A stretch of 62,916 bases of DNA, counting the filler, from Stramenopiles sp. TOSAG23-6 (lineage: Eukaryota): assembly GCA_900128565.1 (NCBI GenBank). It is 10 parts of 10 records of this genome, joined end to end, with 100 filler letters (N's around TTAATTAATTAA, not from the genome) between each part and the next. Parts side by side here need not be neighbours in the genome. Positions count along the whole stretch, not along the records: positions 1 to 9,472 come from LT636367.1; positions 9,573 to 19,013 come from LT636368.1; positions 19,114 to 28,534 come from LT636369.1; positions 28,635 to 38,054 come from LT636370.1; positions 38,155 to 47,570 come from LT636371.1; positions 47,671 to 57,070 come from LT636372.1; positions 57,171 to 58,532 come from LT639170.1; positions 58,633 to 59,994 come from LT639171.1; 2 more parts are not named here. The stretch is one strand, 5' to 3'. How positions within the stretch are numbered: position 1 is the first letter of the stretch; each line of letters opens with the position of its first letter. Position numbers and translations under genes: made by a program. The notes beneath the pieces were generated by a model, which was given only the letters and a program-made list of their open reading frames with translations, searched no databases and was not told where the DNA came from. This document shows, in pieces, positions 1 through 62,916 of the stretch.

Positions 1-56
1 AAATTTCGTACGAAAAAAAATTCGATTTTTTTGTTTAAAAAAAAAAATAAAACATA

Positions 57-1958
57 TATACAGTTGTATACGTCCAATCAAACTCGTATGTTTTCGTTTT
101 CCCATCTTTTACGTATTGTGAAAAAATATTTCAAATTTATTTTTGTTAGGTACAAAGTTTCATATAAAAATATTTTCAGGTAAAACTTTTGAAATGACAA
201 CGTACACAACTTGTTTTCCAATTGGACAACTGAAACCCTTATCTTTCCAATGAGCTGCGGCTGGAACTTTAAGATTTCTTTTTTCCTTTTCTTCGGGTGT
301 TAAACTCACAAAACCTGTCTCTTCAAGCCCTCCCTGTGCTGTCATTTCCAATGAAAATGATGTCAAATATTCAACTTTTAGAAAATTATTTCCAAAAACC
401 ATTTCAGGAAAATCGAAATCACCAATACCCTGGCCTCTATCAAAGCCTGCACAAATAGCAGAGTGGAGAACTTCTAGTTCGCTCGATGAAGATAATACTT
501 TATTCTTACAACACGAAATCTTCCATTTCCCAATATGAATACCAGAATCATCAGGAAGGAGATTATATGATGGTGATTGTGAATTGTTCACAATAGAACC
601 AACAGAAAATATCTTTGGTGTTTTTGATGTTGAAGGATCTGATTCATTAGGAGAATTATTAAGGACACTTTTACTATTATTCTCGTCAATATTTATATAA
701 TTACCTAAAGATAACCACGTTGTAGTCTGAGACTTGGAACTTGATGAACATTGTTTTTTATCTTTACGATTATTATAGTTTGACGAACCAAATACATCTG
801 AAAAATAATTTTTCGGTGCACGAAAATTTGTTATAAATGGTGACGTCATTTTTGGTACCATATTTGATGTATCAGTCAATGTTGATGATTGAGTACGCCA
901 TGCAGCGTGGAATATTGACCCAAANAAAAAATGTTGTACTACAGGAAATTTGCCTAAAACTTCACCTTCAAACATTTTACTTAAACCAGAATAAATTTTC
1001 ATCCAAACACCAATTCGACCTTTTGATTTCGCTAGTTTATATAAAATAGGGGAAGTTTCATTAAATGGCGCCCCTGTTTTTACAGTCTGTACAAATTGGA
1101 CGGCATCAAGATACAAATATTTATGCGAATAACAATCCATAATTTCCTGACTTAAAACTGATCGAGGTTTTATCATAGGGTGATTCGCTAGCTGTGCAGC
1201 TCCAAAAAGAAATGGTAAAATGTTATAGTCATCAAGACTCCATGAAATGTGAAAAAAAAAAATTGGATAAAAAATTCGTTAGGTAGAAAATTTCATACGA
1301 AAAATAATAAATTTGAAATCCATGATGAAAATGTACAAGCTCCATGAGACCCCGCTGGTTCCAGACCATACAATCTCATAAGTTTACGAATCAATTGGAT
1401 ATATACAGGGAATACTTTTAGACCAATGTATGTGAGGTCATCGCGTTTTACTATTTGAAGTTTGTATAACGAACACAACCAAATTGCAAACGCTGCTTCA
1501 TGGCCAGTGCCATAATCTATACGGGTACTGTTCCCAAAGGAGACCATCCAGTAAGCAGCAAGCTCCGCAGCACAAGAACAAGATATATCTGATGTGGCTT
1601 TAGTGTTTGCATCTTGCTTAAAAGTTGAGCCTTGAATAATCTGTTCCATTAATGACAAGGCACATTTTTCCATGGCAGTTGACCAAGAACGGAAAGCTTT
1701 ATTACCAAAACGTTGAGCAGTTTTTAAAGGTGGATGTTCGTCCGTTAAATTACTTATCGTAGACAATGCTGAGATTATACGCAAAACTACTTCACCGATC
1801 ATACCCTTTTCAAATTTATAGTCTAACGGCTTTCCGGCAATGGCTTCGGAGACAAGTTTGATAAATTGGAGAAGCTGCGTCCTTGCTTCACTTTTTTCCC
1901 AATGTACCATGTCTGCAGGAGAACCGATGGCACGACTTGGTTTCTGAAAAACAGACAT
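57..1958 (-). CDS. PTPA (PP2A activator) fused to a TIP41/TIPRL domain; multi-exon, 3' end runs off the contig
   Basis: PTPA motifs RFGNKAFR, FGNSTRIDYGTGHE, LEPAGSHGA|WSLDDY and KFPVVQHF, then an S/N-rich linker, then TIP41 motifs PEMVFGNN, LKVPAAAHW and YEFDWTYTT. Introns 1242-1336 and 111-205. Confidence 0.85.
111..205 (-). mobile_element. Introner-like intron, GT...TAC-GT (TSD GT)
   Basis: GTT GT|GTACGTTG...CACAATACGT|A AAA GAT. Removal puts TIP41 DWTYTT in frame. Confidence 0.8.
1242..1336 (-). mobile_element. Introner-like intron, GT...AT
   Basis: GCT T|GTACATTTT...TTTCAT|GG AGT CTT GAT GAC restores conserved PTPA SHGAWSLDDY. Confidence 0.85.
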
Positions 1959-2324
1959 TACAGAAGTTTAACAAATGTATACGACAATATATACCTGCTA
2001 AAATATACCACACTGAGTTTTTAAGACAGCCGCTGCTCAAAGGTGCTTCGCTGAATGCTGGCACCAAATCGAGACTTCGACTTTGACAAGTTTGACAGCA
2101 ATAATTTTTTGACCGAGCGAGCCGACGAGCAAATTTTCGAAATGAATAATGAATACCTTGCACTAAATATGATATTTAATATAAAATGATTACATTGTCA
2201 ATGTTACTGTCAGAATGATTCTTTGACATTACAAAATAGAGATTGTGATGTCTTACCTTTTATGATAACTCTTTTTTTACCACCAGTTTTTAGATAAAAC
2301 AAAGTTCTTTCATATCCAATTTAA

Positions 2325-3178
2325 ATGTTAACTGTACAAGTTGGTCAGTGTGGGAATCAATTAGGAACTGAAATTTTTTGTTCTGTTGCAGATGAGTTGA
2401 AAAAACCTCGGCCTCTCGCAATTCCAAGTTTTGATGAATTTTATCGTCGTAGTGTTGAAAGTTTTTTCCGTGTAGACTATGATCATGACACACGATCAAG
2501 AAGAATTGGAACTGGAAATGATGGCAGGTTAATTGCAAGATCAATATTAGTCGATACAGAGCCTCGCGTAGTTGCAGGTTGTTTTGCAGCAGCAGAGCGG
2601 AAGGGTACGTTTAAATTTGATCATCGTAATGCAGTTACTCGTGAAAGTGGCTCTGCCAATAACTGGGCTCATGGTTACTGTTTGCACGGTCACACATTGA
2701 GAGAAGAGGTTGTTGAACTCGCACGACGTGAAATTGAGCTTTGTGATTACTTTGGTGGTTTCCATATACTTATGAGTGTTGCCGGTGGAACTGGGTCTGG
2801 CGTCGGAACTTTTCTCACAGAAACTTTACGGGACATATTTCCGTCACCGCGTATTTTAAATTCAGTAGTTTGGCCATATGATAATGGCGAAGTAATTGTC
2901 CAAAACTATAATGCATTATTGACACTATCAAACGTACGTTTTATATGAATTTCCAAATTATTTTTTTTTCATACGAAATTCCGTACCTAACAATTTTTTT
3001 TGAAATATTTTTTCACAATACATGTACAAAACGTTTCTGATAGTATTTTAGTTTTTGAAAATGACCACATTCACGAAATGTGTCGAAAGCTTTATCATAT
3101 AGATAAGCCTCGATTTTCAGATATGAATAACGTGATAGCACGGCATTTTTGTTCCACTTTTCTTCCATCATTAGACAT
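2325..3178 (+). CDS. TUBD1: Delta-tubulin, N-terminal part (no continuation after the second intron)
   Basis: QVGQCGNQLG, SILVDTEP, SGSANNWAHGY, SVAGGTGSGVG and GEVIVQNYNALLTLS|VQNVSDSILVFEND are characteristic of delta-tubulin. Confidence 0.85.
2934..3023 (+). mobile_element. Introner-like intron, GT...TAC-AT
   Basis: TCA AAC|GTACGTTTT...CACAATACAT|GTA CAA AAC restores the tubulin frame. Confidence 0.85.
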
Positions 3179-3280
3179 GTATGTTTTTTTTAATTTTTTT
3201 TCAATTTCGAATTTTTTTTTTCATACGAAATTTCGTACCTAACAATTTTTTTTTTTTTGAAATATTTTTTCACAATACGT
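3179..3280 (+). mobile_element. Introner-like copy at the point where tubulin coding stops
   Basis: Full family consensus. The downstream sequence is not tubulin. Confidence 0.7.
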
Positions 3281-3647
3281 GTATGGAATGATAACCTAGA
3301 GTCTTGGGGATATGTCCTTTTATCACTCCACGAATGTATCATCTTTTTTGTTTTGGTACACGTCATTGACTTGGTTAGGTTACATATATTTCTAATTCAT
3401 ACAAAACAATCTACTTATTCCTATTTAATGGCACTAACAAAAAAACAAACTGCACTTCGTCGAGCAAGACGAGAAGAAAAGAAAATAAATACAAACAAAC
3501 AACANGTTATTCCTGATGATGATATACCTACGAAGAATACTGATGAAATGAAAGAAGTTATTTCTGATGATGATATACCAACAAAGGAGGATAAAGATGT
3601 GGACTCTGTATAAATCCATTATAATAGTGCATCAATAAATGAATACC

Positions 3648-3911
3648 TTTTTATTCTTGAAAACATTTCAAAAGTTTCTTTATTTTTTTTTATTCTTGAA
3701 AACATTTCAAAAGTTTCTTTGGTTTTTTTTATTCTTGAAAACATTTCAAAAGTTTCTTTGGTTTGTTTATTCAATAAGTGATTAATTAATATAATAATAA
3801 TTNATTATTTAGTTTGTTTATTCAATAAGTGATCAATTAAAATAATAATAATTCGTTATTTAGTTTGTTTATTCAATAAGTGATCAATTAATATAATAAT
3901 AATTCGTTATT
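3648..3911. repeat. Two adjacent AT-rich tandem arrays (3 copies each)
   Basis: TTTTATTCTTGAAAACATTTCAAAAGTTTCTTT x3, then GTTTGTTTATTCAATAAGTGAT(C)AATTAA...TTATTT x3. Confidence 0.85.
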
Positions 3912-3915
3912 TACT

Positions 3916-5311
3916 TTATATGCCATACATTCTTTTTCTGTTTGCTTTGGTTTTGGTATAAATTTTTGTATAGCTTTCTTTTGGATATTTCATATACGGT
4001 GAATCAAATTTTGTATTTGAATTCATCACTTGTAAGAATTTTCTATACTTTATTAACCCAGTGTATGTCGGATCAAATATATGAAAGCAACTATGAACTT
4101 GATGAACATTTAACTGTANTTCTTTTGTTAAAATATCTCTGAATATTTTATACGACACGACACCTAGATTATTTTTATCAAAACTCTGCAATATTAAATT
4201 CATTTTATCATTACAATACTCACTATGCAANACAAGTCGTTGTAAATAAAATCTTGTTTCTTGAATAGAACTTTCTGTTTTAAAAAANCTTTTTTTTTTN
4301 GATATCTCTTGTTTCGTTACTCATTCTACATTTACCAGAATATTTTGTTTGTTTTTGTACTTGTAACTGAAGAGTAGGATTAGGGTTAGTGTTTGGTGGG
4401 CTTTTTTCTTGTATTACCTCACGTACAATTTCACTTCTAGTAATAGGTTGATGNCGTTTTGTAGGGAATTTTAGTCTGTATTGTGCAGCTAAATCTCCAA
4501 TACTATGAATGACTTCTTGGCTACGCAGCATATTTATTTCTTTTTCAATCTTTAATTTAGTCTCTGAAATTTTATTCTCTGTATCATTTAACATTTCTTC
4601 TATTCTTTCAGTAGTATAAATTTTATTCTCTGTATCATTTAACATTTCTTCTTTTCCTTCAGTATTATTATTTGTGAAAGCTTTGTAGAGAGAGGTTAAG
4701 GATAGATTAACTTCATTGAGATCTACATTAAACATTGATTCATTATTAAATAATAGTCTTTCAGCTGTTTTTATGCTTTTTTCTACCATGTCAACATTTA
4801 CTGAGTTGATACAAACTTTCGATANTTCTTCCTCCGCGGCAGATATAGAAACCTCAGCTTCATCTAAGTCNATGTAACNATAAATGTTGCTAGAAAGTAT
4901 TGNCTTTTTNAAAAACGGAGAATTTGACCAATCAGAGGCTTTTTCTTTATCATACTGTTTTTCATTCTCAATGATATTCGAAATATCTATACTATATTTC
5001 CTTGCACATTGAATAATATAAACAGAATGAGTAAACCATTCAGAAACTTGAAAAAACTCAACACAGTTTCCAGGAGAAGTTTCCGCTAAATATTCAAGAC
5101 ATTTTCTAAGGCTAAGCGCTACTTCATCTCGTGCTGGTNTTCCGTCTAGNTANAATGCTTTCCAAATCCAATCTGAAAATGATTTAATNTTCATGCCAAA
5201 AAGAAGACCATTAGTTGCAAAATAATGAAANGGTCTATGTGCCAGTGAGAGAAACTGCTTCACTTGTTTTACATGAGANGTCATCATATTTTGCCCATTT
5301 GTTGTAATCAT
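3916..5311 (-). CDS. Hypothetical coiled-coil protein with a C-terminal EF-hand-like pair; probable frameshift in a homopolymer near 4280-4300
   Basis: ORFs 4280-5311 and 3916-4230 are separated by an N-containing A/T run. FDKNNLGVVSY and FDPTYTGLIKY resemble EF loops. Many single Ns. Confidence 0.4.
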
Positions 5312-5859
5312 GTGAACTCAAATAAGGATCAAAGTCAAAATAAATGGAATTTCATACACAAATATGAAAAGAATACACGTTTAAATTTGTTGTCTCGAAA
5401 ACAAGTAAAGAGAGTAGGCCTATAGAGTGCTTTGCATCTTCTTTGTTTTTTTAACCGACGCCGTTAAAAAAAAAAAACAGCTAGGGTTAGGGTTGTATGA
5501 ATACACCACGTGTCAACAATCAGTCGACATGAGTAACAACAACCACTTCGGGCGGCTGCAATGCTGCAGCACGGGGGATCTTTTGGCTAAGAGCTTGACG
5601 ATGACATGACTATCACACTGTCATATTTAAACGATGTATAATGATTGAGTCTTGAAGATTGCATTGTAGGTGTGATGAGATTGTAAAATGTGATCTTGTT
5701 TGAGATATGTTCATTCCATTATAAAAGGGTGTTAAAAATTATCGGGAATACATTTTATTTGATCGAGATAAATTTTATTTGTTTTACAATGTACAATTAC
5801 TATATATCATGCTTGCACGTGTGATATTGTTTGTATGTAAAGCGGTTTTGCAAATTGCG

Positions 5860-8800
5860 TCAACGGATTTTTCGTAGAGGCAATTTTTTTTTTTGCATTA
5901 CTTTGGAGAGGTTTCCGGTTGATGGATCACATTTGTACATCTCACCAGGTTGCTGAAGCCAGTGGGTGTTTGTCGTCAGTGCTACATTTACATTGTTGTT
6001 TTCTTCGACGATGATGACAATATCGTCTTTTCCTATATTGTGGTAGTTTGTATTTTTTTCGTTTTGTACGCCTGGGCTTTTATGGTGGAATGTCCTATAG
6101 TGTTGTTTACTGTCATGTAGTAGGTGGATGTCGACTTTATGTTGTTTAGCCGCCGAACTTAAGAAGTCTGCTGTGTTTGATTGTTTGTCTTGTGGAATAC
6201 TTTTTATTATAGTCTTTGTCGTTAGATGATGATTCGGATGCTGCTCATTTTTTATGTTAAATGCAATTGCCTCTGCAAACATGTGTATCACATTCTCGAC
6301 TCTTCTGCATGGGAACAGATGCCGCTGTAAAGTAGCTACAGTTTGTTGTAGGTTTTTATTCACTTTGCCTTGACGTATGCGTCCTTTATCACTTTCATAA
6401 AACTTGTTGATTGCTTTTTGCGGTCGTGGCTTTCTGCTACACGTCCTTTTTGCTGGTGATGGCGACATGTGGATGTGAAGACGTTTACGTTTTAGTGGGG
6501 TGGGAGGTGCTTTAGATTTTTTATGTTGCGTAGTTCTTTGCATGGACTGCCGCCATTTCTCGCGCCTTTCCCTCTTTGCTGCTTCTCTTTGTTCCTTTTT
6601 ATCTTTTAAAAACTTAATCCGTGCTTGTTGCCTTTCGTGTTGCTCTTTTTCCTTTCTTTCCTGAATTTGATGAAGTTTCTTCAGTGCGTTCTGTTTTAAT
6701 AGGTTACATTTTTCTTGTATTGCTGCACTTTTTAAAATGATTTGTGTTTCATTGGTGTTTGTTTTCATGATAAAGGTTCTTCCTGATGCAGTTTTCAGCA
6801 TTGTGTCAGCTTGAATAGCTTCTAGATGCGCCTCTAGTGCTAGTATGTCATACCTTGCTTTTGCAAGTTTTTCCGCGTCGAGTGGGCGTGATAGCATTAA
6901 GTCACCAAGTCGTCGGCATCTGGAAGCGCCGGTGTAGGCCATACTTTGATATGGGCATGGTAGTTTCTTTGCTGAACATTCTCGTCCTATGAGTTCGTCA
7001 AGTGTTAAGTGTGATAATAGAAATGCATCTAGACTCATTCCCTGTCTTGAGTGGATGGTACCACAGAAATTCTGAGCTATTGGAACTTGAAACACAGATA
7101 CGTGTACAATACCAGCACCGCAGCACTGTAGTTCTTGTTTGTTCCAGTGCGGAATAACGATAGTTTGGCCTTGTGGTAGTCCTGGAGTTCTATAATGTTT
7201 TGTGTGTTCAAGCTGGTGTTCCAGAATAATGCAGTCTACATCTAATGCGAAGACGTAGTGGACACACTCTTTCTGATCCCACATGACTGACGCGTTTGGT
7301 TTTAGTATGATATCTACTATCTTCACAGGTACTCCATTCTTGTGGGCAGAGTCATTCGCATGGTTTTCGAGAAATTTGTACTCGCCGCCGGCAATGCAGC
7401 GCAAAACTGGTGCAAGATGTGGATTTAGATTCTTTTCCGTCATGTATTTTAGATAGTATTGTGCATCTTTTAGTCTTTGTCTTACTGAGCCTTTTTTCGT
7501 GTGTCTTACATTTGCGACAATCTTTAGAAAGCCTCGTTGTCTCCAGTCTTGCACACTTGGTTCTGATGTGCTTCCGCCTTCTGCATGTACATGTTTTCCA
7601 GCTGCTGCATTCCTGCAGTTGAATGTATGGTAATTAAGCCTGTCTTTTACAGCTTGGAAAGGGACGCCTGCTCGTAGCTCACTTTTGCAGTAGTGGACGA
7701 AGATGTTGTCGCCACTTACTGCTTCCACGGCGGCAGTAAATGATATTGGTTGTTGTCGCTTGGGTATTCCGTGTAGTCGTTCTTTTCGCTCTTTTTTAGT
7801 TTCGCACTTGGGGATGTGGTACTTTGCGCTTTTGAATATACATTGTCTCGTTGTGCAGTTGTCTGTTGGGCGTGAGTATATTTCGATCCATGTTTGTCCT
7901 TCTTCAAAGTCTGCATGAAGGTCAGTTTGACATCTCCATATATTATTCAAAATTTCACCGTTTCTACACCATTTGGTCGTACTTCCTTTTGTACTACCTG
8001 ACATATACCCGTTAGTGCAGAAACCAATGTTTATGGTGTCGTCATTTTCTGTTGAATGTGTTAGTCCAATAACTGCATGGGTTTGGTTAGCACTTGAATC
8101 AGTTTGTGTCTTATTTAGTATAAACGGCCATAAACTGTTCCCACGACGGTGACACCCTCCAACTTTCAGGAAGTGACCTCCTTTGTCCTTGGCAGCTGCA
8201 GCGCAGTATCCTTTGCGTGTTGACGTAGATGTAAAGAGTTGTGCATTAAACCATCCTGGATTTACTTTTCCTTGCTCATCGTGTATTGAACATGAATTAA
8301 GTGCATCAATATCATCATCTGTCAAGGTCGACGTCCTCATTCGTGAGAGGATGTCTTGTAAAAGATTGTCATGTAGCGCTCTGTAGTTTTTGTCTAGTAC
8401 GACAGCTGTGTTAATTCCTAACCGCGACACAGTTTCTTGAAATTCGTCAGTTCGGCTTCCTAGAAAAAGGTCTGCACCGCGAGATATCTTGCGCGTCCTG
8501 CATGTTTTTTCTATACAAGCATGTAGAGGTGTTCCACCGCTTGGCGGTAGCTGATGAAAGCCTGCTACAAGGACGACGTGGACTCCACCCCAGGGTCTTT
8601 CATAATCGATTGTGCTGTCGCAGTCTGAAGGTGGCTCACATGACATACGTTTGAGTTCTTTTACTTGACTTTCCAAATGATAGAGATCCTCAAGCGACAG
8701 CATTGAGGCCTCGTCAATAATTAATGTTGTGACTGCTGACCACTCTTCCAGTCGTTCGTTGTATTTTTTCCGCGCGGCTTGTGATTTTGGTATTTTGTAG

Positions 8801-9366
8801 CCGCCATTCTCTTTGTCAGGGATTAGTCCTACAGCTGAATGCCATGTACGCCCCCGGATCAGACACCCTGCGAGTCCGGTTGTTGCAGTCAACGCAAGGC
8901 TGTTGTCAATACCCCATAGTCTTGCAAAACGGTGAACTTCGTCAATTACGTTTGACTTTCCTGTACCACCTGCCCCACTTAATACCATGCGCAGGTGGTG
9001 TGTTTTGTAGTTGTTGTAGTTTTTCACGTTTGACCACATTTTCTTTGTGTAATCGATCTCAAAAGTCGATTCAAGAATAGCTTCCATGGCATACATTTCG
9101 GACACTTGTAGGGTGTATTTTCTTGCTAGTGATAATAGCATTGCTCTAGCTATATGTTCGAATGCGACACATTGCTTGCCCTCTAGTTGAGAATGTTTTA
9201 AGAAATGTGAAATTGACGGACGCGGTCCCATCTGGACGCTCTGTCTCGTTGAGGTTGCATCATCTAATTTCTGGTCTGTATGATTGTCAGTCGAAGGTTG
9301 CTGTAACAACTTCTGGTCTTCTGCTTCTGTCCACAATCTCATGCCCTCTGATCTTAACACCTCCAC
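5860..9366 (-). CDS. PIF1-family (SF1B) helicase, Helitron-like, 5'-truncated
   Basis: LSGAGGTGKS, TATTGLAG...GRTWHS, LIIDEASML, PWGGVHVVL..FHQLPP, NYRA, TIHSRQGMSLD and AYTGASR. Intronless and more GC-rich than neighbouring genes. Confidence 0.75.
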   Translation of the reverse strand: MEVLRSEGMRLWTEAEDQKLLQQPSTDNHTDQKLDDATSTRQSVQMGPRPSISHFLKHSQLEGKQCVAFEHIARAMLLSLARKYTLQVSEMYAMEAILESTFEIDYTKKMWSNVKNYNNYKTHHLRMVLSGAGGTGKSNVIDEVHRFARLWGIDNSLALTATTGLAGCLIRGRTWHSAVGLIPDKENGGYKIPKSQAARKKYNERLEEWSAVTTLIIDEASMLSLEDLYHLESQVKELKRMSCEPPSDCDSTIDYERPWGGVHVVLVAGFHQLPPSGGTPLHACIEKTCRTRKISRGADLFLGSRTDEFQETVSRLGINTAVVLDKNYRALHDNLLQDILSRMRTSTLTDDDIDALNSCSIHDEQGKVNPGWFNAQLFTSTSTRKGYCAAAAKDKGGHFLKVGGCHRRGNSLWPFILNKTQTDSSANQTHAVIGLTHSTENDDTINIGFCTNGYMSGSTKGSTTKWCRNGEILNNIWRCQTDLHADFEEGQTWIEIYSRPTDNCTTRQCIFKSAKYHIPKCETKKERKERLHGIPKRQQPISFTAAVEAVSGDNIFVHYCKSELRAGVPFQAVKDRLNYHTFNCRNAAAGKHVHAEGGSTSEPSVQDWRQRGFLKIVANVRHTKKGSVRQRLKDAQYYLKYMTEKNLNPHLAPVLRCIAGGEYKFLENHANDSAHKNGVPVKIVDIILKPNASVMWDQKECVHYVFALDVDCIILEHQLEHTKHYRTPGLPQGQTIVIPHWNKQELQCCGAGIVHVSVFQVPIAQNFCGTIHSRQGMSLDAFLLSHLTLDELIGRECSAKKLPCPYQSMAYTGASRCRRLGDLMLSRPLDAEKLAKARYDILALEAHLEAIQADTMLKTASGRTFIMKTNTNETQIILKSAAIQEKCNLLKQNALKKLHQIQERKEKEQHERQQARIKFLKDKKEQREAAKRERREKWRQSMQRTTQHKKSKAPPTPLKRKRLHIHMSPSPAKRTCSRKPRPQKAINKFYESDKGRIRQGKVNKNLQQTVATLQRHLFPCRRVENVIHMFAEAIAFNIKNEQHPNHHLTTKTIIKSIPQDKQSNTADFLSSAAKQHKVDIHLLHDSKQHYRTFHHKSPGVQNEKNTNYHNIGKDDIVIIVEENNNVNVALTTNTHWLQQPGEMYKCDPSTGNLSKVMQKKKLPLRKIR

Positions 9367-9368
9367 CC

Positions 9369-9472
9369 GCTTTCATCAGCTACCGCCAAGTGGTGAAACA
9401 CCTCTACATGCTTGTACAGAAAAAACATGCAGGACGCGCAAGATATCTCGCGGTGCAGACCTTTTTCTAGGA
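9369..9472 (+). repeat. Inverted, slightly diverged copy of helicase segment 8458-8561
   Basis: 104-nt reverse-complement match with 3 mismatches. Encodes FHQLPPSGETPLHAC...DLFLG. Confidence 0.85.
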
Positions 9473-9572
9473 NNNNNNNNNNNNNNNNNNNNNNNNNNNN
9501 NNNNNNNNNNNNNNNNTTAATTAATTAANNNNNNNNNNNNNNNNNNNNNNNNNNNNNNNNNNNNNNNNNNNN
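9473..9572. other. Artificial contig linker N-TTAATTAATTAA-N
   Basis: Identical 100-nt linkers with six-frame stops also occur at 19014-19113, 28535-28634, 38055-38154, 47571-47670, 57071-57170, 58533-58632, 59995-60094 and 61456-61555. Confidence 0.97.
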
Positions 9573-11123
9573 ACTCTTGTACTACTTGAAGGTGATCTCT
9601 GTTTTATATGACTTGTTTCCTTCATATGAGTAGTAAGAGGGATATCACGTGTACGTGAGCGTTTTGGATATTTTGGAGTCATATGCCTCTTTCTTCTCGG
9701 TGGGAGTGTTGGTTTTGGTTTATACCCACTTTTAATATATAACATTCCAAATGCATCTCTTCCATTTCTTGCATGTCTTATCATTTTACGTCGTTTCTTT
9801 ACATGTGATTTGAGTAATGTACTTCTTAGAAATTGATGAAAATCTGTCGAACCTCCATCAAGTAAATGTCTTATTTTCGTTTTAATTTCAAGTAAATCTT
9901 GTTCCATTTTTAAAATTCTTGGCAATCTTTGTTTGAATACATCTCTTCTTGGCAATCTTTGTTTGAATACATCTCTTCTGTTAAACTTTTTTTCAGCTTT
10001 TATTTCAAGACGAATTTCTTTTGCATGTGCTTTCCATTCATTTAGTAACTTCATACGTTTCATTGTAGAAAATATATCATTTTTTGTAAAAAAATATTTC
10101 AAACATTTGAAATCGTTAGGTACGAAATTTCGTACGAAAAAAAAATAAATTTGAAAAAAAAATAAAACGTACATTTTTTCTTCCGTCAAAAAAAGAACGC
10201 CTCTCCTCAAGACGTTTAACTCTGTTTGAAAGAACATTTTCTACTTTTCCATCTCTTCCATGTACTACTTTTTTAAAATTTTCTTCAGCATTGTTCATCT
10301 CTTTATTCACAAAATCAGCAGATATTTTTATACCATGTGAAATTGAATCTTTTATTGCCTTTATATTTTCTTCAGCATTGTTCATCTCTTTATTCACTAC
10401 ATCAACTGTTTTTTTCCTCATTGCCTTTATATTTTCTTCAATATTGTTCATCTCTTTATTGATAGCATGCAATGTTTGTTCTCCACTGTCCCTTATTACT
10501 CTTTGCATAGCATTTTCAGTCGCCCTCAGCTTGGATTCAGCATAATTCAACTCTTTTGTAACAAAATGCGCCGCTTGTTTTGTACTGTTTGCTACCATAG
10601 TTTTGGATTTTTTAATACCTGAACCAACTTGATGCAACTCTTTATTAAGAATCGTTTTGGATTTTTTAATACCTGAACTAATTTGATGCAACTCTTTATT
10701 AAGAAAAGGAACGACTTTACTTTTTTGTTTAGTTTTCAGTTTCTTATCTGATTTTTGAGATGTTTCAATTTTTACACTAGAACTCGATTTTTTATCGTCA
10801 TTTTCGAGAGCTTTACCAGGATGATCAGATGGTGGAGACAATCCTCTCATTCGCGCATATTGTGCTTGCATATGTTGATACGTAGCTATTGCTTTAGACT
10901 CTTCTATAGGATGATGTTTGTTTACATTTTCACCTTTAGTCGTTGCTTTACTTGAAGTATTTATGTTCTGTCTTGATTTTGGCTTACTACCATCACTTGA
11001 AGAGTCACTCTCGAAAGAGTCATTCTTGAAAGAATCACTCGAAGAAGTGTAACTACTACCACCATTTGAAGTAGACCCTTCTTCAGCTTTGGAACTGGAA
11101 TTTTTCGGATTACGCGATGACAT
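9573..11123 (-). CDS. Hypothetical protein: S-rich N-terminus, helical NKEMNN repeats, basic C-terminal part; 3'-partial
   Basis: ORFs 10116-11123 and 9521-10237 join in frame (AAA AAT|GAT ATA) after removing intron 10079-10173. Confidence 0.65.
10079..10173 (-). mobile_element. Introner-like intron, GT...AT (TSD AT)
   Basis: AAT|GTACGTTTT...TTTACAAAAAAT|GAT. Confidence 0.75.
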
Positions 11124-11450
11124 AAATACAGATACACTAAAGTTCTTAAAGTTCTGTATATATTCTTAAGAATAGATGAGATTCTTACTAAAGATGGGTG
11201 ATTGGTTTTGTAACGCTGCGGCACTGGATACTACTACTACTACTGTACTGGTCGCTTGTAAAAAGAAACTCAATTTTTCGTCAATTTTTCTGAAACGGAT
11301 CTTTCAAAAATCACGAAATATAATAAAAACCATGTCTTCGGGGATAATAAATCTAAAAAAATATAATCAAAAATCGACATTTATTGTGTAAATAGTATAT
11401 AATTCATCAAAGTTGAATCTATTTTGGATGTCCAATAATGACAGTCAAAA

Positions 11451-13338
11451 TTATTCATGGATTTTCTTTGCCCGTGCAAACAGAGAATTAATTACTGTAC
11501 CCATATAGTGTGAAAAAATATTCCAAAAAGAAATCGTTAAGTATAAAATTTTCTATAAAAAAATAAATTGAAATTAGAAATTAAAATTCCAAAAAGAAAT
11601 CGTTAAGTATGAAATTTTCTATAAAAAAATAAATTGAAATTAGAAATTAAAATGAAGGATGAAAAACCTACATATTCTTCACAACTCCAATTGCACCCTT
11701 AAATACTCTATCTTCGTTTTGTGGTTCAAAAATAATTAAATGTCCACGTATTGTGAAAAAATATTTCAAAAAAAAATCGTTAGGTACAAAATTTCGTATG
11801 AAAATACACGACCTTGATCCAAAATGCCTTCAAATTTCCCGTCAAGAATCATCTGTGATAATTTATTTTCAACACGTTTCACTGGAAGTCTCATTAATTC
11901 AGCAACATGAGAAATTTCAACACGAGAATGTATCGTGGAAAAATATTTAAAAAAAAAAAAAAAAATTGTTAGGTACAAAATTACCTATGAAAAAATAAAT
12001 TCCAAATTGAAAAAAAATAAAACATACATATGGTTTGATAATTCGATGAAGATTTTGTTCGAGCATCTTTTCATGCAAATTACCCAAGTGGGCTTGAACC
12101 ATGACGTCACCAGAAAGTTGATCTTTGTATTTTTCAATGACACTTTCAAGGTATATATTGTGAAAAATATTTTTTTTGTAAAAAAAATTCGTTAGGTACG
12201 AAATTTCTTACCAAAAAAAAACAAAATTGAAATTCATCATAAAAACGTACTTTCAAGAGATTTTTCTTTATATGCTGCACCTACCGCTCGCATAGCTTCG
12301 ACTTCAATTTTTCCAGGACCCGTTTTGGAGTAACAAGCCATGTGTTTAGACGAAAGGATGTATTGTGAAAAATATTCTTTTTTGTAAAAAACAAATGTTA
12401 GGTACAAATTTTCATAGGAAAAAAATGTAAGGTTAGGGTTTTATGACAACGTACATGCTGGATACTTCTGAGAGTTTATCATTCATAATTTTACTGAGAA
12501 GCATATATTTTAGACATAGGACGGCCTTTGCCTCCAAACGTTCACTAGCCGCTGGATTATCGTTTTTTTTGTCTTTAAAGTTATTAAAAGCTTCGAAAGC
12601 TTCAAAAAAATACGAATATGCAGTTTTGTACTCATGTAACTCGGCATGAAGAATACCAGATTGCATATCAATCTTTCCTTGAAGTGTAGGTGTAACATAC
12701 ATTGAGCTTGCATTACTACGTGCAGTTGTAAGAGCAGCTCGANCTTTTGGTAAATCTTTCAGTTGGTGATACACACGGCTTTCTGTAAGAGAAATTTCTA
12801 CCATGAGTTGTTTATCATCAAGTTTTTTAATTTCACGTACAAGGGAACGTAACTGGCTCAGAGAATCCTTATACTGCTTTCGCTGCAATAAAATACCACC
12901 TAAACGTGCTTGTATGCGGTGACGAAGGTATGTACGTTTTTCGGTGTAACACCAGTTTATACACTCTCTACAGAGTCTTTCGGAAGCTTCCTCTGCCCCG
13001 GCACCTGGAAGAGAGCCAACGCGATCTACTAGCGACTTTACTACTTTTGCCGTTTTGGCTTTTGGAAGGATTTGAAAAAACGGTTGAATGTCTTTCAACA
13101 GTTGACTCAGAGCGTTGACATCACCTTTGCGACCGTGGATTTCTCCCAACATTAAGATGCTACGAGACTTAAGCGAGATGACGTCTTCAGACTCATCGTC
13201 AACGTTTAATATATCACGAAATATTTTCTCAGCATCTACAGTATCACCATTTCTAACCTTTGCCTTTGCTTCCTCAAACTTTGCATCTAATGGTGATATG
13301 TTCTGTCGTGGTTCCTCATCAACATCCATGGCAATCAT
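11451..13338 (-). CDS. RPN6: 26S proteasome lid subunit RPN6/PSMD11, 6 exons
   Basis: [55 protein letters not shown] and [16 protein letters not shown]. Five family introns; TAA at 11451-11453. Confidence 0.95.
11503..11671 (-). mobile_element. Introner-like intron 5 of RPN6 (TSD AT), with an internal tandem duplication
   Basis: AAT AT|GTAGGTTTT...CACTATAT|G GGT gives [10 protein letters not shown]. Confidence 0.8.
11746..11807 (-). mobile_element. Introner-like intron 4 of RPN6, 62 nt, GT...TAC-GT (TSD GT)
   Basis: GGT CGT|GTATTTT...CAATACGT|GGA CAT gives ILDQGRGHLIIF. Confidence 0.85.
11928..12027 (-). mobile_element. Introner-like intron 3 of RPN6 (TSD AT)
   Basis: CCA TAT|GTATGTTTT...GATACAT|TCT CGT GTT gives KPYSRVEI. 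Confidence 0.88.
12153..12250 (-). mobile_element. Introner-like intron 2 of RPN6, GT...AT
   Basis: GAA A|GTACGTTTT...CAATATAT|AC CTT GAA gives [12 protein letters not shown]. Confidence 0.8.
12358..12454 (-). mobile_element. Introner-like intron 1 of RPN6 (TSD AT)
   Basis: AGC AT|GTACGTTG...CAATACAT|C CTT gives EVSSILSSKH. Confidence 0.85.
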
Positions 13339-13443
13339 CGTGAGAAGAGGGAAAACTCTATAAATAAAATTCTCTCTCGAGTGTCTCTTTCAAGTTGAAC
13401 TTGACGTCGTAATTATTTTTTTCTTTTTTTTCGCGCAACGAAA

Positions 13444-13456
13444 GTTACCGGGTAAC
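13444..13456. promoter_or_regulatory. Palindromic upstream motif GTTACCGGGTAAC
   Basis: About 100 nt upstream of the RPN6 start. Near-identical motifs at 24201-24213 and 61003-61015, also upstream of ORFs. Confidence 0.3.
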
Positions 13457-13670
13457 AACTTTGTCATTATAATTTATTTTGTTTGTATTAACTACATATG
13501 AGTAACATATAAATGCTGCAGGCAGTACACCATTCATTATATGTATATATAATACAACAAAAAGTTTTCATTATATTTTTAAGTGAAAATATAGTTTATA
13601 TTAAAAAAATGTAGATTCATAACTTCCTCATTTGATCCCCAATATTAATACGGTACGAACATTTTTCCCC

Positions 13671-14984
13671 TCACATATTATTTAACAAAAAATTGGCAGC
13701 TAATTGTTCATTTTTATCACATGCTAAATATGCTTCTGCTGCCTGTTGTCGAGACACTCCAAGCATATTTTGTAATCTTTGAACAGCTGCACCTTCTTCC
13801 TCTGTAAGCCGAACAACGTGAGCTCCAGGCGGAATACCACCCGGAAGGCCACCTGGAGCACCACCCATACCACCAGCCATCATCTGCTGCATCATTGCCT
13901 GTAAAGCTTCAGGAGGCATACTTCGCATCATCTCCGTCATTTGAGTCAACTGCTCTGGAGAAATTCCTAATTGAGAAGAAATTTGAGCACGTTGTGCTTC
14001 GGGAATATTCTGCATCTGCGAAAGCATTGCCATGATGGCTGGAGGGACACCACTTGCAGCGGCACCACCAGCTCCGGAAGCACCAGCTCCTGAAGCACCA
14101 AACAAATTTTGAGCTTGAGCAGGTGTGATCGTCGCCGCAGCAGCTCCTGTTGCCGGAGTTGCTGCAGCCGCCGTAGTAGCAGGCGGTGTTTCTTCTTGAA
14201 GCATAGCAAGAAAAGCAGCTTTGTTTGCGTCAATAGCTTGCAACAAAGGTGCGTTTGTTCTACCAATATCTATTAATATTTGCGGAAGTTTTGATGGGTC
14301 TCTTTTAATCATTTCCTTCATTTGTGGAAATCCTGGGTCATTTTTTAATCCTTCGAGTAGATCCATAGATGTACTTGAATTAGCAGGTGCTGCAGCTGCA
14401 GTAGTAGTAGGTAATGCAGCGGCAGCTTGAAGATTTTCTGGGATACCATTGAGCAGATATTCTACGGCACGATCAGAGTTATTAAAAGCGGCACGCATAG
14501 CTGCTCTAACTTGCTCTTCAGGGAAACCCATTGATTGAACCATCTCCTGTACAGCTGCTGATGATGCATCGTTAACAACCGGGGCAGCAGCAGGAGTTGC
14601 TGCTGGAGTTGGTGGATTTTCAGGTTTCTCTGGAGCTGCTGGTGTAGAAGGTACAGTAGGAGCTGGGGTTGCCGGAACAGCTGCCGAAGCTGGCGGAGGG
14701 GCAGTAGCAGCAGCAGCAGTGGCAGCAGGCTTTGGTTTAGGTTTCGATTTTTTGCTTTTTCGAGAAACCATGCACACCATAAAATCGTTTTCCTTAACGC
14801 CGTGGTCAGAAAGCTTAGCGTCATCCTTGAGGATTTTACCCGAGAATATAAGCTTCTGTTTTCCAACTTCAAAGGAATTACCCTGAGAAGCTTCGATTAT
14901 TGATTTTACTTCAGCAACCGTATTATTTCCATCAGCATTGACATCGAATGTCGTTCCTTTGAGTGTTTTAATAGTAAGCTTCAT
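13671..14984 (-). CDS. RAD23: UV excision repair / ubiquitin shuttle RAD23
   Basis: N-terminal UBL (QKLIFSGKILKDD), UBA1 (MGFPEEQVRAAMRAAFNNSDRAVEYLL), STI1/XPC-binding region and UBA2 (EAYLACDKNEQLAANFL). Confidence 0.95.
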   Translation of the reverse strand: MKLTIKTLKGTTFDVNADGNNTVAEVKSIIEASQGNSFEVGKQKLIFSGKILKDDAKLSDHGVKENDFMVCMVSRKSKKSKPKPKPAATAAAATAPPPASAAVPATPAPTVPSTPAAPEKPENPPTPAATPAAAPVVNDASSAAVQEMVQSMGFPEEQVRAAMRAAFNNSDRAVEYLLNGIPENLQAAAALPTTTAAAAPANSSTSMDLLEGLKNDPGFPQMKEMIKRDPSKLPQILIDIGRTNAPLLQAIDANKAAFLAMLQEETPPATTAAAATPATGAAAATITPAQAQNLFGASGAGASGAGGAAASGVPPAIMAMLSQMQNIPEAQRAQISSQLGISPEQLTQMTEMMRSMPPEALQAMMQQMMAGGMGGAPGGLPGGIPPGAHVVRLTEEEGAAVQRLQNMLGVSRQQAAEAYLACDKNEQLAANFLLNNM

Positions 14985-15245
14985 TGTGTTTTGTATTATA
15001 TCCCACTTTGTTTCGTNTATCCAATTCTATTTTTTTACCCGAAGAAGAAGTTTGTGCTTCGTGGCGAATTTTCTGGCGAATTCGAAGATATTTTGAGAAA
15101 ATTAAATTAATAAATTCGACGACGCGACTCAATTCAATTTTTTCGATCTGATCGAATGAATTATTCGATCGAAAAGAAACACAAAAGGAACTTTTTGAAC
15201 TTTGTGTAGTAGTCTTGTAAATTACTTGGGGAAGATTCACATAGC

Positions 15246-16702
15246 ATGTCAGATTCAAAAGGAAGCTCAACTTCACCAATTGCAGAACCGATGCTTAAAA
15301 AATCAAAATGTGTATTATCTTCTTCATCTGAAGTTTCTTCTCGTTCATACGTTGTTCTATGCTCTGGAAGTTTCAATCCACCTCATCGCGGTCATATTAT
15401 GGTTGGACTACACGCTGCAAAGTTTTTGAAATCTCAAGGTCATCATGTCGATTCTATTGTATTTTGCCCAATTGCAGATTCATATTTGTGGAATAAGTTG
15501 CAAAATAATTCATCTACTTCTGAAAAGCNAGTTTTCTGTGCACCCATGACTACTCGAATAAAGTTATTACGTTCTTTAATCAAATCAGAAATGGATAACG
15601 AAAAAGGACTTGGCTCCATTTCTGTACCAATCATTGCATCAGACTTTGAACATACTCATGTCGGTTCTTCCCTTTTTCAAAATTCACCTGAATACTGGCG
15701 TAAACGATTCCCAGAAAATCAACAATATTTACGCACCATTCCCACATCATCATTATTACCCGCGTTTTCGGTGAATTGGGCGAAACCTCGCGGTGCTCGC
15801 GTTGCGTTTGTATTTGGTGCGGACAATCTAGCTCACATTCCTTCATGGAATAATTTAGATAATGTTTTTCATTATGCAGACTTACTCATTGTTGGCCGAG
15901 ATTGTTTGCAGCAGGTACGTTTTGTTTTCTTGAATTTTTTTTTTTACTATGAAATTTTGTACCTAACAAAAGAGAAAAAAAATAAACAAAAAAAAATATT
16001 TTCCAAAAATATATGAAGACGCACTTAGATCACATCCATTAAAAGCCTTTCCAAAAAGTGGAATTGAATTTAAAGGTAATCCAAATCGTTTACTACAGCT
16101 AATAGATAGAGTTTTTACTTTGCATGTGACGCCAGTGTCTTATAATGGAGAAGTTTTATTGTACGTTTTTATTTTTATTTGAATTTCATATTTTTTTCGT
16201 AGTAACTTTTGTACCTAACGATTTTTTTTTTTTCGGTAAAAAAAAAAAAAAAAAATATATTTTTTCACAATACTTTGGTGATACAATTGGCGATGTTTCG
16301 CTTACTTTTGATAAGAACAAGTTTATAAAAAATAGTACTACCCCTAATCCTAATCCTAACACAAAGGCTACCATTGACGACTCTTCCACAATATCTACAA
16401 TATCTAACCCTAACCCTACAATATCTGAAAAGGATGAAAGAAATACACCCTGTTGGTTATATCTATTACCACCATTACCAAGTGAGGAAGGTGTCGCAGA
16501 AACATCTTCTACAAGTTTGAAACGTCATTTATTCGACTGTAGAGAGAGTTTCATTTTAAACCCTAACCCTAATGATACAGTATTAAACATNCATGGATAT
16601 AAATCAGTTAAAGATGTTACAAATTTGATAAACGCTTTAAAAGCGAGCGATGAGGCCATGCATTTTTTATGGAATAATAATCAACATCTTGCTACGTATT
16701 AA
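15246..16702 (+). CDS. NMNAT-like nucleotidyltransferase (HxGH), 3 exons
   Basis: SGSFNPPHRGH, FVFGADNL..IPSW and a late TSST motif. Introns 15915-16014 and 16161-16275 keep the frame. Confidence 0.75.
15915..16014 (+). mobile_element. Introner-like intron, GT...AT
   Basis: CAG CAG|GTACGTTTT...AAATATAT|GAA GAC, followed by an open exon up to the next copy. Confidence 0.75.
16161..16275 (+). mobile_element. Introner-like intron, GT...TAC-TT (TSD TT)
   Basis: TTA TT|GTACGTTTT...CACAATACTT|T GGT GAT is in frame. Confidence 0.8.
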
Positions 16703-17023
16703 TTATATATTTTACGTTTCTAAATAATGAACAGCGATATGTTTAAAACAGTAATAAAAAATGTAAATATGATATTTGTGAGTTTTCGAACTTATTCTAA
16801 AATTTATTATATGTTAAAATTTACAAAATAACGGACTGCTTGGGCTTGTGCTGTCATACTAAAAACTAATTTTTTTTTTTGACTGGAACCAGGAGAAGGC
16901 AAGTTGCAAGTTGCAACATCAAGGCACCTACCTTAGCTAGGTTGGAGTTGGACTTTTAGGTTGCATTGATTATTTACACNATCAATTTTATGTTAATATA
17001 AGAATGTTACTGAGCTCAATTTT

Positions 17024-18958
17024 GAGTAGTATTCGAGCCTCTAGAAATTCTTTAGCTCTATTGTCAACAAGTACTGCTGCTGCTGTAGATTGGCCTGGAA
17101 GTAGCAATATCTTAAAGCCGATTTGCAAGGGTACTTCAGGTTATGAAAAACTTGAACTGAACTGGTCTGAAAATATAAGACTTACGAATTCAACAAATAC
17201 AATTGCAACACCCTCAACGTTAGAAGAACTTCAGGATATTGCGCGGGCGGCAAAAGGCGAAGGAAGCTTACGAACTTTGGGTAGTGGTCATAGTTTTAAT
17301 TCAATATGCTGCCCAAATGAAGATGGTGGAACTCTTATTTCGTTATCTTGTTTCTCAGCCATACACTCATTTGATTTAGATTCAATGACAGTATCTGCAG
17401 AAGGCGGTGTGACATATGGTCAACTCAATCGCTGGCTTGCACCTCGAGGTCTTGCTCTGCGGAATATGGCGTCTCTTCCTCATATCACAGTATCTGGTGC
17501 CATTGCCACTGGCTCACACGGATCTGGCATGGAGTTACAAAATTTAGCTGCAGACATTGCTGCACTTGAATTTGTCCGTGCTGATGGTTCTACGATACAA
17601 GCAAAGCGAGATAATTTTCTTCCAGGAAATTCGGTGTCTGTTTTCTGGAATAGTAGCACACATGACGTTGACTCAAATAAAACAATTCCATTAGAAGCTG
17701 CTGCTTGCCATTTAGGTTGTCTTGGTATCATCTCAAAAATAGCAATAGATGTTGTTCCTAGTTATGACATTAGACAATGTGTCCTTCAAGATGTACCTTT
17801 TATGTCATATATAGACAACTTCGAAGCCATATGTCATAATTGTCACGGTATTTCTGCATTCATTGACTTTTCAAAAGATAATGTTGAAGTTTTGTGGATT
17901 CGAGATAAAATCGATAAAAGTAACACAAAAGAAAAGTCTAGATCAAATTTTTCTTCAAAAATGAATTCTCATGGTCAAATTGTACCAGATGATAAAAGTA
18001 TGTACGTTTTCAATGTTTAATCTACAGTTTGATTTCATTTTTTTTGAAAATTTTGTACCTAACAAAAAAAATCAAAAGTTTTTTCAAAAAATATTTTTTT
18101 ACTCAATAGGTACGTTTTGAAAATTAAAAAAAAAATTCTTTTTATATTTTTAACAAAATTTTTTAACTAACAAATTTTACTCCAAAAAAATTGTTTTTTT
18201 CACAATACATCTATGCTACTATTGGAGGAAACGTTTTACGAAAACCTGTACCTTTTCTAGAATCTGGATGTGACGTGTCTACAACCCGTCAAGGTCCATG
18301 TACGTTTGATATGAATTTCTAATTTAATTTTTTTTTGGGTTTGTTTTTTTTTGGTTTCATACGAAATTTTGTACCTAACGATTTTTTTAACTACATTTTT
18401 TTTCACAATACATCTTTTGAAGTCTTACCATTTTTTACTGAAACAGACTCAAAACCTCCGGGTCGAGATACAAAAATGCCGAATATGGCATTACATTCAG
18501 AGTTTCATGTAAGTTTTCAACGTTTCATCATTCAGTTTTTACAAATTTCGAATTTATTTATTTTTATTTTTTCAACGTTTCATCATTCAGTTTTTACAAA
18601 TTTCGAATTTATTTATTTTTTTTTTTCAACGTTTCATCATTCAGTTTTTACAAATTTCGAATTTATTCATTTTTTTTTTCATTGAAAATGTTGTACCTAA
18701 AGACTTTTTTTTAAACTTTTTTTTTTACTATTTTTTTACAATACATATTCCATTTAAGCATGGGAAAAACGCCTTACTCGCAGTTTCAAAGATTGCTCGA
18801 CATTGGCCTGGTTGGGGGGATTGGAATACAGATTCAAGAGATCCTTCTACTGCTGGTATGGTTGTCATGTCAGAAATTAGACTTGTAAAAGCTGATTCAT
18901 TTTGGATGTCACCTCATTATTCAAATACAAGTTCTTCATTTCTTTCTATTCACTTTAC
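17024..18958 (+). CDS. FAD-linked oxidase (alditol oxidase / aldonolactone oxidase family), 3'-partial
   Basis: NWS, GSGHSFN, ASLPHITVSGAIATGSHGSG, LGCLGII, SEFH|IP, EIRLVKADSFWMSP and SIHFT. Confidence 0.85.
18002..18210 (+). mobile_element. Two head-to-tail introner-like copies (18002-18109, 18110-18210) with no exon between them
   Basis: AGT AT|GTACG...CAATAG|GTACG...CAATACAT|C TAT. Removing both copies restores the frame. Confidence 0.75.
18300..18413 (+). mobile_element. Introner-like intron (TSD AT)
   Basis: CCA T|GTACG...CAATACAT|CT TTT gives GPSFEVLPFF. Confidence 0.82.
18509..18746 (+). mobile_element. Introner-like intron (TSD AT) expanded by a 3x internal tandem repeat
   Basis: CAT|GTAAGTTTT...CAATACAT|ATT CCA. 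The unit TTTTCAACGTTTCATCATTCAGTTTTTACAAATTTCGAATTTATT occurs three times. Confidence 0.8.
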
Positions 18959-19174
18959 GTTTTATTTTTTTTTCAATTTCGAATTTTTTTTTCATACGAA
19001 ATTTTGTACCTAANNNNNNNNNNNNNNNNNNNNNNNNNNNNNNNNNNNNNNNNNNNNTTAATTAATTAANNNNNNNNNNNNNNNNNNNNNNNNNNNNNNN
19101 NNNNNNNNNNNNNTTTTTCATACGAAATTTTGTACCTAACGATTTTTTTTTTGAAATATTTTTCCAAAATACTT

Positions 19175-19653
19175 ACTCGAAAACACACGAGAAATAGTCA
19201 ATGAATCGGTTGAAACACTTAAAGAAGAGGCGACAGAGATACTGTACGTTTTCATCATACAGTTAAAAAATAAATGTACCAAAAAAAATGTACCTAACTA
19301 AAAAAAAATTGAAATATTTTTTCACAATACATGTACGTTTGATATGAATGTCTAATTTTTTTTTCATACGAAATTTCGTACCTAACGATTTTTTTAACTA
19401 ATTTTTTTTTTCACAAAACATGGAAGTTGCAGAAGAAGCAGAAGAAGCTGTGAAAGGTCTTGTCGACGAAGTAACAAAAGATGCAACTTTATTATTATCC
19501 GGAGAAGACCCAGAATTTCATGGAGTCAAAGTACGCAACATTGTAAAGTTTGTTATACTGTGGACAGTCGTTGGTGGTTTTCTATACATGACTAGCAATA
19601 CAAATTCATCGACCGACTTAAAAAAAAAATCAAGAAAAAAGAAAAAAAACTGA
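19175..19653 (+). CDS. C-terminal fragment of a tail-anchored-type membrane protein
   Basis: Acidic helix, then hydrophobic FVILWTVVGGFLYM, then a basic tail. Exons 19175-19243 and 19422-19653. Confidence 0.55.
19244..19421 (+). mobile_element. Two head-to-tail introner-like copies (19244-19332, 19333-19421)
   Basis: ATA CT|GTACG...CAATACAT|GTACG...CAAAACAT|G GAA. Both copies are 89 nt; the frame is restored only if both are removed. Confidence 0.78.
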
Positions 19654-19951
19654 TGCTAAATTTTCATTTCATCCGGTGAGGAAAGCATTTATTTTTAATT
19701 TTTAATTTGAGTTTATTTACTGTTCTTGGTACGACTCTACATCCAAAAGGTTTGAAATTAAAATAAATAAAAACACAACAAAAATGATTATTTTTTAAAC
19801 GTCGTGATTTGTTTTTTTAGTTGTATTGTCATGATCAGTACAATGGAAATAATATTTCAAGGGATAAAAAATATACACAAAGATGTTTACCTAGAGATTT
19901 TAAATTATTAGATACACAAAGAAAAATGAATAAACCCAAAAACACTACAAA

Positions 19952-22271
19952 TTATTTATCTTTTTTGCTCAATATTCGATTGTTCAAAACATCATCAAAG
20001 ACTAATGCACGGAATGGTGCAGCAGCGCCCATACATAAGCTATTGTACCGGTTAGAACGAGAATTCATTCTTAGTTGGTACCTTGAGTCTATGGAATGAG
20101 TATGATTAAAATTCAGTATTTTTTCATGATGAACTTGTTTCTCTAGATATGCATCCATGTACATAATCAAAAATTCTAATGGATTTGTATAGTCGTTGAA
20201 ATGGTAATCATGAAATTCATCATGGCGCTCTTCTTTTAAAACATAATTACTCTCAGAATCTTTCCGTACTTCACATGTATTGTGAAAAAATATTTTTTTT
20301 TGTAAAATTTGTTAAGTACAAAATTTACTACGAAAACAAAACATAAATTAAAAATTGAAAAAAAACTAAAACATACCTTTTGTAACAGACCAGTCGATTA
20401 AGTGAGCACACGTCAACAAACTATACGAGAACCCAGTAAATGTCATGCAATGAACACTTGGATTTTTCGTACAAAGCATTCTCAAATTATTGATTTGCTT
20501 ATGTCGAGAAGCACTCATCTCATTTTTTTCTATCATTTCTAATTGGGTACTTTCAATGAATATTTGTATTAGTTTAGCTCTAGATAAAAGAAGGCTAATT
20601 CCAAATGTTAATGCAAAATGTTTCCACTCATTCAAATCCATTGTATTCGTTTGTATCGAGCGTTCTTTATAAGCAAGTATTGTGAAAAAATATTTAAAAA
20701 CAAAAATTGTTAGGTACAACATTTCGTGCCAAAAAAATAAATTAGAAATTCATGATGAAAACGTATCGAAATAAAAACTCAAAAAAAAAAAAATTGTTAG
20801 GTACAAAATTTCGTACGAAAAAAAAATAAATTAGAAATTCATGATGAAAACATACACGTTTTCGGGTCAAAGGAATATTTCGGTATGACAATTTCAAATC
20901 AAGTTTCGAATCTACTTTTTTTGGTTTTGCTACTAAGCTCAAATTATCACTGGCTTGAAGGCCCAATTCAGAAAAATGTTTGAAAATAGATTTTAAACTA
21001 GGTTGATATCGTTGCACAATTTCCTTCACATGAACATTGTTCCTCATTTCATCTACAACATCACTATTATAACTCCAATTTCCATCTTTGAAGATTCGAT
21101 TAGTTAAAAGATACATTAATTTTAGAGAATCCTCGTCGTCATCCATGTGCTTCAAACTACGTGCTATCGTACCATTTCTCATAAAAACAGCTAACTTTCG
21201 AAGCGCATTTGCAAATTGAGAAAATGAAAGGCAAGTTTGGTTCACTACATTTTGCTTTACACGACAAGCTGTCAACTCAGGCTTTATATGAGAATTCTTT
21301 TTTTTGAATATTTTTGTATTTATGTGTTCACTGAGGGCACTGTTATATATTTTCTCTGCATTTAGTACACTAATTGCAATCAACTCACTTAAATCACCTC
21401 TTTCATTTCTTACTTGCATGTTACTTAGCAAAGAATGATCTTTGAGAAATTTCATAAAAGAAATTCGATTCATATACGATAATTCAAAATTTTTTCCAGA
21501 AACTGTATAATAAGTAAATACAGTTTGCAATAATTTCTGTACATTTGACCAATAATTTCCTGCAACAAATTTCGAAGTTTTGTTTTGGTTTGTCATAAAT
21601 CTTTTTACAATTTTGGGTACCGGGAATGTCGTTGATGTTTTTTCATCTTGAGATACACCCAAAAGAAATGGTGATGATTTTTTGTTAGTTACAGAATTTG
21701 GTTCAAATTTTCGTTGGGTTTTAGGTTTGGTTACTTTGCGAAGTTTTCTTTCTAACTCTTCTTCTATTTGTGAAAATATCTTCACATTCTTTTCTTGTTT
21801 TGTTTTTTTCTTTAGATTTTTCCCTTCTTTTTGTAGCTTCTTTACAACCTGTGCAAGTCTCTTTTCTTCCTTTTTTTTGTTTTTTTCTTCCTTTTTTTTG
21901 TTTTTTGCTTCCTTGTTTTTTAGTGTACGCTGTTCTTTATTTTTTTCCTTTGCAATCTTTATCGCTTCCTTTTTTTTCTTTTTTTCCAGTGCAAGTTGTT
22001 CTTTACTTTTTTCCTTCGTAATCTTTAGCGCTTTTTCTTGCGTTTCAATATTTTCCCTTCTTGATGAACCACCTTCGTTCAAAAATGAAAACGCATTTGG
22101 GTCATATAAGTCTTCGTATTGATATTTATCGATTTTATTTACTTTNGTCTCTACACCGTATTTCTCTTCTAAGTCATCTATTGAGTCTTCGCCTATCTCG
22201 GTAGGATCGTCCGAGTCATACTTTTTTTCTATAGCTTTAAAGACTTTATCAACTTCGTCTGTTACATCCAT
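19952..22271 (-). CDS. Hypothetical protein, lysine-rich coiled coil plus helical domains, 3 exons
   Basis: Three ORFs join in frame through introns 20675-20855 and 20275-20376. Confidence 0.65.
20275..20376 (-). mobile_element. Introner-like intron, GT...TAC-AT
   Basis: AAA G|GTATGTTTT...CAATACAT|GT GAA is in frame. Confidence 0.75.
20675..20855 (-). mobile_element. Introner-like intron made of a duplicated element, GT...TAC-TT
   Basis: Two GTACCTAAC cores. CGT|GTATG...CAATACTT|GCT TAT is in frame. Confidence 0.72.
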
Positions 22272-22649
22272 AATTGAAGTATTGTCTATCTATAATAAAA
22301 TCAGGTAAATTACTTAGTATATTGTAGTAATGCTTTGGAGTTGTTGGTGTAATAAACACTGTCGTAGCCACTTGTGCTCAATTGCTTCGTATCTAACTAA
22401 GCCTACTCTGAATCTTCGTCCGTTGGTCCGTTATTTTTGGGGTTAACGTTAAAAAGTAACTCCCACACAACATAGCAAGCGGTTCATACAACTTGTCCTG
22501 TATAGGGTACCCCTTACTGATACCATTGGCCTCGGGAAATGTTGCGCCTAAAGATTAGCGATTAATCTCACAATATGAGATTGCAATAATATATATATAT
22601 ATAGATAGATAAAAGTTTGGCTATCTGATCCAAGCCAAAGTTTTCTAGT

Positions 22650-23570
22650 TTGCCTGTAGCCCAGGCTTCTCCGATGTCGGGTCAATCAGGGAAAACGTTT
22701 CTTAAAAGTCAACGTAGACAAGTTGGAAAAGGTAGAGATAGAGTACGCTTCAATGTTAATGAATCAAAAGAAGAAACGAAATCAAGTTCTTACCCTATAG
22801 TTGATAGTACAATCGTAGCACAGACATATAGCGATCAANATTCAGAATATAGTGATGATGAATATGNTNGCAACACAAATTTAGAAACAGAAAATAATAA
22901 ACCTGTAGAACGGACAAATAGCGATCATACTAGCAATACTAATTTAGAAAGAGGTATTAGTCAGTTACCGAATGATAACATGCTAATCAAAAACGTAAAT
23001 GGTGAGCGTCCCAGCTCCGAATATTACGATGATGAGTATTATGACACAGAATATTACGACACAGAATATTACGACACAGAATATTACGACACAGAATATT
23101 ACGACACAGAGTATTACGACACAGAGTATGAATACTACTACTCAGGCTATGAATACTCTACAGAGTATCACTCAAGAGAAGAGGATGATCCCGGAAGTCA
23201 TACTATCATTCCAGTTCTTCCTGATAGTCAAGATTCATCAAAATCTCGTAGAAAATCTAGCAGTAGAGATATTCAAGATTCATCAAAAACTCGTAGAAAA
23301 TCTAGCAATATCAGAAAACGTCGTAGTATAATTTCAAGGCAACGTATCATTAGTGAACAGAAAGCAGATGCCGAAAGACGTAGAGATGCTTTAGTCAAAA
23401 GATTAGACAAAAGATCAGAACCTGCAGGATGGTTTAAGAAATCGAACGTAAAAAAAGTTCCCTCTCTCAAATTAATCCTTTTGAATACAGTAGAACTTGC
23501 ATTTCTACTGGTTTTAGCGATAGAGATTTTTATCATCCTTCAAATGGTATCTACGTTTGAAAAGACATAG
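22650..23570 (+). CDS. Hypothetical protein with (EYYDT)n repeat and a C-terminal hydrophobic segment
   Basis: Open frame; 15-nt tandem repeat; LAFLLVLAIEIFIILQM. Confidence 0.5.
   Translation: MPVAQASPMSGQSGKTFLKSQRRQVGKGRDRVRFNVNESKEETKSSSYPIVDSTIVAQTYSDQXSEYSDDEYXXNTNLETENNKPVERTNSDHTSNTNLERGISQLPNDNMLIKNVNGERPSSEYYDDEYYDTEYYDTEYYDTEYYDTEYYDTEYYDTEYEYYYSGYEYSTEYHSREEDDPGSHTIIPVLPDSQDSSKSRRKSSSRDIQDSSKTRRKSSNIRKRRSIISRQRIISEQKADAERRRDALVKRLDKRSEPAGWFKKSNVKKVPSLKLILLNTVELAFLLVLAIEIFIILQMVSTFEKT
23019..23133 (+). repeat. 15-nt coding tandem repeat GAATATTACGACACA, about 7 copies
   Basis: Directly visible; encodes EYYDT. Confidence 0.9.
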
Positions 23571-24393
23571 CGCTTTGACTAGGTAATACGTAATATTAGT
23601 AAGATTGACTTCTGAAACATCATAATAAAGATCATGTCCCCCTAACTATTATGCAATATATATCAGTATATACTATCTAAATCATTTTATACTACTTAGT
23701 AACTAGATCTACCACTACGCTAAACCCATTTGATGATTAATACAAAACCCTTTACTTGTTTTCACATGATTTTATAGCGCTACATTGTTCTCAGTAATTT
23801 TTTCATTTCAGATCTGCGACTAATTTTTATACTTTCTTGGAAATTTGAAATTGTTTTTAAACCTTAATAATCGAAATTTTTCAATTTCGAATTCCTCTGA
23901 CTCTATAAATACCACCCACAAAACTGTCGGTCTATAGCACGGGGCGGCATTTTGGCAAAAAAGTGGACAATAAGCAGGTTTGCGCCGAGTTTCTTAGGTA
24001 AAAATTCCCTATGAAAAAACTGTAGTAATCTCCAGCGTGTCAACAATGCCTTCGTAATGCATCTTAGACGGAGAGTTTTTACATGGGACCTTCACTAAGG
24101 TCTAGAGCCACTGTGGCTCTTGCTTCCCATGCGAGCAATAAGTGAAACTCTCTATATAATAGAAGTTATAGGCACTTGTTGGAACAGGCTTATTGTCCAT
24201 GGTACCCGGTAACTACCTCGACGTGTAGTCCACCAAAGACAGGTCTGTGGAACCCATCAAATCTGATCGATCCATCCTATACCGGATATATATAACAGCA
24301 CGTGTTAAAAAAAACTGCAATACTATCGATCATTATCATACCCTTCACGTGACGAATGACAAATTAATACCTTAGTTGGGATTATTCAGGGAA

Positions 24394-26376
24394 ATGTCAC
24401 AAATATTCAATGCACTGTACATATTTTGTACTTTTGTGCCACTGATGTGTTTCGCAAGTGATAGTTCATCGTCCATGGGTAAAACACAAATAGTAACTCA
24501 AGCGAATAGGCCTTTGGAGGAAGATGTTTCAACACTTCAAAAAAAAGATAGTGTAGCTACAAAAATTAGTAGCTACGTAATACCATCAACATCACTGATG
24601 ACTATTGGTGTTAATCGAGAGCAGTATTCATTATCAGATGAACTCATTATTGATGACAGATCATTACAACTAGGGAAAGGGTCTTTCGGTACAGTCTTTC
24701 TAGGTGAAATGACTAGTGCTAACAACGCTGTTATACCCATTGCACTGAAACAAGCTCACGACGACGATATTCACCAAGTACTAAAAGAAATGACATTTCA
24801 CGCTTATATTCAAGCCAATAAGTGTCCAAATTTTGTCGAATACTTTGGAACATCCCAACCAGCAAGAAAAGGAAAGTCAAGGAAAGAGCCTGTACTTATA
24901 ATTGCGCCAATGCAAGACGATGATCATCTTCTCGGTAAAACTTTTGGGTTTGATATGCTATCTTTTATGGAAACATTTCCGGAAGAATTTACATCTGTTC
25001 GAAAAACTTCTAGGGGTTCTACTCCTAGGGATTCTACTGCTCTAGTATACACGTTTAAGAAAAAGAAGTTTATCGATAAAATTGTTATTCCTTGGGGTCG
25101 AAAAGATATATATACTTTTGTTCTTGATTTATTCGGTCAATTAATGAATGGTTTAGCATGCGCGCATGCAAATAATGTTTATCATTATGATATAAAGCCA
25201 CAAAATGTAATGATTGATTGGAAAACGAAGCAATTAAAAATTGGTGATCTAGGTTCTGGTTGTGTTCGTGGTGAAAACGCTGAGCTGAAAGATGCGTTAT
25301 TAGATATTTATAAGGCAAATATGTATGGTAATGATGAGGACATAAATAAATCAACGGAAAGGAGATTAAATAGAATGATGACATACTTTTTTACACACAG
25401 TTGGTCGGATTCGGGTTGGATATGTGATAGACGGTCGACAACCCACGCATATAATGAAGCGTATATATATTATCCATCTAAGAGCCTTGAAGCACAACAA
25501 GAACGAGACGCAGAAGCAGAAGAAGAACTCGCAGCAAGGTTTCCAAGGGTAAAAAGAAAGGTAAAACCAAAACCTCAAAATAAATATCGCTGGGATGAAT
25601 ACACGGATGTTCTTAAGAATAAACCTGCGAACATCGACATGTTTTCGGTGGCTACCATAATTCTTGAATTTTTATTTGGTTACACGCCAATTTACAAGCA
25701 ATACGATATTCAAAGGATGTTAAGGTCAAATATCGTGCTACATGACTTTTCCGAGATGCAAAGGCAACTGGATTCTTCAAGTTCGCATTTAACCATTTCA
25801 GTTGAACTTAAATTTCTTCTCATGATGGAAACATTTGAAGGAAATATTTTACATATATGGAAACAGTTTACGGCAACTCAGAAGGAAACTTTAGCATCAC
25901 TCTTGGCGCCTCTTTTAGTGGCCGAATTACCAGGTGGTCCTCATCAAAAACCCACAGCTAGTCAAATAAATGCTAGAATTCAGAAAGAAATCGTACTATC
26001 TGAAAGTAAAAGAAATGAGAGAAAACTTCAGAAAATGGAACCAAAGTGTGAATGTCATAAATTTTATGAGTTTTCACGTATAATTGAAAAGACAGCCGAG
26101 CAACATCATGATATTCTTCCCATTGCTCCACAAAGAACACAAATCTCAAGAACTACCCCGACAGCGCGTTTACTATTTGAAAGTCATATAAAATACAAAC
26201 CCAGTGTACTTCCAGAGGCAAATACGACAAATATCTCACAATTACGAGGCAGTTCTTCAATCACTAATATACGAAATTCAAAAAAATACAAAAGAGCAGG
26301 TCGTCGAGAGAAACTAAAGTCAACGTTCAGATCGATTTGTTGCCAGCCTAGTGCGGAACATGTTAATAGATATTAA
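24394..26376 (+). CDS. Divergent Ser/Thr protein kinase with a signal-peptide-like N-terminus
   Basis: LGKGSFGTV, IALK, HYDIKPQNV, KIGDLG and DMFSVATII. Hydrophobic start MSQIFNALYIFCTFVPLMCFA; intronless. Confidence 0.8.
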   Translation: MSQIFNALYIFCTFVPLMCFASDSSSSMGKTQIVTQANRPLEEDVSTLQKKDSVATKISSYVIPSTSLMTIGVNREQYSLSDELIIDDRSLQLGKGSFGTVFLGEMTSANNAVIPIALKQAHDDDIHQVLKEMTFHAYIQANKCPNFVEYFGTSQPARKGKSRKEPVLIIAPMQDDDHLLGKTFGFDMLSFMETFPEEFTSVRKTSRGSTPRDSTALVYTFKKKKFIDKIVIPWGRKDIYTFVLDLFGQLMNGLACAHANNVYHYDIKPQNVMIDWKTKQLKIGDLGSGCVRGENAELKDALLDIYKANMYGNDEDINKSTERRLNRMMTYFFTHSWSDSGWICDRRSTTHAYNEAYIYYPSKSLEAQQERDAEAEEELAARFPRVKRKVKPKPQNKYRWDEYTDVLKNKPANIDMFSVATIILEFLFGYTPIYKQYDIQRMLRSNIVLHDFSEMQRQLDSSSSHLTISVELKFLLMMETFEGNILHIWKQFTATQKETLASLLAPLLVAELPGGPHQKPTASQINARIQKEIVLSESKRNERKLQKMEPKCECHKFYEFSRIIEKTAEQHHDILPIAPQRTQISRTTPTARLLFESHIKYKPSVLPEANTTNISQLRGSSSITNIRNSKKYKRAGRREKLKSTFRSICCQPSAEHVNRY

Positions 26377-26840
26377 TCATAAGCATGAAACTTAATGGTA
26401 TATCATCTGACGTATCGAATTTTTATACAACAAGAAAAAATCAAAAATAAATACACAATTTTGTGGGTTATAATATGACACTTTATCTATTGAAAACTAA
26501 ACTTAGTTCCAAGAATTTTATTACTCCTTTATTACTCTGGTATTTTGAAAACAAATTCACACTAAAAAACATTTTAAAATCCAATCTAACTCCTATTAGA
26601 GATCAGTATGCTGGCTAACTCTTCTGTGCATATAAGTCGTCATCAGTTTCGTGAAATCTGACCAGTTGAAATCAGAGACGTTTGGTGTTCCTGAAGAAAG
26701 TACGTGTGCTGAAAATTTTTTTGCCTCAGCCTCCAGAGAAGTCGAATCAACATGTTTTACTTGGGAAGACTGTATGTACGAAAAAGAGTAAAACTGTAAA
26801 AAACTATGAGCTTATATCACCAGAATATATTAATATATTG

Positions 26841-27098
26841 TCAAAGAGATATTCCGGAGGTAATTATACCTTTGGAACTACTGATCTTAAAAAAACTTAC
26901 ATCTTTGTTCTCTATCATAAAGTGTTCCTTAAACAAATGTACCACGTCCCCAGGGTGCAGTACTCCGTCACCATCTACGTCTACTTTGTTGAATGCATCT
27001 TTCCATGATCCCCAACGCTTTTCGATTTTTTCGTAATCTAGCGCAGTTGTAATGATTAATGTGGCAAATATAACAACAAAGATTATACCAAATTTCAT
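26841..27098 (-). CDS. Small secreted EF-hand protein (may continue past the ORF end)
   Basis: Signal-like MKFGIIFVVIFATLIITTA and EF loop DVDGDGVLHPGD. Confidence 0.55.
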   Translation of the reverse strand: MKFGIIFVVIFATLIITTALDYEKIEKRWGSWKDAFNKVDVDGDGVLHPGDVVHLFKEHFMIENKDVSFFKISSSKGIITSGISL

Positions 27099-27425
27099 TT
27101 TTCCCAATATACAATTTGAGACAGACAATTATTAAAATCAATCAGACTACAAATGGTTTTGAAGTTACGATGCGATTGATCACAATGTCATTGCTCCTGC
27201 ATTGTCGATTTTTTTTAGCTATAAAATTTTGTACCATTTTTGACCAATTTCCGAGCCACGGAAATTGGTCAGAGATTTGATATGACACGTGTTATCAAAA
27301 CGACCCGTGTTGTCCTGCTGTCCAGTTCGATCTCTTGCTTTAGCCTTCAGAATATCAAAATCTTCCGAACATTTTTCAGTAGCATGTGGAGGAGAATATA
27401 AAATGATCATCTGACTATAAATAGG

Positions 27426-28480
27426 ATGAATGTGCTCTTTCGTGTATCATTTTCTCAGATAAAGCCCAAGTGTTTAGATAGTATTAACCAGGTGCGACAA
27501 AGTAACAGTACTGCATCAGCTCGAAGCCGAGTTTGGTGCAAACTCTTAGAACAGAATACTACTAACCCTAATTACACTACTAAAGATGGCTTAAAGAAGA
27601 TATATCCTACAATACCAAGCAATTCTTTTAATCAACACAGTGTAGTGACAGATAATAGAAATGTCGATGATAAAGAGACGATATCATTGCTTCTTGAAGA
27701 ACATAAAGTCAAATTGGATTTTGGTCACCAAACGTACAGCCAATCTTCACAGAAGAAGAAAAAGAAGAAAAGAGTATTTTCCAAAGAGTTATATCAAAAT
27801 CTTCCGAACATTTTTAGTAAATCTCCTGATGGTATGAAAAAATTGAATGATCTTTTGAAAATGGAAGAAAATTTAGTCAATTTTGAAACAAAAACGTTTG
27901 AAACAAAAACACCTTATCATGCAAAATTTCGAAATGTCGCTTTCGATCTCTTCAATTTCACAGTCACAAGTGCTAATAAAAAAAAAAGTGGACTGACTAG
28001 TTGTGATCGGTCAGCTATAGTAATATCTTTAGGTACACTCAAAACATTGGGCATACCAGTCAATAAATATCGGTTTATTGCAATTGCACTTTCATCTGTA
28101 ATTTCTCGATTGTCTTCGGAAAAGTCTCAAAATCTAAATATTATGAAATTATTTGATGAGTTAGATGATATTAAATTACAACCTACAAGTATAAATGCTT
28201 ATAATGCAGCTATAAAAGCATACGGTGGATCAAACCAATATGAAAAAGCTATGAAACTTTTTGAAGAAGTTGAACTGCGAACCCTAACCCTAACAAGTCG
28301 AAATGATGTTGTACCTAATGAATTTACCTACAACAATGCAATTAGTGCTTGTGGTAATAGTTATAAATGGAAGGAAGCGATGCAAATTTTTCAAAAAATG
28401 GTTAGTAAAGTACAACAAAATGGTCCTTTACCATCGATTAGAACGTATTACTACCTTATTGATGCTCTTGTTTCTGCAAT
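27426..28480 (+). CDS. Pentatricopeptide-repeat (PPR) protein, 3'-partial
   Basis: AYNAAIKAYG...AMKLFEE, PNEFTYNNAISACG...AMQIFQKM and PSIRTYYYLIDA. Ends at a family intron starting at 28481. Confidence 0.85.
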
Positions 28481-28704
28481 GTATGTTTTATTTTTTTTTT
28501 TAACAAAAAAATCGAATTTTTTTTTCGTACGAAANNNNNNNNNNNNNNNNNNNNNNNNNNNNNNNNNNNNNNNNNNNNTTAATTAATTAANNNNNNNNNN
28601 NNNNNNNNNNNNNNNNNNNNNNNNNNNNNNNNNNTCGAAATTTGTTAGGTACAAAATTTCGTACGAAAAAATAAATAAATTTGAAATTCATAATGAAAAC
28701 GTGC

Positions 28705-29201
28705 TGACCGGGTGAAACTAATTGAATATTTTTTCGATGACGATAGAGGGCAACAATCATACCATATGCTCCTGTACGAAAAGTTGGACAATATAAACGA
28801 CTGCTGCTAGAAGTGGGTTTCTTCTGGCGCTTTTGACTGTTTGTACTATTTGCTCGTTTCTTTGTTTTTGATCTCGGCTGCGGAATGTTTTCTATTTGTT
28901 GTCGTAATACCAAGTCATCTTCAGGTGGACGTTTTTTCAGTAGATCATTGATTACACCAGCAAATTTCTCGCCAATACCTCTCAGATCACGCTTAGCCTG
29001 CTCACCACTAGAAATGAAATGTCTTGATTTTTGTACTGCTCTGGCGGCATTTTTAAAACACTTTCCCAAATTCTCTCGACCTGATTTTTCACAATCATCT
29101 GCACCTTGACGAAGCTCCTTGTACAAATAATCATTATGTGTATTTACTGCCTTCTCGGGTGTTGCATAATGACGGTAATAAGCGCGTTGTCTAAAAGCCA
29201 T
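28705..29201 (-). CDS. MUS81: MUS81 endonuclease, N-terminal fragment
   Basis: HhH region (KNAARAVQK...AKRDLRGIGEK) plus the start of the winged helix (YCPTFRTGAYGMIVALY). Followed by a family copy with a GC donor (GCACGTTTT). Confidence 0.75.
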
Positions 29202-29456
29202 TAGATTTTGAATAGAATCGACGGATTCATTCGTGAGAGATAGCTTGAAGGAGGAGGAGAGAGCGTTTGGTGTGTTGGTTACTTCAGCGACGTTGCTGAC
29301 TGACGACTCAAAAGTGATTTTCGTAAATTGAATTTTATAACGGATATACCAGTATATACATGTCCTGTTGGTACCGATGTATCAAAATATTAATCGAAAT
29401 CGAAATCTAAATCGGAAAATTATATTATTTATATTTTACAATCCTGAAAAAAAAAA

Positions 29457-32400
29457 TCAAGAAATCTTTTTCTCCACAAAGTCAAATAATTTTGTTTTCT
29501 TAAACAGTTCAAAACGTGGCATTATCATCTTGGATGAATTCGTGTAACAATGGTTACATACATATACAACTTCACTTACATTCGGAGCAAATACTGAGGC
29601 CTTCCCACATAACTTACAAACAATTTGTAAACAGTATGCACATGCAGAGTTTTTTCGTACCACTTTGCTATAACATAAATTGCAAGACTCTTGAAGATCT
29701 GTATTATTTTCACGAGTATTCTTCGAAGAAACACTTTCCATAATCGGCAGTAAGCAATTAATCGGTATTTTCGATTCCTGAAGACAAGTTGATGGTATAC
29801 ATTCATCATCGGTTAAGACATCTTTGAAATGCCATAAAGCTTCTAATACTCTCGATCTATCTTCTCCAGGTGGTAATCTTTTCATATTATCCAAATATCG
29901 GAGAACTCCCATGGCGCCAAATGCAGCGAGTTTATGTTGCATAATTATATTTTCATAAAAATGTGGTAACAATGCTGCAAGTACACGCGATGCTTGGAAT
30001 GCGACATCTATATCCTGAGACCATGTAAGTTTAATCATAGCTTCTAATCTTTCAGGAGAAAAGTCGTTACCTGACATTATTTCGTTTTGGTTGGTATTTA
30101 AGAGCAATACACCATCTTTCTTTCCAAATAATCCTCTGTAGACAGAAAGAGCATTGGCTCTTCCTTTCTGTCGAGTTTTATCATTACCATTTTTATGTTT
30201 ATCCATTTTTTTTGTATCTTTAAGAAGCGTTGATGAAGAGAGCTTTGATTGTGGATTTCGACCAACATTTGCTTTTTCAATTGCTTTTTCAAGTATGACT
30301 TTCCATAGATTAGTCGCTTCGTTTGAAGAAGCACATATCACAAAAACCTCGGTATAATTAGGAATTTTGATACCAATAGAGACTTGATCTTCAGAAGATC
30401 TTTGGTGATCAGTCAATATTACTTCACATCCAGAAAGCATAATTTTACGTCGTGGAGTTCGGCCATCTTTATTCGAGTTTCCTTTGTATTCAAATAGAAA
30501 ATCGTCCTTCAAAACAAACCAACGTTTATTCCATGTTTTAAATCCTAAAGCTTTTAGAGACATTCGATATAACCAACCACATTTATCTGGTAGCAATATT
30601 GCATGACATGGGGGATCCAAACCCGCACTTACTCTATTAGCTAATGCCCTCACTGAGCGACTTACTGCTACTGCAACTTCAGCATCGCAAAATAAGAATA
30701 ATTCTTGTACAGATAATTCTGGCAAAACACTTCCATTATGTTTATCAACTTCGGTCAAACTATCTAATAGTTGAGTGATATTCAAACGAAGGCGAGTATC
30801 ACTATCATTTTGAAGAGGTGCATCTTCATCTACAGTTGTTTTATTTTCAGACAACTGACTGCTTTTACTTTGCATACAAATATCTTTCGTCAATTTTACC
30901 ATCTGTTTCAATCCTTGCTCTGGATACGCTCGGATTATCTGTAACTTTACCTTTGCAGTGCTTTGTGAGATTATAAATAGTATCTTACAAGTATCCCGCA
31001 CTGCAGACTTCGATGACGAATTCAGTAAAGCAACAAGCTTTGGTAACAAGGCACTTGTAAGTTTACGGAATTGTGGAACAAGCTCCGAATCGCTAATGAG
31101 GGACGCTAGTGTAGAACAAGCTGCAACTTCAAAACGTTTATCGCATTTTACAGTGCGAAGGGCAGTACATAAAAGTGCGACTGGTCCAAGCATTCCCAAC
31201 ACACGTGGGGCACCATCAATAGCAGCTATTACTGATAGTAACTCAACAGCAGCTCCAAGTGCAGGTGCATCAATATCAATACCCCTTACAATGCAACTAT
31301 TTATAGCCTGGAAAAGAACACCTAATCTACTTAAAACTGCATTACTTGGTGGTCCTTCAGGAATGATACACATACTTTTTTTACTATAGTCTGCAGTTCT
31401 ATCAGTAATATTCGAACAAAGTAATGATGCAAGTCTTCCCATGCGGCGAATAACATCAGCCGCTTGAACACGAGCAATTGAAGAAACCTTTCTCTCTGTC
31501 ATTATTGCAAGCATAGCGTTTCGAGCACCATATTTGAGCATATCATCCCGTAACTCTGCATGACGCGATAACCCATCACACGCTGTTGCAACTGCCTCTA
31601 CAATTTTAAACCCACAACCTCCAGGATTTCGTAAATGTTTCAAAGATAAACTTCTTTGAACGACTCCCACCATAATATTCATTGCTGAACTTACAAGAAA
31701 ACGACGAACACGCTCACCTTCTTCTTTAGTATCACCTGGGGTCAATGACAAATGAGCGATACCTCTCATTGCAAAGAGGCAAGCTTTATTCAAAGGTGAT
31801 TGAATTAGTGAAACCAAATCTTCTGCATTAAATAAGTCTTTCCTTTCACTAAATGAAAAATCAGTTGGTAAAAGATCAAACAACATGCCAGCGCCTTTTA
31901 CTTTGTTGGGTTTTAAGTCAAATGATAAAGCATGTGCCACCTGAAGAATAGAGTGGATTGTTGTGAGTATACCTTGTGAAGCTGCTTTTTGACGAATTGC
32001 TTTTGATGCAAAGCCCCAAGATGAAAACATACGAAAATTGCTCACAAGAATTGCTCTCTGCTGTCCGCGACTAAATGTTTTTAATAAAGGTAAAATTCGT
32101 TTGTATGAAACTCGACTGTGAACTGGTGTCAAATGTTCTTTGTTTTGACAAGCAATACTCAGTGTATACATAGTTGAAAGAGATTGTTCTATAGCTATAT
32201 CAGAAGTCTCAGTGTTCTCACAGAGATTTGCTATGCATCTACTAGCTCTTACTATTCTTTCGGCATATAATTTATTATTTGACATCCCATCTAAACCAAC
32301 AGTAACGTTATCGTTTTGTATATTTGGTAACAACACAGCTATAGGAATTGCAGTGCGAACTAATTCATCAATAAGACCAATTATAGAAAACATTGTACTA

Positions 32401-35400
32401 ATGACTTCATCATGACTAGGATGAAAAGAACAAGATAGATTGTCTAATGCTCCCATTGCATACGTCGCAGCATCTGTTCGCTGATGCGACTCACGATTTA
32501 CAACCATAGCGTCTGGTACAGCAAAAGAATGTGCAAAGCAAAAAACAGTATTGTATTCAGTCGTCTCGTAATCAGATTTAGATGCACGTTTGATGCGTTG
32601 TATAATTTGCGGCACAGTTAAATTTGATATTTTTCGGCCATTTACAGATACAAGAATATCACATTTACCGTGGAAACGCCGAATACGACTCCCCGACAAG
32701 ATTAAAACCGTACGAAGATCGTCATAATACATTCCTTTACGAATGGTCATACAGTACACTAGCCCATCAGGCAATACTTCATCTTTCAATGCTACATCTG
32801 TAGATATTGAGACCAAAATATTGTCATCGAGTACCATATCAATTTCACTTCCTTTTGTCTCGACCTTCCCAAGCATCACAGTTGTACCAAAATTTGTAGA
32901 TAAACTGATTCTTGGCTGTAATAATACAGCATTTGCGAGAGCAATTACAACCAAAGGAATAGCAAAGACAACCTGTTGGTCGTAATTAGATACATGTGCT
33001 GATAATAATGCAAATATATGTGCAGCACCTGACTGAAGTTGGGGAGAGTTATGCTTTCTCAAAATAGATGCTAATGATAAAACACAAGATTCATTGCAAA
33101 AATCTTGCNATATGAGTAATTTCTCTGATCTAATACCTAGTACTTCACTATGAAATGATTTCAATGCACATACATCTAAGTAGTCTTCCTTTACTGGAAT
33201 TTTGGAAGATTTAGGCTTCCCGATCATCTCACATAACTTTTCAACCCAAGCATGCGATGCTTTACTCATAAATTCTAAACTTTTACCACCACCAGTTGTG
33301 TCCTCTGCAAAAACAAGGGAAAAACTTCGCATTTTCTCTTTAGATTCATTACTATTAAGGTAAACGGCACAATCTGGGAGATAAAATGACAAAAATGGTT
33401 GGCTACCATCTGATAAACACGGTAAAGTTTCGACTGACTCTTCTTTATCTTTGAACTGATTCAATTCCATATCTGTAGGAAGTAGCAACATCATAGATAA
33501 ATCGTCAGAAGAATTATCCTTCTCATTTTCTACAATTTGCTTCTTTGGAGTCTCAGGAGAATCAAAAACTTTTGATATTCCTAACATCAAATTAATATCA
33601 TTCGAATCCCTAGACTTGATACGCTTATTTTCACTATTATTATTTTTTTCAGTTTTTTTGTTAGGGATTGAATCCTCAAACAAATACAAATTTGTCCCAC
33701 ACAATACCGCTTTATATGGAATTACTTCTTCTTTTCTATATATATATAATTTCCCTAACATATCCGGCATGGCAAATGATAAATAAAATGGTTTGGATCC
33801 AATACTCAATCTATCAGCTAACACCCGAAGACTCATTTCAATGACACCAACATGTAATGTGAAAAAATATTTTAAAACAAAATCGTTAGGTACAAAATTT
33901 CGTACAAAACAAAATTGAATTTTCGTAATGAAAACGTACATCATTACTTGAAGGTAACAATTCAAACAACTGATCACGATGTAAAGATGCCATTATTGAA
34001 CGACTCTTTGCAACACGCTGTAAAATACTAGATGCAAAGTATTGTACTTGTTTGTTAGATACTTGACGTCTACAGACTTCAAGCACAGATAAAATCCCAT
34101 TACATGAATGAATCGCAATCTGCAATGCAGAAGAACTAGAACAAACAGCATTTATGGCCAAAAGGCAATTTTCTTGTACAATACTTCTATGTGACCACAT
34201 AAGCGACACCAGTGTCTTTATATGCTGTTTACCACTATCTACCGTAAGAATAATTTGTGACATACTTGATATTTCCTTCTCAGTTATTTCCGTATTTGAA
34301 AGTGTTTCTATCAATTGACACCAACTTGATACCAACATTGGTGGTAGTCTACTATTTGCAAGCTCGGGTCGACCTAATTGTGTCATTTTTCTTCCTTTAT
34401 CTTTTTTTCCAGATTTGAGAGATTTAATTGTTTCTTGTGCAATTTCATATTCGGTGGTCATGTACCTACATATAGTGAGAGGGACATGTATTTTGGAAAA
34501 ATATTTCAAAAAAAAATCGTTAGATACAAAATTTCGTACGAAAAACAAATCAAATTTGAAAAAAAATAAAAGATACATCAAGTGAAAGAAGTGTACAACG
34601 ATTTGCGTTTGAGGTTTGAGAAATTAATCGTATTATACTGAACACATGTTGTTCGCATTGTCTAGAAAATAATTTTAAAGCATCAATATCAGAAGAATTA
34701 CCACGAATAAGTACACGTCGGGCTGACATTGATACGTTTCTATCTTTTCGATGTAAGGATAGTTCAGGCATTGACTTTAAAGCGGAATGTAATGCTGGAA
34801 TCCTTTTGTCTGCAAGTTTTTGTTCAGACATTATTGTGTATAACAGACTCCTGACACCCCAACCGTTATATGCCAATAGTATTTCTGATACTTCTTTTGG
34901 ACAGACTTGTATTAATTCACGCAATGCTACAAGAACTTCAAATCGTGTTATAGGTACACTTCCATGATCTCCAATATCTTTACGCGTGTCCTCGTTTTTT
35001 TTGTCTTTCGTTGACTCCCACAAAACTCGATATAACGCATGTACTGCTCCTGCTTTGATTATCTCTATTACATGATGTTTATGGCCAGATAGGGCACGTA
35101 TTATAGAGCAACTGTGAAATAAAATTTGCCTATTGATGGCATCCGCCCTCACATCATTACCTGATAGAGCATCTACACATCTTTCGATAATAACAACTAC
35201 ACCAATCAAACCTTTTGAGACAAGTTGAGTTATATGAATTGGTACTATACTGCTTGCAAACACATCAAGTGCCAATATGCTATCCAAAACTTTCAAAGGA
35301 TCTTCAGATTCGAGTAAAGCAATGTGTTGAATAATATCATCATGTTCATTATTACTAATATTTGTACGAGAATTCGTAAATAACATTTGAAGTAACTTCA

Positions 35401-37956
35401 TTTGGTCAGCTAGTACTTGAATATGTTGATCAGTAGCATCAGGAAAATGCGCAGCATCAGCACTGCGATTATCAAGTGATGCCATAAAACCTACATTAAG
35501 TAAAGAATGAGTTATTCCAGCGACACACATAGCAGATGCTACTGAAAGAGCGCGTATTGCCAATAGTACAAGTGAAGATTCAAACATATGTAATAAATGT
35601 GTGGCAAATCCGACATTTCCAAGACCATTTAATCCTGAGACATTATCTACATCAGGTCGGTCATATTTTATGAACCGTATCAAATTATCTTCAAGAGCAT
35701 TTCGATCAATGCACAAAAATCGACTCACTCTAGCTGGAATGTTTTCATAATTTGTATCCAAGAGAGTTTCAATCAAGATAAGTGCAGAGTATTGAATACG
35801 GGGCAGGCATTTAATTTCACTGCACTCCATTAGTAAAGAAATTATATTATTATGAGATTCAATCAACTGGAGTCTCATTGAAAGACCACCTGCTGTTGGT
35901 TCCTCATACGATAACAATGACAATATATTGAGACATTCCTCTGCATCATTTTGCGCATTTGTGTCTGCAGAATCTGAAACCCCACGCATCATATCATCAA
36001 CTGCAGCTTGTACCTTTCTTTGAAGTATACGCAATAATACAGATAGCATAGTTTGTTTAAGGTCAGTAGACAAATTCGCAACATCATCCCATAAAATAGC
36101 TGTGCGATCACCAGAAGCAGTAGAGGACGTATTGATTCGTATAGGTGGACAAATCAATTCCTCCTTTTGCAGCAGCGACATTGTCATTTTACGTGTTATC
36201 TGTTTCCCTATATATTTTCCTAATGAATCACTCATTCCTTTTGATTGAGATCGTTGACGTAGAGTAGCTGGCGATTCTTTAAAGCTCCCAGATGAAGAAG
36301 ATACAAATATATTGTGAAAAATATTTTTTTTTTGTTGAGAAAAAATATCGTTAGGTACAAAATTCACTACGAAACAAAAAACAAAAAAAACAATTTTGAA
36401 AACGTACACGAACATCGACTAGTTACCGACAGATTCTGTCTTACTATAGCAGCATTACACAATATTGTACTTGTAATAGCTGTATCATCATCATCTTTAA
36501 TTGTTTTCTTTTGATCATTTCTGTCTTTACTAAATTCAAAGTTATTTTCTGACATTTTTTGTAAAAGTGGAAACCACTCAGCGGCTTCTTCTTTTGATTT
36601 AAAAGCAAAACTAATAGTAGTTTCATCACTGGTTTCACCCTCCTCGGAAGTTTGTGAATCTATTGAAGCAAAAGCCACATCAATCACTGAATACTCGATT
36701 GAATCAATTATTACGCTATCATTCTTCTGTATAGTACAATTATCAAGGCACAGTAAAAAACTTTTTGTGTTTTTTGAGCCAATATAACCAAACAAGCGAC
36801 CGGTAGTAGAATTATAAAAATCCTCCCTTTGAAGTGATTCGCCAACATCCATGACAATATTGTGCATTTCCCAATTAATTCCATCTTTAATATAGTTCAC
36901 TCTACAATTTGTTGATTTAAATGGTGTAACAAAAACATTTCTAGGAATAAATGAAACAAATGCGATTCGTCTTCTCAAAGTACCTAAGGCAGCAGAGATA
37001 ATTCGAGGTTCACCGCATCGTAAAAAATGGTATAATTCAGTCACTGTTACAGTCTTTTCTAGTATTGGAGTCAATCGCCAATATTGACAAGTTGTAGTCA
37101 AATGATTCGACATGTTAGATGTAGAAAGGCCTGCAACAGCACTAGGAATATCATTCATATTTTTCCACTGTCGAGGTAATTTGTCTACAACAACAAGGCA
37201 GTGCAATACTTTTACAGCTACTGTGTGAACAGCTACTTCATGTGCTCGAACACAATCAGCAAGTGACTGAATACCATTGTTGTCACGTATTTGAATGGAT
37301 AATTTATGATCAAGTTGTAAAAGAAGAAGAAGCGTTTCTAAAGATGCAACACGAGTCGATTGAGGAATCTCCTCAGTCAAACTTCGCGTAAGAAATAACC
37401 ATAAACGCGACTCAATTTTCAGTTGGTATTTGATCTCTTCATCTGACAGTAATACGCGAAGAATGGATAGCACGGTCTCGACAACTGCAGCAGAGTGGGG
37501 GAAATGTATTTTGGAAAAATATTTCAAAAAAAAAAAAGTAAAATTTGTTAGGTACAAAATTTTTATAAAAAAAAAAATCAAATTTGAAAAAAATAAAACA
37601 TACATATCATTTAACATTTCCGTAACCTTACATGTCCGTAATTCATCACGAAAAGATTCACTCGAAGCTAAACATTCCATCAAGCTTGCTACCGAAAAAC
37701 AGGATTTGGGATTAGACAAATGTGAAGTTTCACCATAAAATGTGAAAAATATATATTTTGTTTTTGAATTCGATAAGTACAAAAATTTCTATTAAAAAAA
37801 AAAAAAAATTGTATTAAAAAAAAAAAAAAAGTGAATGGAAACAACATACATCTTTTGATGAGAAAAGTGAAATTATACGTGACAAATGACCAGAGCTTAG
37901 TAAAGATTCAGCGGCCTCAGATGAAGTTTTCACAATCGCTGTACAAAATGAAGAGC
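29457..37956 (-). CDS. Large ARM-repeat protein with PH, PDZ-like and C-terminal FYVE-like zinc finger; 5'-partial, at least 6 exons
   Basis: PH (CGWLYRM..KTWNKRWFVLKDDFLFEYK...WKVIL), PDZ-like (CDILVSVNGRKISNL...IIQRIK) and C-terminal CxxC pairs. Introns 33852-33939, 34486-34576, 36307-36407, 37504-37599/37603 and 37735-37849. Confidence 0.75.
33852..33939 (-). mobile_element. Introner-like intron (TSD AT)
   Basis: AAT GAT|GTACG...CATTACAT|GTT GGT joins two long ORFs in frame. Confidence 0.82.
34486..34576 (-). mobile_element. Introner-like intron (TSD AT)
   Basis: CTT GAT|GTATCTTTT...AAATACAT|GTC CCT is in frame. Confidence 0.82.
36307..36407 (-). mobile_element. Introner-like intron, GT...AT
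   Basis: TCG T|GTACG...CAATATAT|TT GTA is in frame. Confidence 0.78.
37504..37603 (-). mobile_element. Introner-like intron (frame requires the inner GT at 37599)
   Basis: Full consensus. The usual donor gives a 100-nt frameshifting intron; the second GT gives 96 nt. Confidence 0.6.
37735..37849 (-). mobile_element. Degenerate introner-like intron (TSD AT)
   Basis: AAA GAT|GTATGTTG...CACATTTTAT|GGT GAA is in frame. Confidence 0.7.
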
Positions 37957-38154
37957 ATGGATTATGAAAAAATATTTCAAATTTAAAAAAAATCGTTAGG
38001 TACGAAATTTTGTATGAAAAAAAAATTAAATTAGAAATTCATATAAAACATACANNNNNNNNNNNNNNNNNNNNNNNNNNNNNNNNNNNNNNNNNNNNTT
38101 AATTAATTAANNNNNNNNNNNNNNNNNNNNNNNNNNNNNNNNNNNNNNNNNNNN

Positions 38155-39914
38155 ATTTGAAAGATGTTTAAACAATTGTTTTGTTTGTCCATGAGATGAT
38201 TCCTTCAAATGCGTATCAACTTGGATACACTCACTATTATTACCAGGTAACGTAACATTTGTAGGTTTCGTTGGCTTAACAAAATCATCCTCACAAAGTA
38301 TCAATGGAATTGATGCGACACGTGGCATTCCAATGTTTTTATCCCGTCCGTATACAAATAAATATCTCTGAAATACATCCATATCTTCAAGTATCATATT
38401 ATTGACTTGAATTTCTTGTAAATTATCCACACATAGCTCATCATTCTTTTGTGGATTTTTTATATCGACATTTGTATAAAAAACTTTGAATTCTGAATTC
38501 TTTTCTATTTTTGTTAATTCTGAATTCTTTTCTATTTTTGTTATATTTCCATTAGTCACTGAGTTTCTCATAGCATCACCTTTTTTAGTTCCAAAGTTCT
38601 CTTTAATACTTACATTACTCATTATATACCAAATCCCATCATTAAGTAATGTAAAAATATATTTCAATTTTTTTTTTAAAGTTTTGTTAGGTACAAAATT
38701 AACTACAAAAAAAATATTTAAAAAAATTAAAAAATGTNNNNNNNNNNNNNNNNNNNNNNNNNNNNNNNNNNNNNNNNNNNNNNNNNNNNNNTTTGTTAGG
38801 TACAAAATTAACTACAAAAAAAATATTTAAAAAAATTAAAAAATGTTAAACGTACGTGCTCTATATAACACTCAATACCAGGTTTGCGCTTCCATAATAA
38901 TGATGATGAACTTGAACTGTATTTTTTTGTATTTTTTGTATTTCTTGTATTTCTTGTATTTGATACATCACTCATAATTTCCTTGGAAACTTTATTCGAC
39001 TTTATCGTGGTATTGTTTTGACCATCAAGTATCCGGATTTCTGTTGATGTCTTTGAATTTGCATATAATAAAACATATTTTTTATCTTTCGTCCGTTTTA
39101 CATCTAAAAAGAAAGCTGGGTTCGATTCTTCGTACATTAGTTTACCTATATCGTCACTACTATTTAACAAGGAATCTTCATAAATACGATGTGCCATTAA
39201 TTGATATGGACGGCCGAGTTGATCAGGTGATGTGTAAAACAAAGTATAAACCTTTTTGTTCCCTATACTTTCATTACTTGTACCCCACTCAACTGAAAGA
39301 GCATTAGGAATGACACAAATTGTTTCATGAGAACGTAAATCTTTTACATGAATTTGATATTGATCAAGACCAGTGAAATCAACAGCAAAAGCAAGGAAAT
39401 TATGATCCGGAGAAATCGACATACAACCAATGAAAACACCATTGACGTCTTTCTGAAGAAGTATGTTTGGATCGAGTAAAATCTCTTCTTTTGATTTATT
39501 TAAAGACTCATTATTTTTACCATTACTATCAGAAATACGACAACGACAATACTGCAGAAGTTCGCCGCCTGGAATTGCTCGAGTGTAATAGTGCCACCCA
39601 TCTATATGTTCACCAACAGCTTTTTCTTCTGGAGAAATCAAACTTCGCATCTCCTTTTGAAGTACATTTTGAGTATGATAAGTATCACGCATCCAAAGCT
39701 CGGTGCGAGCATTCTCATCTTGAATAAACTTGGATGATTTTTGACTAGTAGGGTCATTTAACCATGAAAAAGGATCACTTTTTTCTGAATTATTATTGTG
39801 AAAGGCTCGATTGAGCTTCCAATTCAAATTCAAACTAGTAAGAGTTTGCAACCTCGAGCGAATAAGACTTGTCCTAGTCATACATTGGAAGCTGCGAATA
39901 CTGCACGAAGCCAT
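38155..39914 (-). CDS. Oligopeptidase B / S9A peptidase with a probable mitochondrial presequence, 3'-partial
   Basis: DPFSWLND...ENART, EEILLDPN, SPDHNFLAFAVDFTG and SKTSTEI. EH|NDGIWYIMSN spans family copies at about 38645-38855. Confidence 0.85.
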
Positions 39915-40202
39915 GAATATTTAAAGTGCTAATATATGCATGCTATAGCTACTAATTTACTATAGTATGATATAGTAGGAGTTTAGGTACCGATATGTAG
40001 TAGTAGTTCTAGCTAACTAGTATCTACTTGCAAAATTATGATTTATTCGAAGTTCGAAGTTCGAAACTTGTCAATTTGTTCACGCTGACTTGATCAGACC
40101 CAAGCTTGCTATATAGTAGGTACTAGCGCTAGCATCAACAAAATAGGTAAGAGTAGAGTTGAGTTGAATCAAAACTTCTGAGAGTGTACCGATCTAATCA
40201 CA

Positions 40203-41291
40203 ATGACAAGAAAGAAGAGCAATATAAATAAACGAGAAAAGAAGCTTGCATCTCGCCAAGCTAAAGCCGTATCGGTAGATAAGTTGAACGCTTTTTCTGC
40301 CTTTGCATCGGACAGTGAAGATGATTTGGAGGTCAAAGCAGCAGAGGTTGAACGCGAAAAAAAAGCTAATAAGAATAGAAGGAAACGTGAACTTCGAAAA
40401 TTAGCAAGAGGAAAAGCAAAGGAATTACAAGACTGTATGGTTATTGGAGCTTCAAGGAAGAAAAATGTAAAAAAAACAGTCCTGAAGGGAAAAAAAAAAA
40501 TAATTGACGTGACTGAGTCTGTGACTGAACAGAAAACACAAAACAATCAAGAATTACAAAAAACACAAAAATCACAAGAACCAAATGCACAACAAAATGT
40601 TCCTCAGTTGATTGAAGAAGATAAAAATACTTTCTCTGTATACCAACAATGTCATCCAATTACTGATGATGTAAAACTTCAACCAATTACTGTTAATCCT
40701 AATCAAATACCTATTTCATTACAGTTAAGTGAAGCACTCATCGAAGTCGAACGATTACGACTGGAAAATACTACATTACATACTAAAGTTTTGAATGAGA
40801 CTTCAAAGTTTGAAAATACACGTCAACAATTATTCATTGCGTTAAATTTGAACAGAGAACTTCAAAGTCGTCTTCAGACAGTAGTTACAGAAAATTCAAC
40901 TTTAAAGGAATTGTTACATACTTATAATAATCTATCAACGCAAACTAACCAATCTTATACTGTCGGATCTCTTGAAAATATTTGTACCGTTAATAGTCAA
41001 AACTCGATGAATGAAGGACAAAATTGTCAAATTAATAATAACGAAAGTGGAGAAAGACAAAATAGTAAACTATTTTTTTCAACTTCTGTCACACGAAACT
41101 CTAATTCTAACAATGGTGAAAGAAATCATTCAACTTCTGTCACACGAAACTCTAATTCTAACAATGGTGAAAGAAATCATTCGAGACAAAATCATAGTTC
41201 TTTCAGTAGTCGCAACAAATACACTTTCAATCAATCAAAAAAAGTGCAAGACAGTGTTGCAGATAAAATAAGTAATTGGCGTAGTAAATGA
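40203..41291 (+). CDS. Hypothetical coiled-coil protein
   Basis: 362-aa ORF; 51-nt duplication STSVTRNSNSNNGERNH x2. Confidence 0.55.
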   Translation: MTRKKSNINKREKKLASRQAKAVSVDKLNAFSAFASDSEDDLEVKAAEVEREKKANKNRRKRELRKLARGKAKELQDCMVIGASRKKNVKKTVLKGKKKIIDVTESVTEQKTQNNQELQKTQKSQEPNAQQNVPQLIEEDKNTFSVYQQCHPITDDVKLQPITVNPNQIPISLQLSEALIEVERLRLENTTLHTKVLNETSKFENTRQQLFIALNLNRELQSRLQTVVTENSTLKELLHTYNNLSTQTNQSYTVGSLENICTVNSQNSMNEGQNCQINNNESGERQNSKLFFSTSVTRNSNSNNGERNHSTSVTRNSNSNNGERNHSRQNHSSFSSRNKYTFNQSKKVQDSVADKISNWRSK

Positions 41292-41343
41292 GTTTTATTT
41301 TCTATAATAAATTGTAACATTATATGCTGTTGATTATTTGTGC

Positions 41344-44281
41344 TTAATTTCTTACTTGTATGACAGGCACAATGCTTTGAACCATGGCTTCTGCGGCAGC
41401 TTCAAGTGCATTATAGTTTCCCTTTAAACGGAGCCATCCACCTGTTTTTATCATTGCCTTTTCTATTTTTTTATTTTTTAGTGAAAATTTATCTATAATA
41501 ATATCATCCTCAAAGACACAAGATGCGCCAATTCTTGTAGGCCCTGAAGAACTCACTAGCTCATACAAACCAATAAATACATGATTATTTACACACCCAC
41601 AATAACAAATATATTCCAGGCTTCCACCAGAACGATAAGGCGTTGAACAGCGCAGTCTTGAGTGTGCAATTTTTCCATCATCAGACACAAAATGCTCCCC
41701 AGCACCAGTCCGCAATGTAGAATGAAGAGCCAAAGCAAGACCAGATGTCTGCGAATTTATTAAATCTGTATTTTCATCCAATGAAGGATCTATTTGCAGT
41801 TGATGTAATGCCCCTAATGAATGTATGCGAGGTTGCGAGTAACCTTCTTTGTTTTTCTTTTCGTGTTTTTGGATAACTACAAGATTTTGTAATAAAGACT
41901 TCCATATAGGTGCAGCACTATTATTCTTTTGTTCTCTTACTTGCTGTGTAGTCGAAGATAAACAAAGAGAATCAATATGTTTGACTAGTTGTGATACTTT
42001 GCTAGTGCAAGAATCTGCTGGTAAAAAGNAGCAGAAGTCCCGAACTTGATATTTTAGAGTAAGGCTGCATCCTGAAGAAGAATAGACTACACTAGTTTCG
42101 GGTGTTTTGTTTTTACTAACAGCTTTTAAATCCAAATATGCAGAATAATATGCTTCTAGTAGTGTAGATGCCAATGAAAGCTTATCGTGCACACTTGTCC
42201 ATTGTTGGATTTTGATAGCGCCATCTCCTCCTGTAGATGACACTGAATGTCCCAATAATGAGCAATACTTTTGAATAATAATAATTCCTATACGAATTGC
42301 TGATATAATTGCTGATTCATTTGGCACATTTACATCCAATGAATAATGTGTGTCTTTTCCTTGTATAATTCCATCAATCAGTGGAATAGTAGAAGCATCT
42401 AAAAGTACATTCGCATACTTACTTTTGACAGAATCTAAAGAAATTTCTCCGATGTTTTTGGATGTTTCAATATAATTACTGTCATCAGACAAAATGTTTT
42501 CATGGAGATCTAATGTATTTTGGAAAAATATTTGAAAAAAAAAACCGTTAGGTACAAAATTCCGTACGAAAAAAAAATTTGAATTTGAAAAAAAAATAAA
42601 ACATACATGCGTGCTTATTAGCAATGACGCTGGCTGATTTTATAGTAGTATCAGAATGTGTCGATAAAAACGCAGATCCTACAAGCAAAACTTCTACCAA
42701 AGCTTTTATTCCAGTAGCATTTGTTTTCGATAAAACACTATGAAAATAAGTTTTGTTATGTTTCTTATTTGGAGTTCTAATATTGTTATGTGCTGTTGTA
42801 GTGACATGTATTAGAACAACAGATTTGTCTGCTCTGGACACATTTACTTCAACATTTATAGGATAGAGAATTTGTTCTTGGACACACGAAATATTACTTG
42901 AAGAATTATTTGAAGTTTTTACGTGTACAGCCTGTGAACTAAAACTACTAGTTTTGCCAGTACTACTGTTATTAGTTGTCTTGAGCCCAGGTAAATGCAG
43001 TGTTTCTTTGAAAAGTATCACATTCCCATCAATATTACTATCTTGTATGACTTCACTGACATGTTTCACATTATCCTTAACTATAAATGTATCATTTGTG
43101 TCACTGCTATGCTCAGAAGAGGAATTATCAAAAATATTTTCATGCTTCTGATACCCATTTAAAGCTGTGGATGGCCTTATTTCAGCATTTTCCATATCCA
43201 AATTGATATTATAAATCTCCTTCTGCAAGCTTGAGTTATTAAACGATGTTACAGGGCGTTTTCTTCGTTTTGACCAGCTGTGTCCTGCAGCGGGTGAAGT
43301 TTTAAACATTGAAGGGCCCCGCATTGACATAAATTGGTTAAATTTTAGAGATTCATTAAGTAAACTTGTTTTCATTTTACCTTGATTTGTATTAGGAGTA
43401 TTATATTTACTTTTAATCTTGTTCTTTAAAAGAGAGTCAAATTGTTCCTGACCTGGAATGTTATTCAAATATAGAGTTTCAGTAGTTGCTTCTTTATTCG
43501 TTGAACTATTTGCTGAACTAAAGGATGAAAATGGAAATTTGCCTCGAGATGTTGAACTCCTAATACTTGAATGAGGTGATCTACGATTTTGTCTTTGTCG
43601 TAGGATAATTCCACTACTTGAAGTACTACGGTACCCAGGCAAACCTCTAATCGATTCTGTAAAAGGAGAAGTTGATGGCGCTGAAGAAAGCCCTGGAGCT
43701 GGAGAGCTTTGGTTTACTCTAGAAAATAATCTTCTATATCTCTTATAACTTTTCTTTTCGTGTTCACTGCGGGGCTGGTAATATGAAGACTGTTTTTTAA
43801 TTCCACGCAAAATCTTCGCGTTACGCTTCTGCATATTTTTGACTTGCCAATATTTGGTTCTCATTTTTGCAAATGCACGAGCTTCATGAGGTAAATCTGT
43901 TGGTTTTCGATCTAAACCACTACCAGTTGCTCGAAGACGCTGTAACATGACTGTATTTTCATGATCAAGTTTTTTTTTCATATACTTTTTTTCTTGAGCT
44001 TTTTTATTGAGATGACAAGAAGGAAATCTTATAGGAGGCGAATTATCGAAACCTCTACCTCCTGCTCGTGATACAGCACCATCAATCATTCCTCGATATC
44101 GACGCTTAGCTTTTGTAAAGATATCCCGTGATAACTGATCTTTGCCTGCACATCCTGTAACAAGCGCATCCCGATTCATATTGGAGTATAATTGAGAAAC
44201 TGTGTATACTACGTACAAATCAAATCTTCTTTGAGGAATAAGGGTACCGTACTTGTAACTGTAAAAATCAATGTCGCGCAA
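41344..44281 (-). CDS. CFAP97/Hemingway (KIAA1430)-like N-terminal domain protein, 2 exons
   Basis: DNSPP...LDHENTVMLQRL...QKRNAKILRGIKKQSSYY resembles the KIAA1430 domain (recalled pattern, not searched). Intron 42513-42606. Confidence 0.5.
42513..42606 (-). mobile_element. Introner-like intron (TSD AT)
   Basis: GCA T|GTATG...AAATACAT|TA GAT joins the 577-aa and 426-aa ORFs in frame. Confidence 0.82.
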
Positions 44282-44370
44282 ACATGCTTTGCTAGCCGAG
44301 TCAAATCTGAATCCATCGATCGATCAGGGCGGCCAGGAATTATCTGAATTGTATTAGCACAGCAACAAAT

Positions 44371-45266
44371 ATGAGTATAGCTATTCGCTCGTCGTTTTTG
44401 AAAGTATCCAGTTATTACCGCCAACCGTGCCGTTTAGCATCTTTCCGACACCTGAGCAGTTACAGTGGAGGACGCCGTGCAGATGACCCACTCAATAACC
44501 CCTTTGGNNNNNNNNNNNNNNNNNNNNNNNNNNNNNNNNNNNTGATGATCCTCTAAATAATACCTTTGGTGGAGGCAGTCAGTTTACAAGTGGAGGGAAC
44601 CCTAATACACAAGGAGAAAATCCTAATTATTTTAATAATGGGGATGGTGCAGATTCAAATAAAACCAACGAGTCGAAACAGAGAGCTAGAAAAGGACAGA
44701 AACGTCCTAGTGACTATTCTGTTCTTGAGGATGACGAGGCAAAAATACGTATATTAGGTTATCAGTCCGGTGGATTTCGCATCCACATGGGAACGCCATT
44801 TGATGTTAAGGGATCTATGGCTGCGACAAATGATATTGCCCTATGTTGGGCTGTCAACTCTCATGAAGACATTACCTGGGAAAGTCTAGCTATTGTTCGT
44901 TGTTTGAATCCTACTCCAGATTTAGTAATTATAGGCACTGGTGAAGAGACCAAACAATTAGACCCCGATATAGTACAACGATTAGCAGATGAGTGTGGTA
45001 TAAATGTTGACGTATCAAGTACTATCAATGCAGTTGCGACGTTTAATTTTCTTGGAGCACAGGAAGTATGTTTTATTTTTTTTTCACGAAATTTTGTACC
45101 TAACGATTTTTTTTTGAAATATTTTTCTAAAATACAAGGTCGATATGTAGCTGGTTGCTTTGTTGCGTTACCATTTTCAGAAACTACTTTGGATCAAGAT
45201 AGAAAAGCCGAGTCTCGTCGTCTATCTCAACGGCCTCATAATTTGCCGTCTACATTTACAAAATAA
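44371..45266 (+). CDS. NDUFAF3: NDUFAF3/Mth938-domain complex I assembly factor
   Basis: Mitochondrial presequence-like start; PTPDLVIIGTG and TINAVATFNFL..QE|GRYVAG. Confidence 0.8.
45066..45137 (+). mobile_element. Introner-like intron, GT...TAC-AA (TSD AA)
   Basis: CAG GAA|GTATG...AAATACAA|GGT CGA restores the conserved EGR. Using the AG one base further would frameshift. Confidence 0.85.
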
Positions 45267-45382
45267 AAATATATAATAAAGATGTAGGAAAAGCTGACGT
45301 ACTTTTTAAAATATAAAAATATATAATAAGATTTTATAGAATTAAAGCAAAAGTACTTTTTTAAATAGTCCATTTGTTTTTT

Positions 45383-47516
45383 TCATTTTCCAAATGTTTT
45401 TCCTTTGCCACTCCCAAATTTATCATTTGAAGAACAAGATGAACGTGTTCGTGCCAACCCTGTCGACTTGCTGCCTTCCCGGTAATACTCTGGTACGACA
45501 TATGAATTTGCTAGCATTTCTGCAGACTGCTCACACTGTGATTGTCCATGTATTTTGAAAAACTATATCAAATTCGAAATTCGTTAGGTACGGAATTTGG
45601 TACAAAATTAGATAAATTTTAAATTCATGATGAAAACGTACATGTTGAGGAATTACTTTTGCTATATGAACAGATAATCTCCTCATCTCTGCTCTACTTC
45701 TTCTTCTTCCTTTGCTCTCTACTTCTGTCATTTCAATTGCAACGTCACTTTTATCGCTGGGTTGAAGGACGTTGCCCTCATCATTTAATACGATGTTTTT
45801 ATTTTTTTCTGCTTGCTCTAATTGCGCTATTAAATCTTCTTCTGAGGCGTCATCTAAAAAAATATCACGTACGATATCAGATAGCATTGGAAAACGTTCA
45901 ACTCTTGCAATATTTGGCACATAATTCATTGCCACAATAACAGTGAATAGTGTTAGTAAAATAAGCCAATAAATTGGACGTTCGCCTACACGTTTTAGAA
46001 TATTATGCCACTGAAAATCACTCACAACAATTTCAACTATTTCTTGGCATAAAATGAATGACAATAATCCAAACCAAACGAATATATGAAAGTACCAGTT
46101 TTGTTCCCACGTACAGTAATAAATTTTTAGACTTGAAAATAAAAGAACCATCGAGTAAATGGTGAATCCAAGCTCATACACTGATGGGGAGTCACCAAGC
46201 GGCATACAGTGCCAGAGTGCATATATGGGAATAAGAGAAATTACACATGACATGACAAATGCTTCCATATTCCATTTCCAAAATACTTTTAGTGAAAAGA
46301 ACCCAACTTGCTTTGAATAACGATATAGCTCAGGAATTTTTTCTATTAATTCACTTCGGACATCTCGATCTAAAATACCAAGGACTAAAATCGGAAGCGC
46401 AGTATAAAATGTATTATACGGTTGGATTTCAGACCATTCATTGTAAATTTGAACACCTGAAAATCCAGCATACCATTGCCACCAAAACTGGGCAAGAACC
46501 AGCATTATATTTTTGTAAAACATATAAGGAATGACCACTGACATTCTCATGTAATTAAATCGTCCATGAACAAGCAGAAGNNNNNNNNNNNNNNNNNNNN
46601 NNNNNNNNNNNNNNNNNNNNNNNNNNNNNNNNNNNNNNTTGCATTCCTTCGCAGCCAATAAGACCGATACCAATGTGAGCTTTTTTTATCATTTCTACAT
46701 CATTTGCACCATCTCCGATTGCAAGCGTAACAGAATTTTGAACTCCTTCTTTTATCAATGCAACCAGTCTTGCTTTTTGATCTTTTCGAGCCCTGCAAGC
46801 GACAACAGCTTTGCATTGCACTGCTAATTCGAGTAAGTGTTGTTTTGTCTTAGGATCGAATAAGAGAAAATCGATTGCTTTCTCATCAATAATTAAAGCT
46901 AACGTTTCGCTCGGTTGACCGGTATGTTGCAATTCTTTCATCAATAATAATTCATGTTCCAACCATTCTTGCATAATAACAAGTCCAGGAAATTCAGCCT
47001 GGAGTGATGCCAGAATACCTACATCTCCCTTTGAAAAAGAACGCTGTGCTTTTTCCAGCCTAGTGAGTGTCAGGTCAGTAAGTCGTTTACCTCGTATTTT
47101 CACACCTTTTTTTTCCTCGCGTTCGTGATAGCTTACAATATGTGGTTGAGTTAAAGTAATCCAACGCATCTTAGGCTGTGGCAGGAGCAGCTCACACGCT
47201 TGTGCAATATTCATGGCAGTTCCCACTCGATCTCCTGTGATCATCCATACATTTACACCAGCTCGTCCAAGATTGCGAAGCGTGCGAGGTACATAACGTT
47301 GCAATTTATCTTCACAGGCTGTTGCCCCTTGTAAAAACCAATCTCTTTCTAATTCATCAATTACGTCAGAGATTTTATTTGGTTTATGCGCTTTGTACTT
47401 TTTCTTCTCTATAGGATCTGAAGCTACCAAAGCGTATTTTTCGTGCCATGCAGCAAATTCATCGAGACTAATTTCTTTATACGACATACACAGTCCACGA
47501 AGAGCATCGGCTTCCC
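45383..47516 (-). CDS. P4-type ATPase (phospholipid flippase), C-terminal half
   Basis: GATACEDKLQ, WMITGD, LAIGDGANDVEMI and LLVHGRFNY..YMFYKN. Intron 45548-45641. Confidence 0.92.
45548..45641 (-). mobile_element. Introner-like intron (TSD AT)
   Basis: CAA CAT|GTACG...AAATACAT|GGA CAA, open to TGA at 45383. Confidence 0.75.
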
Positions 47517-47748
47517 ATGTATTGTGAAAAAATATTTCAAAAAAAATCGTTAGGTACAAAATTTCGTACGNNNNNNNNNNNNNNNNNNNNNNNNNNNNNN
47601 NNNNNNNNNNNNNNTTAATTAATTAANNNNNNNNNNNNNNNNNNNNNNNNNNNNNNNNNNNNNNNNNNNNTTTTTTCAAATTCGATTTTTTTTTCGTACG
47701 AAATTTCGTACCTAACGATTTTTTTTTGAAATATTTTTTCAAAATATA

Positions 47749-48827
47749 TACCCGTTGACTGCAATTACTTGGTTCGGGGTCGATGATCCTACACATATGG
47801 TACGAATTCCTATTTATTCTGCTATTACGGCAATACCCTTTTCATATGCACATGGTAATGGTGATACAGATACGTTTGTCTTACACAGTGCTTGTACGTT
47901 TTCATCATGAAGTTATCATCTATATTGTTCTACAATGAGAATTGTATACAAACAGATTTTGCAGATTTTTTTCAACGAATTTCGTATTTCTAAATTGTTT
48001 TTCACAATACATATTATTTATATTCATAATTTAGTTGCTAATTTGTTTTTTTTCGTATTTCTAAATTGTTTTTCACAATACATATTGGATTCATAATTTA
48101 GTTGCTAATTTAGTTTATTCACGTTACGATTTAATTGCTCCTGAGGTAGAAAAAAAGATTATTAATGTTGAACGTCAATATTTCAAAGATGTAGCGAGGA
48201 TTGACCAACAAGCGATGAAAATTTTAAATGAAAAATCAAATAATACAAATTCACAAATATCTAAAGTTGTAGATTTAATTACACAATTTTCTGTTACTAC
48301 TGGAGACAATGTATGTTTTATTTTTTTTTTTTTTAACAAAAAAATCAAATTTATTTTTTTTTTCATACGAAATTTTGTACCTAACAACTTTTTTTAGATT
48401 TTTTTGAAATATTTTTCCAAAATACATCACGTGGATGATTGGATTAAATTTTGGAAGCATCTCACTGTGAAATATAGAGATGGTCTAATTACTACACCAA
48501 GTGATCCACCCGAACGATCGATCGACTTAAAACCACCTGCAAACACAGAAACTGTTGGATATGTACGTTTTCATTCTAATATCGAATTTATTTTTTTCGT
48601 ACGAAATTTTGTACCTAACAAATTTTTTTAGATTTTTGAAATATTTTTTAATCATCCATTGTTCATCATGGCTTGAGCGAGTCTCTCGTGAGTCAAAAGA
48701 GCACTATGAAGTAAAGCAAACAAATTCATTTACAACAACATCGGTTACTTCTTTTGTAAGTGATGTAGACTCAGAATTGATTCAGCGTTTACAAGAACGT
48801 AAAGCGAATCTTTTACATCGGCGTTAA
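47749..48827 (+). CDS. Peptidase C69 (dipeptidase), C-terminal part; mirror copy at 55914-56992 (-)
   Basis: WFGVDD...IPIY, SA|YWIHNLVANLVYSRY and LTVKYRDG. Introns 47894-48083, 48311-48427 and 48563-48659. Confidence 0.75.
47894..48083 (+). mobile_element. Introner-like intron with a duplicated 3' end
   Basis: GCT T|GTACG...CAATACAT|AT TGG gives SAYW. An earlier CACAATACAT with a decayed exon copy lies at about 48003-48045. Confidence 0.72.
48311..48427 (+). mobile_element. Introner-like intron (TSD AT)
   Basis: GAC AAT|GTATG...AAATACAT|CAC GTG is in frame. Confidence 0.8.
48563..48659 (+). mobile_element. Introner-like intron (TSD AT)
   Basis: GGA TAT|GTACG...ATCCAT|TGT TCA is in frame. 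Confidence 0.72.
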
Positions 48828-49080
48828 TATATACAAAAAAAATTATATCGTTGTGTCGTGAATTAACATTNATTTTTTTCGTACGAAATTCCGTACCTAA
48901 TATTGGTTACAGATAGCTAGGCTAATTCAAATGTATTGTATTACACACGGAGAGTTTGAAATAAAAAACTATTTGCATTCGAATTATTAAAACAAAATAA
49001 ACATGATTAAAAACAACAAGATGTAACAAATTTACTATATTCTGTCTAGATAAATTGAAAATAGCATTTCTGTCTCAACA

Positions 49081-50249
49081 TTAATCTTCACCAGTTTCGA
49101 GGGCGCTTGCACCAGAAATAATTTCAATTAACTCGGTGGTAATACGTGCCTGTCGAATTCGGTTATACGCCAATGTAAATTTCTCAATCATCTCCTCAGC
49201 ATTTTTTGAGGCGTTTTCCATAGCTGCCATTCTTGCAGACTGTTCAGCAGCGTTACCATCAATAATCGCACCATAGAGACTACCAGCCATAGCAAACTCA
49301 GAGAGATTCATCAACGCTTCAGATTTATCCTCTGGCTCAAATTCATAGTTGAATAAATGTTTTGGTGTTGCATCAAATCCNGGTTCAGCATCTGGTGGAG
49401 GAGTCATATTTTTTAAGTGCATTTTCTGCTGTTCGTACGCAATCATACTGACGTAATGATTATAAATAATAGTACATTCATCATATTCAAAATCCACCAG
49501 ACGCGCGGCAAATCCTCCGCATGTTCCAAATGTAATTGGAACTTTGCAATGTTGGTCAACAGAATACAAAATATCTTCACCATGAGTCCGGTTCAATTGC
49601 CCTCTGCCTTTATCACCAACAGTAACGATTTTGACATCGTGACCTTGTGATTTCAACTCATCCACATAAATACGAGTCTGTTTTGCCACCTGAGAGTTGA
49701 TACCGCCACAGAGACCACGATCAGCGGAATTACAAACGACCATGTACTTTTTTGGTCCGTCTGAAGTATCAACTACATCTTCATCTTCAAAGTCTGCAGG
49801 AGGTTGCATAGTGCGAGAAAATATGGAGCCAAATGCTGCCCCATCATTCATCTTTTCCTCATCATACTTCATGCGGGCAGCGGAAACCATTTTCATACTG
49901 TTCTTTGGAAAAGACGTTAACAAGTTAAAAAATAAGTTCTTTAGAATTCAGAATATTTACCGAGTTTGACTAGATCAATATCAAAACAATTCAAACATAG
50001 ACACATATAGAAATAGAGAGTAACACCGAAAAAATGGGAAAACAAAGTAACAAGATAGAGACTGCAGTGGAAATAAACGCGTAAGAAGAAGGAAAATGCA
50101 ACTTACCTCTTGGTAATCTTTGCGATATTTCCAGTTGCTGCAATACGATCACGCATTTCCTTTTCAGATGCGAATCCACGCGCAACAGTAGCACGAGGCG
50201 CCATTGACGCAACGCAACTACGACTAATCATCGCTGTCCTAGAAAGCAT
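49081..50249 (-). CDS. ATP3: Mitochondrial ATP synthase gamma subunit, 2 exons (canonical intron 49898-50106)
   Basis: KITKS|MKMVSAA, ADRGLCGGINS, EQSARMAAMENASKNA and RQARITTELIEIISGA. Confidence 0.95.
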
Positions 50250-50516
50250 TCTCGGTCAATGAAGTTTACTATACTAATATGGACACAGCGCGAAAGACAT
50301 GCGGTTGTCGTTGTCGGTCGAATGTGACACAATTTTTTGATAATGTGCACGCGTTGACCACTTTAAAATCCTAAAATTTCGTGTAGGACGTGTTGATGAC
50401 ACGTGGCAAAAATGGAGCGAGTTTTGCATTCTCGAATTAATTCATAAACATTTTTAATTTTTTAAAATATTTCATATTAGGCAAGATCACAATTAACGCA
50501 AAAAACACCACAAGAA

Positions 50517-51482
50517 ATGACAACCAACGTGCCTGTTGGCCGAAAGAACCAAAAAACGATGACACAGCTTGACATCAGCGCACTCAATCTAAAAGCAGAT
50601 GATAACGCTAAACTAAAAAACTTCATATCACAACTCGATGCAGACGGAAATGGCAAATTAGACGAAGACGAAGTTGTACAAGCTGTAATATCGATGTTAT
50701 CTGATCAACAATCTGCAAAGAGGTTACGCTTCTACACGATTATTGTAACAACAATTTGTTTTGCTTTGTGTGCTGTTGTATTCGGATTATCGTTTGCAGC
50801 AACTGAGGTGAGTAAAGAATGTTTTGTAAAGGACAAAGCATTGAAAGATTCGAAAGGAAATGTCGTCGCTTCTCGACGGCAAGAGTACGTTGTCAAATCG
50901 TTCGCGAAGCACGATGATTCGACGGATACAATAACCGTTGACATAAACCAAAATGGGCGACGATTGGCAACCGAAACAAGAACTTTGGTGGGTTTCATAC
51001 CTTGCTTAGAAGTTACAAGTGCAATTGAGAGACTAAAGGAAGGCGACCATACNGTAACTGTCCCACTTGAGCTGCCACAAGGTAATGGAATCGTCAATAA
51101 TCTAAACCTAGAGCTCACTGCAAAAGAAAGTTGGAGTTCACCAAATCAATTTGGTATAGCTGATATAAAAGAATCCTCCGATAGAGGAGGCCCATATTCT
51201 GTTGTTTGCAACGTTAATACTTGTCACAATAGTCAAACAGGCACATGCAAAGTGTATTCAGGGCGGATAGAACATCGTCGTAGGCTACAAAAATTGCAAG
51301 GAAATACAGAGATGAAACAAGATATTGATCTTTTGCATTATCTTCACTCGAAGCCAGAAGAAACCAAAGCAGAAAGAATCGAACGTTACATGAAATTCAG
51401 CGCTGCTACATTTGCTACAATTGCAGCAACTTCTGCTGGATTATCAGGACGAATCTTACAACCACAACGTGGAAGCTGTTGA
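50517..51482 (+). CDS. Single-pass membrane protein with an N-terminal EF-hand and RRL motifs
   Basis: DADGNGKLDEDE; TM segment IIVTTICFALCAVVFGLSFAA; GRRLA and RRRLQ. Confidence 0.7.
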   Translation: MTTNVPVGRKNQKTMTQLDISALNLKADDNAKLKNFISQLDADGNGKLDEDEVVQAVISMLSDQQSAKRLRFYTIIVTTICFALCAVVFGLSFAATEVSKECFVKDKALKDSKGNVVASRRQEYVVKSFAKHDDSTDTITVDINQNGRRLATETRTLVGFIPCLEVTSAIERLKEGDHXVTVPLELPQGNGIVNNLNLELTAKESWSSPNQFGIADIKESSDRGGPYSVVCNVNTCHNSQTGTCKVYSGRIEHRRRLQKLQGNTEMKQDIDLLHYLHSKPEETKAERIERYMKFSAATFATIAATSAGLSGRILQPQRGSC

Positions 51483-51747
51483 AAGTTGTAAACTTCTTCT
51501 GCATTATCCGGACGAATCTTAAAGAACGGAGGAACATGTTAAAATTTATCAAAGTAAAAGCTTGGTTGATACGACCTAATACATTTTTTTTTCATACGAA
51601 ATTTCGTACCTAACGATTTTTTTAACTATTTTTTTTTTCTTCCGTCTCCAGTACTATCAAGATTGTTATAAGTGCATATACAACACACACCCAAGAGTAG
51701 AACAAAGCTGTCGATAATACAAAAATCTAATCTAAAAAATCAATTTA

Positions 51748-52095
51748 TTAATCGTTTTTATACATATCAAATCTCTTGAATGGTGCAAGTTTTGTCTCAT
51801 TAGCCCTCAATTGCTCACGATACCAACGTTTCTTAGCACTCTGCTCTGCTCTAAATCTTTCTTGTTGTTTTTTATAATTTGGAAGTTCATGAGCTACTCC
51901 ATGTCGCAAGTCTTCACTTGTAATTAAACCCTTTAGTAAGCGGTCCTGTCTAGGAAATGGCTGAATTTTTGTTTCTTCTTGTCGCAATTGCTCACGATAC
52001 CAACGTTTTTTTGCATTTTGATGAGCCGAAAATTTATGCTGATAATATTTAAAATCTGGAACTTCGTCACCGTACTTTGAGTATTTCATTCTCAT
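51748..52095 (-). CDS. 59-aa-repeat protein, short paralog
   Basis: Shares the repeat units with 52499-52993 but has a different N-terminus. Confidence 0.5.
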   Translation of the reverse strand: MRMKYSKYGDEVPDFKYYQHKFSAHQNAKKRWYREQLRQEETKIQPFPRQDRLLKGLITSEDLRHGVAHELPNYKKQQERFRAEQSAKKRWYREQLRANETKLAPFKRFDMYKND

Positions 52096-52498
52096 TTTTA
52101 TATCAATTTACCCTACGAGACTTAAAAAAATACTAAAATTCTGTAATTTAAGAGTGAAAATATACAGTACACTCAGCTCAAATGGTGGCAACTAAAGAAT
52201 GTGATTCGTAAACTCGTAAACAGATTTTCGCCGGATTTCTCTGATGCTGCAGCACTACTGTAGCACGTAAAGACTTAGTGTGGTTTGGTCTTCGAGATAT
52301 GATACGATTTTACGGTTATTTTTCCGATTCCAATATTTCATTTTAACGTATCAAATCTTTCACCTCTCTCGCTCTGTTACTTTTTTACATAATATCTTCT
52401 TAGTAGGTGCTTGTATTTCACAGGACAATGACCGAGGTAGGAATAAAAATAAACCACGCTTAAGATATTTTCCTTTTGCGTTGATATCAGCTTTTAGA

Positions 52499-52993
52499 AT
52501 GACTTCAAATTGGAATCGAGAACAAGAAAGATTTAGAGCAGAGCAGAGTGCTAAGAAACGTTGGTATCGTGAGCAATTGAGGGCTAATGAAACAAAAGTC
52601 CAACCATTTCGTAGACAGGACCGCTTACTAAAGGGGTTAATTACAAGCGAAGACTTGCGACAAGAAGTAGCTCATGAACTTCCAAACTACAAAAAACAAC
52701 AAGAAAAATTTTCGGCTCATCAAAATGCAAAAAAACGTTGGTATCGTGAGCAATTGCGACAAGAAGAAACAAAAATTCAGCCATTTCCTAGACAGGACCG
52801 CTTACTAAAGGGTTTAATTACAAGTGAAGACTTGCGACATGGAGTAGCTCATGAACTTCCAAATTATAAAAAACAACAAGAAAGATTTAGAGCAGAGCAG
52901 AGTGCTAAGAAACGTTGGTATCGTGAGCAATTGAGGGCTAATGAGACAAAACTTGCACCATTCAAGAGATTTGATATGTATAAAAACGATTAA
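52499..52993 (+). CDS. 59-aa-repeat protein (KKRWYREQLR motif x3)
   Basis: 177-nt period; CGTTGGTATCGTGAG at 52559 and 52736, with a third copy near 52913. Confidence 0.6.
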   Translation: MTSNWNREQERFRAEQSAKKRWYREQLRANETKVQPFRRQDRLLKGLITSEDLRQEVAHELPNYKKQQEKFSAHQNAKKRWYREQLRQEETKIQPFPRQDRLLKGLITSEDLRHGVAHELPNYKKQQERFRAEQSAKKRWYREQLRANETKLAPFKRFDMYKND

Positions 52994-53258
52994 TAAATTG
53001 ATTTTTTAGATTAGATTTTTGTATTATCGACAGCTTTGTTCTACTCTTGGGTGTGTGTTGTATATGCACTTATAACAATCTTGATAGTACTGGAGACGGA
53101 AGAAAAAAAAAATAGTTAAAAAAATCGTTAGGTACGAAATTTCGTATGAAAAAAAAATGTATTAGGTCGTATCAACCAAGCTTTTACTTTGATAAATTTT
53201 AACATGTTCCTCCGTTCTTTAAGATTCGTCCGGATAATGCAGAAGAAGTTTACAACTT

Positions 53259-54224
53259 TCAACAGCTTCCACGTTGTGGTTGTAAGATTCGTCCTGATAA
53301 TCCAGCAGAAGTTGCTGCAATTGTAGCAAATGTAGCAGCGCTGAATTTCATGTAACGTTCGATTCTTTCTGCTTTGGTTTCTTCTGGCTTCGAGTGAAGA
53401 TAATGCAAAAGATCAATATCTTGTTTCATCTCTGTATTTCCTTGCAATTTTTGTAGCCTACGACGATGTTCTATCCGCCCTGAATACACTTTGCATGTGC
53501 CTGTTTGACTATTGTGACAAGTATTAACGTTGCAAACAACAGAATATGGGCCTCCTCTATCGGAGGATTCTTTTATATCAGCTATACCAAATTGATTTGG
53601 TGAACTCCAACTTTCTTTTGCAGTGAGCTCTAGGTTTAGATTATTGACGATTCCATTACCTTGTGGCAGCTCAAGTGGGACAGTTACNGTATGGTCGCCT
53701 TCCTTTAGTCTCTCAATTGCACTTGTAACTTCTAAGCAAGGTATGAAACCCACCAAAGTTCTTGTTTCGGTTGCCAATCGTCGCCCATTTTGGTTTATGT
53801 CAACGGTTATTGTATCCGTCGAATCATCGTGCTTCGCGAACGATTTGACAACGTACTCTTGCCGTCGAGAAGCGACGACATTTCCTTTCGAATCTTTCAA
53901 TGCTTTGTCCTTTACAAAACATTCTTTACTCACCTCAGTTGCTGCAAACGATAATCCGAATACAACAGCACACAAAGCAAAACAAATTGTTGTTACAATA
54001 ATCGTGTAGAAGCGTAACCTCTTTGCAGATTGTTGATCAGATAACATCGATATTACAGCTTGTACAACTTCGTCTTCGTCTAATTTGCCATTTCCGTCTG
54101 CATCGAGTTGTGATATGAAGTTTTTTAGTTTAGCGTTATCATCTGCTTTTAGATTGAGTGCGCTGATGTCAAGCTGTGTCATCGTTTTTTGGTTCTTTCG
54201 GCCAACAGGCACGTTGGTTGTCAT
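53259..54224 (-). CDS. Mirror copy of the EF-hand membrane protein
   Basis: Identical translation to 50517-51482. Confidence 0.6.
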   Translation of the reverse strand: MTTNVPVGRKNQKTMTQLDISALNLKADDNAKLKNFISQLDADGNGKLDEDEVVQAVISMLSDQQSAKRLRFYTIIVTTICFALCAVVFGLSFAATEVSKECFVKDKALKDSKGNVVASRRQEYVVKSFAKHDDSTDTITVDINQNGRRLATETRTLVGFIPCLEVTSAIERLKEGDHXVTVPLELPQGNGIVNNLNLELTAKESWSSPNQFGIADIKESSDRGGPYSVVCNVNTCHNSQTGTCKVYSGRIEHRRRLQKLQGNTEMKQDIDLLHYLHSKPEETKAERIERYMKFSAATFATIAATSAGLSGRILQPQRGSC

Positions 54225-54491
54225 TTCTTGTGGTGTTTTTTGCGTTAATTGTGATCTTGCCTAATATGAAATATTTTAAAAAATTAAAAATGTTTATGAA
54301 TTAATTCGAGAATGCAAAACTCGCTCCATTTTTGCCACGTGTCATCAACACGTCCTACACGAAATTTTAGGATTTTAAAGTGGTCAACGCGTGCACATTA
54401 TCAAAAAATTGTGTCACATTCGACCGACAACGACAACCGCATGTCTTTCGCGCTGTGTCCATATTAGTATAGTAAACTTCATTGACCGAGA

Positions 54492-55660
54492 ATGCTTTCT
54501 AGGACAGCGATGATTAGTCGTAGTTGCGTTGCGTCAATGGCGCCTCGTGCTACTGTTGCGCGTGGATTCGCATCTGAAAAGGAAATGCGTGATCGTATTG
54601 CAGCAACTGGAAATATCGCAAAGATTACCAAGAGGTAAGTTGCATTTTCCTTCTTCTTACGCGTTTATTTCCACTGCAGTCTCTATCTTGTTACTTTGTT
54701 TTCCCATTTTTTCGGTGTTACTCTCTATTTCTATATGTGTCTATGTTTGAATTGTTTTGATATTGATCTAGTCAAACTCGGTAAATATTCTGAATTCTAA
54801 AGAACTTATTTTTTAACTTGTTAACGTCTTTTCCAAAGAACAGTATGAAAATGGTTTCCGCTGCCCGCATGAAGTATGATGAGGAAAAGATGAATGATGG
54901 GGCAGCATTTGGCTCCATATTTTCTCGCACTATGCAACCTCCTGCAGACTTTGAAGATGAAGATGTAGTTGATACTTCAGACGGACCAAAAAAGTACATG
55001 GTCGTTTGTAATTCCGCTGATCGTGGTCTCTGTGGCGGTATCAACTCTCAGGTGGCAAAACAGACTCGTATTTATGTGGATGAGTTGAAATCACAAGGTC
55101 ACGATGTCAAAATCGTTACTGTTGGTGATAAAGGCAGAGGGCAATTGAACCGGACTCATGGTGAAGATATTTTGTATTCTGTTGACCAACATTGCAAAGT
55201 TCCAATTACATTTGGAACATGCGGAGGATTTGCCGCGCGTCTGGTGGATTTTGAATATGATGAATGTACTATTATTTATAATCATTACGTCAGTATGATT
55301 GCGTACGAACAGCAGAAAATGCACTTAAAAAATATGACTCCTCCACCAGATGCTGAACCNGGATTTGATGCAACACCAAAACATTTATTCAACTATGAAT
55401 TTGAGCCAGAGGATAAATCTGAAGCGTTGATGAATCTCTCTGAGTTTGCTATGGCTGGTAGTCTCTATGGTGCGATTATTGATGGTAACGCTGCTGAACA
55501 GTCTGCAAGAATGGCAGCTATGGAAAACGCCTCAAAAAATGCTGAGGAGATGATTGAGAAATTTACATTGGCGTATAACCGAATTCGACAGGCACGTATT
55601 ACCACCGAGTTAATTGAAATTATTTCTGGTGCAAGCGCCCTCGAAACTGGTGAAGATTAA
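54492..55660 (+). CDS. ATP3: Mirror copy of ATP synthase gamma (intron 54635-54843, GTAAGT...ACAG)
   Basis: Identical to 49081-50249. Confidence 0.85.
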
Positions 55661-57170
55661 TGTTGAGACAGAAATGCTATTTTCAATTTATCTAGACAGA
55701 ATATAGTAAATTTGTTACATCTTGTTGTTTTTAATCATGTTTATTTTGTTTTAATAATTCGAATGCAAATAGTTTTTTATTTCAAACTCTCCGTGTGTAA
55801 TACAATACATTTGAATTAGCCTAGCTATCTGTAACCAATATTAGGTACGGAATTTCGTACGAAAAAAATNAATGTTAATTCACGACACAACGATATAATT
55901 TTTTTTGTATATATTAACGCCGATGTAAAAGATTCGCTTTACGTTCTTGTAAACGCTGAATCAATTCTGAGTCTACATCACTTACAAAAGAAGTAACCGA
56001 TGTTGTTGTAAATGAATTTGTTTGCTTTACTTCATAGTGCTCTTTTGACTCACGAGAGACTCGCTCAAGCCATGATGAACAATGGATGATTAAAAAATAT
56101 TTCAAAAATCTAAAAAAATTTGTTAGGTACAAAATTTCGTACGAAAAAAATAAATTCGATATTAGAATGAAAACGTACATATCCAACAGTTTCTGTGTTT
56201 GCAGGTGGTTTTAAGTCGATCGATCGTTCGGGTGGATCACTTGGTGTAGTAATTAGACCATCTCTATATTTCACAGTGAGATGCTTCCAAAATTTAATCC
56301 AATCATCCACGTGATGTATTTTGGAAAAATATTTCAAAAAAATCTAAAAAAAGTTGTTAGGTACAAAATTTCGTATGAAAAAAAAAATAAATTTGATTTT
56401 TTTGTTAAAAAAAAAAAAAATAAAACATACATTGTCTCCAGTAGTAACAGAAAATTGTGTAATTAAATCTACAACTTTAGATATTTGTGAATTTGTATTA
56501 TTTGATTTTTCATTTAAAATTTTCATCGCTTGTTGGTCAATCCTCGCTACATCTTTGAAATATTGACGTTCAACATTAATAATCTTTTTTTCTACCTCAG
56601 GAGCAATTAAATCGTAACGTGAATAAACTAAATTAGCAACTAAATTATGAATCCAATATGTATTGTGAAAAACAATTTAGAAATACGAAAAAAAACAAAT
56701 TAGCAACTAAATTATGAATATAAATAATATGTATTGTGAAAAACAATTTAGAAATACGAAATTCGTTGAAAAAAATCTGCAAAATCTGTTTGTATACAAT
56801 TCTCATTGTAGAACAATATAGATGATAACTTCATGATGAAAACGTACAAGCACTGTGTAAGACAAACGTATCTGTATCACCATTACCATGTGCATATGAA
56901 AAGGGTATTGCCGTAATAGCAGAATAAATAGGAATTCGTACCATATGTGTAGGATCATCGACCCCGAACCAAGTAATTGCAGTCAACGGGTATATATTTT
57001 GAAAAAATATTTCAAAAAAAAATCGTTAGGTACGAAATTTCGTACGAAAAAAAAATCGAATTTGAAAAAANNNNNNNNNNNNNNNNNNNNNNNNNNNNNN
57101 NNNNNNNNNNNNNNTTAATTAATTAANNNNNNNNNNNNNNNNNNNNNNNNNNNNNNNNNNNNNNNNNNNN

Positions 57171-57802
57171 CCAAAAGAAATTGGTCAACTAACAAATCTC
57201 ACACATTTGTAAGTAATCTATCAAAATTTATATAATAACTGTATCTGATTCATATATATATATAATATAATACTAACAAACATATTATATACTCAATTAT
57301 CATACAATTCAGGAATTTGTATCGAAACAAACTATCTGGTGAAATTCCAAGTGAAATTGGTGAACTAACAAGTCTCAAAACATTGGACTTGTCAAATAAC
57401 CAACTATCTGGCTCAATACCAAAAGAAATTGGTCAGCTAACAAATCTCGAATGGTTGGTCTTGCAAAGCAACAACCTATCTGGCTCAATTCCAAGTGAAA
57501 TTGGTAAACTAACAAAACTCAAATATTTGTACTTGTCAAATAACCGACTATCTGGTGCAATACCAACGGAAATTGGTCAACTAACAAATCTCGAAATGTT
57601 GTTCTTGTCACACAACCAACTATCTGGCTCAATTCCAAAAGAAATTGGTCAACTAACAAATCTCACAATTTTGTAAGTAATCTATCAAAATTCATATAAT
57701 AACTGTATCTGATTCATATATATATATATAATATAATACTAACAAACATATAATATACTCAATTATCATACAATTCAGGGGGTTGAATTCAAACAAACTA
57801 TC
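57171..57802 (+). CDS. 24-aa LRR protein fragment (LxLxxNxLSGxIPxEIGxL) with canonical introns 57209-57312 and 57673-57778
   Basis: Exon 57313-57672 is 360 nt, exactly 5 LRRs. Introns read GTAAGT...TACTAAC...TTCAG. Confidence 0.85.
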
Positions 57803-58632
57803 ATCGTCATGCCGCTTTGAGTCATGCCATGCCCCGCAGTGCTGTCTCAAATAAATTCATTTTCTCAAATCCTCTACTAGTCAATACAGTCAAATATTGC
57901 GGAGACATGTGTGTGCCATCTAGTTTAAACTCATCTTCTTTTTTTTTTACGTTTAAAAAACGTGCATTTAAAGGTATTTTTTTCATATTTCATTATATTT
58001 TTTTTCATACGAAATGTGTAACCTAATGAAAAAAAACAGTTTTTTGTAACATAAAATTAAAAAAAAATTAATTTAATTTTTTTTTGGTACGAAATTTTGT
58101 ACCTAACAATTTTTTTTTTTTGAAATATAATACAACAATATAAGAAAATCTAGACATGACAAGCATACAAAACTGTTGTTATATACAAAACACGTTAGAG
58201 ATGTCAAAATTAAAGACGAATTCAGAAAATATTTACAAGTGAAAAATTATTAAGTTTCAAAGATTTGTAGCATTTTTGTCTACTTTTGAAAAATTCTGGA
58301 ATTTTGAATATAATAAAAACAGAAATGGAAATTCTCATTTTTTTTTATATAGAAAAAATGGTATGGAATCCAAATATACATAGAAGAACATTGATCGATC
58401 AGAGTTAATCATCATTTCTTTCGACAAAAAAAAATCTGAAATTAAAATTTTTTTATTTTGTTTTCAAGAAAAAAAAATTAAAGCAATTTTTGAATTGCTG
58501 TTACCATCTTTGAGCATTCTTTGGTATAATTCNNNNNNNNNNNNNNNNNNNNNNNNNNNNNNNNNNNNNNNNNNNNTTAATTAATTAANNNNNNNNNNNN
58601 NNNNNNNNNNNNNNNNNNNNNNNNNNNNNNNN

Positions 58633-59994
58633 ATTCTAACTGCCACTGTACCATTTTGGCTGACTGAGAATCATTAGATATCTCGTCACGTAAGTAAATA
58701 GTGACAGCAGGAGTTTTGATAGTTTTTGCAATATTAATAATTTCTTTTAGTCGAGGGACACCAAGAGTGACATTTTTCGCCGAAACACCAGCAAAATGAA
58801 AAGTATTCAAAGTCATCTGAGTTGCAGGCTCACCTATACTTTGCGCAGCAATGACTCCAACCACCTCACTAGGGTTAACTCTAGCTGTCAAGTAACGTGA
58901 TAAAATTTCTCCGACGACCCATTCAAATGATTCCGTCGAGAGACGATATTCATGCAGAACTCTTTTTGATGCCAATTTTGATCTCACAAGAATGTGGAAT
59001 AGAATAGTAGCGTTGTGTTGTGCTTCAACGGATAAACCATCTTCGCCAGGTACTACAATACATTTAGTTAACATATCGCGTACAGCATAGTACACGTCTA
59101 CAGGATTAAGATCCGAAGGCTCATTAAAATCCACACCAAAACTTCTTTGAGCATTTAAGATCAATCTATTGATATTCACAGGCAAAGGCAAATTCGCGTC
59201 GGACTCACGACCAGATTCACGACAACACATAACTTCACGAAGTACACCTCTGTCTTCCTCAAGTTCTTCAATTTCATCATTTAATACTTGTTGTTTATCC
59301 GAATCATTTCGGATATCTTCTAGAACTTCTTCAGACATATACACTACACCGCCGCGCTTATCATCACGACCTAACCTAGATGAATTAAAATTAAATTTAA
59401 ACATCGCTTTGAATTTCGCACGGCTTAATTTCAGAGAATCGAAATATTGATTTTCAATCCAGCGACCATCCATTCCATCTTCGCCATACAAAAACTGAAT
59501 AATTTGACCACGACTATTTCTCACAGTTCCATCATACTTCACCTGAACATCTTCCATCGATTTCACAAGACGACGCTTAGAGAAAAAAATTTTGTTGACT
59601 TCAAGTTACCATCATTCTATAGTTCAAGGATTCGCGCTCGATTGCGTGCAGATGCGTGGGTCGTTAATTTGCGAGACAGGTGTGTATCATTTTATGATCT
59701 AGGTTTGCGTATGGCAAAATTGAAATTCATGATGAAAACGTACACCCATTGCATGAAAGAAAAACTCTTGTGGTGTTAATCCTTTCAGATAACTGTTTTC
59801 AACAAATCCTCGAGATGCTGAACCAAGATCATCTTTTGCAAAATGAGGTAATGTTCGATAACTAAATCCGTATGGTATGCGTTTCCCTTCAACATTTTGC
59901 TGACCAACACAAGCAATTACTTGGGATATATTAATAAAAGAACCTTTAGACCCAGCTGTTACCATTGCTTTCATATTATTTGTTTCATCAAATG
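58633..59994 (-). CDS. RPB1: RNA polymerase II largest subunit, internal fragment
   Basis: [52 protein letters not shown] and [39 protein letters not shown]. Confidence 0.95.
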
Positions 59995-60144
59995 NNNNNN
60001 NNNNNNNNNNNNNNNNNNNNNNNNNNNNNNNNNNNNNNTTAATTAATTAANNNNNNNNNNNNNNNNNNNNNNNNNNNNNNNNNNNNNNNNNNNNACAAAA
60101 TTTCGTACGAAAAAAAATCGAAATTGAAAAAAAATAAAACATAC

Positions 60145-60807
60145 ATGGTTGGGCGAAGCTGTAAAACCACCACGAGGACTCATATATCTAGAGCTCATCA
60201 GTGGCGATTGATTGTCTGGAATACGAATACATTCCACAACTTGTCCATTAACTACCTTGACTTTGGCCCAGTAGGTACCGGTCGTCATAGCTGGAGATAA
60301 CGGGAGAAAAGGTACACTTTCAACGGACATGTTAATTCGTCCATTTCCGTTATTATTTCCTTGGAGTCTTGGTGACATATTACTATTAGTGTTGACACAT
60401 TGAGGAAATGGCGTCATTTTGTATTTACTACCACTTCTATCGCTGCTTCCACTAAATGTGCGTACAAGTGGGCGCACGTTGCCGTTTGGAGAAAACGTAT
60501 CGCTAGTCTTTCGCTTCTTATTTGAAGAATTCATCGCGCCTTGGTTGCTAGAAGGAGAACCAGGAGAGACAGTTTCCATTTTTATATTGATATCACCAGT
60601 ATCAGCAACATCTTTTGTAGCTAATTTACGACGGTAACCTGACAAGCATGCTGCTTTGGACTCAAATATGCCGTGGTCTCCAACTTGCTCGCCATTGAAT
60701 TCTTTTAACGTAGTGGTCGTTGACTGACTTGGAACAGTCGTTTCAGCTATCATAATTATGAGAGGTTTCTGAACCACGTAGACAGATGTTTTATCAATAG
60801 ATGTCAA
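60145..60807 (-). CDS. Hypothetical S/P/N-rich protein, first exon
   Basis: Open frame ending at a family donor (AAC CAT|GTATGTTTT, 60144). Confidence 0.45.
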
Positions 60808-61226
60808 TCAGCCCGATCAATACTGAAATTAAGTATAAACTCCTTCAAGTCAAACAAAATCTCAACAAAAAGAATCAAGCTTACCGGTTATTAGGAGAAC
60901 GGTTATCAGACACCTTCTCAGTTCTATGAAACGGACGATGTCGATGTATAACGGTCGTCGAAACGTTTACCCGGAAACAGTCAAAAATCATATTTCGTGG
61001 AAGGTACCGGGTAACCACCAATTTAAAATTGTATGACAGATGACTATTCTAATAAAAAGTACAATGTTTCACTTGATACCGCAATTACTACGAAAAATCA
61101 ATTAAAATCAATTAAAATCAATACAATTTTATAACGTAAAATGAAAATGAAAAGACTTATTGTTGTTTACACTGTTGTTCTCCATTTTCATCGTCCTTTA
61201 TTTCATTTTTTTCGCCTGATGTCATC

Positions 61227-61332
61227 ATGTATTTTGGAAAAATATTTCAAAAAAAAAAATCGTTAGGTACAAAATTTTTATAAAAAAAAAAATAAATTCG
61301 ATTTTTTTGTAAAAAAAAAAAATAAAACGTAC
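61227..61332 (-). mobile_element. Introner-like intron (TSD AT) in the 3' fragment of an unknown gene
   Basis: GAC AT|GTACG...AAATACAT|G ATG ACA. Confidence 0.72.
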
Positions 61333-61555
61333 ATGTCATGGTTGTAGACAATATCAAATTGAGAGTCTAATAACGGTTCTCCACGAATCTTGTCTATTAA
61401 TTTCATCGACTTATCTGTTATGATGTTAGTGTCTGAAGAAACATTTTCTTTTTCTNNNNNNNNNNNNNNNNNNNNNNNNNNNNNNNNNNNNNNNNNNNNT
61501 TAATTAATTAANNNNNNNNNNNNNNNNNNNNNNNNNNNNNNNNNNNNNNNNNNNN

Positions 61556-62916
61556 GTAAAACCNCTTGGTAATACTACAAATACTTGCGCAATTTATTAT
61601 ACAAGTTCAAATGAATCATTCTGTTATTTTATTGATTTTACTTTCATGTTTCGAGCAGATCCATTCATCCACTCACGTCGGTAGAGATGAAAGTGAAAGC
61701 ACGTATCGTAACCTAACCCAAACCCTAAATGAAGTCGAGCAGTCCGGAACCCCGGCCGGAACAGGGGAAAAAATTTTGGAACTTCTAAACAAAATTGGTG
61801 GAAAAGATTTTGATTTTCTGACTTCGGAATGTGATATATGTAGGGAGGAGATGAAGAATTGTATACTTGGATGTGGTCATGGTATTTGTGAGACGTGTGT
61901 CGAAGAATTGTTTGCTAGAGGAATGACGTGTCATCAGTGCCGGGAGGATATCGCGAAAGTAGTTAAAATCGGAAAAAGTGATGACGGCGTGAAAGTTAGT
62001 GTTGCACGTGAACGTGATGGAGCAGATGACGAAGAAAATTTTCCACAGCAGCAGCCTGTCGAGGTGGCACCTAACGTTTGGACGGTGAATGCGCATGTTT
62101 CTCCTGCACAACTATACTATGCTGGAGCGGAGAAAGCTAGCCTTCGTATGGGAGAATATGAATTTGAATACCCTTTAGAAGCTAGGTCCGAAATTTTTNT
62201 CTTAATGANTGNGAAACTTTTAACTTATCCCTCTGGTAATCCTCGTCAACACGCTGTTTCTGAAGAGAATTTGCAACGTCTGTATGACGGTTTAACTGAG
62301 GAACAAAAACAAAATTTCATCGACGAAATGATGCCACGTTTATCGTGGTTCATGGTGGGCCTTTTACATCATACTGAACAAAATCCGGTTCCAGACACGT
62401 CGTGTACACAGAGATTCTTTCGAGGAGCATCATATTGCTTGAAGCAGGGCTTGTTGGTTGCCCCTATGGGGATTTACCTTCATGCTCTGCAATATCACCT
62501 TTCGTCGTTTGCATCATACATTCTACCACACACTACAAATTCATCCCTCGCAATGTAAATATATCAACCCTCTAAGCGGTCCTCCAACTGACAACACAGT
62601 CAAAAACACTTTTTTTTTTGAACCCTAAAAAATAAAATACTTATCACTTTGAATCAATATTAAAAAGTCGTGACTGCTGTGTCAAAACTTATTGCGGGTG
62701 CAATCAAAGGATATTATATTGTATTGTAATAACAATATTTTCATTCGTCCAAAACAGGTTTTTTCGTGTCATGGTATACGTTAATCGCGGATCGATTAAA
62801 GAACACTCAAAGAACACTCAAAGAGCCAGCTCGTGCCAGCTCGTGTTCGCTTCAATATTGAGTAAAACCTTTTGGTAATACTACAAATACTTGCGCAATT
62901 TATTATACAAGTTCAA
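61556..62916. repeat. 55-nt direct terminal repeat (61556-61610 and 62862-62916): circular contig or collapsed tandem array with a 1306-nt unit
   Basis: GTAAAACC..TTGGTAATACTACAAATACTTGCGCAATTTATTATACAAGTTCAA at both ends. Confidence 0.85.
61611..62558 (+). CDS. RING-HC protein with a signal-peptide-like N-terminus
   Basis: CDIC...CGHGICETC...CHQC (C3HC4); start MNHSVILLILLSCFEQIHS. Confidence 0.75.
   Translation: MNHSVILLILLSCFEQIHSSTHVGRDESESTYRNLTQTLNEVEQSGTPAGTGEKILELLNKIGGKDFDFLTSECDICREEMKNCILGCGHGICETCVEELFARGMTCHQCREDIAKVVKIGKSDDGVKVSVARERDGADDEENFPQQQPVEVAPNVWTVNAHVSPAQLYYAGAEKASLRMGEYEFEYPLEARSEIFXLMXXKLLTYPSGNPRQHAVSEENLQRLYDGLTEEQKQNFIDEMMPRLSWFMVGLLHHTEQNPVPDTSCTQRFFRGASYCLKQGLLVAPMGIYLHALQYHLSSFASYILPHTTNSSLAM

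Follow-up and report, generated by a model that had tools for sequence, protein, structure and literature searches.

Intron-like repeated elements with AG-free 3′ ends in genes of a marine eukaryote

A family of short repeated elements interrupts genes in the sense orientation across the 62,916-nucleotide stretch of DNA analysed here (the window), and our data support removal, before translation, of an interval that runs exactly from the GT at the start of the element to two bases beyond its terminal TAC, free of AG at the 3′ end. These elements are probably a transposon-derived introner family that is excised without AG by the major spliceosome, with the 3′ cut set by their 3′ block. An intron-like mobile element that ends in AT rather than in the near-universal AG amounts to a natural experiment on 3′-end choice by the splicing machinery. 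The window DNA is AT-rich and belongs to a marine eukaryote, whose nearest named relatives, judged by one protein, are stramenopiles.

Sequences within one mismatch of GTACCTAAC occur 54 times, against 6.75 expected, and 0/100 shuffles reach 54. An nhmmer profile of the element, built from 11 copies, gave 49 matches in the window with E<0.05, and 50 when the threshold is relaxed to E<0.06. Six matches fall at 53.1-57.1 kb, in an inverted copy of 47.6-51.7 kb; without them, 43 and 44 distinct matches remain, respectively. The scaffold has many gaps, many of them inside elements, and further element fragments adjoin these gaps (Table 1). Therefore, the hand count of about 45 copies in the original prediction stands.

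Aligned with MAFFT, 21 full copies of 88-117 nt (median pairwise identity 0.75) yield a consensus that agrees with the one given earlier. Three blocks are conserved in each copy and stand out against the 75% median identity elsewhere in the element: GTAYGTTTT at the 5′ end, TTTYGTACCTAAC in the centre and, at the 3′ end, ATATTTTTYCAMAATAC with the two bases that follow it. GTA is present at the proposed 5′ cut in 21/21 units; the intron finishes with T in 20/21, and its penultimate base is A in 18/21. As had been claimed, GTAYGT and CTAAC are conserved as expected of splice signals, and copies in coding exons run in the sense direction: 25/44 matches are flanked on their own strand by an open frame of 100 codons or more, against 1/44 on the other strand, the sense frames being still longer in that sole antisense case.

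Table 1. Element copies and their positions in the window
Coordinates	Strand	Feature	Basis
111..205	-	PTPA C-terminal extension, full copy, repeat GT/GT	frame open
1242..1336	-	PTPA intron, variant 3′ block CACATTTC+AT	homology
2934..3023	+	tubulin-like gene intron, repeat AC/AT	frame, homology
3179..3280	+	truncated tubulin-like gene, full copy; +2 rule fails frame	frame test
10079..10172	-	degenerate 3′ block (..ACAAAAAAT); in-frame cut exists, weak	profile
11503..11671	-	RPN6 intron 5, GTAGGT..CACACTAT+AT, two degenerate tandem copies inside	homology
11746..11807	-	RPN6 intron 4, 5′-truncated copy, 62 nt	homology and spliced RNA
11928..12027	-	RPN6 intron 3 (PY/SRV split), repeat AT/AT	frame, homology
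12153..12250	-	RPN6 intron 2, repeat AA/AT	frame, homology
12358..12454	-	RPN6 intron 1, unused internal AG at -19	homology; copy in X3 record 3
15915..16014	+	cytidylyltransferase-like gene, degenerate 3′ block; in-frame cut ..TAT+AT, weak	profile
16161..16275	+	full copy, repeat TT/TT, branch site to end 57 nt	frame test
18002..18210	+	composite of two copies: first ends ..CAATAG, then second GTACG	in frame as one unit
18300..18413	+	FAD-oxidase (GULO-like) intron, repeat AT/AT	homology to P0242
18509..18746	+	GULO-like long composite intron GTAAGT..ACAATAC+AT, internal tandem pieces	homology
18957..19174	+	copy split by scaffold gap, end TAC+TT	profile
19244..19332	+	first of head-to-tail pair	frame kept only if both removed
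19333..19421	+	second of pair, inserted at AT ending first	frame kept only if both removed
20275..20376	-	full copy, repeat AG/AT	in frame
20675..20855	-	composite: 3′-truncated and 5′-truncated copy	in frame as one unit
28481..28534	+	5′ half-copy up to scaffold gap	
28635..28704	-	5′ part of copy (GCACGT..) up to scaffold gap	profile
33852..33939	-	large PH-domain gene, full copy	in frame between 228- and 247-codon open frames
34486..34576	-	full copy (GTATCT..)	in frame
36307..36407	-	full copy, repeat GT/AT	in frame between 460- and 584-codon open frames
37504..37603	-	full copy, AT/AT repeat, frame not restored	frame test
37735..37849	-	diverged copy, end ..CACATTTT+AT	
37957..38053	-	full copy, end ..CATAATCC+AT; gap on upstream flank	profile
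38644..38824	-	two partial copies flanking scaffold gap	profile
42513..42606	-	full copy	in frame between 572- and 160-codon open frames
45066..45137	+	NDUFAF3-like gene (PF04430), shortened copy, repeat AA/AA	frame test
45548..45641	-	P4-ATPase gene, full copy, unused internal AG at -15	frame test
47517..47570	-	P4-ATPase gene, 3′ half-copy adjoining gap	profile
47671..47748	+	3′ part of copy adjoining gap	profile
47894..48083	+	C69-like gene, duplicated 3′ block; frame only with second block (48081+2), HSA-Y-WIHNLVAN	frame
48311..48427	+	full copy, unused internal AG at -30	in frame
48563..48659	+	copy ending ..AATCATCC+AT, weak	profile
53116..57063	.	mirror images of elements at 47678-51625, in inverted duplication	profile
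60095..60144	-	5′ half-copy adjoining gap	
61227..61332	-	full copy, repeat AT/AT	in frame

The proposed removal of GT through TAC+2 (the terminal TAC and the two bases behind it) was examined in 25 units, in each of which the frame would be kept by chance with a probability of 1/3. In a first scoring 19/25 units were in frame; two more were gained after an anchor correction backed by homology (1336 in PTPA and 11671 in RPN6) and one by using the second 3′ block at 47894, giving 22/25 finally (binomial P = 2e-8). With the consensus ends the frame is not restored at 3179-3280 and 37504-37603, the latter being 100 nt long where 99 nt would keep the frame, and at 111..205 the frame stays open, though into an exon of just 48 nt, too short to judge the junction by.

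Nine junctions were checked by homology and align without gaps (RPN6 5, PTPA 1, tubulin-like 1, GULO-like 2). All five RPN6 junctions align with 105 full-length homologues, of which 1/105 has extra residues within 3 positions of one junction and 0/105 has an insertion or deletion at the other four; P0122 (63% identity) agrees with them. The first PTPA exon ends at the equivalent of residue 194 of PDB 4lac_B, and the split codon T/GG yields W195 of GVWGLDD. In the tubulin-like gene, the two exons meet at about residues 191 and 192 of beta-tubulin. The GULO-like junctions are TRQGP/SFEVLPFF, gap-free against P0242, and EFH/IPFKHG, where P0242 has ELHVPLS. The cut placed two bases after TAC is thus borne out by frame, by homology and by one spliced RNA contig. 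Restoration of the conserved motifs named earlier holds in PTPA and at each of the five RPN6 junctions; in the NDUFAF3- and C69-like genes the frame alone is recovered, and the match to C69 is weak in itself, its E of 0.016 falling short of the Pfam cut-off.

The one spliced RNA contig seen is record 20 of run X8, a poly(A) metatranscriptome. It is 303 nt long, has a depth of 9.4 and zero mismatches, and joins 11807 to 11744, skipping 62 nt and uniting two RPN6 exons. The joint slides over the 4-nt repeat CGTG, and 0/5 of the equivalent cuts end in AG. RNA contigs (records 14 and 31) begin at 16273/16274, at the end of the copy at 16161..16275. The reading of junctions from transcripts, as the original prediction proposed, gave one RPN6 joint without AG, alongside three RNA-library contigs that retain element parts (X7 records 9 and 16, X8 record 23). 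RNA libraries may contain DNA, and these three may be pre-mRNA or carried-over DNA.

It is hardly credible that the whole pattern is an artefact of misassembly, decayed pseudogenes or reverse-transcriptase jumps between short repeats. The scaffold is indeed gap-rich, often within elements, with a large inverted duplication, and the RNA joint falls at a 4-nt repeat, the usual site of template switching. However, conserved proteins are restored at 5/5 RPN6 junctions and at four junctions in other genes, the frame is kept far beyond chance, and element-bearing DNA is found in an independent seawater metagenome as well, in which X3 record 3 (12160-15185) spans the whole copy at 12358-12454. That metagenome, with 4929 records mapped, has its highest depth in element-holding bins.

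The same DNA evidence bears on excision at the DNA level, as of ciliate internal eliminated sequences, with the expressed nuclei free of elements. The excision is precise with a 2-bp repeat at the borders, as such a process would have it, and the sole joined contig comes from a library possibly containing DNA. Yet we consider this highly improbable, given that the elements are present both in the assembly and in the independent metagenome contig, that 0/15 of the joints listed (of 202) are exact excisions, and that the listed joined form is in a poly(A) RNA library. Moreover, donor and branch motifs would then serve nothing, and the borders read AT instead of TA. The RPN6 introns are not ancestral to both this genome and a distant relative (L001/L002, 43% identity), in which RPN6 residues 81-448 match the genomic DNA in a single unbroken, element-free stretch.

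How does the 3′ end relate to AG? In 24/25 units the first AG 3′ of the branch motif was located, the exception being 20376, where this motif reads CTTAAC. This AG lies in the downstream exon except in 4/24 units (12454, 45641, 48311 and 11671), where it comes before the cut and is skipped. The earlier claim that almost every complete copy lacks an AG between CTAAC and the next exon compares with 20/24 units without one; in the other four an AG is present and unused. From branch site to intron end is 33 to 57 nt, with 2-6 other AT dinucleotides per unit between CTAAC and the end used. This spread does not support a 3′ site defined by distance from the branch point, nor is definition by structure, the other suggestion made, supported by the 8 copies folded, which fold like shuffles, or by the central palindrome, whose left arm varies with no compensatory change seen there or between the element ends. 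Instead, the cut keeps a constant offset from the conserved 3′ block and falls where a 2-bp direct repeat ends, a repeat that the original prediction had missed.

The two end bases equal the two exon bases 5′ of GT in 16/26 units, and the non-AT ends match their own 5′ flank in 4/6 (GT, GT, TT and AA); the permutation test gives P = 0.002 for each. The repeat copies differ at 2934, 1242-1336, 12250, 20376 and 36407. The border repeat points to a 2-bp target-site duplication. AT/AT predominates, and an insertion preference together with an AT-ending element would also produce such repeats; locus-specific support for the direct repeat comes from 4 copies.

With such a repeat, the same elements could be removed by the spliceosome two bases further left, from the duplicated dinucleotide to ..TAC, as mostly AT-AC introns. 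When the repeat is perfect both registers yield the same mRNA, and therefore neither the RNA contig nor the frame tests can separate them. The base directly 5′ of GT is T in 17/21 units, the second base A in 15/21, and the terminal TAC keeps its C in 18/21, all as an AT-AC register would have it; in addition, the available text of PMC13326754 describes the G-G and A-C end pairs as isosteric, and U2-type spliceosomes as able to handle AT/AC introns. In contrast, the invariant GTA (21/21) sits exactly at the proposed GT cut, and the shifted introns would begin variously with AT, GT, TT, AA, AC, CT or AG. GTAYGT would fall at +3 to +8, outside the usual U1/U6 register. The residue encoded at copy 12250 is N or Y, depending on the register; the column in 105 homologues reads L 43, D 20, A 9, E 7 and N 6, and Y is outside the eight commonest residues, which argues weakly in the same direction. 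We therefore regard the shifted register as possible though unlikely.

We give little credence to removal from RNA by an endonuclease and a ligase that recognise paired ends, as proposed for euglenids. The ends can pair over 3-5 bp (AUGUA/UACAU) with cuts staggered by 2 nt, such pairing appears in 2/8 minimum-energy folds, and in one subfamily the 5′ end matches the reverse complement of the 3′ end at 7/10 bases; border direct repeats are also described for euglenid and Amoebophrya introns in the available text of PMC11282704 and PMC7789003. However, folds are no better than shuffles in 8/8 copies (z -1.37 to +1.93), compensatory changes are absent between the ends and in the central palindrome, and a strict GTAYGT, then CTAAC, then a T-tract answer to the needs of a spliceosome, not to those of an endonuclease. 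No snRNA genes were found within the window.

We therefore favour an AG-free introner spliced from GT to TAC+2, which might work as follows. An element of about 90-115 nt, resembling a miniature transposon, would spread by DNA transposition and duplicate two target bases, mostly AT, at insertion. It would bring a U2-type donor of its own, GTAYGTTTT, with which the element opens, as well as a branch site, TTTYGTACCTAAC, where CTAAC would form the lariat, and the T-rich 3′ block ATATTTTTYCAMAATAC. Exonic insertions would survive in the sense orientation only, because only sense copies can be spliced out. The pre-mRNA would be cut before the G of GTAYGT and again behind the downstream one of the two duplicated dinucleotides; the element would leave together with one repeat, and the original reading frame would return. 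The remover is presumably the major spliceosome, the 3′ cut may be fixed by a diverged 3′-site factor or an RNA contact that recognises the 3′ block, and the first and last intron bases would pair as G-U instead of the usual G-G.

Comparable cases have already been published, in Fritillaria, Amoebophrya and Euglena, and a novel splicing system, which the original prediction put forward as a candidate, is too strong a term, since transposon-derived non-GT/AG introns with direct repeats and short inverted ends are on record from these groups. The primary paper on the Micromonas and Aureococcus introner elements is reportedly Huff et al. 2016, and the non-canonical introns of Fritillaria borealis are said to be the subject of Henriet et al. 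2019. U2-type AT-AC introns are known as rare single introns. If the register were shifted by two bases, most copies here would likewise run from AT to AC; the present elements differ in forming a mobile family, and GTAYGT would be out of register.

The introners of Micromonas pusilla and Aureococcus anophagefferens are described, in the portions available of PMC11282704 and PMC9860276, as MITE-like DNA transposons turned introns. They too are short, multi-copy genic elements with a target-site duplication that bring splice signals, are sense-biased in exons, and are spliced out with one repeat copy, leaving the mRNA unchanged. However, their AG is canonical, from the element or from the duplication, whereas here AT, GT, TT or AA is found, and their duplications are 3-9 bp, whereas here they are 2 bp and need not be AG.

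In the dinoflagellate Amoebophrya (available text of PMC7789003), repeated introns also have non-GT/AG ends and short direct repeats over their borders; there as here the repeats overlap the borders, and therefore the exact cut is ambiguous. Unlike our family, which has no significant hairpin, 2-nt repeats and a constant donor, they possess inverted repeats of 8-20 nt, forming a hairpin that brings the exon ends together; their direct repeats measure 3-5 nt, and they share no end dinucleotides. The nonconventional introns of euglenids, as far as the accessible part of PMC11282704 describes them (they are also a topic of PMC12501133), share non-canonical borders, junction repeats resembling target-site duplications and short complementary ends, and depend on end pairing; they are without conventional donor, branch site and pyrimidine tract, whereas all three are present here.

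Fritillaria borealis, a larvacean with diverged U2AF paralogues, likewise combines genome-scale AG-free splicing, 3′ ends often being AT or AC, with species-specific MITE-derived introns that bear target-site duplication and terminal inverted repeat marks and implicate a U2-type spliceosome (available text of PMC13326754 and PMC11282704). In those same accounts its introns are non-canonical at both ends and very diverse, AG-AC and AG-AT being the commonest. In contrast, the elements described here have a textbook U2-type donor and branch site, deviate at the 3′ end only, and are dominated by one family.

The repeated element read from the window by eye is indeed abundant there. The motif GTACCTAAC, allowing a single mismatch, is present 54 times in the window where 6.75 would be expected, and an nhmmer profile made from 11 clean copies gives 49 matches at E<0.05 in 63 kb. 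Six of the profile matches fall in the inverted duplicate of 47.6-51.7 kb; with this duplicate set aside, 44 distinct matches at E<0.06 are left, and further half copies adjoin scaffold gaps. The 21 full copies are 88-117 nt in length and share 57-94% identity (median 75%). In agreement with the consensus originally put forward, with its conserved middle and end, the element has three near-invariant blocks, GTAYGTTTT at the 5′ end, TTTYGTACCTAAC as the central block and, at the 3′ end, ATATTTTTYCAMAATAC plus two further bases. The apparent palindrome CGTACGAAATTTCGTAC is not a conserved hairpin, since its left arm varies freely. The sense orientation also held. Open frames of 100 codons or more adjoin 25 of the 44 matches on the element's own strand and a single match on the opposite strand, and in that case the sense frames are longer. 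A scan of viral contigs with the central motif returned 0 matches.

Coordinates of element units, the RNA junction and other features of the window
Feature	Coordinates	Strand	Observation
Element unit	111-205		cannot be judged in the frame test
Element unit	1242-1336		variant end; in frame once anchored correctly, homology agrees; imperfect repeat, same amino acid in both registers
Element unit	2934-3023		imperfect repeat, same amino acid in both registers
Element unit	3179-3280		in truncated tubulin-like gene; frame not restored by the cut two bases after TAC
Element unit	11503-11671		variant end; in frame once anchored correctly, homology agrees
Element unit	12153-12250		imperfect repeat, uninformative residue in both registers
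Copy spanned by X3 record 3	12358-12454
Element-derived unit	18002-18109		terminates in ..TTTTTTTACTCAATAG, which resembles a canonical YAG; abutted by the GTACG of another copy; only such unit in the window with terminal AG
Element unit	37504-37603		consensus ends, AT/AT repeat; frame needs 99 nt removed, not 100
Element unit	47894-48083		in frame with the second of its two 3′ blocks
Segments joined in X8 RNA contig	11929-11807 + 11744-11671		62 nt skipped, no mismatch
Scaffold joins	9473-9572, 19014-19113, 28535-28634, 38055-38154, 47571-47670, 57071-57170 and others		written N-run, TTAATTAATTAA, N-run
Repeat stretches	3640-3900; 5481-5495; 16330-16420		tandem repeats of ~40-60 nt, 3′ of the tubulin-like fragment, and short telomere-like runs
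Helicase frame	5860-9372	-	1170 codons, PIF1-like helicase domain (PF05970, E 2.7e-15), no internal element copy
Inverted duplication	47600-51700 and 53100-57100		identical sequence including elements; spacer ~1.4 kb
RPB1 spacer	59576-59743	-	168 nt; element-like start, then unrelated G+C-richer sequence, ending ..TTTCTCTAAG

The removal interval tested runs from the G of GTAYGT through the two bases after the terminal TAC. As first scored, it joined the two longest flanking frames in 19 of the 25 units, a unit being an element copy, or a composite of adjoining copies, taken as one removed interval. Two units with variant ends and one with two 3′ blocks, the conserved T-rich end motif, bring the total to 22 of 25 (P = 2e-8 versus a one-in-three chance). 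The exact positions are fixed by homology at nine junctions. The RPN6 protein spliced by this rule was aligned with 105 full-length homologues across five junctions; at four of them no homologue has an insertion or deletion, whereas at the fifth a single one of the 105 carries additional residues no more than three positions away. The closest relative, which is 63% identical, is consistent with the junctions. In PTPA, exon 1 ends at residue 194 of the solved human structure and the split codon gives the conserved tryptophan 195. The exons of the tubulin-like gene join at beta-tubulin residues 191/192, and two junctions of the oxidase gene align without gaps to a 57%-identical protein. At the C69 junction, Pfam support is too weak to use. 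The originally predicted cut, two bases after the terminal TAC, is upheld by reading frame, by these homology junctions and by one spliced RNA contig.

The last two intron bases of the 21 verified units are AT in 17, TT in two, GT in one and AA in one, so that the predicted AG-less end was found at every one of them. The companion claim was that almost no complete copy has an AG between CTAAC and the next exon; four units do carry one after the branch motif but short of the end, at -15, -19, -30 and -48. All four AGs are skipped, including one at an RPN6 junction that was checked by homology. What, then, sets the 3′ end? Distance or structure relative to the branch point had been proposed, and neither survives. 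The branch site lies 33-57 nt from the 3′ end in units with a clear CTAAC, a range that rules out distance as a ruler, and eight copies fold no better than their shuffles (z from -1.37 to +1.93, 8/8), which rules out a hairpin. Scanning for the first AT is ruled out as well, as 2-6 earlier ATs are skipped. Only relative to the conserved 3′ block does the cut keep a constant position, two bases beyond it in every case.

The two end bases equal the two exon bases before GT in 16 of 26 units, and one base matches in all ten others. AT dominates both sides, which leaves the six non-AT ends, and so few copies, as the informative ones; four of these (GT, GT, TT and AA) match their own upstream flank (permutation P = 0.002). 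Two copies lie head to tail with one AT in common. Judged from such sequence features, the two-base repeat is apparently the signature of a 2-bp target-site duplication with AT preferred. Helitron-type insertion between A and T without duplication was rejected, since it could account for the GT/GT, TT/TT and AA/AA copies only if the ends of the element itself varied. Any inverted repeat of the element ends would be short and imperfect; only 3-7 of 10 bases at one end are complementary to those at the other, with the best match in the GTATGT/CAAAATAC subfamily.

Such a repeat admits a second placement of the intron. If both cuts were shifted two bases to the left with all else kept, most of the introns would become AT-AC introns, and where the repeat is perfect the mRNA would be identical in both registers. 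An A-C end pair is known to be tolerated (PMC13326754). The three copies with imperfect repeats that were compared yield the same amino acid in both registers or, at one copy, an uninformative residue; the two repeat copies also differ at 20275-20376 and 36307-36407. We consider this register, the main rival, improbable, and the GT-initial register is kept below.

From the runs that contain this sequence, one independent DNA run (X3) and three RNA runs, all of seawater, were aligned to 9573-19013. A spliced form was found as a 303-nt contig of the poly(A) RNA run X8, in which two RPN6 segments are placed back to back. The joint slides over a 4-nt repeat (CGTG), giving five equivalent intervals; none of the five ends in AG, and the GT-initial ones end in GT or AC. 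This is the one direct RNA junction among 15 joints listed of 202, most of those listed being cross-joins between element copies, and uncovered parts are uninformative. On the other side, element parts are kept in further RNA contigs, namely records 9 and 16 of X7, another seawater RNA run, and record 23 of X8; these contigs may come from pre-mRNA or from DNA contained in the library.

In the DNA run, 4929 records aligned, with the highest depth in the bins holding elements, and since record 3 spans an entire copy, the elements are present in DNA. Summed contig depth, which is not a copy number, reaches ~1000-3000 in element bins of the three RNA runs and ~10000-14000 in those of the DNA run, compared with ~0-10 and ~7.6, respectively, in unique bins. 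The depth of the element bins suggests thousands of copies in the community, and considerable intron or DNA signal in the RNA libraries. A metagenome scan with RPN6 exon 1 met only two loci, both of a 43%-identical relative; in this distant relative RPN6 is one uninterrupted, element-free match, so the five introns are not shared with it, which, like the head-to-tail pair, is an indirect sign of mobility. The sole match of a protein search with exon 1 is a DNA-contig protein at 99% identity, and the 41-residue exon 3, used to look for longer proteins of this species predicted from transcripts, had no match.

To which class do these introns belong? Many similar copies form whole introns, frame and protein are restored on their removal, and the duplication is locus-specific, as is characteristic of introners. 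In 21 units the donor has GTA in 21, G at +5 in 18 and T at +6 in 21, which fits the U1/U6 consensus, and the conserved TTTYGTACCTAAC is followed by a T-rich tract as at a branch site; of the U2-type signals, the YAG 3′ end is the one not found. U12-type introns have a donor of the form /RTATCCTT and a branch site ~10-26 nt from the 3′ end. That donor occurs in 0 of 21 units, all of which have GTAYGT (NNGTAYGT in the shifted register), and the branch site, 33-57 nt away, is too far. A hairpin-dependent intron of the euglenid or Amoebophrya type was rejected, there being no stable end pairing in the eight copies folded and no compensatory changes. An internal eliminated sequence of the ciliate type is very unlikely in view of the copy present in the X3 contig, and translational bypass was rejected on account of the spliced RNA contig together with the donor and branch motifs.

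The window itself, 62.9 kb long at 35% G+C, is a scaffold with gaps and codes for ordinary eukaryotic genes. Besides PTPA, the tubulin-like gene and RPN6, these include an FAD-oxidase of the gulonolactone-oxidase kind, a P4-ATPase, RPB1, an NDUFAF3-like protein, a prolyl-oligopeptidase, a kinase and mitochondrial ATP synthase gamma. The nearest named proteins to the last are from diatoms, a labyrinthulid and a brown alga (41-46% identity), with up to 88% for unnamed proteins of marine metatranscriptomes; the source is accordingly taken to be an uncultured marine protist resembling stramenopiles. No matches came from Rfam and tRNA scans of the window, and hence no snRNA gene. Most of the N-run joins fall within element copies, the pattern that a high-copy repeat disrupting the assembly would leave; the element family is probably what fragments it, and genes at joins are probably misordered or incomplete. 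The ATP synthase gamma gene is present twice by virtue of the large inverted duplication, which could be either a true palindrome or a chimera that arose in amplification or assembly. In RPB1, the exon upstream of the spacer ends at residue 828 of PDB 9mu7_A (..FHAMG) and the open frame after it begins at residue 848 (RRLVK..); the 19 highly conserved intervening residues are in no minus-strand frame of the spacer. An assembly error, the absence of a mini-exon or a gene that is broken could each explain the gap. The helicase frame could be a Helitron-like or other mobile gene, and no link between it and the introner family was found. Short telomere-like TTAGGG/CCCTAA runs interrupt sequence that is unique elsewhere, and some are in frame and read as NPNPN.

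Taken together, the family is real and abundant, and its members are probably introners whose splicing does not involve AG. The element would have arrived as a small transposon bringing its own splice signals. From the donor and branch motifs we infer that the major spliceosome performs the removal. The conserved 3′ block would be read by a protein or RNA partner, and splicing would stop after the duplicated dinucleotide, whatever its bases, so that AG would not be needed; between the first and last intron bases, a G-U pair would replace the usual G-G pair. A more far-reaching reading, which we put forward tentatively and at slightly less than an even chance, is that the major spliceosome of this lineage has no need of AG and uses a ~14-nt block (UUUUYCAMAAUAC), two arbitrary bases and a G-U pair, with nearly all introns coming from one transposon family that carries the signal. 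If this were true, a spliceosome and a mobile element would have co-evolved a private 3′ splice code while donor and branch site stayed canonical.

The terminal AG is among the most constant signals of eukaryotic genes, and work continues on how the spliceosome chooses the 3′ site in the second step. A transposon of this kind would have a route to becoming an intron at almost any site, with no need of a target that supplies AG. Gene finders that accept only GT-AG introns will get most genes of this organism and its relatives wrong, and such families will escape introner surveys based on annotated introns. A search of the main texts of openly accessible papers returned no such family and no AG-less introners in stramenopiles; an earlier description is possible. 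Introners with duplications and canonical ends are described in Micromonas, Aureococcus and many others, and introns of transposon origin whose ends are non-canonical in Fritillaria, Amoebophrya, Polarella and euglenids; the passages compared contain no family that combines a canonical donor and branch site with an obligatory AG-less end (PMC7789003, PMC11282704, PMC9860276, PMC12130899, PMC5778133, PMC13326754). The large-scale exceptions in Fritillaria, Amoebophrya and euglenids alter both ends or depend on hairpins, and for that reason their interpretation is difficult. In contrast, the donor, branch site and pyrimidine tract of the present element are textbook, and the last dinucleotide alone departs, being two bases duplicated by the transposon, which isolates the question of what can replace AG.

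Follow-up and report, generated by a model that had tools for sequence, protein, structure and literature searches.

Few signals of eukaryotic gene expression are as invariant as the acceptor AG. Introns that derive from transposons provide the closest comparisons for the locus described here. In introners, according to the part of PMC11282704 that is available, one splice site comes from the element, the other is located in or at the duplicated target, and one of the duplicates is removed along with the element. For the introners of Pelagomonas calceolata, a canonical AG acceptor is reported throughout the accessible text of the source (10.1101/2021.10.25.465678). In Fritillaria borealis and F. 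pellucida, the 3′ site is the copy of the duplicated target, is not AG and is spliced by a U2-type spliceosome (available sections of PMC13326754 and PMC11282704), AT being the commonest acceptor, with 44% in F. pellucida and 34% in F. borealis (same portion of PMC13326754). In the stramenopile literature, supplementary tables aside, we found no description of such a non-AG family.

Here we analyse the RPN6 (PSMD11) gene, for a lid subunit of the 26S proteasome, of an uncultured marine stramenopile, located in a 62,916-nt stretch of DNA (the whole stretch that was analysed, hereafter the window). Five copies of a dispersed repeat break up its coding region. We consider it probable that these elements belong to an introner/MITE-like family and that they are removed as spliceosomal introns at non-AG acceptors. 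The locus shows that an unusual mode of splicing is open to this organism for transposon-like insertions, beside ordinary GT-AG introns.

The RPN6 gene and its five repeat copies

Read without splicing, the RPN6 frame halts after 301 codons and contains 19 stops in all. After removal of the five elements it comprises 453 codons without any internal stop, just as the first-pass annotation had proposed in stating that a single rule, from GT to the element end plus 2 nt, gives an uninterrupted, full-length RPN6. The span that it had assigned to the elements (11503-12454) proved exact, with intron 1 beginning at 12454 and intron 5 ending at 11503 on the minus strand, and its description of five family copies of 62-169 nt with non-AG ends was borne out as well (97, 98, 100, 62 and 169 nt). 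That is, introns 1 to 5 end in AATACAT, AATATAT, GATACAT, AATACGT and CACTATAT, respectively, with AT, AT, AT, GT and AT in the place of the terminal AG (Table 1).

Each of the six exons has an open, conserved reading frame. Over its full length the 453-aa product can be aligned with the 456-aa ortholog P0002, which carries PF18055, PF01399 and PF18503, and this comparison, which had been suggested as a check, is ungapped at all five joints; identity in exon 1 is 63%. The N-terminal RPN6_N helical-repeat domain was identified in exon 1 (PF18055, E 5.1e-26, 91.7 bits against a cutoff of 26.5, profile positions 4-117 of 117), the PCI domain is present and is probably followed by the C-terminal helix, and the product is of full length for an RPN6 (approximately 420-460 aa). 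The PCI profile is divided between exon 3 (positions 2-37, 19.3 bits, which alone is below the cutoff of 22) and exon 4 (positions 38-75, 35 bits), and it continues from position 37 to position 38 over intron 3. Exon 4 corresponds to residues 343-381 in PSMD11 chains and to residues 357-393 in yeast RPN6. At joints 2 to 5, none of 105 full-length homologs (105 of the 119 listed) was gapped in the 11-residue spans. The joint residues are those of the homolog majority (Ile in 75/105, Ser in 103/105, Gly in 104/105 and Met in 67/105).

None of the canonical GT-AG or GC-AG alternatives (n=180) reached the score of the RPN6 model, 1415. The best of them scored 1399, 1396, 1386, 1342 and 1372 for introns 1 to 5, respectively, the margin being small at introns 1 and 2 (16 and 19 units). 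For intron 3 the next AG had been placed more than 30 nt away; it ends 38 nt downstream, and its use would also shift the frame. The database protein P0001 corresponds to exon 1 continued into intron 1 by read-through, and it exemplifies how gene callers that demand an AG will break or truncate genes of this organism. For uncultured flagellates of this kind, the intron densities in print may thus be underestimates.

Table 1. Coordinates of the RPN6 gene, its introns and other features of the window
Feature	Position	Strand	Remarks
RPN6/PSMD11 coding region	11451..13338	-	ATG at 13338, stop at 11453-11451; 6 exons, 453 codons spliced
Exon 1	12455..13338	-	294 codons + 2 nt; RPN6_N domain; single N at 12744
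Intron 1, 97 nt, GTACGT...AATAC+AT	12358..12454	-	RNA contig X8 record 18 joins 12455 to 12357; DNA contig X3 record 8 spans the intron
Exon 2	12251..12357	-	Alignment to P0002
Intron 2, 98 nt, GTACGT...AATAT+AT	12153..12250	-	Homology only; 0/105 homologs gapped; 1415 vs canonical 1396
Exon 3	12028..12152	-	PCI profile 2-37
Intron 3, 100 nt, GTATGT...GATAC+AT	11928..12027	-	PCI continuity, ungapped homologs; RNA hint only
Exon 4	11808..11927	-	PCI profile 38-75
Intron 4, 62 nt, short family copy, GTATTT...AATAC+GT	11746..11807	-	62 nt skipped in RNA contig X7 record 9
Exon 5	11672..11745	-	P0002 alignment and RNA contig
Intron 5, 169 nt, GTAGGT...CACTAT+AT	11503..11671	-	169 nt skipped in X7 record 9; 3′ part in DNA contig X3 record 1
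Exon 6, coding part including stop codon	11451..11502	-	Spliced frame
Branch-like box TACCTAAC	12397..12404 (intron 1); also 12191-12198, 11968-11975, 11779-11786	-	
Branch-like box TACTTAAC	11602-11609 and 11536-11543 (intron 5)	-	
Unused internal AG of intron 1	12377..12378	-	Past the branch-like box, upstream of the 3′ end; skipped by the RNA joint
Family copies with unlike flanks, in addition to intron 2	20275-20376, 36307-36407, 3179-3280		
Ordinary non-family intron, GTAAGT...AACAG, ATP synthase gamma gene	49900..50108	-	Same window

The 5′ GT of each of the five introns lies in a U1/U6-complementary consensus (hexamers in Table 1), and a YTRAY-type motif (TACCTAAC or TACTTAAC) followed by a U run would provide the branch box and the polypyrimidine tract. 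The last branch-like box is located 33-40 nt from the 3′ end. Intron 5 has two TACTTAAC boxes because it carries a 66-nt tandem duplication (11520-11653).

RNA and DNA across the intron joints

The RNA evidence consists of poly(A) seawater metatranscriptome contigs from runs X7 and X8, which belong to two studies. Record 18 of X8 aligns to 12280-12357 and 12455-12518 and skips 12358-12454, i.e. exactly intron 1. Record 9 of X7 aligns to 11807-11929, 11671-11744 and 11430-11501, with the predicted joints of introns 4 and 5, and has no other letters against exons 4 and 5; it reaches 2 nt into the ambiguous AT at intron 3, its first 34 letters being unaligned. At the DNA level, the elements are retained in contigs of single-cell-type runs as well as in those of an independent metagenome (X3), whereas the poly(A) RNA is without them: in X3, record 8 spans intron 1 and record 1 enters intron 5. 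Thus introns 1, 4 and 5 are exactly removed from poly(A) RNA, the DNA keeps introns 1 and 5, and this RPN6 locus is expressed and spliced. In one further RNA run, X9, a non-poly(A) library, low-depth contigs tile intron 5 in unspliced form, which could represent pre-mRNA or DNA carry-over.

No RNA contig over joints 2 and 3 was present among the matches listed, and no transcript product across these joints was found among longer proteins searched with exon 3; the interior of exon 3 (12070-12136) has zero cover in runs X7, X8 and X9. The first-pass annotation had held that all five elements must be removed precisely. For introns 1, 4 and 5 the poly(A) RNA joints bear this out, and for introns 2 and 3 the homology described above suggests removal at the predicted points.

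A conceivable objection is that the spliced RNA contigs come from an intronless allele, a paralog or a retrocopy, the interrupted RPN6 copy being dead. The copy number is established for the window only, which gives this objection some room. Within the window the search for a second RPN6 returned one locus only, and its six exons all have an open, conserved frame. Moreover, the RNA contigs show no difference from exons 4 and 5, the spliced contig has two SNPs (11454 and 11487, exon 6/3′UTR) in common with record 1 of X3, the DNA contig that bears intron 5, and the +2 rule also works in other genes, such as PTPA, and in 11 of the 15 copies of the frame test described below. We therefore regard an origin of the RNA from another copy as exceedingly improbable.

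The same data bear on removal by a non-spliceosomal route, be it an endonuclease and ligase, a structure-guided excision of the euglenid and hemistasiid type, or excision at the DNA level as for ciliate IESs, which have 2-nt repeats at their flanks. Non-AG ends and short direct repeats at both junctions do typify such systems, as far as the available text of PMC11282704 and PMC12621601 goes. However, introns 1 and 5 are present in X3 DNA and absent from RNA, strong GTAYGT, YTRAY and U-tract motifs are in place, and the orientation of the elements is strictly sense. Furthermore, neither a stable fold nor a conserved structure was obtained for the six introns that were folded (z-scores -0.01, -2.62, -0.68, -0.68, 0.55 and 0.81), i.e. 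no stable pairing of the ends: five of the six lie between -0.68 and +0.81, and the value of -2.62 comes from an internal stem between an A run and a U run. Such a route is thus very improbable. The sequence motifs point instead to a U2-type spliceosome as the machinery that would carry out the removal, with the 5′ cut presumably at G1 of GTAYGT.

The repeat family and its cutting points

Allowing up to one mismatch in the 12-mer TTTGTACCTAAC, we counted 39 occurrences in the 62.9-kb window, against 0.30 expected (the largest number in 100 shuffles was 3). The count for TTTTCACAATAY is 27, against 2.98 expected. The matches are spread over unrelated genes, as expected of an introner or MITE, and family copies sit in RPN6, PTPA, an ATPase, an oxidase and other genes. 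Nineteen aligned copies have in common a 71-column 3′ module with a mean pairwise identity of 0.75; the 5′ consensus is GTAYGTTT, the U tract is long, and the module closes with a conserved terminal block (...TTTTCACAATAC or ...CACAATAC), conservation collapsing directly past position +2. Across the family, the branch box and the 3′ end are separated by 31 to 56 nt. The terminal inverted repeats are limited to GTAT...ATAC (4 nt, or 6 nt when the AT flanks are counted), and no covariation with the 3′ end was seen for the Y at position 4. Of the 39 matches, 31 point in the same direction as the largest ORF next to them, and in exons no copy is clearly antisense. No Rfam match was found in the window. 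Searches with a 17-nt core pattern returned single matches, 6 of them in viral contigs and 31 in contigs of prokaryote genomes; by our own estimate these numbers are the chance level for collections of that size. None of the matches is a family copy, and these loci were left out of the analysis.

The dinucleotide on the 3′ flank is AT in 12 of 18 curated copies and GT, TT or AA in the rest, and it is the same as the 5′ flanking dinucleotide in 13 of the 18 (shuffle mean 7.39, P 0.0008); 5 of the 18 have unlike flanks. In a frame test, 15 copies were decisive: the joined frame was longest with the +2 offset in 11 of them and with the +1 offset in the other 4, among which is intron 3 (54 vs 53 codons). 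The test is a crude one, based on ORF extension, and suffers from noise, since an AT-rich intron can sometimes be free of stops. For the copy at 3179-3280, in a tubulin-like gene (2325-3300), the +2 rule does not restore the frame.

Could the blocks instead be unusually long and strict lineage-specific splicing signals joined by AT-rich filler, with no mobile element involved and the flanking AT merely an exon-end preference? The conserved blocks do fall on the parts of an intron that have a function (5′ site, branch box, U tract and 3′ end), the inverted termini are very short, and neither an autonomous partner nor an empty site or insertion polymorphism of the family was found; likewise, among metagenome contigs queried with P0002 and alignment A1, no orthologous locus was confirmed. 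Against this, approximately 70 columns can be aligned between introns of unrelated genes at the identity given above, and where the 3′ flank is not AT the two dinucleotides still match in 4 of 6 copies. The window also holds head-to-tail and nested copies, the 66-nt duplication inside intron 5 and a degenerate copy at 58096 outside any ORF, and the core word has a depth of 112865 in DNA run X3, compared with 7.6 for single-copy parts (a rough figure that may include other organisms). Finally, the GT-AG intron of the ATP synthase gamma gene in the same window is without any of the family blocks, so these are not simply the general splice signals of the organism. A non-mobile origin is, in our judgement, quite improbable.

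The ATP synthase gamma gene also informs on the host. All eight of its matches that carry an organism name are from stramenopiles; the lineage was checked for three, and the other five organisms we take to be stramenopiles as well. A larvacean tunicate, which the Fritillaria-like 3′AT ends might have suggested, was set aside on the basis of these matches, and a marine diplonemid was set aside on the same basis and because the introns are unstructured. Non-canonical introns have been predicted in single-cell genomes of marine diplonemids (PMC12621601, available part).

The exact cutting points require some care. The cut places of introns 1, 3, 4 and 5 are ambiguous because of the short direct repeats, which the first-pass annotation does not mention (nor does it say what the elements are): each intron has 3 to 6 equivalent registers that yield one and the same mRNA, and none of these registers ends in AG. 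Intron 2, alone among the five, has a single register because its flanks are unlike (AA and AT). The introns might therefore begin 2 nt further upstream, at the first flank copy, and end at the ...AC of the element, which would make them mostly AT-AC (GT-AC for intron 4) and move GTAYGT to positions +3 to +8. Compatibility between A at +1 and C at -1 is known for intron ends. According to the available part of PMC13326754, AT-AC is the best known pair other than GT-AG. An AC precedes the flank in 15 of the 18 curated copies, and the mRNA would be identical for introns 1 and 3 with AT-AC and for intron 4 with GT-AC. However, only the GT register places a perfect U2-type 5′ site at the start of the element; in the shifted one the 5′ ends would be variable (AT, GT, TT or AA), and the copies ending in ...TAT, namely introns 2 and 5 and the copy at 36361, would become AA-AT, AT-AT and GT-AT. 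Joint 2, the sole RPN6 joint that separates the registers, points slightly in the same direction: the GT register gives Asn (6/105 homologs; Asp in 24/105) and the shifted one Tyr, which is outside the eight commonest residues. The shifted register thus seems unlikely to us.

With the GT register, the sequences are consistent with the following model. The elements would be short, non-autonomous, introner/MITE-like copies inserted in sense orientation in genes, each bringing a strong 5′ site (GTAYGT), a putative branch-point box of the YTRAY type (TACCTAAC or TACTTAAC) and a long U tract. The 3′ cut would fall 2 nt past the terminal block, after the second copy of the 2-nt flanking direct repeat, at an acceptor other than AG, and an AG closer to the branch box would be passed over, as the one at 12377-12378 in intron 1 is. 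Since splicing would take the element together with one repeat copy, the sequence that preceded the insertion would be restored. The 2-nt repeat may be a target-site duplication, or it could be a requirement of splicing. A ruler of fixed length that starts at the branch box is improbable, because this box and the 3′ end are a variable number of nucleotides apart; it may rather be the terminal block, and not an AG or a fixed branch-box distance, that sets the 3′ cut.

Comparison with known systems

The RPN6 family resembles the introner and MITE-derived introns described in the available literature on Micromonas pusilla, Aureococcus anophagefferens and Pelagomonas calceolata in being a short dispersed repeat that lies in sense orientation in many unrelated genes. 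The stramenopile introners described in those accessible texts always have an AG acceptor, whereas the RPN6 family has AT, GT, TT or AA; in addition, its repeat is only 2 nt long, its inverted termini measure 4-6 nt and its mobility is putative. Another likeness, that of non-GT-AG ends with short direct repeats over the borders, is found with the introners of Amoebophrya and with euglenid and hemistasiid diplonemid introns (PMC7789003 and PMC12621601, in the portions available). These introns are described there as having inverted repeats of 8-20 nt or extensive pairing of their ends and no conserved terminal dinucleotides; in contrast, the RPN6 family forms no stable fold and has a conserved 5′ site, branch box and U tract.

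U12-type introns have a 5′ site of the RTATCCTT type, and their branch box lies close to the 3′ end. The family is like them in its highly conserved branch box and its tolerance of non-AG 3′ ends, but unlike them in its 5′ site (GTAYGTTT), in the 31-56 nt between box and 3′ end and in the long U tract, and an assignment to the U12 type was rejected on these grounds.

One well-conserved gene thus contains five introns with AT or GT ends, three of which are seen spliced in natural poly(A) RNA. Because only the 3′ end departs from the norm, the 5′ site, branch box and U tract being those of the textbook, the family offers a clean system in which 3′-site choice without AG can be studied. It also supports a tie between transposon-derived introns and relaxed splice-site choice, possibly now in a third major eukaryotic group.

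The closest known system is that of the non-canonical MITE-derived introns of Fritillaria. In both, as far as the available text on Fritillaria allows the comparison, the intron ends in Y-A-Y (CAT or TAT in 12 of 18 copies of the RPN6 family) and contains a U-rich tract. In the animal, however, the same text gives a 5′ end that is mostly AG and an exonic repeat TAC, whereas the stramenopile family has a perfect GTAYGT and coexists with ordinary GT-AG introns. We tentatively propose, as a reading about as likely as not, that the 3′ site of this whole intron class is set by a transposon-borne terminal block, the cut being fixed 2 nt beyond it whatever the dinucleotide, so that the mRNA would be freed precisely of each insertion and the family could spread into exons in thousands of copies. 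On this proposal, which may involve altered 3′-site factors, the RPN6 introns would represent a second, independent origin of Fritillaria-like AG-independent splicing, in a protist with a perfect GT 5′ site beside ordinary GT-AG introns.

Splicing of the RPN6 gene

Positions 11503-12454 cover the 3′ half of a gene on the minus strand that encodes the proteasome lid subunit RPN6/PSMD11. Its long N-terminal ORF matches the Pfam RPN6_N profile (E 5.1e-26), the remainder of the protein lies in four short open stretches downstream, and five AT-rich elements separate the coding stretches. A marker search returned the same lengths (62-169 nt) and ends that the first-pass annotation had quoted for these elements. 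When each is excised from the initial GT up to 2 nt beyond the conserved end (the +2 rule), 453 stop-free codons are obtained; the unspliced frame meets a stop after 301 codons. The spliced translation aligns with 0 gaps at the five exon-exon joints to its closest full-length relative, P0002 (456 aa, named 26S proteasome regulatory subunit N6; 63% identity across exon 1), in agreement with the earlier claim that the rule yields an uninterrupted, full-length RPN6.

The proposed comparison with orthologs was carried out on 105 full-length proteins (at least 400 aa) taken from the 119 other RPN6 matches listed. None of the 105 showed a gap in the 11-residue spans at joints 2 to 5, and the joint residues are the usual ones in the family (Ile in 75, Ser in 103, Gly in 104 and Met in 67 of the 105). 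At joint 1 the gap test is not clean, as the span contains four extra alignment columns in which the window is gapped too. The Pfam PCI profile is matched from 2 to 37 in exon 3 and from 38 to 75 in exon 4, and is therefore unbroken exactly across intron 3; exon 4 corresponds to residues 343-381 in human PSMD11 chains and to 357-393 in yeast RPN6. We also enumerated 180 canonical GT/GC...AG alternatives around introns 1 to 5 (39, 56, 15, 30 and 40, respectively), none of which equalled or exceeded the alignment score of the +2 model (1415). The best alternatives scored 1399, 1396, 1386, 1342 and 1372, the margin being small at introns 1 and 2.

Because of short direct repeats, the boundaries of introns 1, 3, 4 and 5 can each be placed in 3 to 6 equivalent registers (e.g. 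GT..AT, TG..CA or AT..AC), whereas intron 2, with unlike flanks, has the single register GT..AT. None of the registers of the five introns ends in AG. The first AG downstream of introns 1 to 5 ends at +56, +10, +38, +34 and +8, none of them a multiple of three; the value for intron 3 fits the earlier statement that this AG is more than 30 nt away.

RNA and DNA contigs across the joints

The region 11400-13400 is represented in small DNA runs of one organism, seawater metagenomes and seawater poly(A) metatranscriptomes, and contigs from three RNA runs and one independent DNA metagenome run (X3) were compared with the locus. In the poly(A) run X8, RNA contig record 18 passes from 12280-12357 to 12455-12518 with no other letters, intron 1 being removed to the base; the AG at 12377-12378, which follows the branch-like box of this intron and precedes its 3′ end, is bypassed. 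In a separate study (poly(A) run X7), the 303-nt contig record 9 consists of 11807-11929, 11671-11744 and 11430-11501 and skips intron 4 (62 nt) and intron 5 (169 nt); a shared-G ambiguity accounts for the 1-nt offsets, which leave the mRNA identical. After 34 unaligned letters at the start of this contig, its first piece reaches 2 nt into the ambiguous AT that closes intron 3, a start that is compatible with removal of intron 3 and does not demonstrate it. Among the matches listed, no RNA contig spanned joint 2 or joint 3.

On the DNA side, X3 contains a 3020-nt contig unbroken from 12160 to 13400, intron 1 included, and a 266-nt contig on 11400-11641 that covers exon 6 and 139 nt of intron 5. 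The 266-nt DNA contig and the spliced RNA contig both depart from the window at 11454 (T>C) and 11487 (A>G); one natural haplotype thus carries the intron in its DNA but not in its poly(A) RNA. The observation that the +2 rule, with its non-AG ends, opens the RPN6 frame across the five elements is confirmed, and the earlier inference that they are removed precisely is supported, directly by RNA contigs for introns 1, 4 and 5 and by homology for introns 2 and 3.

Word depth summed over the family core at 11735-11801, which is not a copy number, is far above that of single-copy parts. It reached 112865 versus 7.6 in X3 DNA, and 24969 versus about 4-9 on exons in X7 RNA, which indicates that the family is very abundant in environmental DNA and RNA.

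The repeat family and its 3′ ends

The window contains 39 instances of the TTTGTACCTAAC box (at most one mismatch; 0.30 expected) and 27 of the 3′ block TTTTCACAATAY (2.98 expected); four of the 39 box matches are second copies that lie in a perfect inverted assembly duplication. Nineteen aligned complete copies share a GTAYGTTTT start, a variable AT-rich middle and about 70 conserved columns, with the order U-rich, YRTACGAAAT, TTTGTACCTAAC, U run, GAAATATTTTT and CA(C/A)AATAC. Within this module pairwise identity averages 0.75 (171 pairs), and conservation is at background level directly past the second base after ...ATAC.

Both ends could be detected by script in 18 of the 39 matches, the others having diverged ends or N gaps. 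Removing 18052 (3′ end mis-called) and 56367 (assembly duplicate) and adding RPN6 introns 4 and 5 gave a curated set of 18 copies, of which 12 have AT as the 3′ dinucleotide, three GT, two TT and one AA. The dinucleotide just upstream of the GT is identical to the one just downstream of the element in 13 of the 18 (shuffle mean 7.39, P 0.0008), including four of the six with a non-AT 3′ flank. With excision to +2, the joined frame was longest in 11 of the 15 decisive copies; this frame test is noisy, and offset +1 was favoured in the other four, RPN6 intron 3 among them by one codon. The copy at 1289 in a PTPA gene is a further homology-checked case (Pfam profile 1-186 before it and 183-292 after). 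As to orientation, 31 of the 39 matches point the same way as the largest ORF nearby, and five, RPN6 introns 3 and 4 included, have no long ORF close to them. Of the three 'opposite' matches, one lies in the minus-strand member of a convergent gene pair, and two represent a duplicated copy beside an N gap.

Because the distance from the branch-like box to the 3′ end varies (31-56 nt) and that from the terminal block to the cut is constant, the terminal block appears the better candidate for the 3′-cut signal. This spacing and the 5′ site are unlike those of U12-type introns. Folding of six family introns revealed no stable fold (z-scores from -0.68 to +0.81 in five, and -2.62 in one with an internal A-run/U-run stem), and in this they differ from the introns of euglenids, hemistasiids and Amoebophrya. 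Nor are the family blocks simply the general splice signals of the organism: the intron of the ATP synthase gamma gene, its position fixed by two exons with 89-91% identity to the related protein P0121, has none of them, so canonical and non-AG introns occur side by side. The best explanation is a putative introner-like repeat family, spliced at non-AG acceptors made by a 2-nt flanking repeat.

Some copies are unusual (Table). At 19319-19421 a second copy begins directly after the AT closing the first, and near 18090 a copy end ...AATAG adjoins the GTACG of the next; such arrangements are possible twin introns. Two copies have TTACGTTTT and CACGTTTT in place of the usual GTACGTTTT, and if these are spliced the 5′ site would be flexible too. 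For the copy in the tubulin-like gene, the +2 rule leads to a stop soon after and offset +1 reads open, the downstream gene model being unclear. The copy ending ...TCTCCAG looks, from its sequence, as if a family 5′ half were joined to a canonical acceptor.

Table. Coordinates of genes, introns and family copies in the window
Feature	Position	Strand	Remarks
RPN6/PSMD11 ORF	12433-13389	-	N-terminal 294 codons
RPN6 intron 1	12454-12358	-	97 nt; ends from marker search
RPN6 intron 2	12250-12153	-	98 nt; ends from marker search
RPN6 intron 3	12027-11928	-	100 nt; ends from marker search
RPN6 intron 4	11807-11746	-	62 nt; ends from marker search
RPN6 intron 5	11671-11503	-	169 nt; ends from marker search
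ATP synthase gamma, ordinary intron	49900-50108; duplicate 54633-54841	-; +	209 nt, GTAAGT...TTAAC...AACAG
Intron-free ORF	5860-9372	-	1170 codons; PIF1-like helicase domain PF05970, E 2.7e-15
Head-to-tail or nested copies	19319-19421	+	
Head-to-tail or nested copies	20675-20860	-	
Head-to-tail or nested copies	18002-18110	+	
Copy without GT at expected 5′ place	about 18975-19014	+	runs into N gap
Copy without GT at expected 5′ place	28655-28700	-	runs into N gap
Copy in tubulin-like gene	3179-3280	+	unlike flanks AT / GT
Copy with branch box, 3′ half replaced	51603; 53138	+; -	ends ...TCTCCAG

Assembly, organism and known systems

The inverted duplication (47570-52065 and 52676-57171; 4496 nt, 100% complementary, 610 nt between arms) doubles several genes, ATP synthase gamma included, and four family copies, and is probably a whole-genome-amplification chimera or assembly artefact, not biology. 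Together with N gaps carrying a 12-nt all-frame stop linker (979 N in the window), it looks like the product of amplified single-cell DNA. Many N gaps start inside family copies, e.g. near 19014, 28640, 38700-38790 and 47570, and the assembly seems to break at the repeat. The PIF1-like helicase ORF, in a stretch of higher G+C (0.40-0.42 versus about 0.26-0.38 in most other 2-kb bins), may belong to a mobile element.

Organism-named RPN6 matches are plants and scattered protists at ~41-47% identity and are uninformative on lineage. ATP synthase gamma has environmental relatives at 54-88% identity, and all eight organism-named proteins among its best 120 matches are from stramenopiles (a thraustochytrid, six diatoms and a kelp); three lineages were checked, and the other five we take to be stramenopile.

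Full-text searches of the literature turned up no account of non-AG introns from a stramenopile. In their passages on introns, single-cell genome papers on marine stramenopiles (PMC5778133, PMC5269757, PMC8163842) treat them in general terms only, one describing few but long introns from gene predictions. A large introner survey, by its account of the filtering, retained families whose sites are mostly non-canonical only with confirmation by RNA alignment (PMC12130899), so that such a family in an unannotated assembly would be missed. As described in the relevant passages, introners of Micromonas, Aureococcus and Pelagomonas take one splice site from the element and the other from the duplicated target, and the element plus one duplicate is removed at an AG acceptor (PMC11282704; preprint 10.1101/2021.10.25.465678); they thus work as the RPN6 family does, except for the AG. 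The closest functional match is Fritillaria, whose introns, according to the passages concerned, are MITE-derived, take their 3′ site from a duplicated exonic TAC with Y-A-Y at the intron end, most commonly end in 3′AT in F. pellucida and F. borealis, and are excised by a U2-type spliceosome in which U2AF is duplicated (PMC13326754). Unlike the window family, those introns have AG 5′ ends and belong to an animal.

Follow-up and report, generated by a model that had tools for sequence, protein, structure and literature searches.

The window analysed here is a stretch of 62,916 nucleotides, made up of about ten concatenated contigs of an AT-rich uncultured marine eukaryote. On its plus strand, an exon matching Pfam DUF498 (profile positions 2-99 of 109) ends with the dinucleotide AA (45064-45065), which is followed by a short intron-like element of 70 nt (45066-45135; e30). 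The element starts with the donor GTATGT (45066-45071), contains the branch-site-like motif GTACCTAAC (45096-45104), and ends with the conserved tail CTAAAATAC (45127-45135), for which the family consensus is CAMAATAC. The subsequent AA (45136-45137), which is excised with the element, is the sole right flank of 32 without a final T; the complete locus reads AA-GTATGT...CTAAAATAC-AA-GG. The reading frame stays open only with 45066-45137 (72 nt) excised; a GT-AG reading of the same intron, ending at 45138, meets a stop codon. When the flagged element was translated in frame (region 165-208) and used as a protein query, one word-sharing candidate but no match was returned.

The Element Family and Its Copies

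Elements of this family, with lengths of 60-236 nt, recur along the window, and the initial observation of a repeated intron is confirmed. The motif GTACCTAAC occurs 38 times against an expectation of 0.17, and nhmmer with the family gave 50 matches at E<0.1 among the 75 listed. There are 31 complete sites in approximately 62 kb, which are spread over many unrelated genes and are all (31/31) in coding-strand orientation; nine of the 20 contig ends lie inside element copies. Together with one site on the metagenome contig L001, these complete in-window sites form the curated set of 32. One contig is self-palindromic, an amplification artefact of the assembly, and its duplicate sites were entered once; where copies are in tandem or composite (e13, e18, and e20), the flanks were taken from the outer ends.

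A copy is composed of a yeast-like GTAYGT donor (fuller consensus, GTAYGTTTT), a 16-nt palindrome abutting the branch motif TACCTAAC, a T-rich tract, and the CAMAATAC tail. This bears out the earlier claim that donor and branch point are supplied by the element itself, the high-copy family carrying both motifs. GT is the first dinucleotide at 32 of 32 sites, and the distance from TACCTAAC to the 3′ end is 33-57 nt, mostly 34-44, in copies where the motif was scored. The inverted termini put forward in the sequence-only reading are weaker than stated there: GTA/TAC is common to all copies and GTAT/ATAC to those of the GTAT type, a length of only 3-4 nt, and longer pairing (eight of nine terminal positions) is confined to the GTATGTTTT...CCAAAATAC subfamily. 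The 5′ and 3′ ends co-vary within subfamilies. The TAC is changed at nine of the 32 sites (to TAT, TTC, AAA, AAC, TTT, or TCC), and the following AT is kept in all nine.

Flanks are given below as left/right. A PTPA-like gene contains e01 (113-205, minus strand; GT/GT), which is near the window edge and not among the clear frame tests, and removal of the copy at 1244-1336 (minus; TT/AT; degenerate tail TTC) restores EPAGSHGA-W-SLDD, which we take to be a PTPA motif. A tubulin-family gene is interrupted at 2934-3021 (plus; AC/AT); for e04 (3179-3278, plus; AT/GT), the exon after the copy has no match among solved structures, and the N-terminal exon is tubulin-like. The ORF at 5860-9372 encodes a PIF1-like helicase, which shows no evident connection with the elements. 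The copy at 10081-10172 (minus; AT/AT) has its tail mutated to AAA. Five introns of the Rpn6 gene, all on the minus strand, are family members: intron 1 (e10, 12360-12454; AT/AT), intron 2 (e09, 12155-12250; AA/AT; tail TAT), intron 3 (e08, 11930-12027; AT/AT), the 5′-shortened intron 4 (e07, 11748-11807; GT/GT), and intron 5 (e06, 11505-11671; AT/AT), with donor GTAGGT and a 66-nt internal tandem duplication.

Plus-strand copies follow at 15915-16012 (AG/AT; tail TAT), 16161-16273 (e12; TT/TT), and 18300-18411 (AT/AT), in addition to e13 (18002-18208), two head-to-tail copies (18002-18109 and 18110-18208) with the outer flanks AT/AT, and e15 (18509-18744; AT/AT), with donor GTAAGT and a triplicated 5′ module, which is not among the clear frame tests. 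The plus-strand e18 (19244-19419; outer flanks CT/AT) contains the copies 19244-19330 and 19333-19419 with exactly AT between them; copy 2 occupies a C-AT-G created by the end of copy 1. On the minus strand are the copies at 20277-20376 (AG/AT); e20 (20677-20855; outer flanks GT/TT), with a partial internal tandem duplication; 33854-33939 (AT/AT); 34488-34576 (AT/AT; donor GTATCT); 36309-36407 (GT/AT; tail TAT); e25 (37506-37603; AT/AT); the degenerate copy at 37737-37849 (AT/AT; tail TTT); 38646-38855 (AC/TT), which contains an assembly gap of N with the same element sequence on either side; 42515-42606 (AT/AT); 45550-45641 (AT/AT), in a gene that by its look is presumably a P-type ATPase; and 61229-61332 (AT/AT). 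The self-palindromic arrangement accounts for mirror copies of three complete plus-strand sites, namely 47894-48010 (TT/AT; local tail duplicate to 48081; not among the clear frame tests; mirror 56731-56847), 48311-48425 (AT/AT; mirror 56316-56430), and 48563-48657 (AT/AT; tail TCC; mirror 56084-56178).

Copies broken at contig ends comprise 5′ parts at 18955-19013 (plus), 28481-28534 (plus; left flank AT), 28635-28704 (minus; donor GCACGT), and 60095-60144 (minus; left flank AT), and a 3′ part at 47519-47570 (minus; right flank AT); 3′ parts broken at contig starts are found at 19114-19172 (plus; right flank TT) and 47671-47747 (plus; right flank AT; mirror 56994-57070). The copy at 37959-38053 (minus; right flank AT; tail TCC) has lost its left flank at a contig end. 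Also on the plus strand are a core-only fragment without family ends, apparently intergenic (48866-48902; mirror 55839-55875), a core fragment with an altered 3′ end (...CTCCAG) just past an ORF (51573-51622; mirror 53119-53168), and, within non-coding sequence, a pair of partial copies in a decayed state (57994-58127).

In the DNA run X3 (seawater, 2024), in which e10 lies within a continuous 3,020-nt contig, the summed depth is approximately 10,000-13,500 over elements versus approximately 7-9 in neighbouring exon bins, which is not a copy number and is taken only as “very many copies.” An exact-pattern scan with the core 21-mer gave one match in metagenome contigs (L001) and none in prokaryote genome contigs or viral contigs. 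Rfam applied to the window returned no family, hence no snRNA among the matches. The elements are best explained as belonging to a single, highly abundant family of miniature introners.

Excision of the Elements

The clear ORF-frame tests call for removal of the element plus two bases in 19 of 21 cases, plus no base in none, and plus one base in two (P = 8e-8 against a chance of 1/3). The two exceptions are e04, the frame of which needs element plus one and not plus two, and e25, where read-through is likewise in frame. With all five introns excised as element plus two, the Rpn6 model has 453 codons, and its five junctions align gap-free to the homologue P0002, a 62% identical Rpn6 relative; the public product P0001 reads on into intron e10. 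P0002 itself is encoded without interruption (456 aa) on a contig of 7.7 kb, at most a hint that the intron positions are lineage-specific, and it belongs, as does P0122, to a sister lineage with 62-77% identity.

RNA data were used in the form of contig piece limits; the listed joints, which are dominated by cross-matches between copies, were left unused. A 303-nt contig of the polyA run X8 places on 11807-11929 with no differences, its remaining 34 and 146 letters lying elsewhere, and this interval corresponds to the exon that e08 and e07 enclose, with 2+1 ambiguous bases added. In the RNA run X7, a contig piece begins at 16274, directly after e12, with 25 letters elsewhere. Piece limits in the two runs agree with three predicted junctions, which is indirect support; unspliced pieces are likewise present.

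It is therefore supported that the excised segment is composed of the element and the 3′ copy of the flanking dinucleotide. That the 3′ copy is removed as the acceptor had been claimed in the sequence-only reading, and the frame tests and Rpn6 junctions agree with this; the addition that this would happen whatever its sequence goes too far, since 25 of the 32 right flanks are AT and all but one have T as the final base. No family copy uses an AG acceptor, and AG is absent between the TACCTAAC-type motif and the 3′ end in 16 of the 21 copies scored by that motif. RNA folding of 27 copies gave z-scores of -2.6 to +1.0, mostly near 0, and no stable or shared end-pairing, which led to the hairpin-guided excision model being dropped.

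Flank Identity and Target Site

The same dinucleotide stands on the left and on the right in 21 of the 32 sites (20/31 in the window), with 17 AT/AT, two GT/GT (113-205 and 11748-11807, both minus), one TT/TT (16161-16273), and one AA/AA (e30). The earlier hand count of about 20 matches in 30 had arrived at the same AA, TT, GT, and AT sites, and its contention that the identity exceeds what AT preference alone would give is upheld: shuffling of the right flanks over the 32 sites yielded a mean of 14.8 matches (P = 5.8e-4), and four of the seven non-AT right flanks match the left one versus 0.72 expected (P = 0.002), these seven being the informative sites of a small sample from one window that was flagged for this very pattern. 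The left flank is AT at 18 sites and non-AT at 14.

Mismatched sites differ at a single base in ten of 11 cases, and eight are non-AT on the left and AT on the right versus one of the reverse kind. An 8:1 skew of this kind is not what a duplication decaying neutrally would produce, and the lopsidedness points to an AU acceptor being selected for. Mismatches are more frequent in copies that look older, albeit not significantly (Mann-Whitney P = 0.08, Fisher P = 0.21). Over 26 copies, the right flank is conserved with A in 23 and T in 25, the preceding TAC with 24, 23, and 21, and the left flank is lower with 21 and 20.

When rebuilt, the empty target is palindromic around AT, C-AT-G, position -3 being C at 15 of the 32 sites and position +1 being G at 17, with -5/-4 A-rich and +2/+3 T-rich; the same C and G would be expected from the usual consensus at exon junctions, which makes the palindrome ambiguous. 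The long transposase-encoding elements for which the sequence-only reading proposed a search did not come to light: no long transposase-bearing copy was found in the window, and no transposase or integrase domain was detected among the 21 window ORFs scanned against Pfam. Neither an empty nor a polymorphic site was observed.

Proposed Mechanism and Alternatives

Based on the excised length, the flank identity, and the palindromic target, the best reading, which we consider probable, is that an integrase acting at the DNA level duplicated 2 bp of the target site (target-site duplication, TSD). The copies would enter DNA at C-AT-G-like sites via a 2-bp staggered cut, and the target dinucleotide, mostly AT, would thereby come to flank the element on both sides. 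The spliceosome would then cut at GT and, at the other end, two bases beyond TAC; with this second cut, the 3′ copy of the dinucleotide would provide the last two intron bases and the mRNA would be scar-free. In effect, the genome would use GT...AT introns. Integration at the DNA level, the contacts with snRNAs, and selection for a U-ending acceptor are the parts of this scheme that we infer; the family and its sense orientation within ORFs, the length excised, the homology-based junctions, the statistics of the flanks, and the target consensus are what the data show.

It is conceivable, if unlikely, that no target site is duplicated at all. The terminal AT would then be the element's own end (GTA...TACAT), the copies would have spread without duplication of the target and landed preferentially after AT, be it via recombination following reverse splicing or through a blunt-cutting integrase, and the non-AT matches would be coincidental. 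Such an origin would fit the right AT being conserved like the last bases of the element and above the left flank, its occurrence at 25 right versus 18 left flanks, and the mismatches being skewed eight to one toward left non-AT and right AT; the GT, TT, and AA variants on the right are, moreover, each one mutation away from AT, and the inverted termini have the shortness noted above. Coincidence is, however, a poor match for the four of seven non-AT right flanks that agree with the left against 0.72 expected (P = 0.002) and for the overall P of 5.8e-4. These non-AT right flanks are found in different subfamilies and are thus not one inherited variant, and the tandem pair e18 is spaced by exactly AT.

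A shift of both boundaries by 2 nt to the left, by which most copies would become AT...AC introns (ATGTAYGT...AATAC) and the “AT acceptor” would be exonic, has to be regarded as improbable. The pairing of A as first with C as last base is an established alternative to G...G, and spliceosomes accept AT...AC. U2-dependent AT-AC introns are mentioned in the abstract of PMC1557818. Both readings predict the same mRNA for the 17 sites with AT/AT, so that frames and RNA contigs cannot discriminate. What speaks for GT...AT is that the nine sites with a mutated TAC have all kept the following AT, and that GT is first at all 32 sites, whereas the left flank is non-AT at 14 of them. The donor and branch motif, furthermore, are not U12-like. 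A weak additional argument comes from e09, where the shifted reading would give Tyr, present in that column in 0 of 106 homologues, and the GT...AT reading Asn, present there in six of 106.

That the elements are not RNA introns, and are instead removed from DNA in the manner of the internal eliminated sequences of ciliates, which short AT-rich elements between repeated dinucleotides do recall, or are artefacts of single-cell amplification and assembly, of which the self-palindromic contig is an instance, is very improbable in view of the full set of donor, branch motif, and T-tract in the copies, the coding-strand orientation of all 31 complete in-window copies, their retention in independent DNA (contig L001 of a metagenome and the seawater run X3), contigs of the RNA runs that stop at predicted junctions, and a bounding dinucleotide that is AT and not TA.

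Returning to the duplication of the target by a DNA-level integrase, a far-reaching extension may be offered tentatively, as a proposal that could well prove too broad: essentially every intron in the lineage would be a copy of one AT-duplicating transposon, and the spliceosome would have shifted to an AU 3′ site that is set by position, two bases after CAMAAUAC, and not by AG. The TSD of the transposon would thereby have created, and would maintain, a genome-wide class of GU...AU introns.

Significance

Few signals of eukaryotic genes are as constant as the AG acceptor. A free-living marine protist may excise introns by the thousand that end in AU, although their donor and branch site are of the textbook kind. 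If true, this would be a natural experiment on site choice in the second splicing step, and a clean case of a transposon's duplicated target being turned into a splice site. Gene finders assuming GT-AG would get almost all genes with more than one exon wrong in this organism, P0001 being an example.

Comparison with Known Systems

U12-type introns have the donor RTATCCTT and a branch site TCCTTAAC located 10-20 nt from the acceptor. Assignment to this AT-AC class was rejected based on the donor GTAYGTTTT and the 33-57 nt between TACCTAAC and the 3′ end. Helitrons insert between A and T without duplication and have the fixed ends 5′-TC...CTRR-3′; one helitron-type introner is on record. This class was likewise discarded, as the flanks of the present elements co-vary (GT/GT, TT/TT, AA/AA) and their ends are GTA...TAC. 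Non-canonical introns of the hairpin type, as in Amoebophrya and euglenids, were set aside because the 27 folded copies, with the z-scores given above, lack consistent end-pairing.

The primary paper on the introners of Micromonas pusilla and Aureococcus is reportedly Huff et al. 2016. In the passages of PMC11282704 that deal with them, these introners are described as thousands of near-identical short introns resembling miniature DNA transposons. As in those algae, a short TSD probably lies here where exon and intron meet, the element contributes one of the splice sites while the duplicated target provides the second, and no scar is left in the mRNA; the algal elements are, however, characterized there by a 3-nt TSD, clear terminal inverted repeats, and GT/GC-AG borders, in contrast to 2 nt, termini of 3-4 nt, and an AT acceptor (PMC11282704, same passages). 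With the introners of Amoebophrya, another marine protist, the family shares repeated introns, non-GT-AG borders, and direct repeats over the exon-intron boundary, whereas hairpin-forming inverted repeats of 8-20 nt, direct repeats of 3-5 nt, and the lack of fixed terminal dinucleotides are reported for the former in portions of PMC7789003. Unlike in Amoebophrya, only the acceptor is odd here, next to a strictly canonical donor and branch motif, and the folds are not unusually stable.

The MITE-derived AG-AC/AG-AT introns of Fritillaria borealis are comparable in their genome-scale occurrence, their transposon origin, their AC or AT acceptors, and a target containing TAC by which the 3′ site is shaped; this tunicate is an animal with AG donors and other element families, as opposed to GTAYGT here (passages of PMC11282704). 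The splice sites of Fritillaria introns are reported to go unused in human cells. Nonconventional introns of euglenids have variable borders and repeat-like duplicated junction bases, by which, there as here, the exact cut becomes unreadable from mRNA; according to the same passages of PMC11282704, the euglenid elements differ by having no GT, branch motif, or pyrimidine tract, by their paired ends, and by being excised as circles. Regarding the mode of integration, ISL2EU elements of the PHIS superfamily are described in parts of PMC4482050 as cut-and-paste transposons with a 2-bp 5′-AT-3′ TSD and a palindromic extended target. An analogous AT duplication may be seen here in the AT right flank at 25 of 32 sites and the 17 AT/AT pairs, albeit with the target C-AT-G instead of the reported A-AT-T (PMC4482050, same parts) and with no DDE transposase among the 21 window ORFs scanned.

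The literature search yielded no account of this family or of GT...AT introners, and supplementary introner catalogues (e.g., Dataset S2, PMC12130899) might list the family; in the sections covered of the single-cell-genomics literature on marine stramenopiles and other marine protists, introns are treated in passing or are absent. Compared with the introners of Micromonas pusilla and Aureococcus, the family differs in its probable 2-nt duplication, its termini of 3-4 nt, and its AT instead of AG acceptor.

Probable Target-Site Duplication

At the flagged copy (45066-45135, plus strand) the sequence reads AA-GTATGT...GTACCTAAC...CTAAAATAC-AA-GG, and the AA/AA flanks reported at 45064-45137 by the sequence-only reading are confirmed. 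The two bases before GTA (left flank) and after TAC (right flank) were compared at 32 sites, namely the 31 complete sites of the window and one on the metagenome contig L001; mirror copies in a palindromic contig were counted once, the composite copies e13, e18 and e20 were scored via their outer ends, and contig-truncated copies as well as three decayed fragments were excluded. Left and right flanks are identical at 21/32 sites (17 AT, 2 GT, 1 TT, 1 AA), while shuffling of the right flanks gives a mean of 14.8 matches (P = 5.8e-4), which upholds the claim of varied but matching dinucleotides; the window sites alone give 20/31 (P = 8e-4). The decisive subset is the seven sites with a non-AT right flank (three GT, three TT and one AA), where four equal the left flank against 0.72 expected (P = 0.002), an excess over a mere AT preference. 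Ten of the 11 mismatched pairs differ by a single base, and as the terminal TAC is itself altered at 9/32 sites, a duplication of 2+2 bases could plausibly have decayed to a similar degree. Older-looking copies mismatch more often, albeit not significantly (P = 0.08 and 0.21).

In the rebuilt empty sites, C is found at -3 in 15/32 (P = 1.7e-4 versus an assumed 0.18; ORF background about 0.17) and G at +1 in 17/32 (P = 6e-5 versus an assumed 0.21; ORF background about 0.19). A occupies -5 in 16 and -4 in 13 of the 32 sites, T occupies +2 in 11 and +3 in 14. The resulting consensus, AAC-AT-GTT, is palindromic about the duplicated AT, an arrangement that symmetric integrases produce; the preferred C (-3) and G (+1) are, however, likewise those of the usual exon-junction consensus. 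Exactly AT lies between the two copies of the tandem pair e18, an outcome that would be expected from insertion into the C-AT-G that a copy creates at its own 3' junction.

Excision and Intron Borders

For each complete site, the dominant reading frames on either side were compared to find the excised length that joins them. Removal of the element plus its right flank (element+2) is needed at 19 of the 21 sites with unambiguous frames (P = 8e-8 versus chance of 1/3), removal of the element alone at none, and element+1 at two, e04 (3179-3278) and e25 (37506-37603), which are exceptions to element+2 excision. At the 10 sites with ambiguous frames, the best frames fit element+2 at seven and do not at three (e01, e15, e34). 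The exon upstream of the flagged element matches DUF498 (profile positions 2-99 of 109), and the frame into ...GRYVAGCF... is kept only by removing 72 nt (45066-45137). A GT-AG reading of this site, with the AG one base further 3', breaks the frame and was rejected.

All five interruptions of the Rpn6 gene are family members, and with element+2 taken out at all five, a frame of 453 codons results whose junctions align gap-free to the 62%-identical protein P0002. Only family copies interrupt the genes that were followed, i.e., Rpn6, a PTPA-like gene, the DUF498 gene and an 8-kb gene (29457-37849; five copies), and no ordinary GT-AG intron was seen in any of these. The public Rpn6 product P0001 (window 12436-13338, minus strand) reads unspliced into copy e10, ending ...SSMYVVIKP; such a run-on implies that standard gene calling mis-annotates genes of this organism.

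The right flank is AT at 25/32 sites and ends in T at 31/32, the flagged AA being the sole exception. Its conservation equals that of the element's own last bases; on the left, AT is found at only 18/32. Mismatches are lopsided, a non-AT left flank facing AT on the right at eight sites and the reverse occurring at one; at three of the eight (e02, e03, e24) the departure of the left flank from AT is confined to a synonymous codon position. The simplest account is that a duplication, mostly of AT, came first and that its intronic copy was then kept by purifying selection because it serves as an AU acceptor. The acceptor would then not be free to have any sequence, and the earlier proposal that it is removed "whatever its sequence" does not agree with these counts.

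Intron borders of the form AT...AC instead of GT...AT are less preferred. Such a cut is equally compatible with the AT/AT sites, but GT is invariant across sites, AT is kept after TAC in all nine copies with a mutated TAC, and the left flank is often other than AT. Copy e09 points weakly the same way: the GT...AT reading yields Asn, found in 6/106 homologues, and the shifted reading Tyr, found in 0/106. GT...AT borders are, therefore, preferred.

Anatomy and Growth of the Family

The motif GTACCTAAC occurs 38 times versus 0.17 expected, and 50 of the 75 matches listed for an HMM of 14 clean copies have E<0.1. Nine of 20 contig ends lie inside copies, as is expected of a very high-copy repeat breaking assemblies. 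Copies begin with GTAYGT(T)TTT (among 26 single copies, 17 have GTACGT and 7 have GTATGT), followed by a variable T-rich module and the perfect palindrome GTACGAAATTTCGTAC, which abuts CTAAC and together with it forms TACCTAAC; the 3' part leads from a T-tract via GAAATATTTTTY to the tail CAMAATAC. The 5' type co-varies with the tail type (GTATGTTTTATTTT with CCAAAATAC, GTACGTTTTCATCATG with CACAATAC), which is a transposon subfamily pattern rather than one of convergent splice signals. The inverted termini claimed earlier are minimal, and no transposase was found among the window ORFs checked.

The distance from the TACCTAAC-type motif to the 3' end is 33-57 nt, mostly 34-44 (21/27 copies in which this motif was scored), and no AG intervenes in 16/21 copies. 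Predicted RNA folds of the copies are neither unusually stable nor end-pairing. Copies e35 (48311-48425) and e36 (48563-48657) contain a canonical-looking T7-AG about 11 nt 3' of the branch motif, the use of which in e35 would give an in-frame 30-nt extension; alternative AG use may occur at both copies. Internal tandem duplications of 50-90 nt are found at 11505-11671, 18509-18744 (e15, with the 5' module in triplicate), 20677-20855 and 47894-48081, so that the family would have grown also via slippage or unequal exchange, beyond insertion.

RNA and DNA Runs

All four runs were examined in contig form, splicing being read from the limits of contig pieces. In the polyA metatranscriptome X8, a 303-nt contig aligns through its letters 35-157 to 11807-11929 with 0 differences; this span corresponds exactly to the exon that separates e08 from e07 together with junction-ambiguous bases, two (AT) and one (G), and the other 34 and 146 letters align elsewhere. 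In the RNA run X7, from a separate study, a contig piece starts at 16274, the first base 3' of e12, with 25 letters elsewhere. These limits argue indirectly for splicing at the predicted junctions of one AT/AT, one GT/GT and one TT/TT site. Unspliced pieces are found as well, in X7 (records 17 and 24) and in X8 (record 32). In the DNA run X3, e10 lies within a continuous 3,020-nt contig that aligns to the window with 12 differences.

Genomic Context

The 62,916-base window consists of about ten contigs connected by linkers N44-TTAATTAATTAA-N44 (9473-9572, 19014-19113, 28535-28634, 38055-38154, 47571-47670, 57071-57170, 58533-58632, 59995-60094, 61456-61555). Since they are chained in falling size (six of about 9.4 kb, then four of about 1.36 kb), adjoining contigs are not genome neighbours. 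Single N's are scattered within genes. GC is about 34%, and ordinary eukaryotic proteins are encoded (RPB1, ATP synthase gamma, Rpn6, a tubulin-family protein, a DUF498 protein, kinases, a PPR protein). The best named matches of RPB1 are from diatoms and oomycetes (53-57% identity) and plants (55-56%), which points to a stramenopile as the likely source. Relatives exist for RPB1 (P0122, 77%) and Rpn6 (P0002, 62%). The DNA is also present in single-cell-sized 2015 runs and 2024 seawater metagenomes.

The contig 47671-57070 is a self-palindrome of two inverted, 100% identical 4,365-nt arms separated by about 670 nt of unique sequence, probably a chimera of single-cell genome amplification or assembly; its features were each counted once. 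A 1,170-codon open frame (5860-9372, minus strand), ended by the contig edge, contains a PIF1-like helicase domain at residues 128-277 and has a GC of 40-42% versus about 34% elsewhere. This frame may belong to a Helitron-like element or to some other mobile or foreign one; between it and the intron family no tie was seen. Coding tandem repeats lie at 23004-23144 (15-nt unit, encoding (EYYDT)n), 52506-53036 (177 nt, three times) and 57317-57676 (72-nt period). Short telomere-like CCCTAA/TTAGGG runs occur in e10 (12360-12454), in coding sequence at about 16330-16430 and, as an inverted pair, at about 2270-2330 of L001.

Comparison with Known Systems

Drawn from 32 sites in one window and from indirect RNA evidence, the reading as introners that duplicate their target is the best explanation and is considered fairly probable; no empty site was seen in the data examined. 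No paper on this family was found in the literature searched, supplementary introner catalogues lying outside that search. According to PMC11282704, introners of the Micromonas type resemble the present family in that the acceptor comes from the duplicated target beside the element; they differ in duplicating 3 nt, in their clear inverted repeats and in using AG as the acceptor. Transposon-derived introns with non-canonical ends are also described for Amoebophrya and Fritillaria, albeit in architectures unlike this one. ISL2EU transposons, according to PMC4482050, create AT duplications, but in the target A-AT-T.
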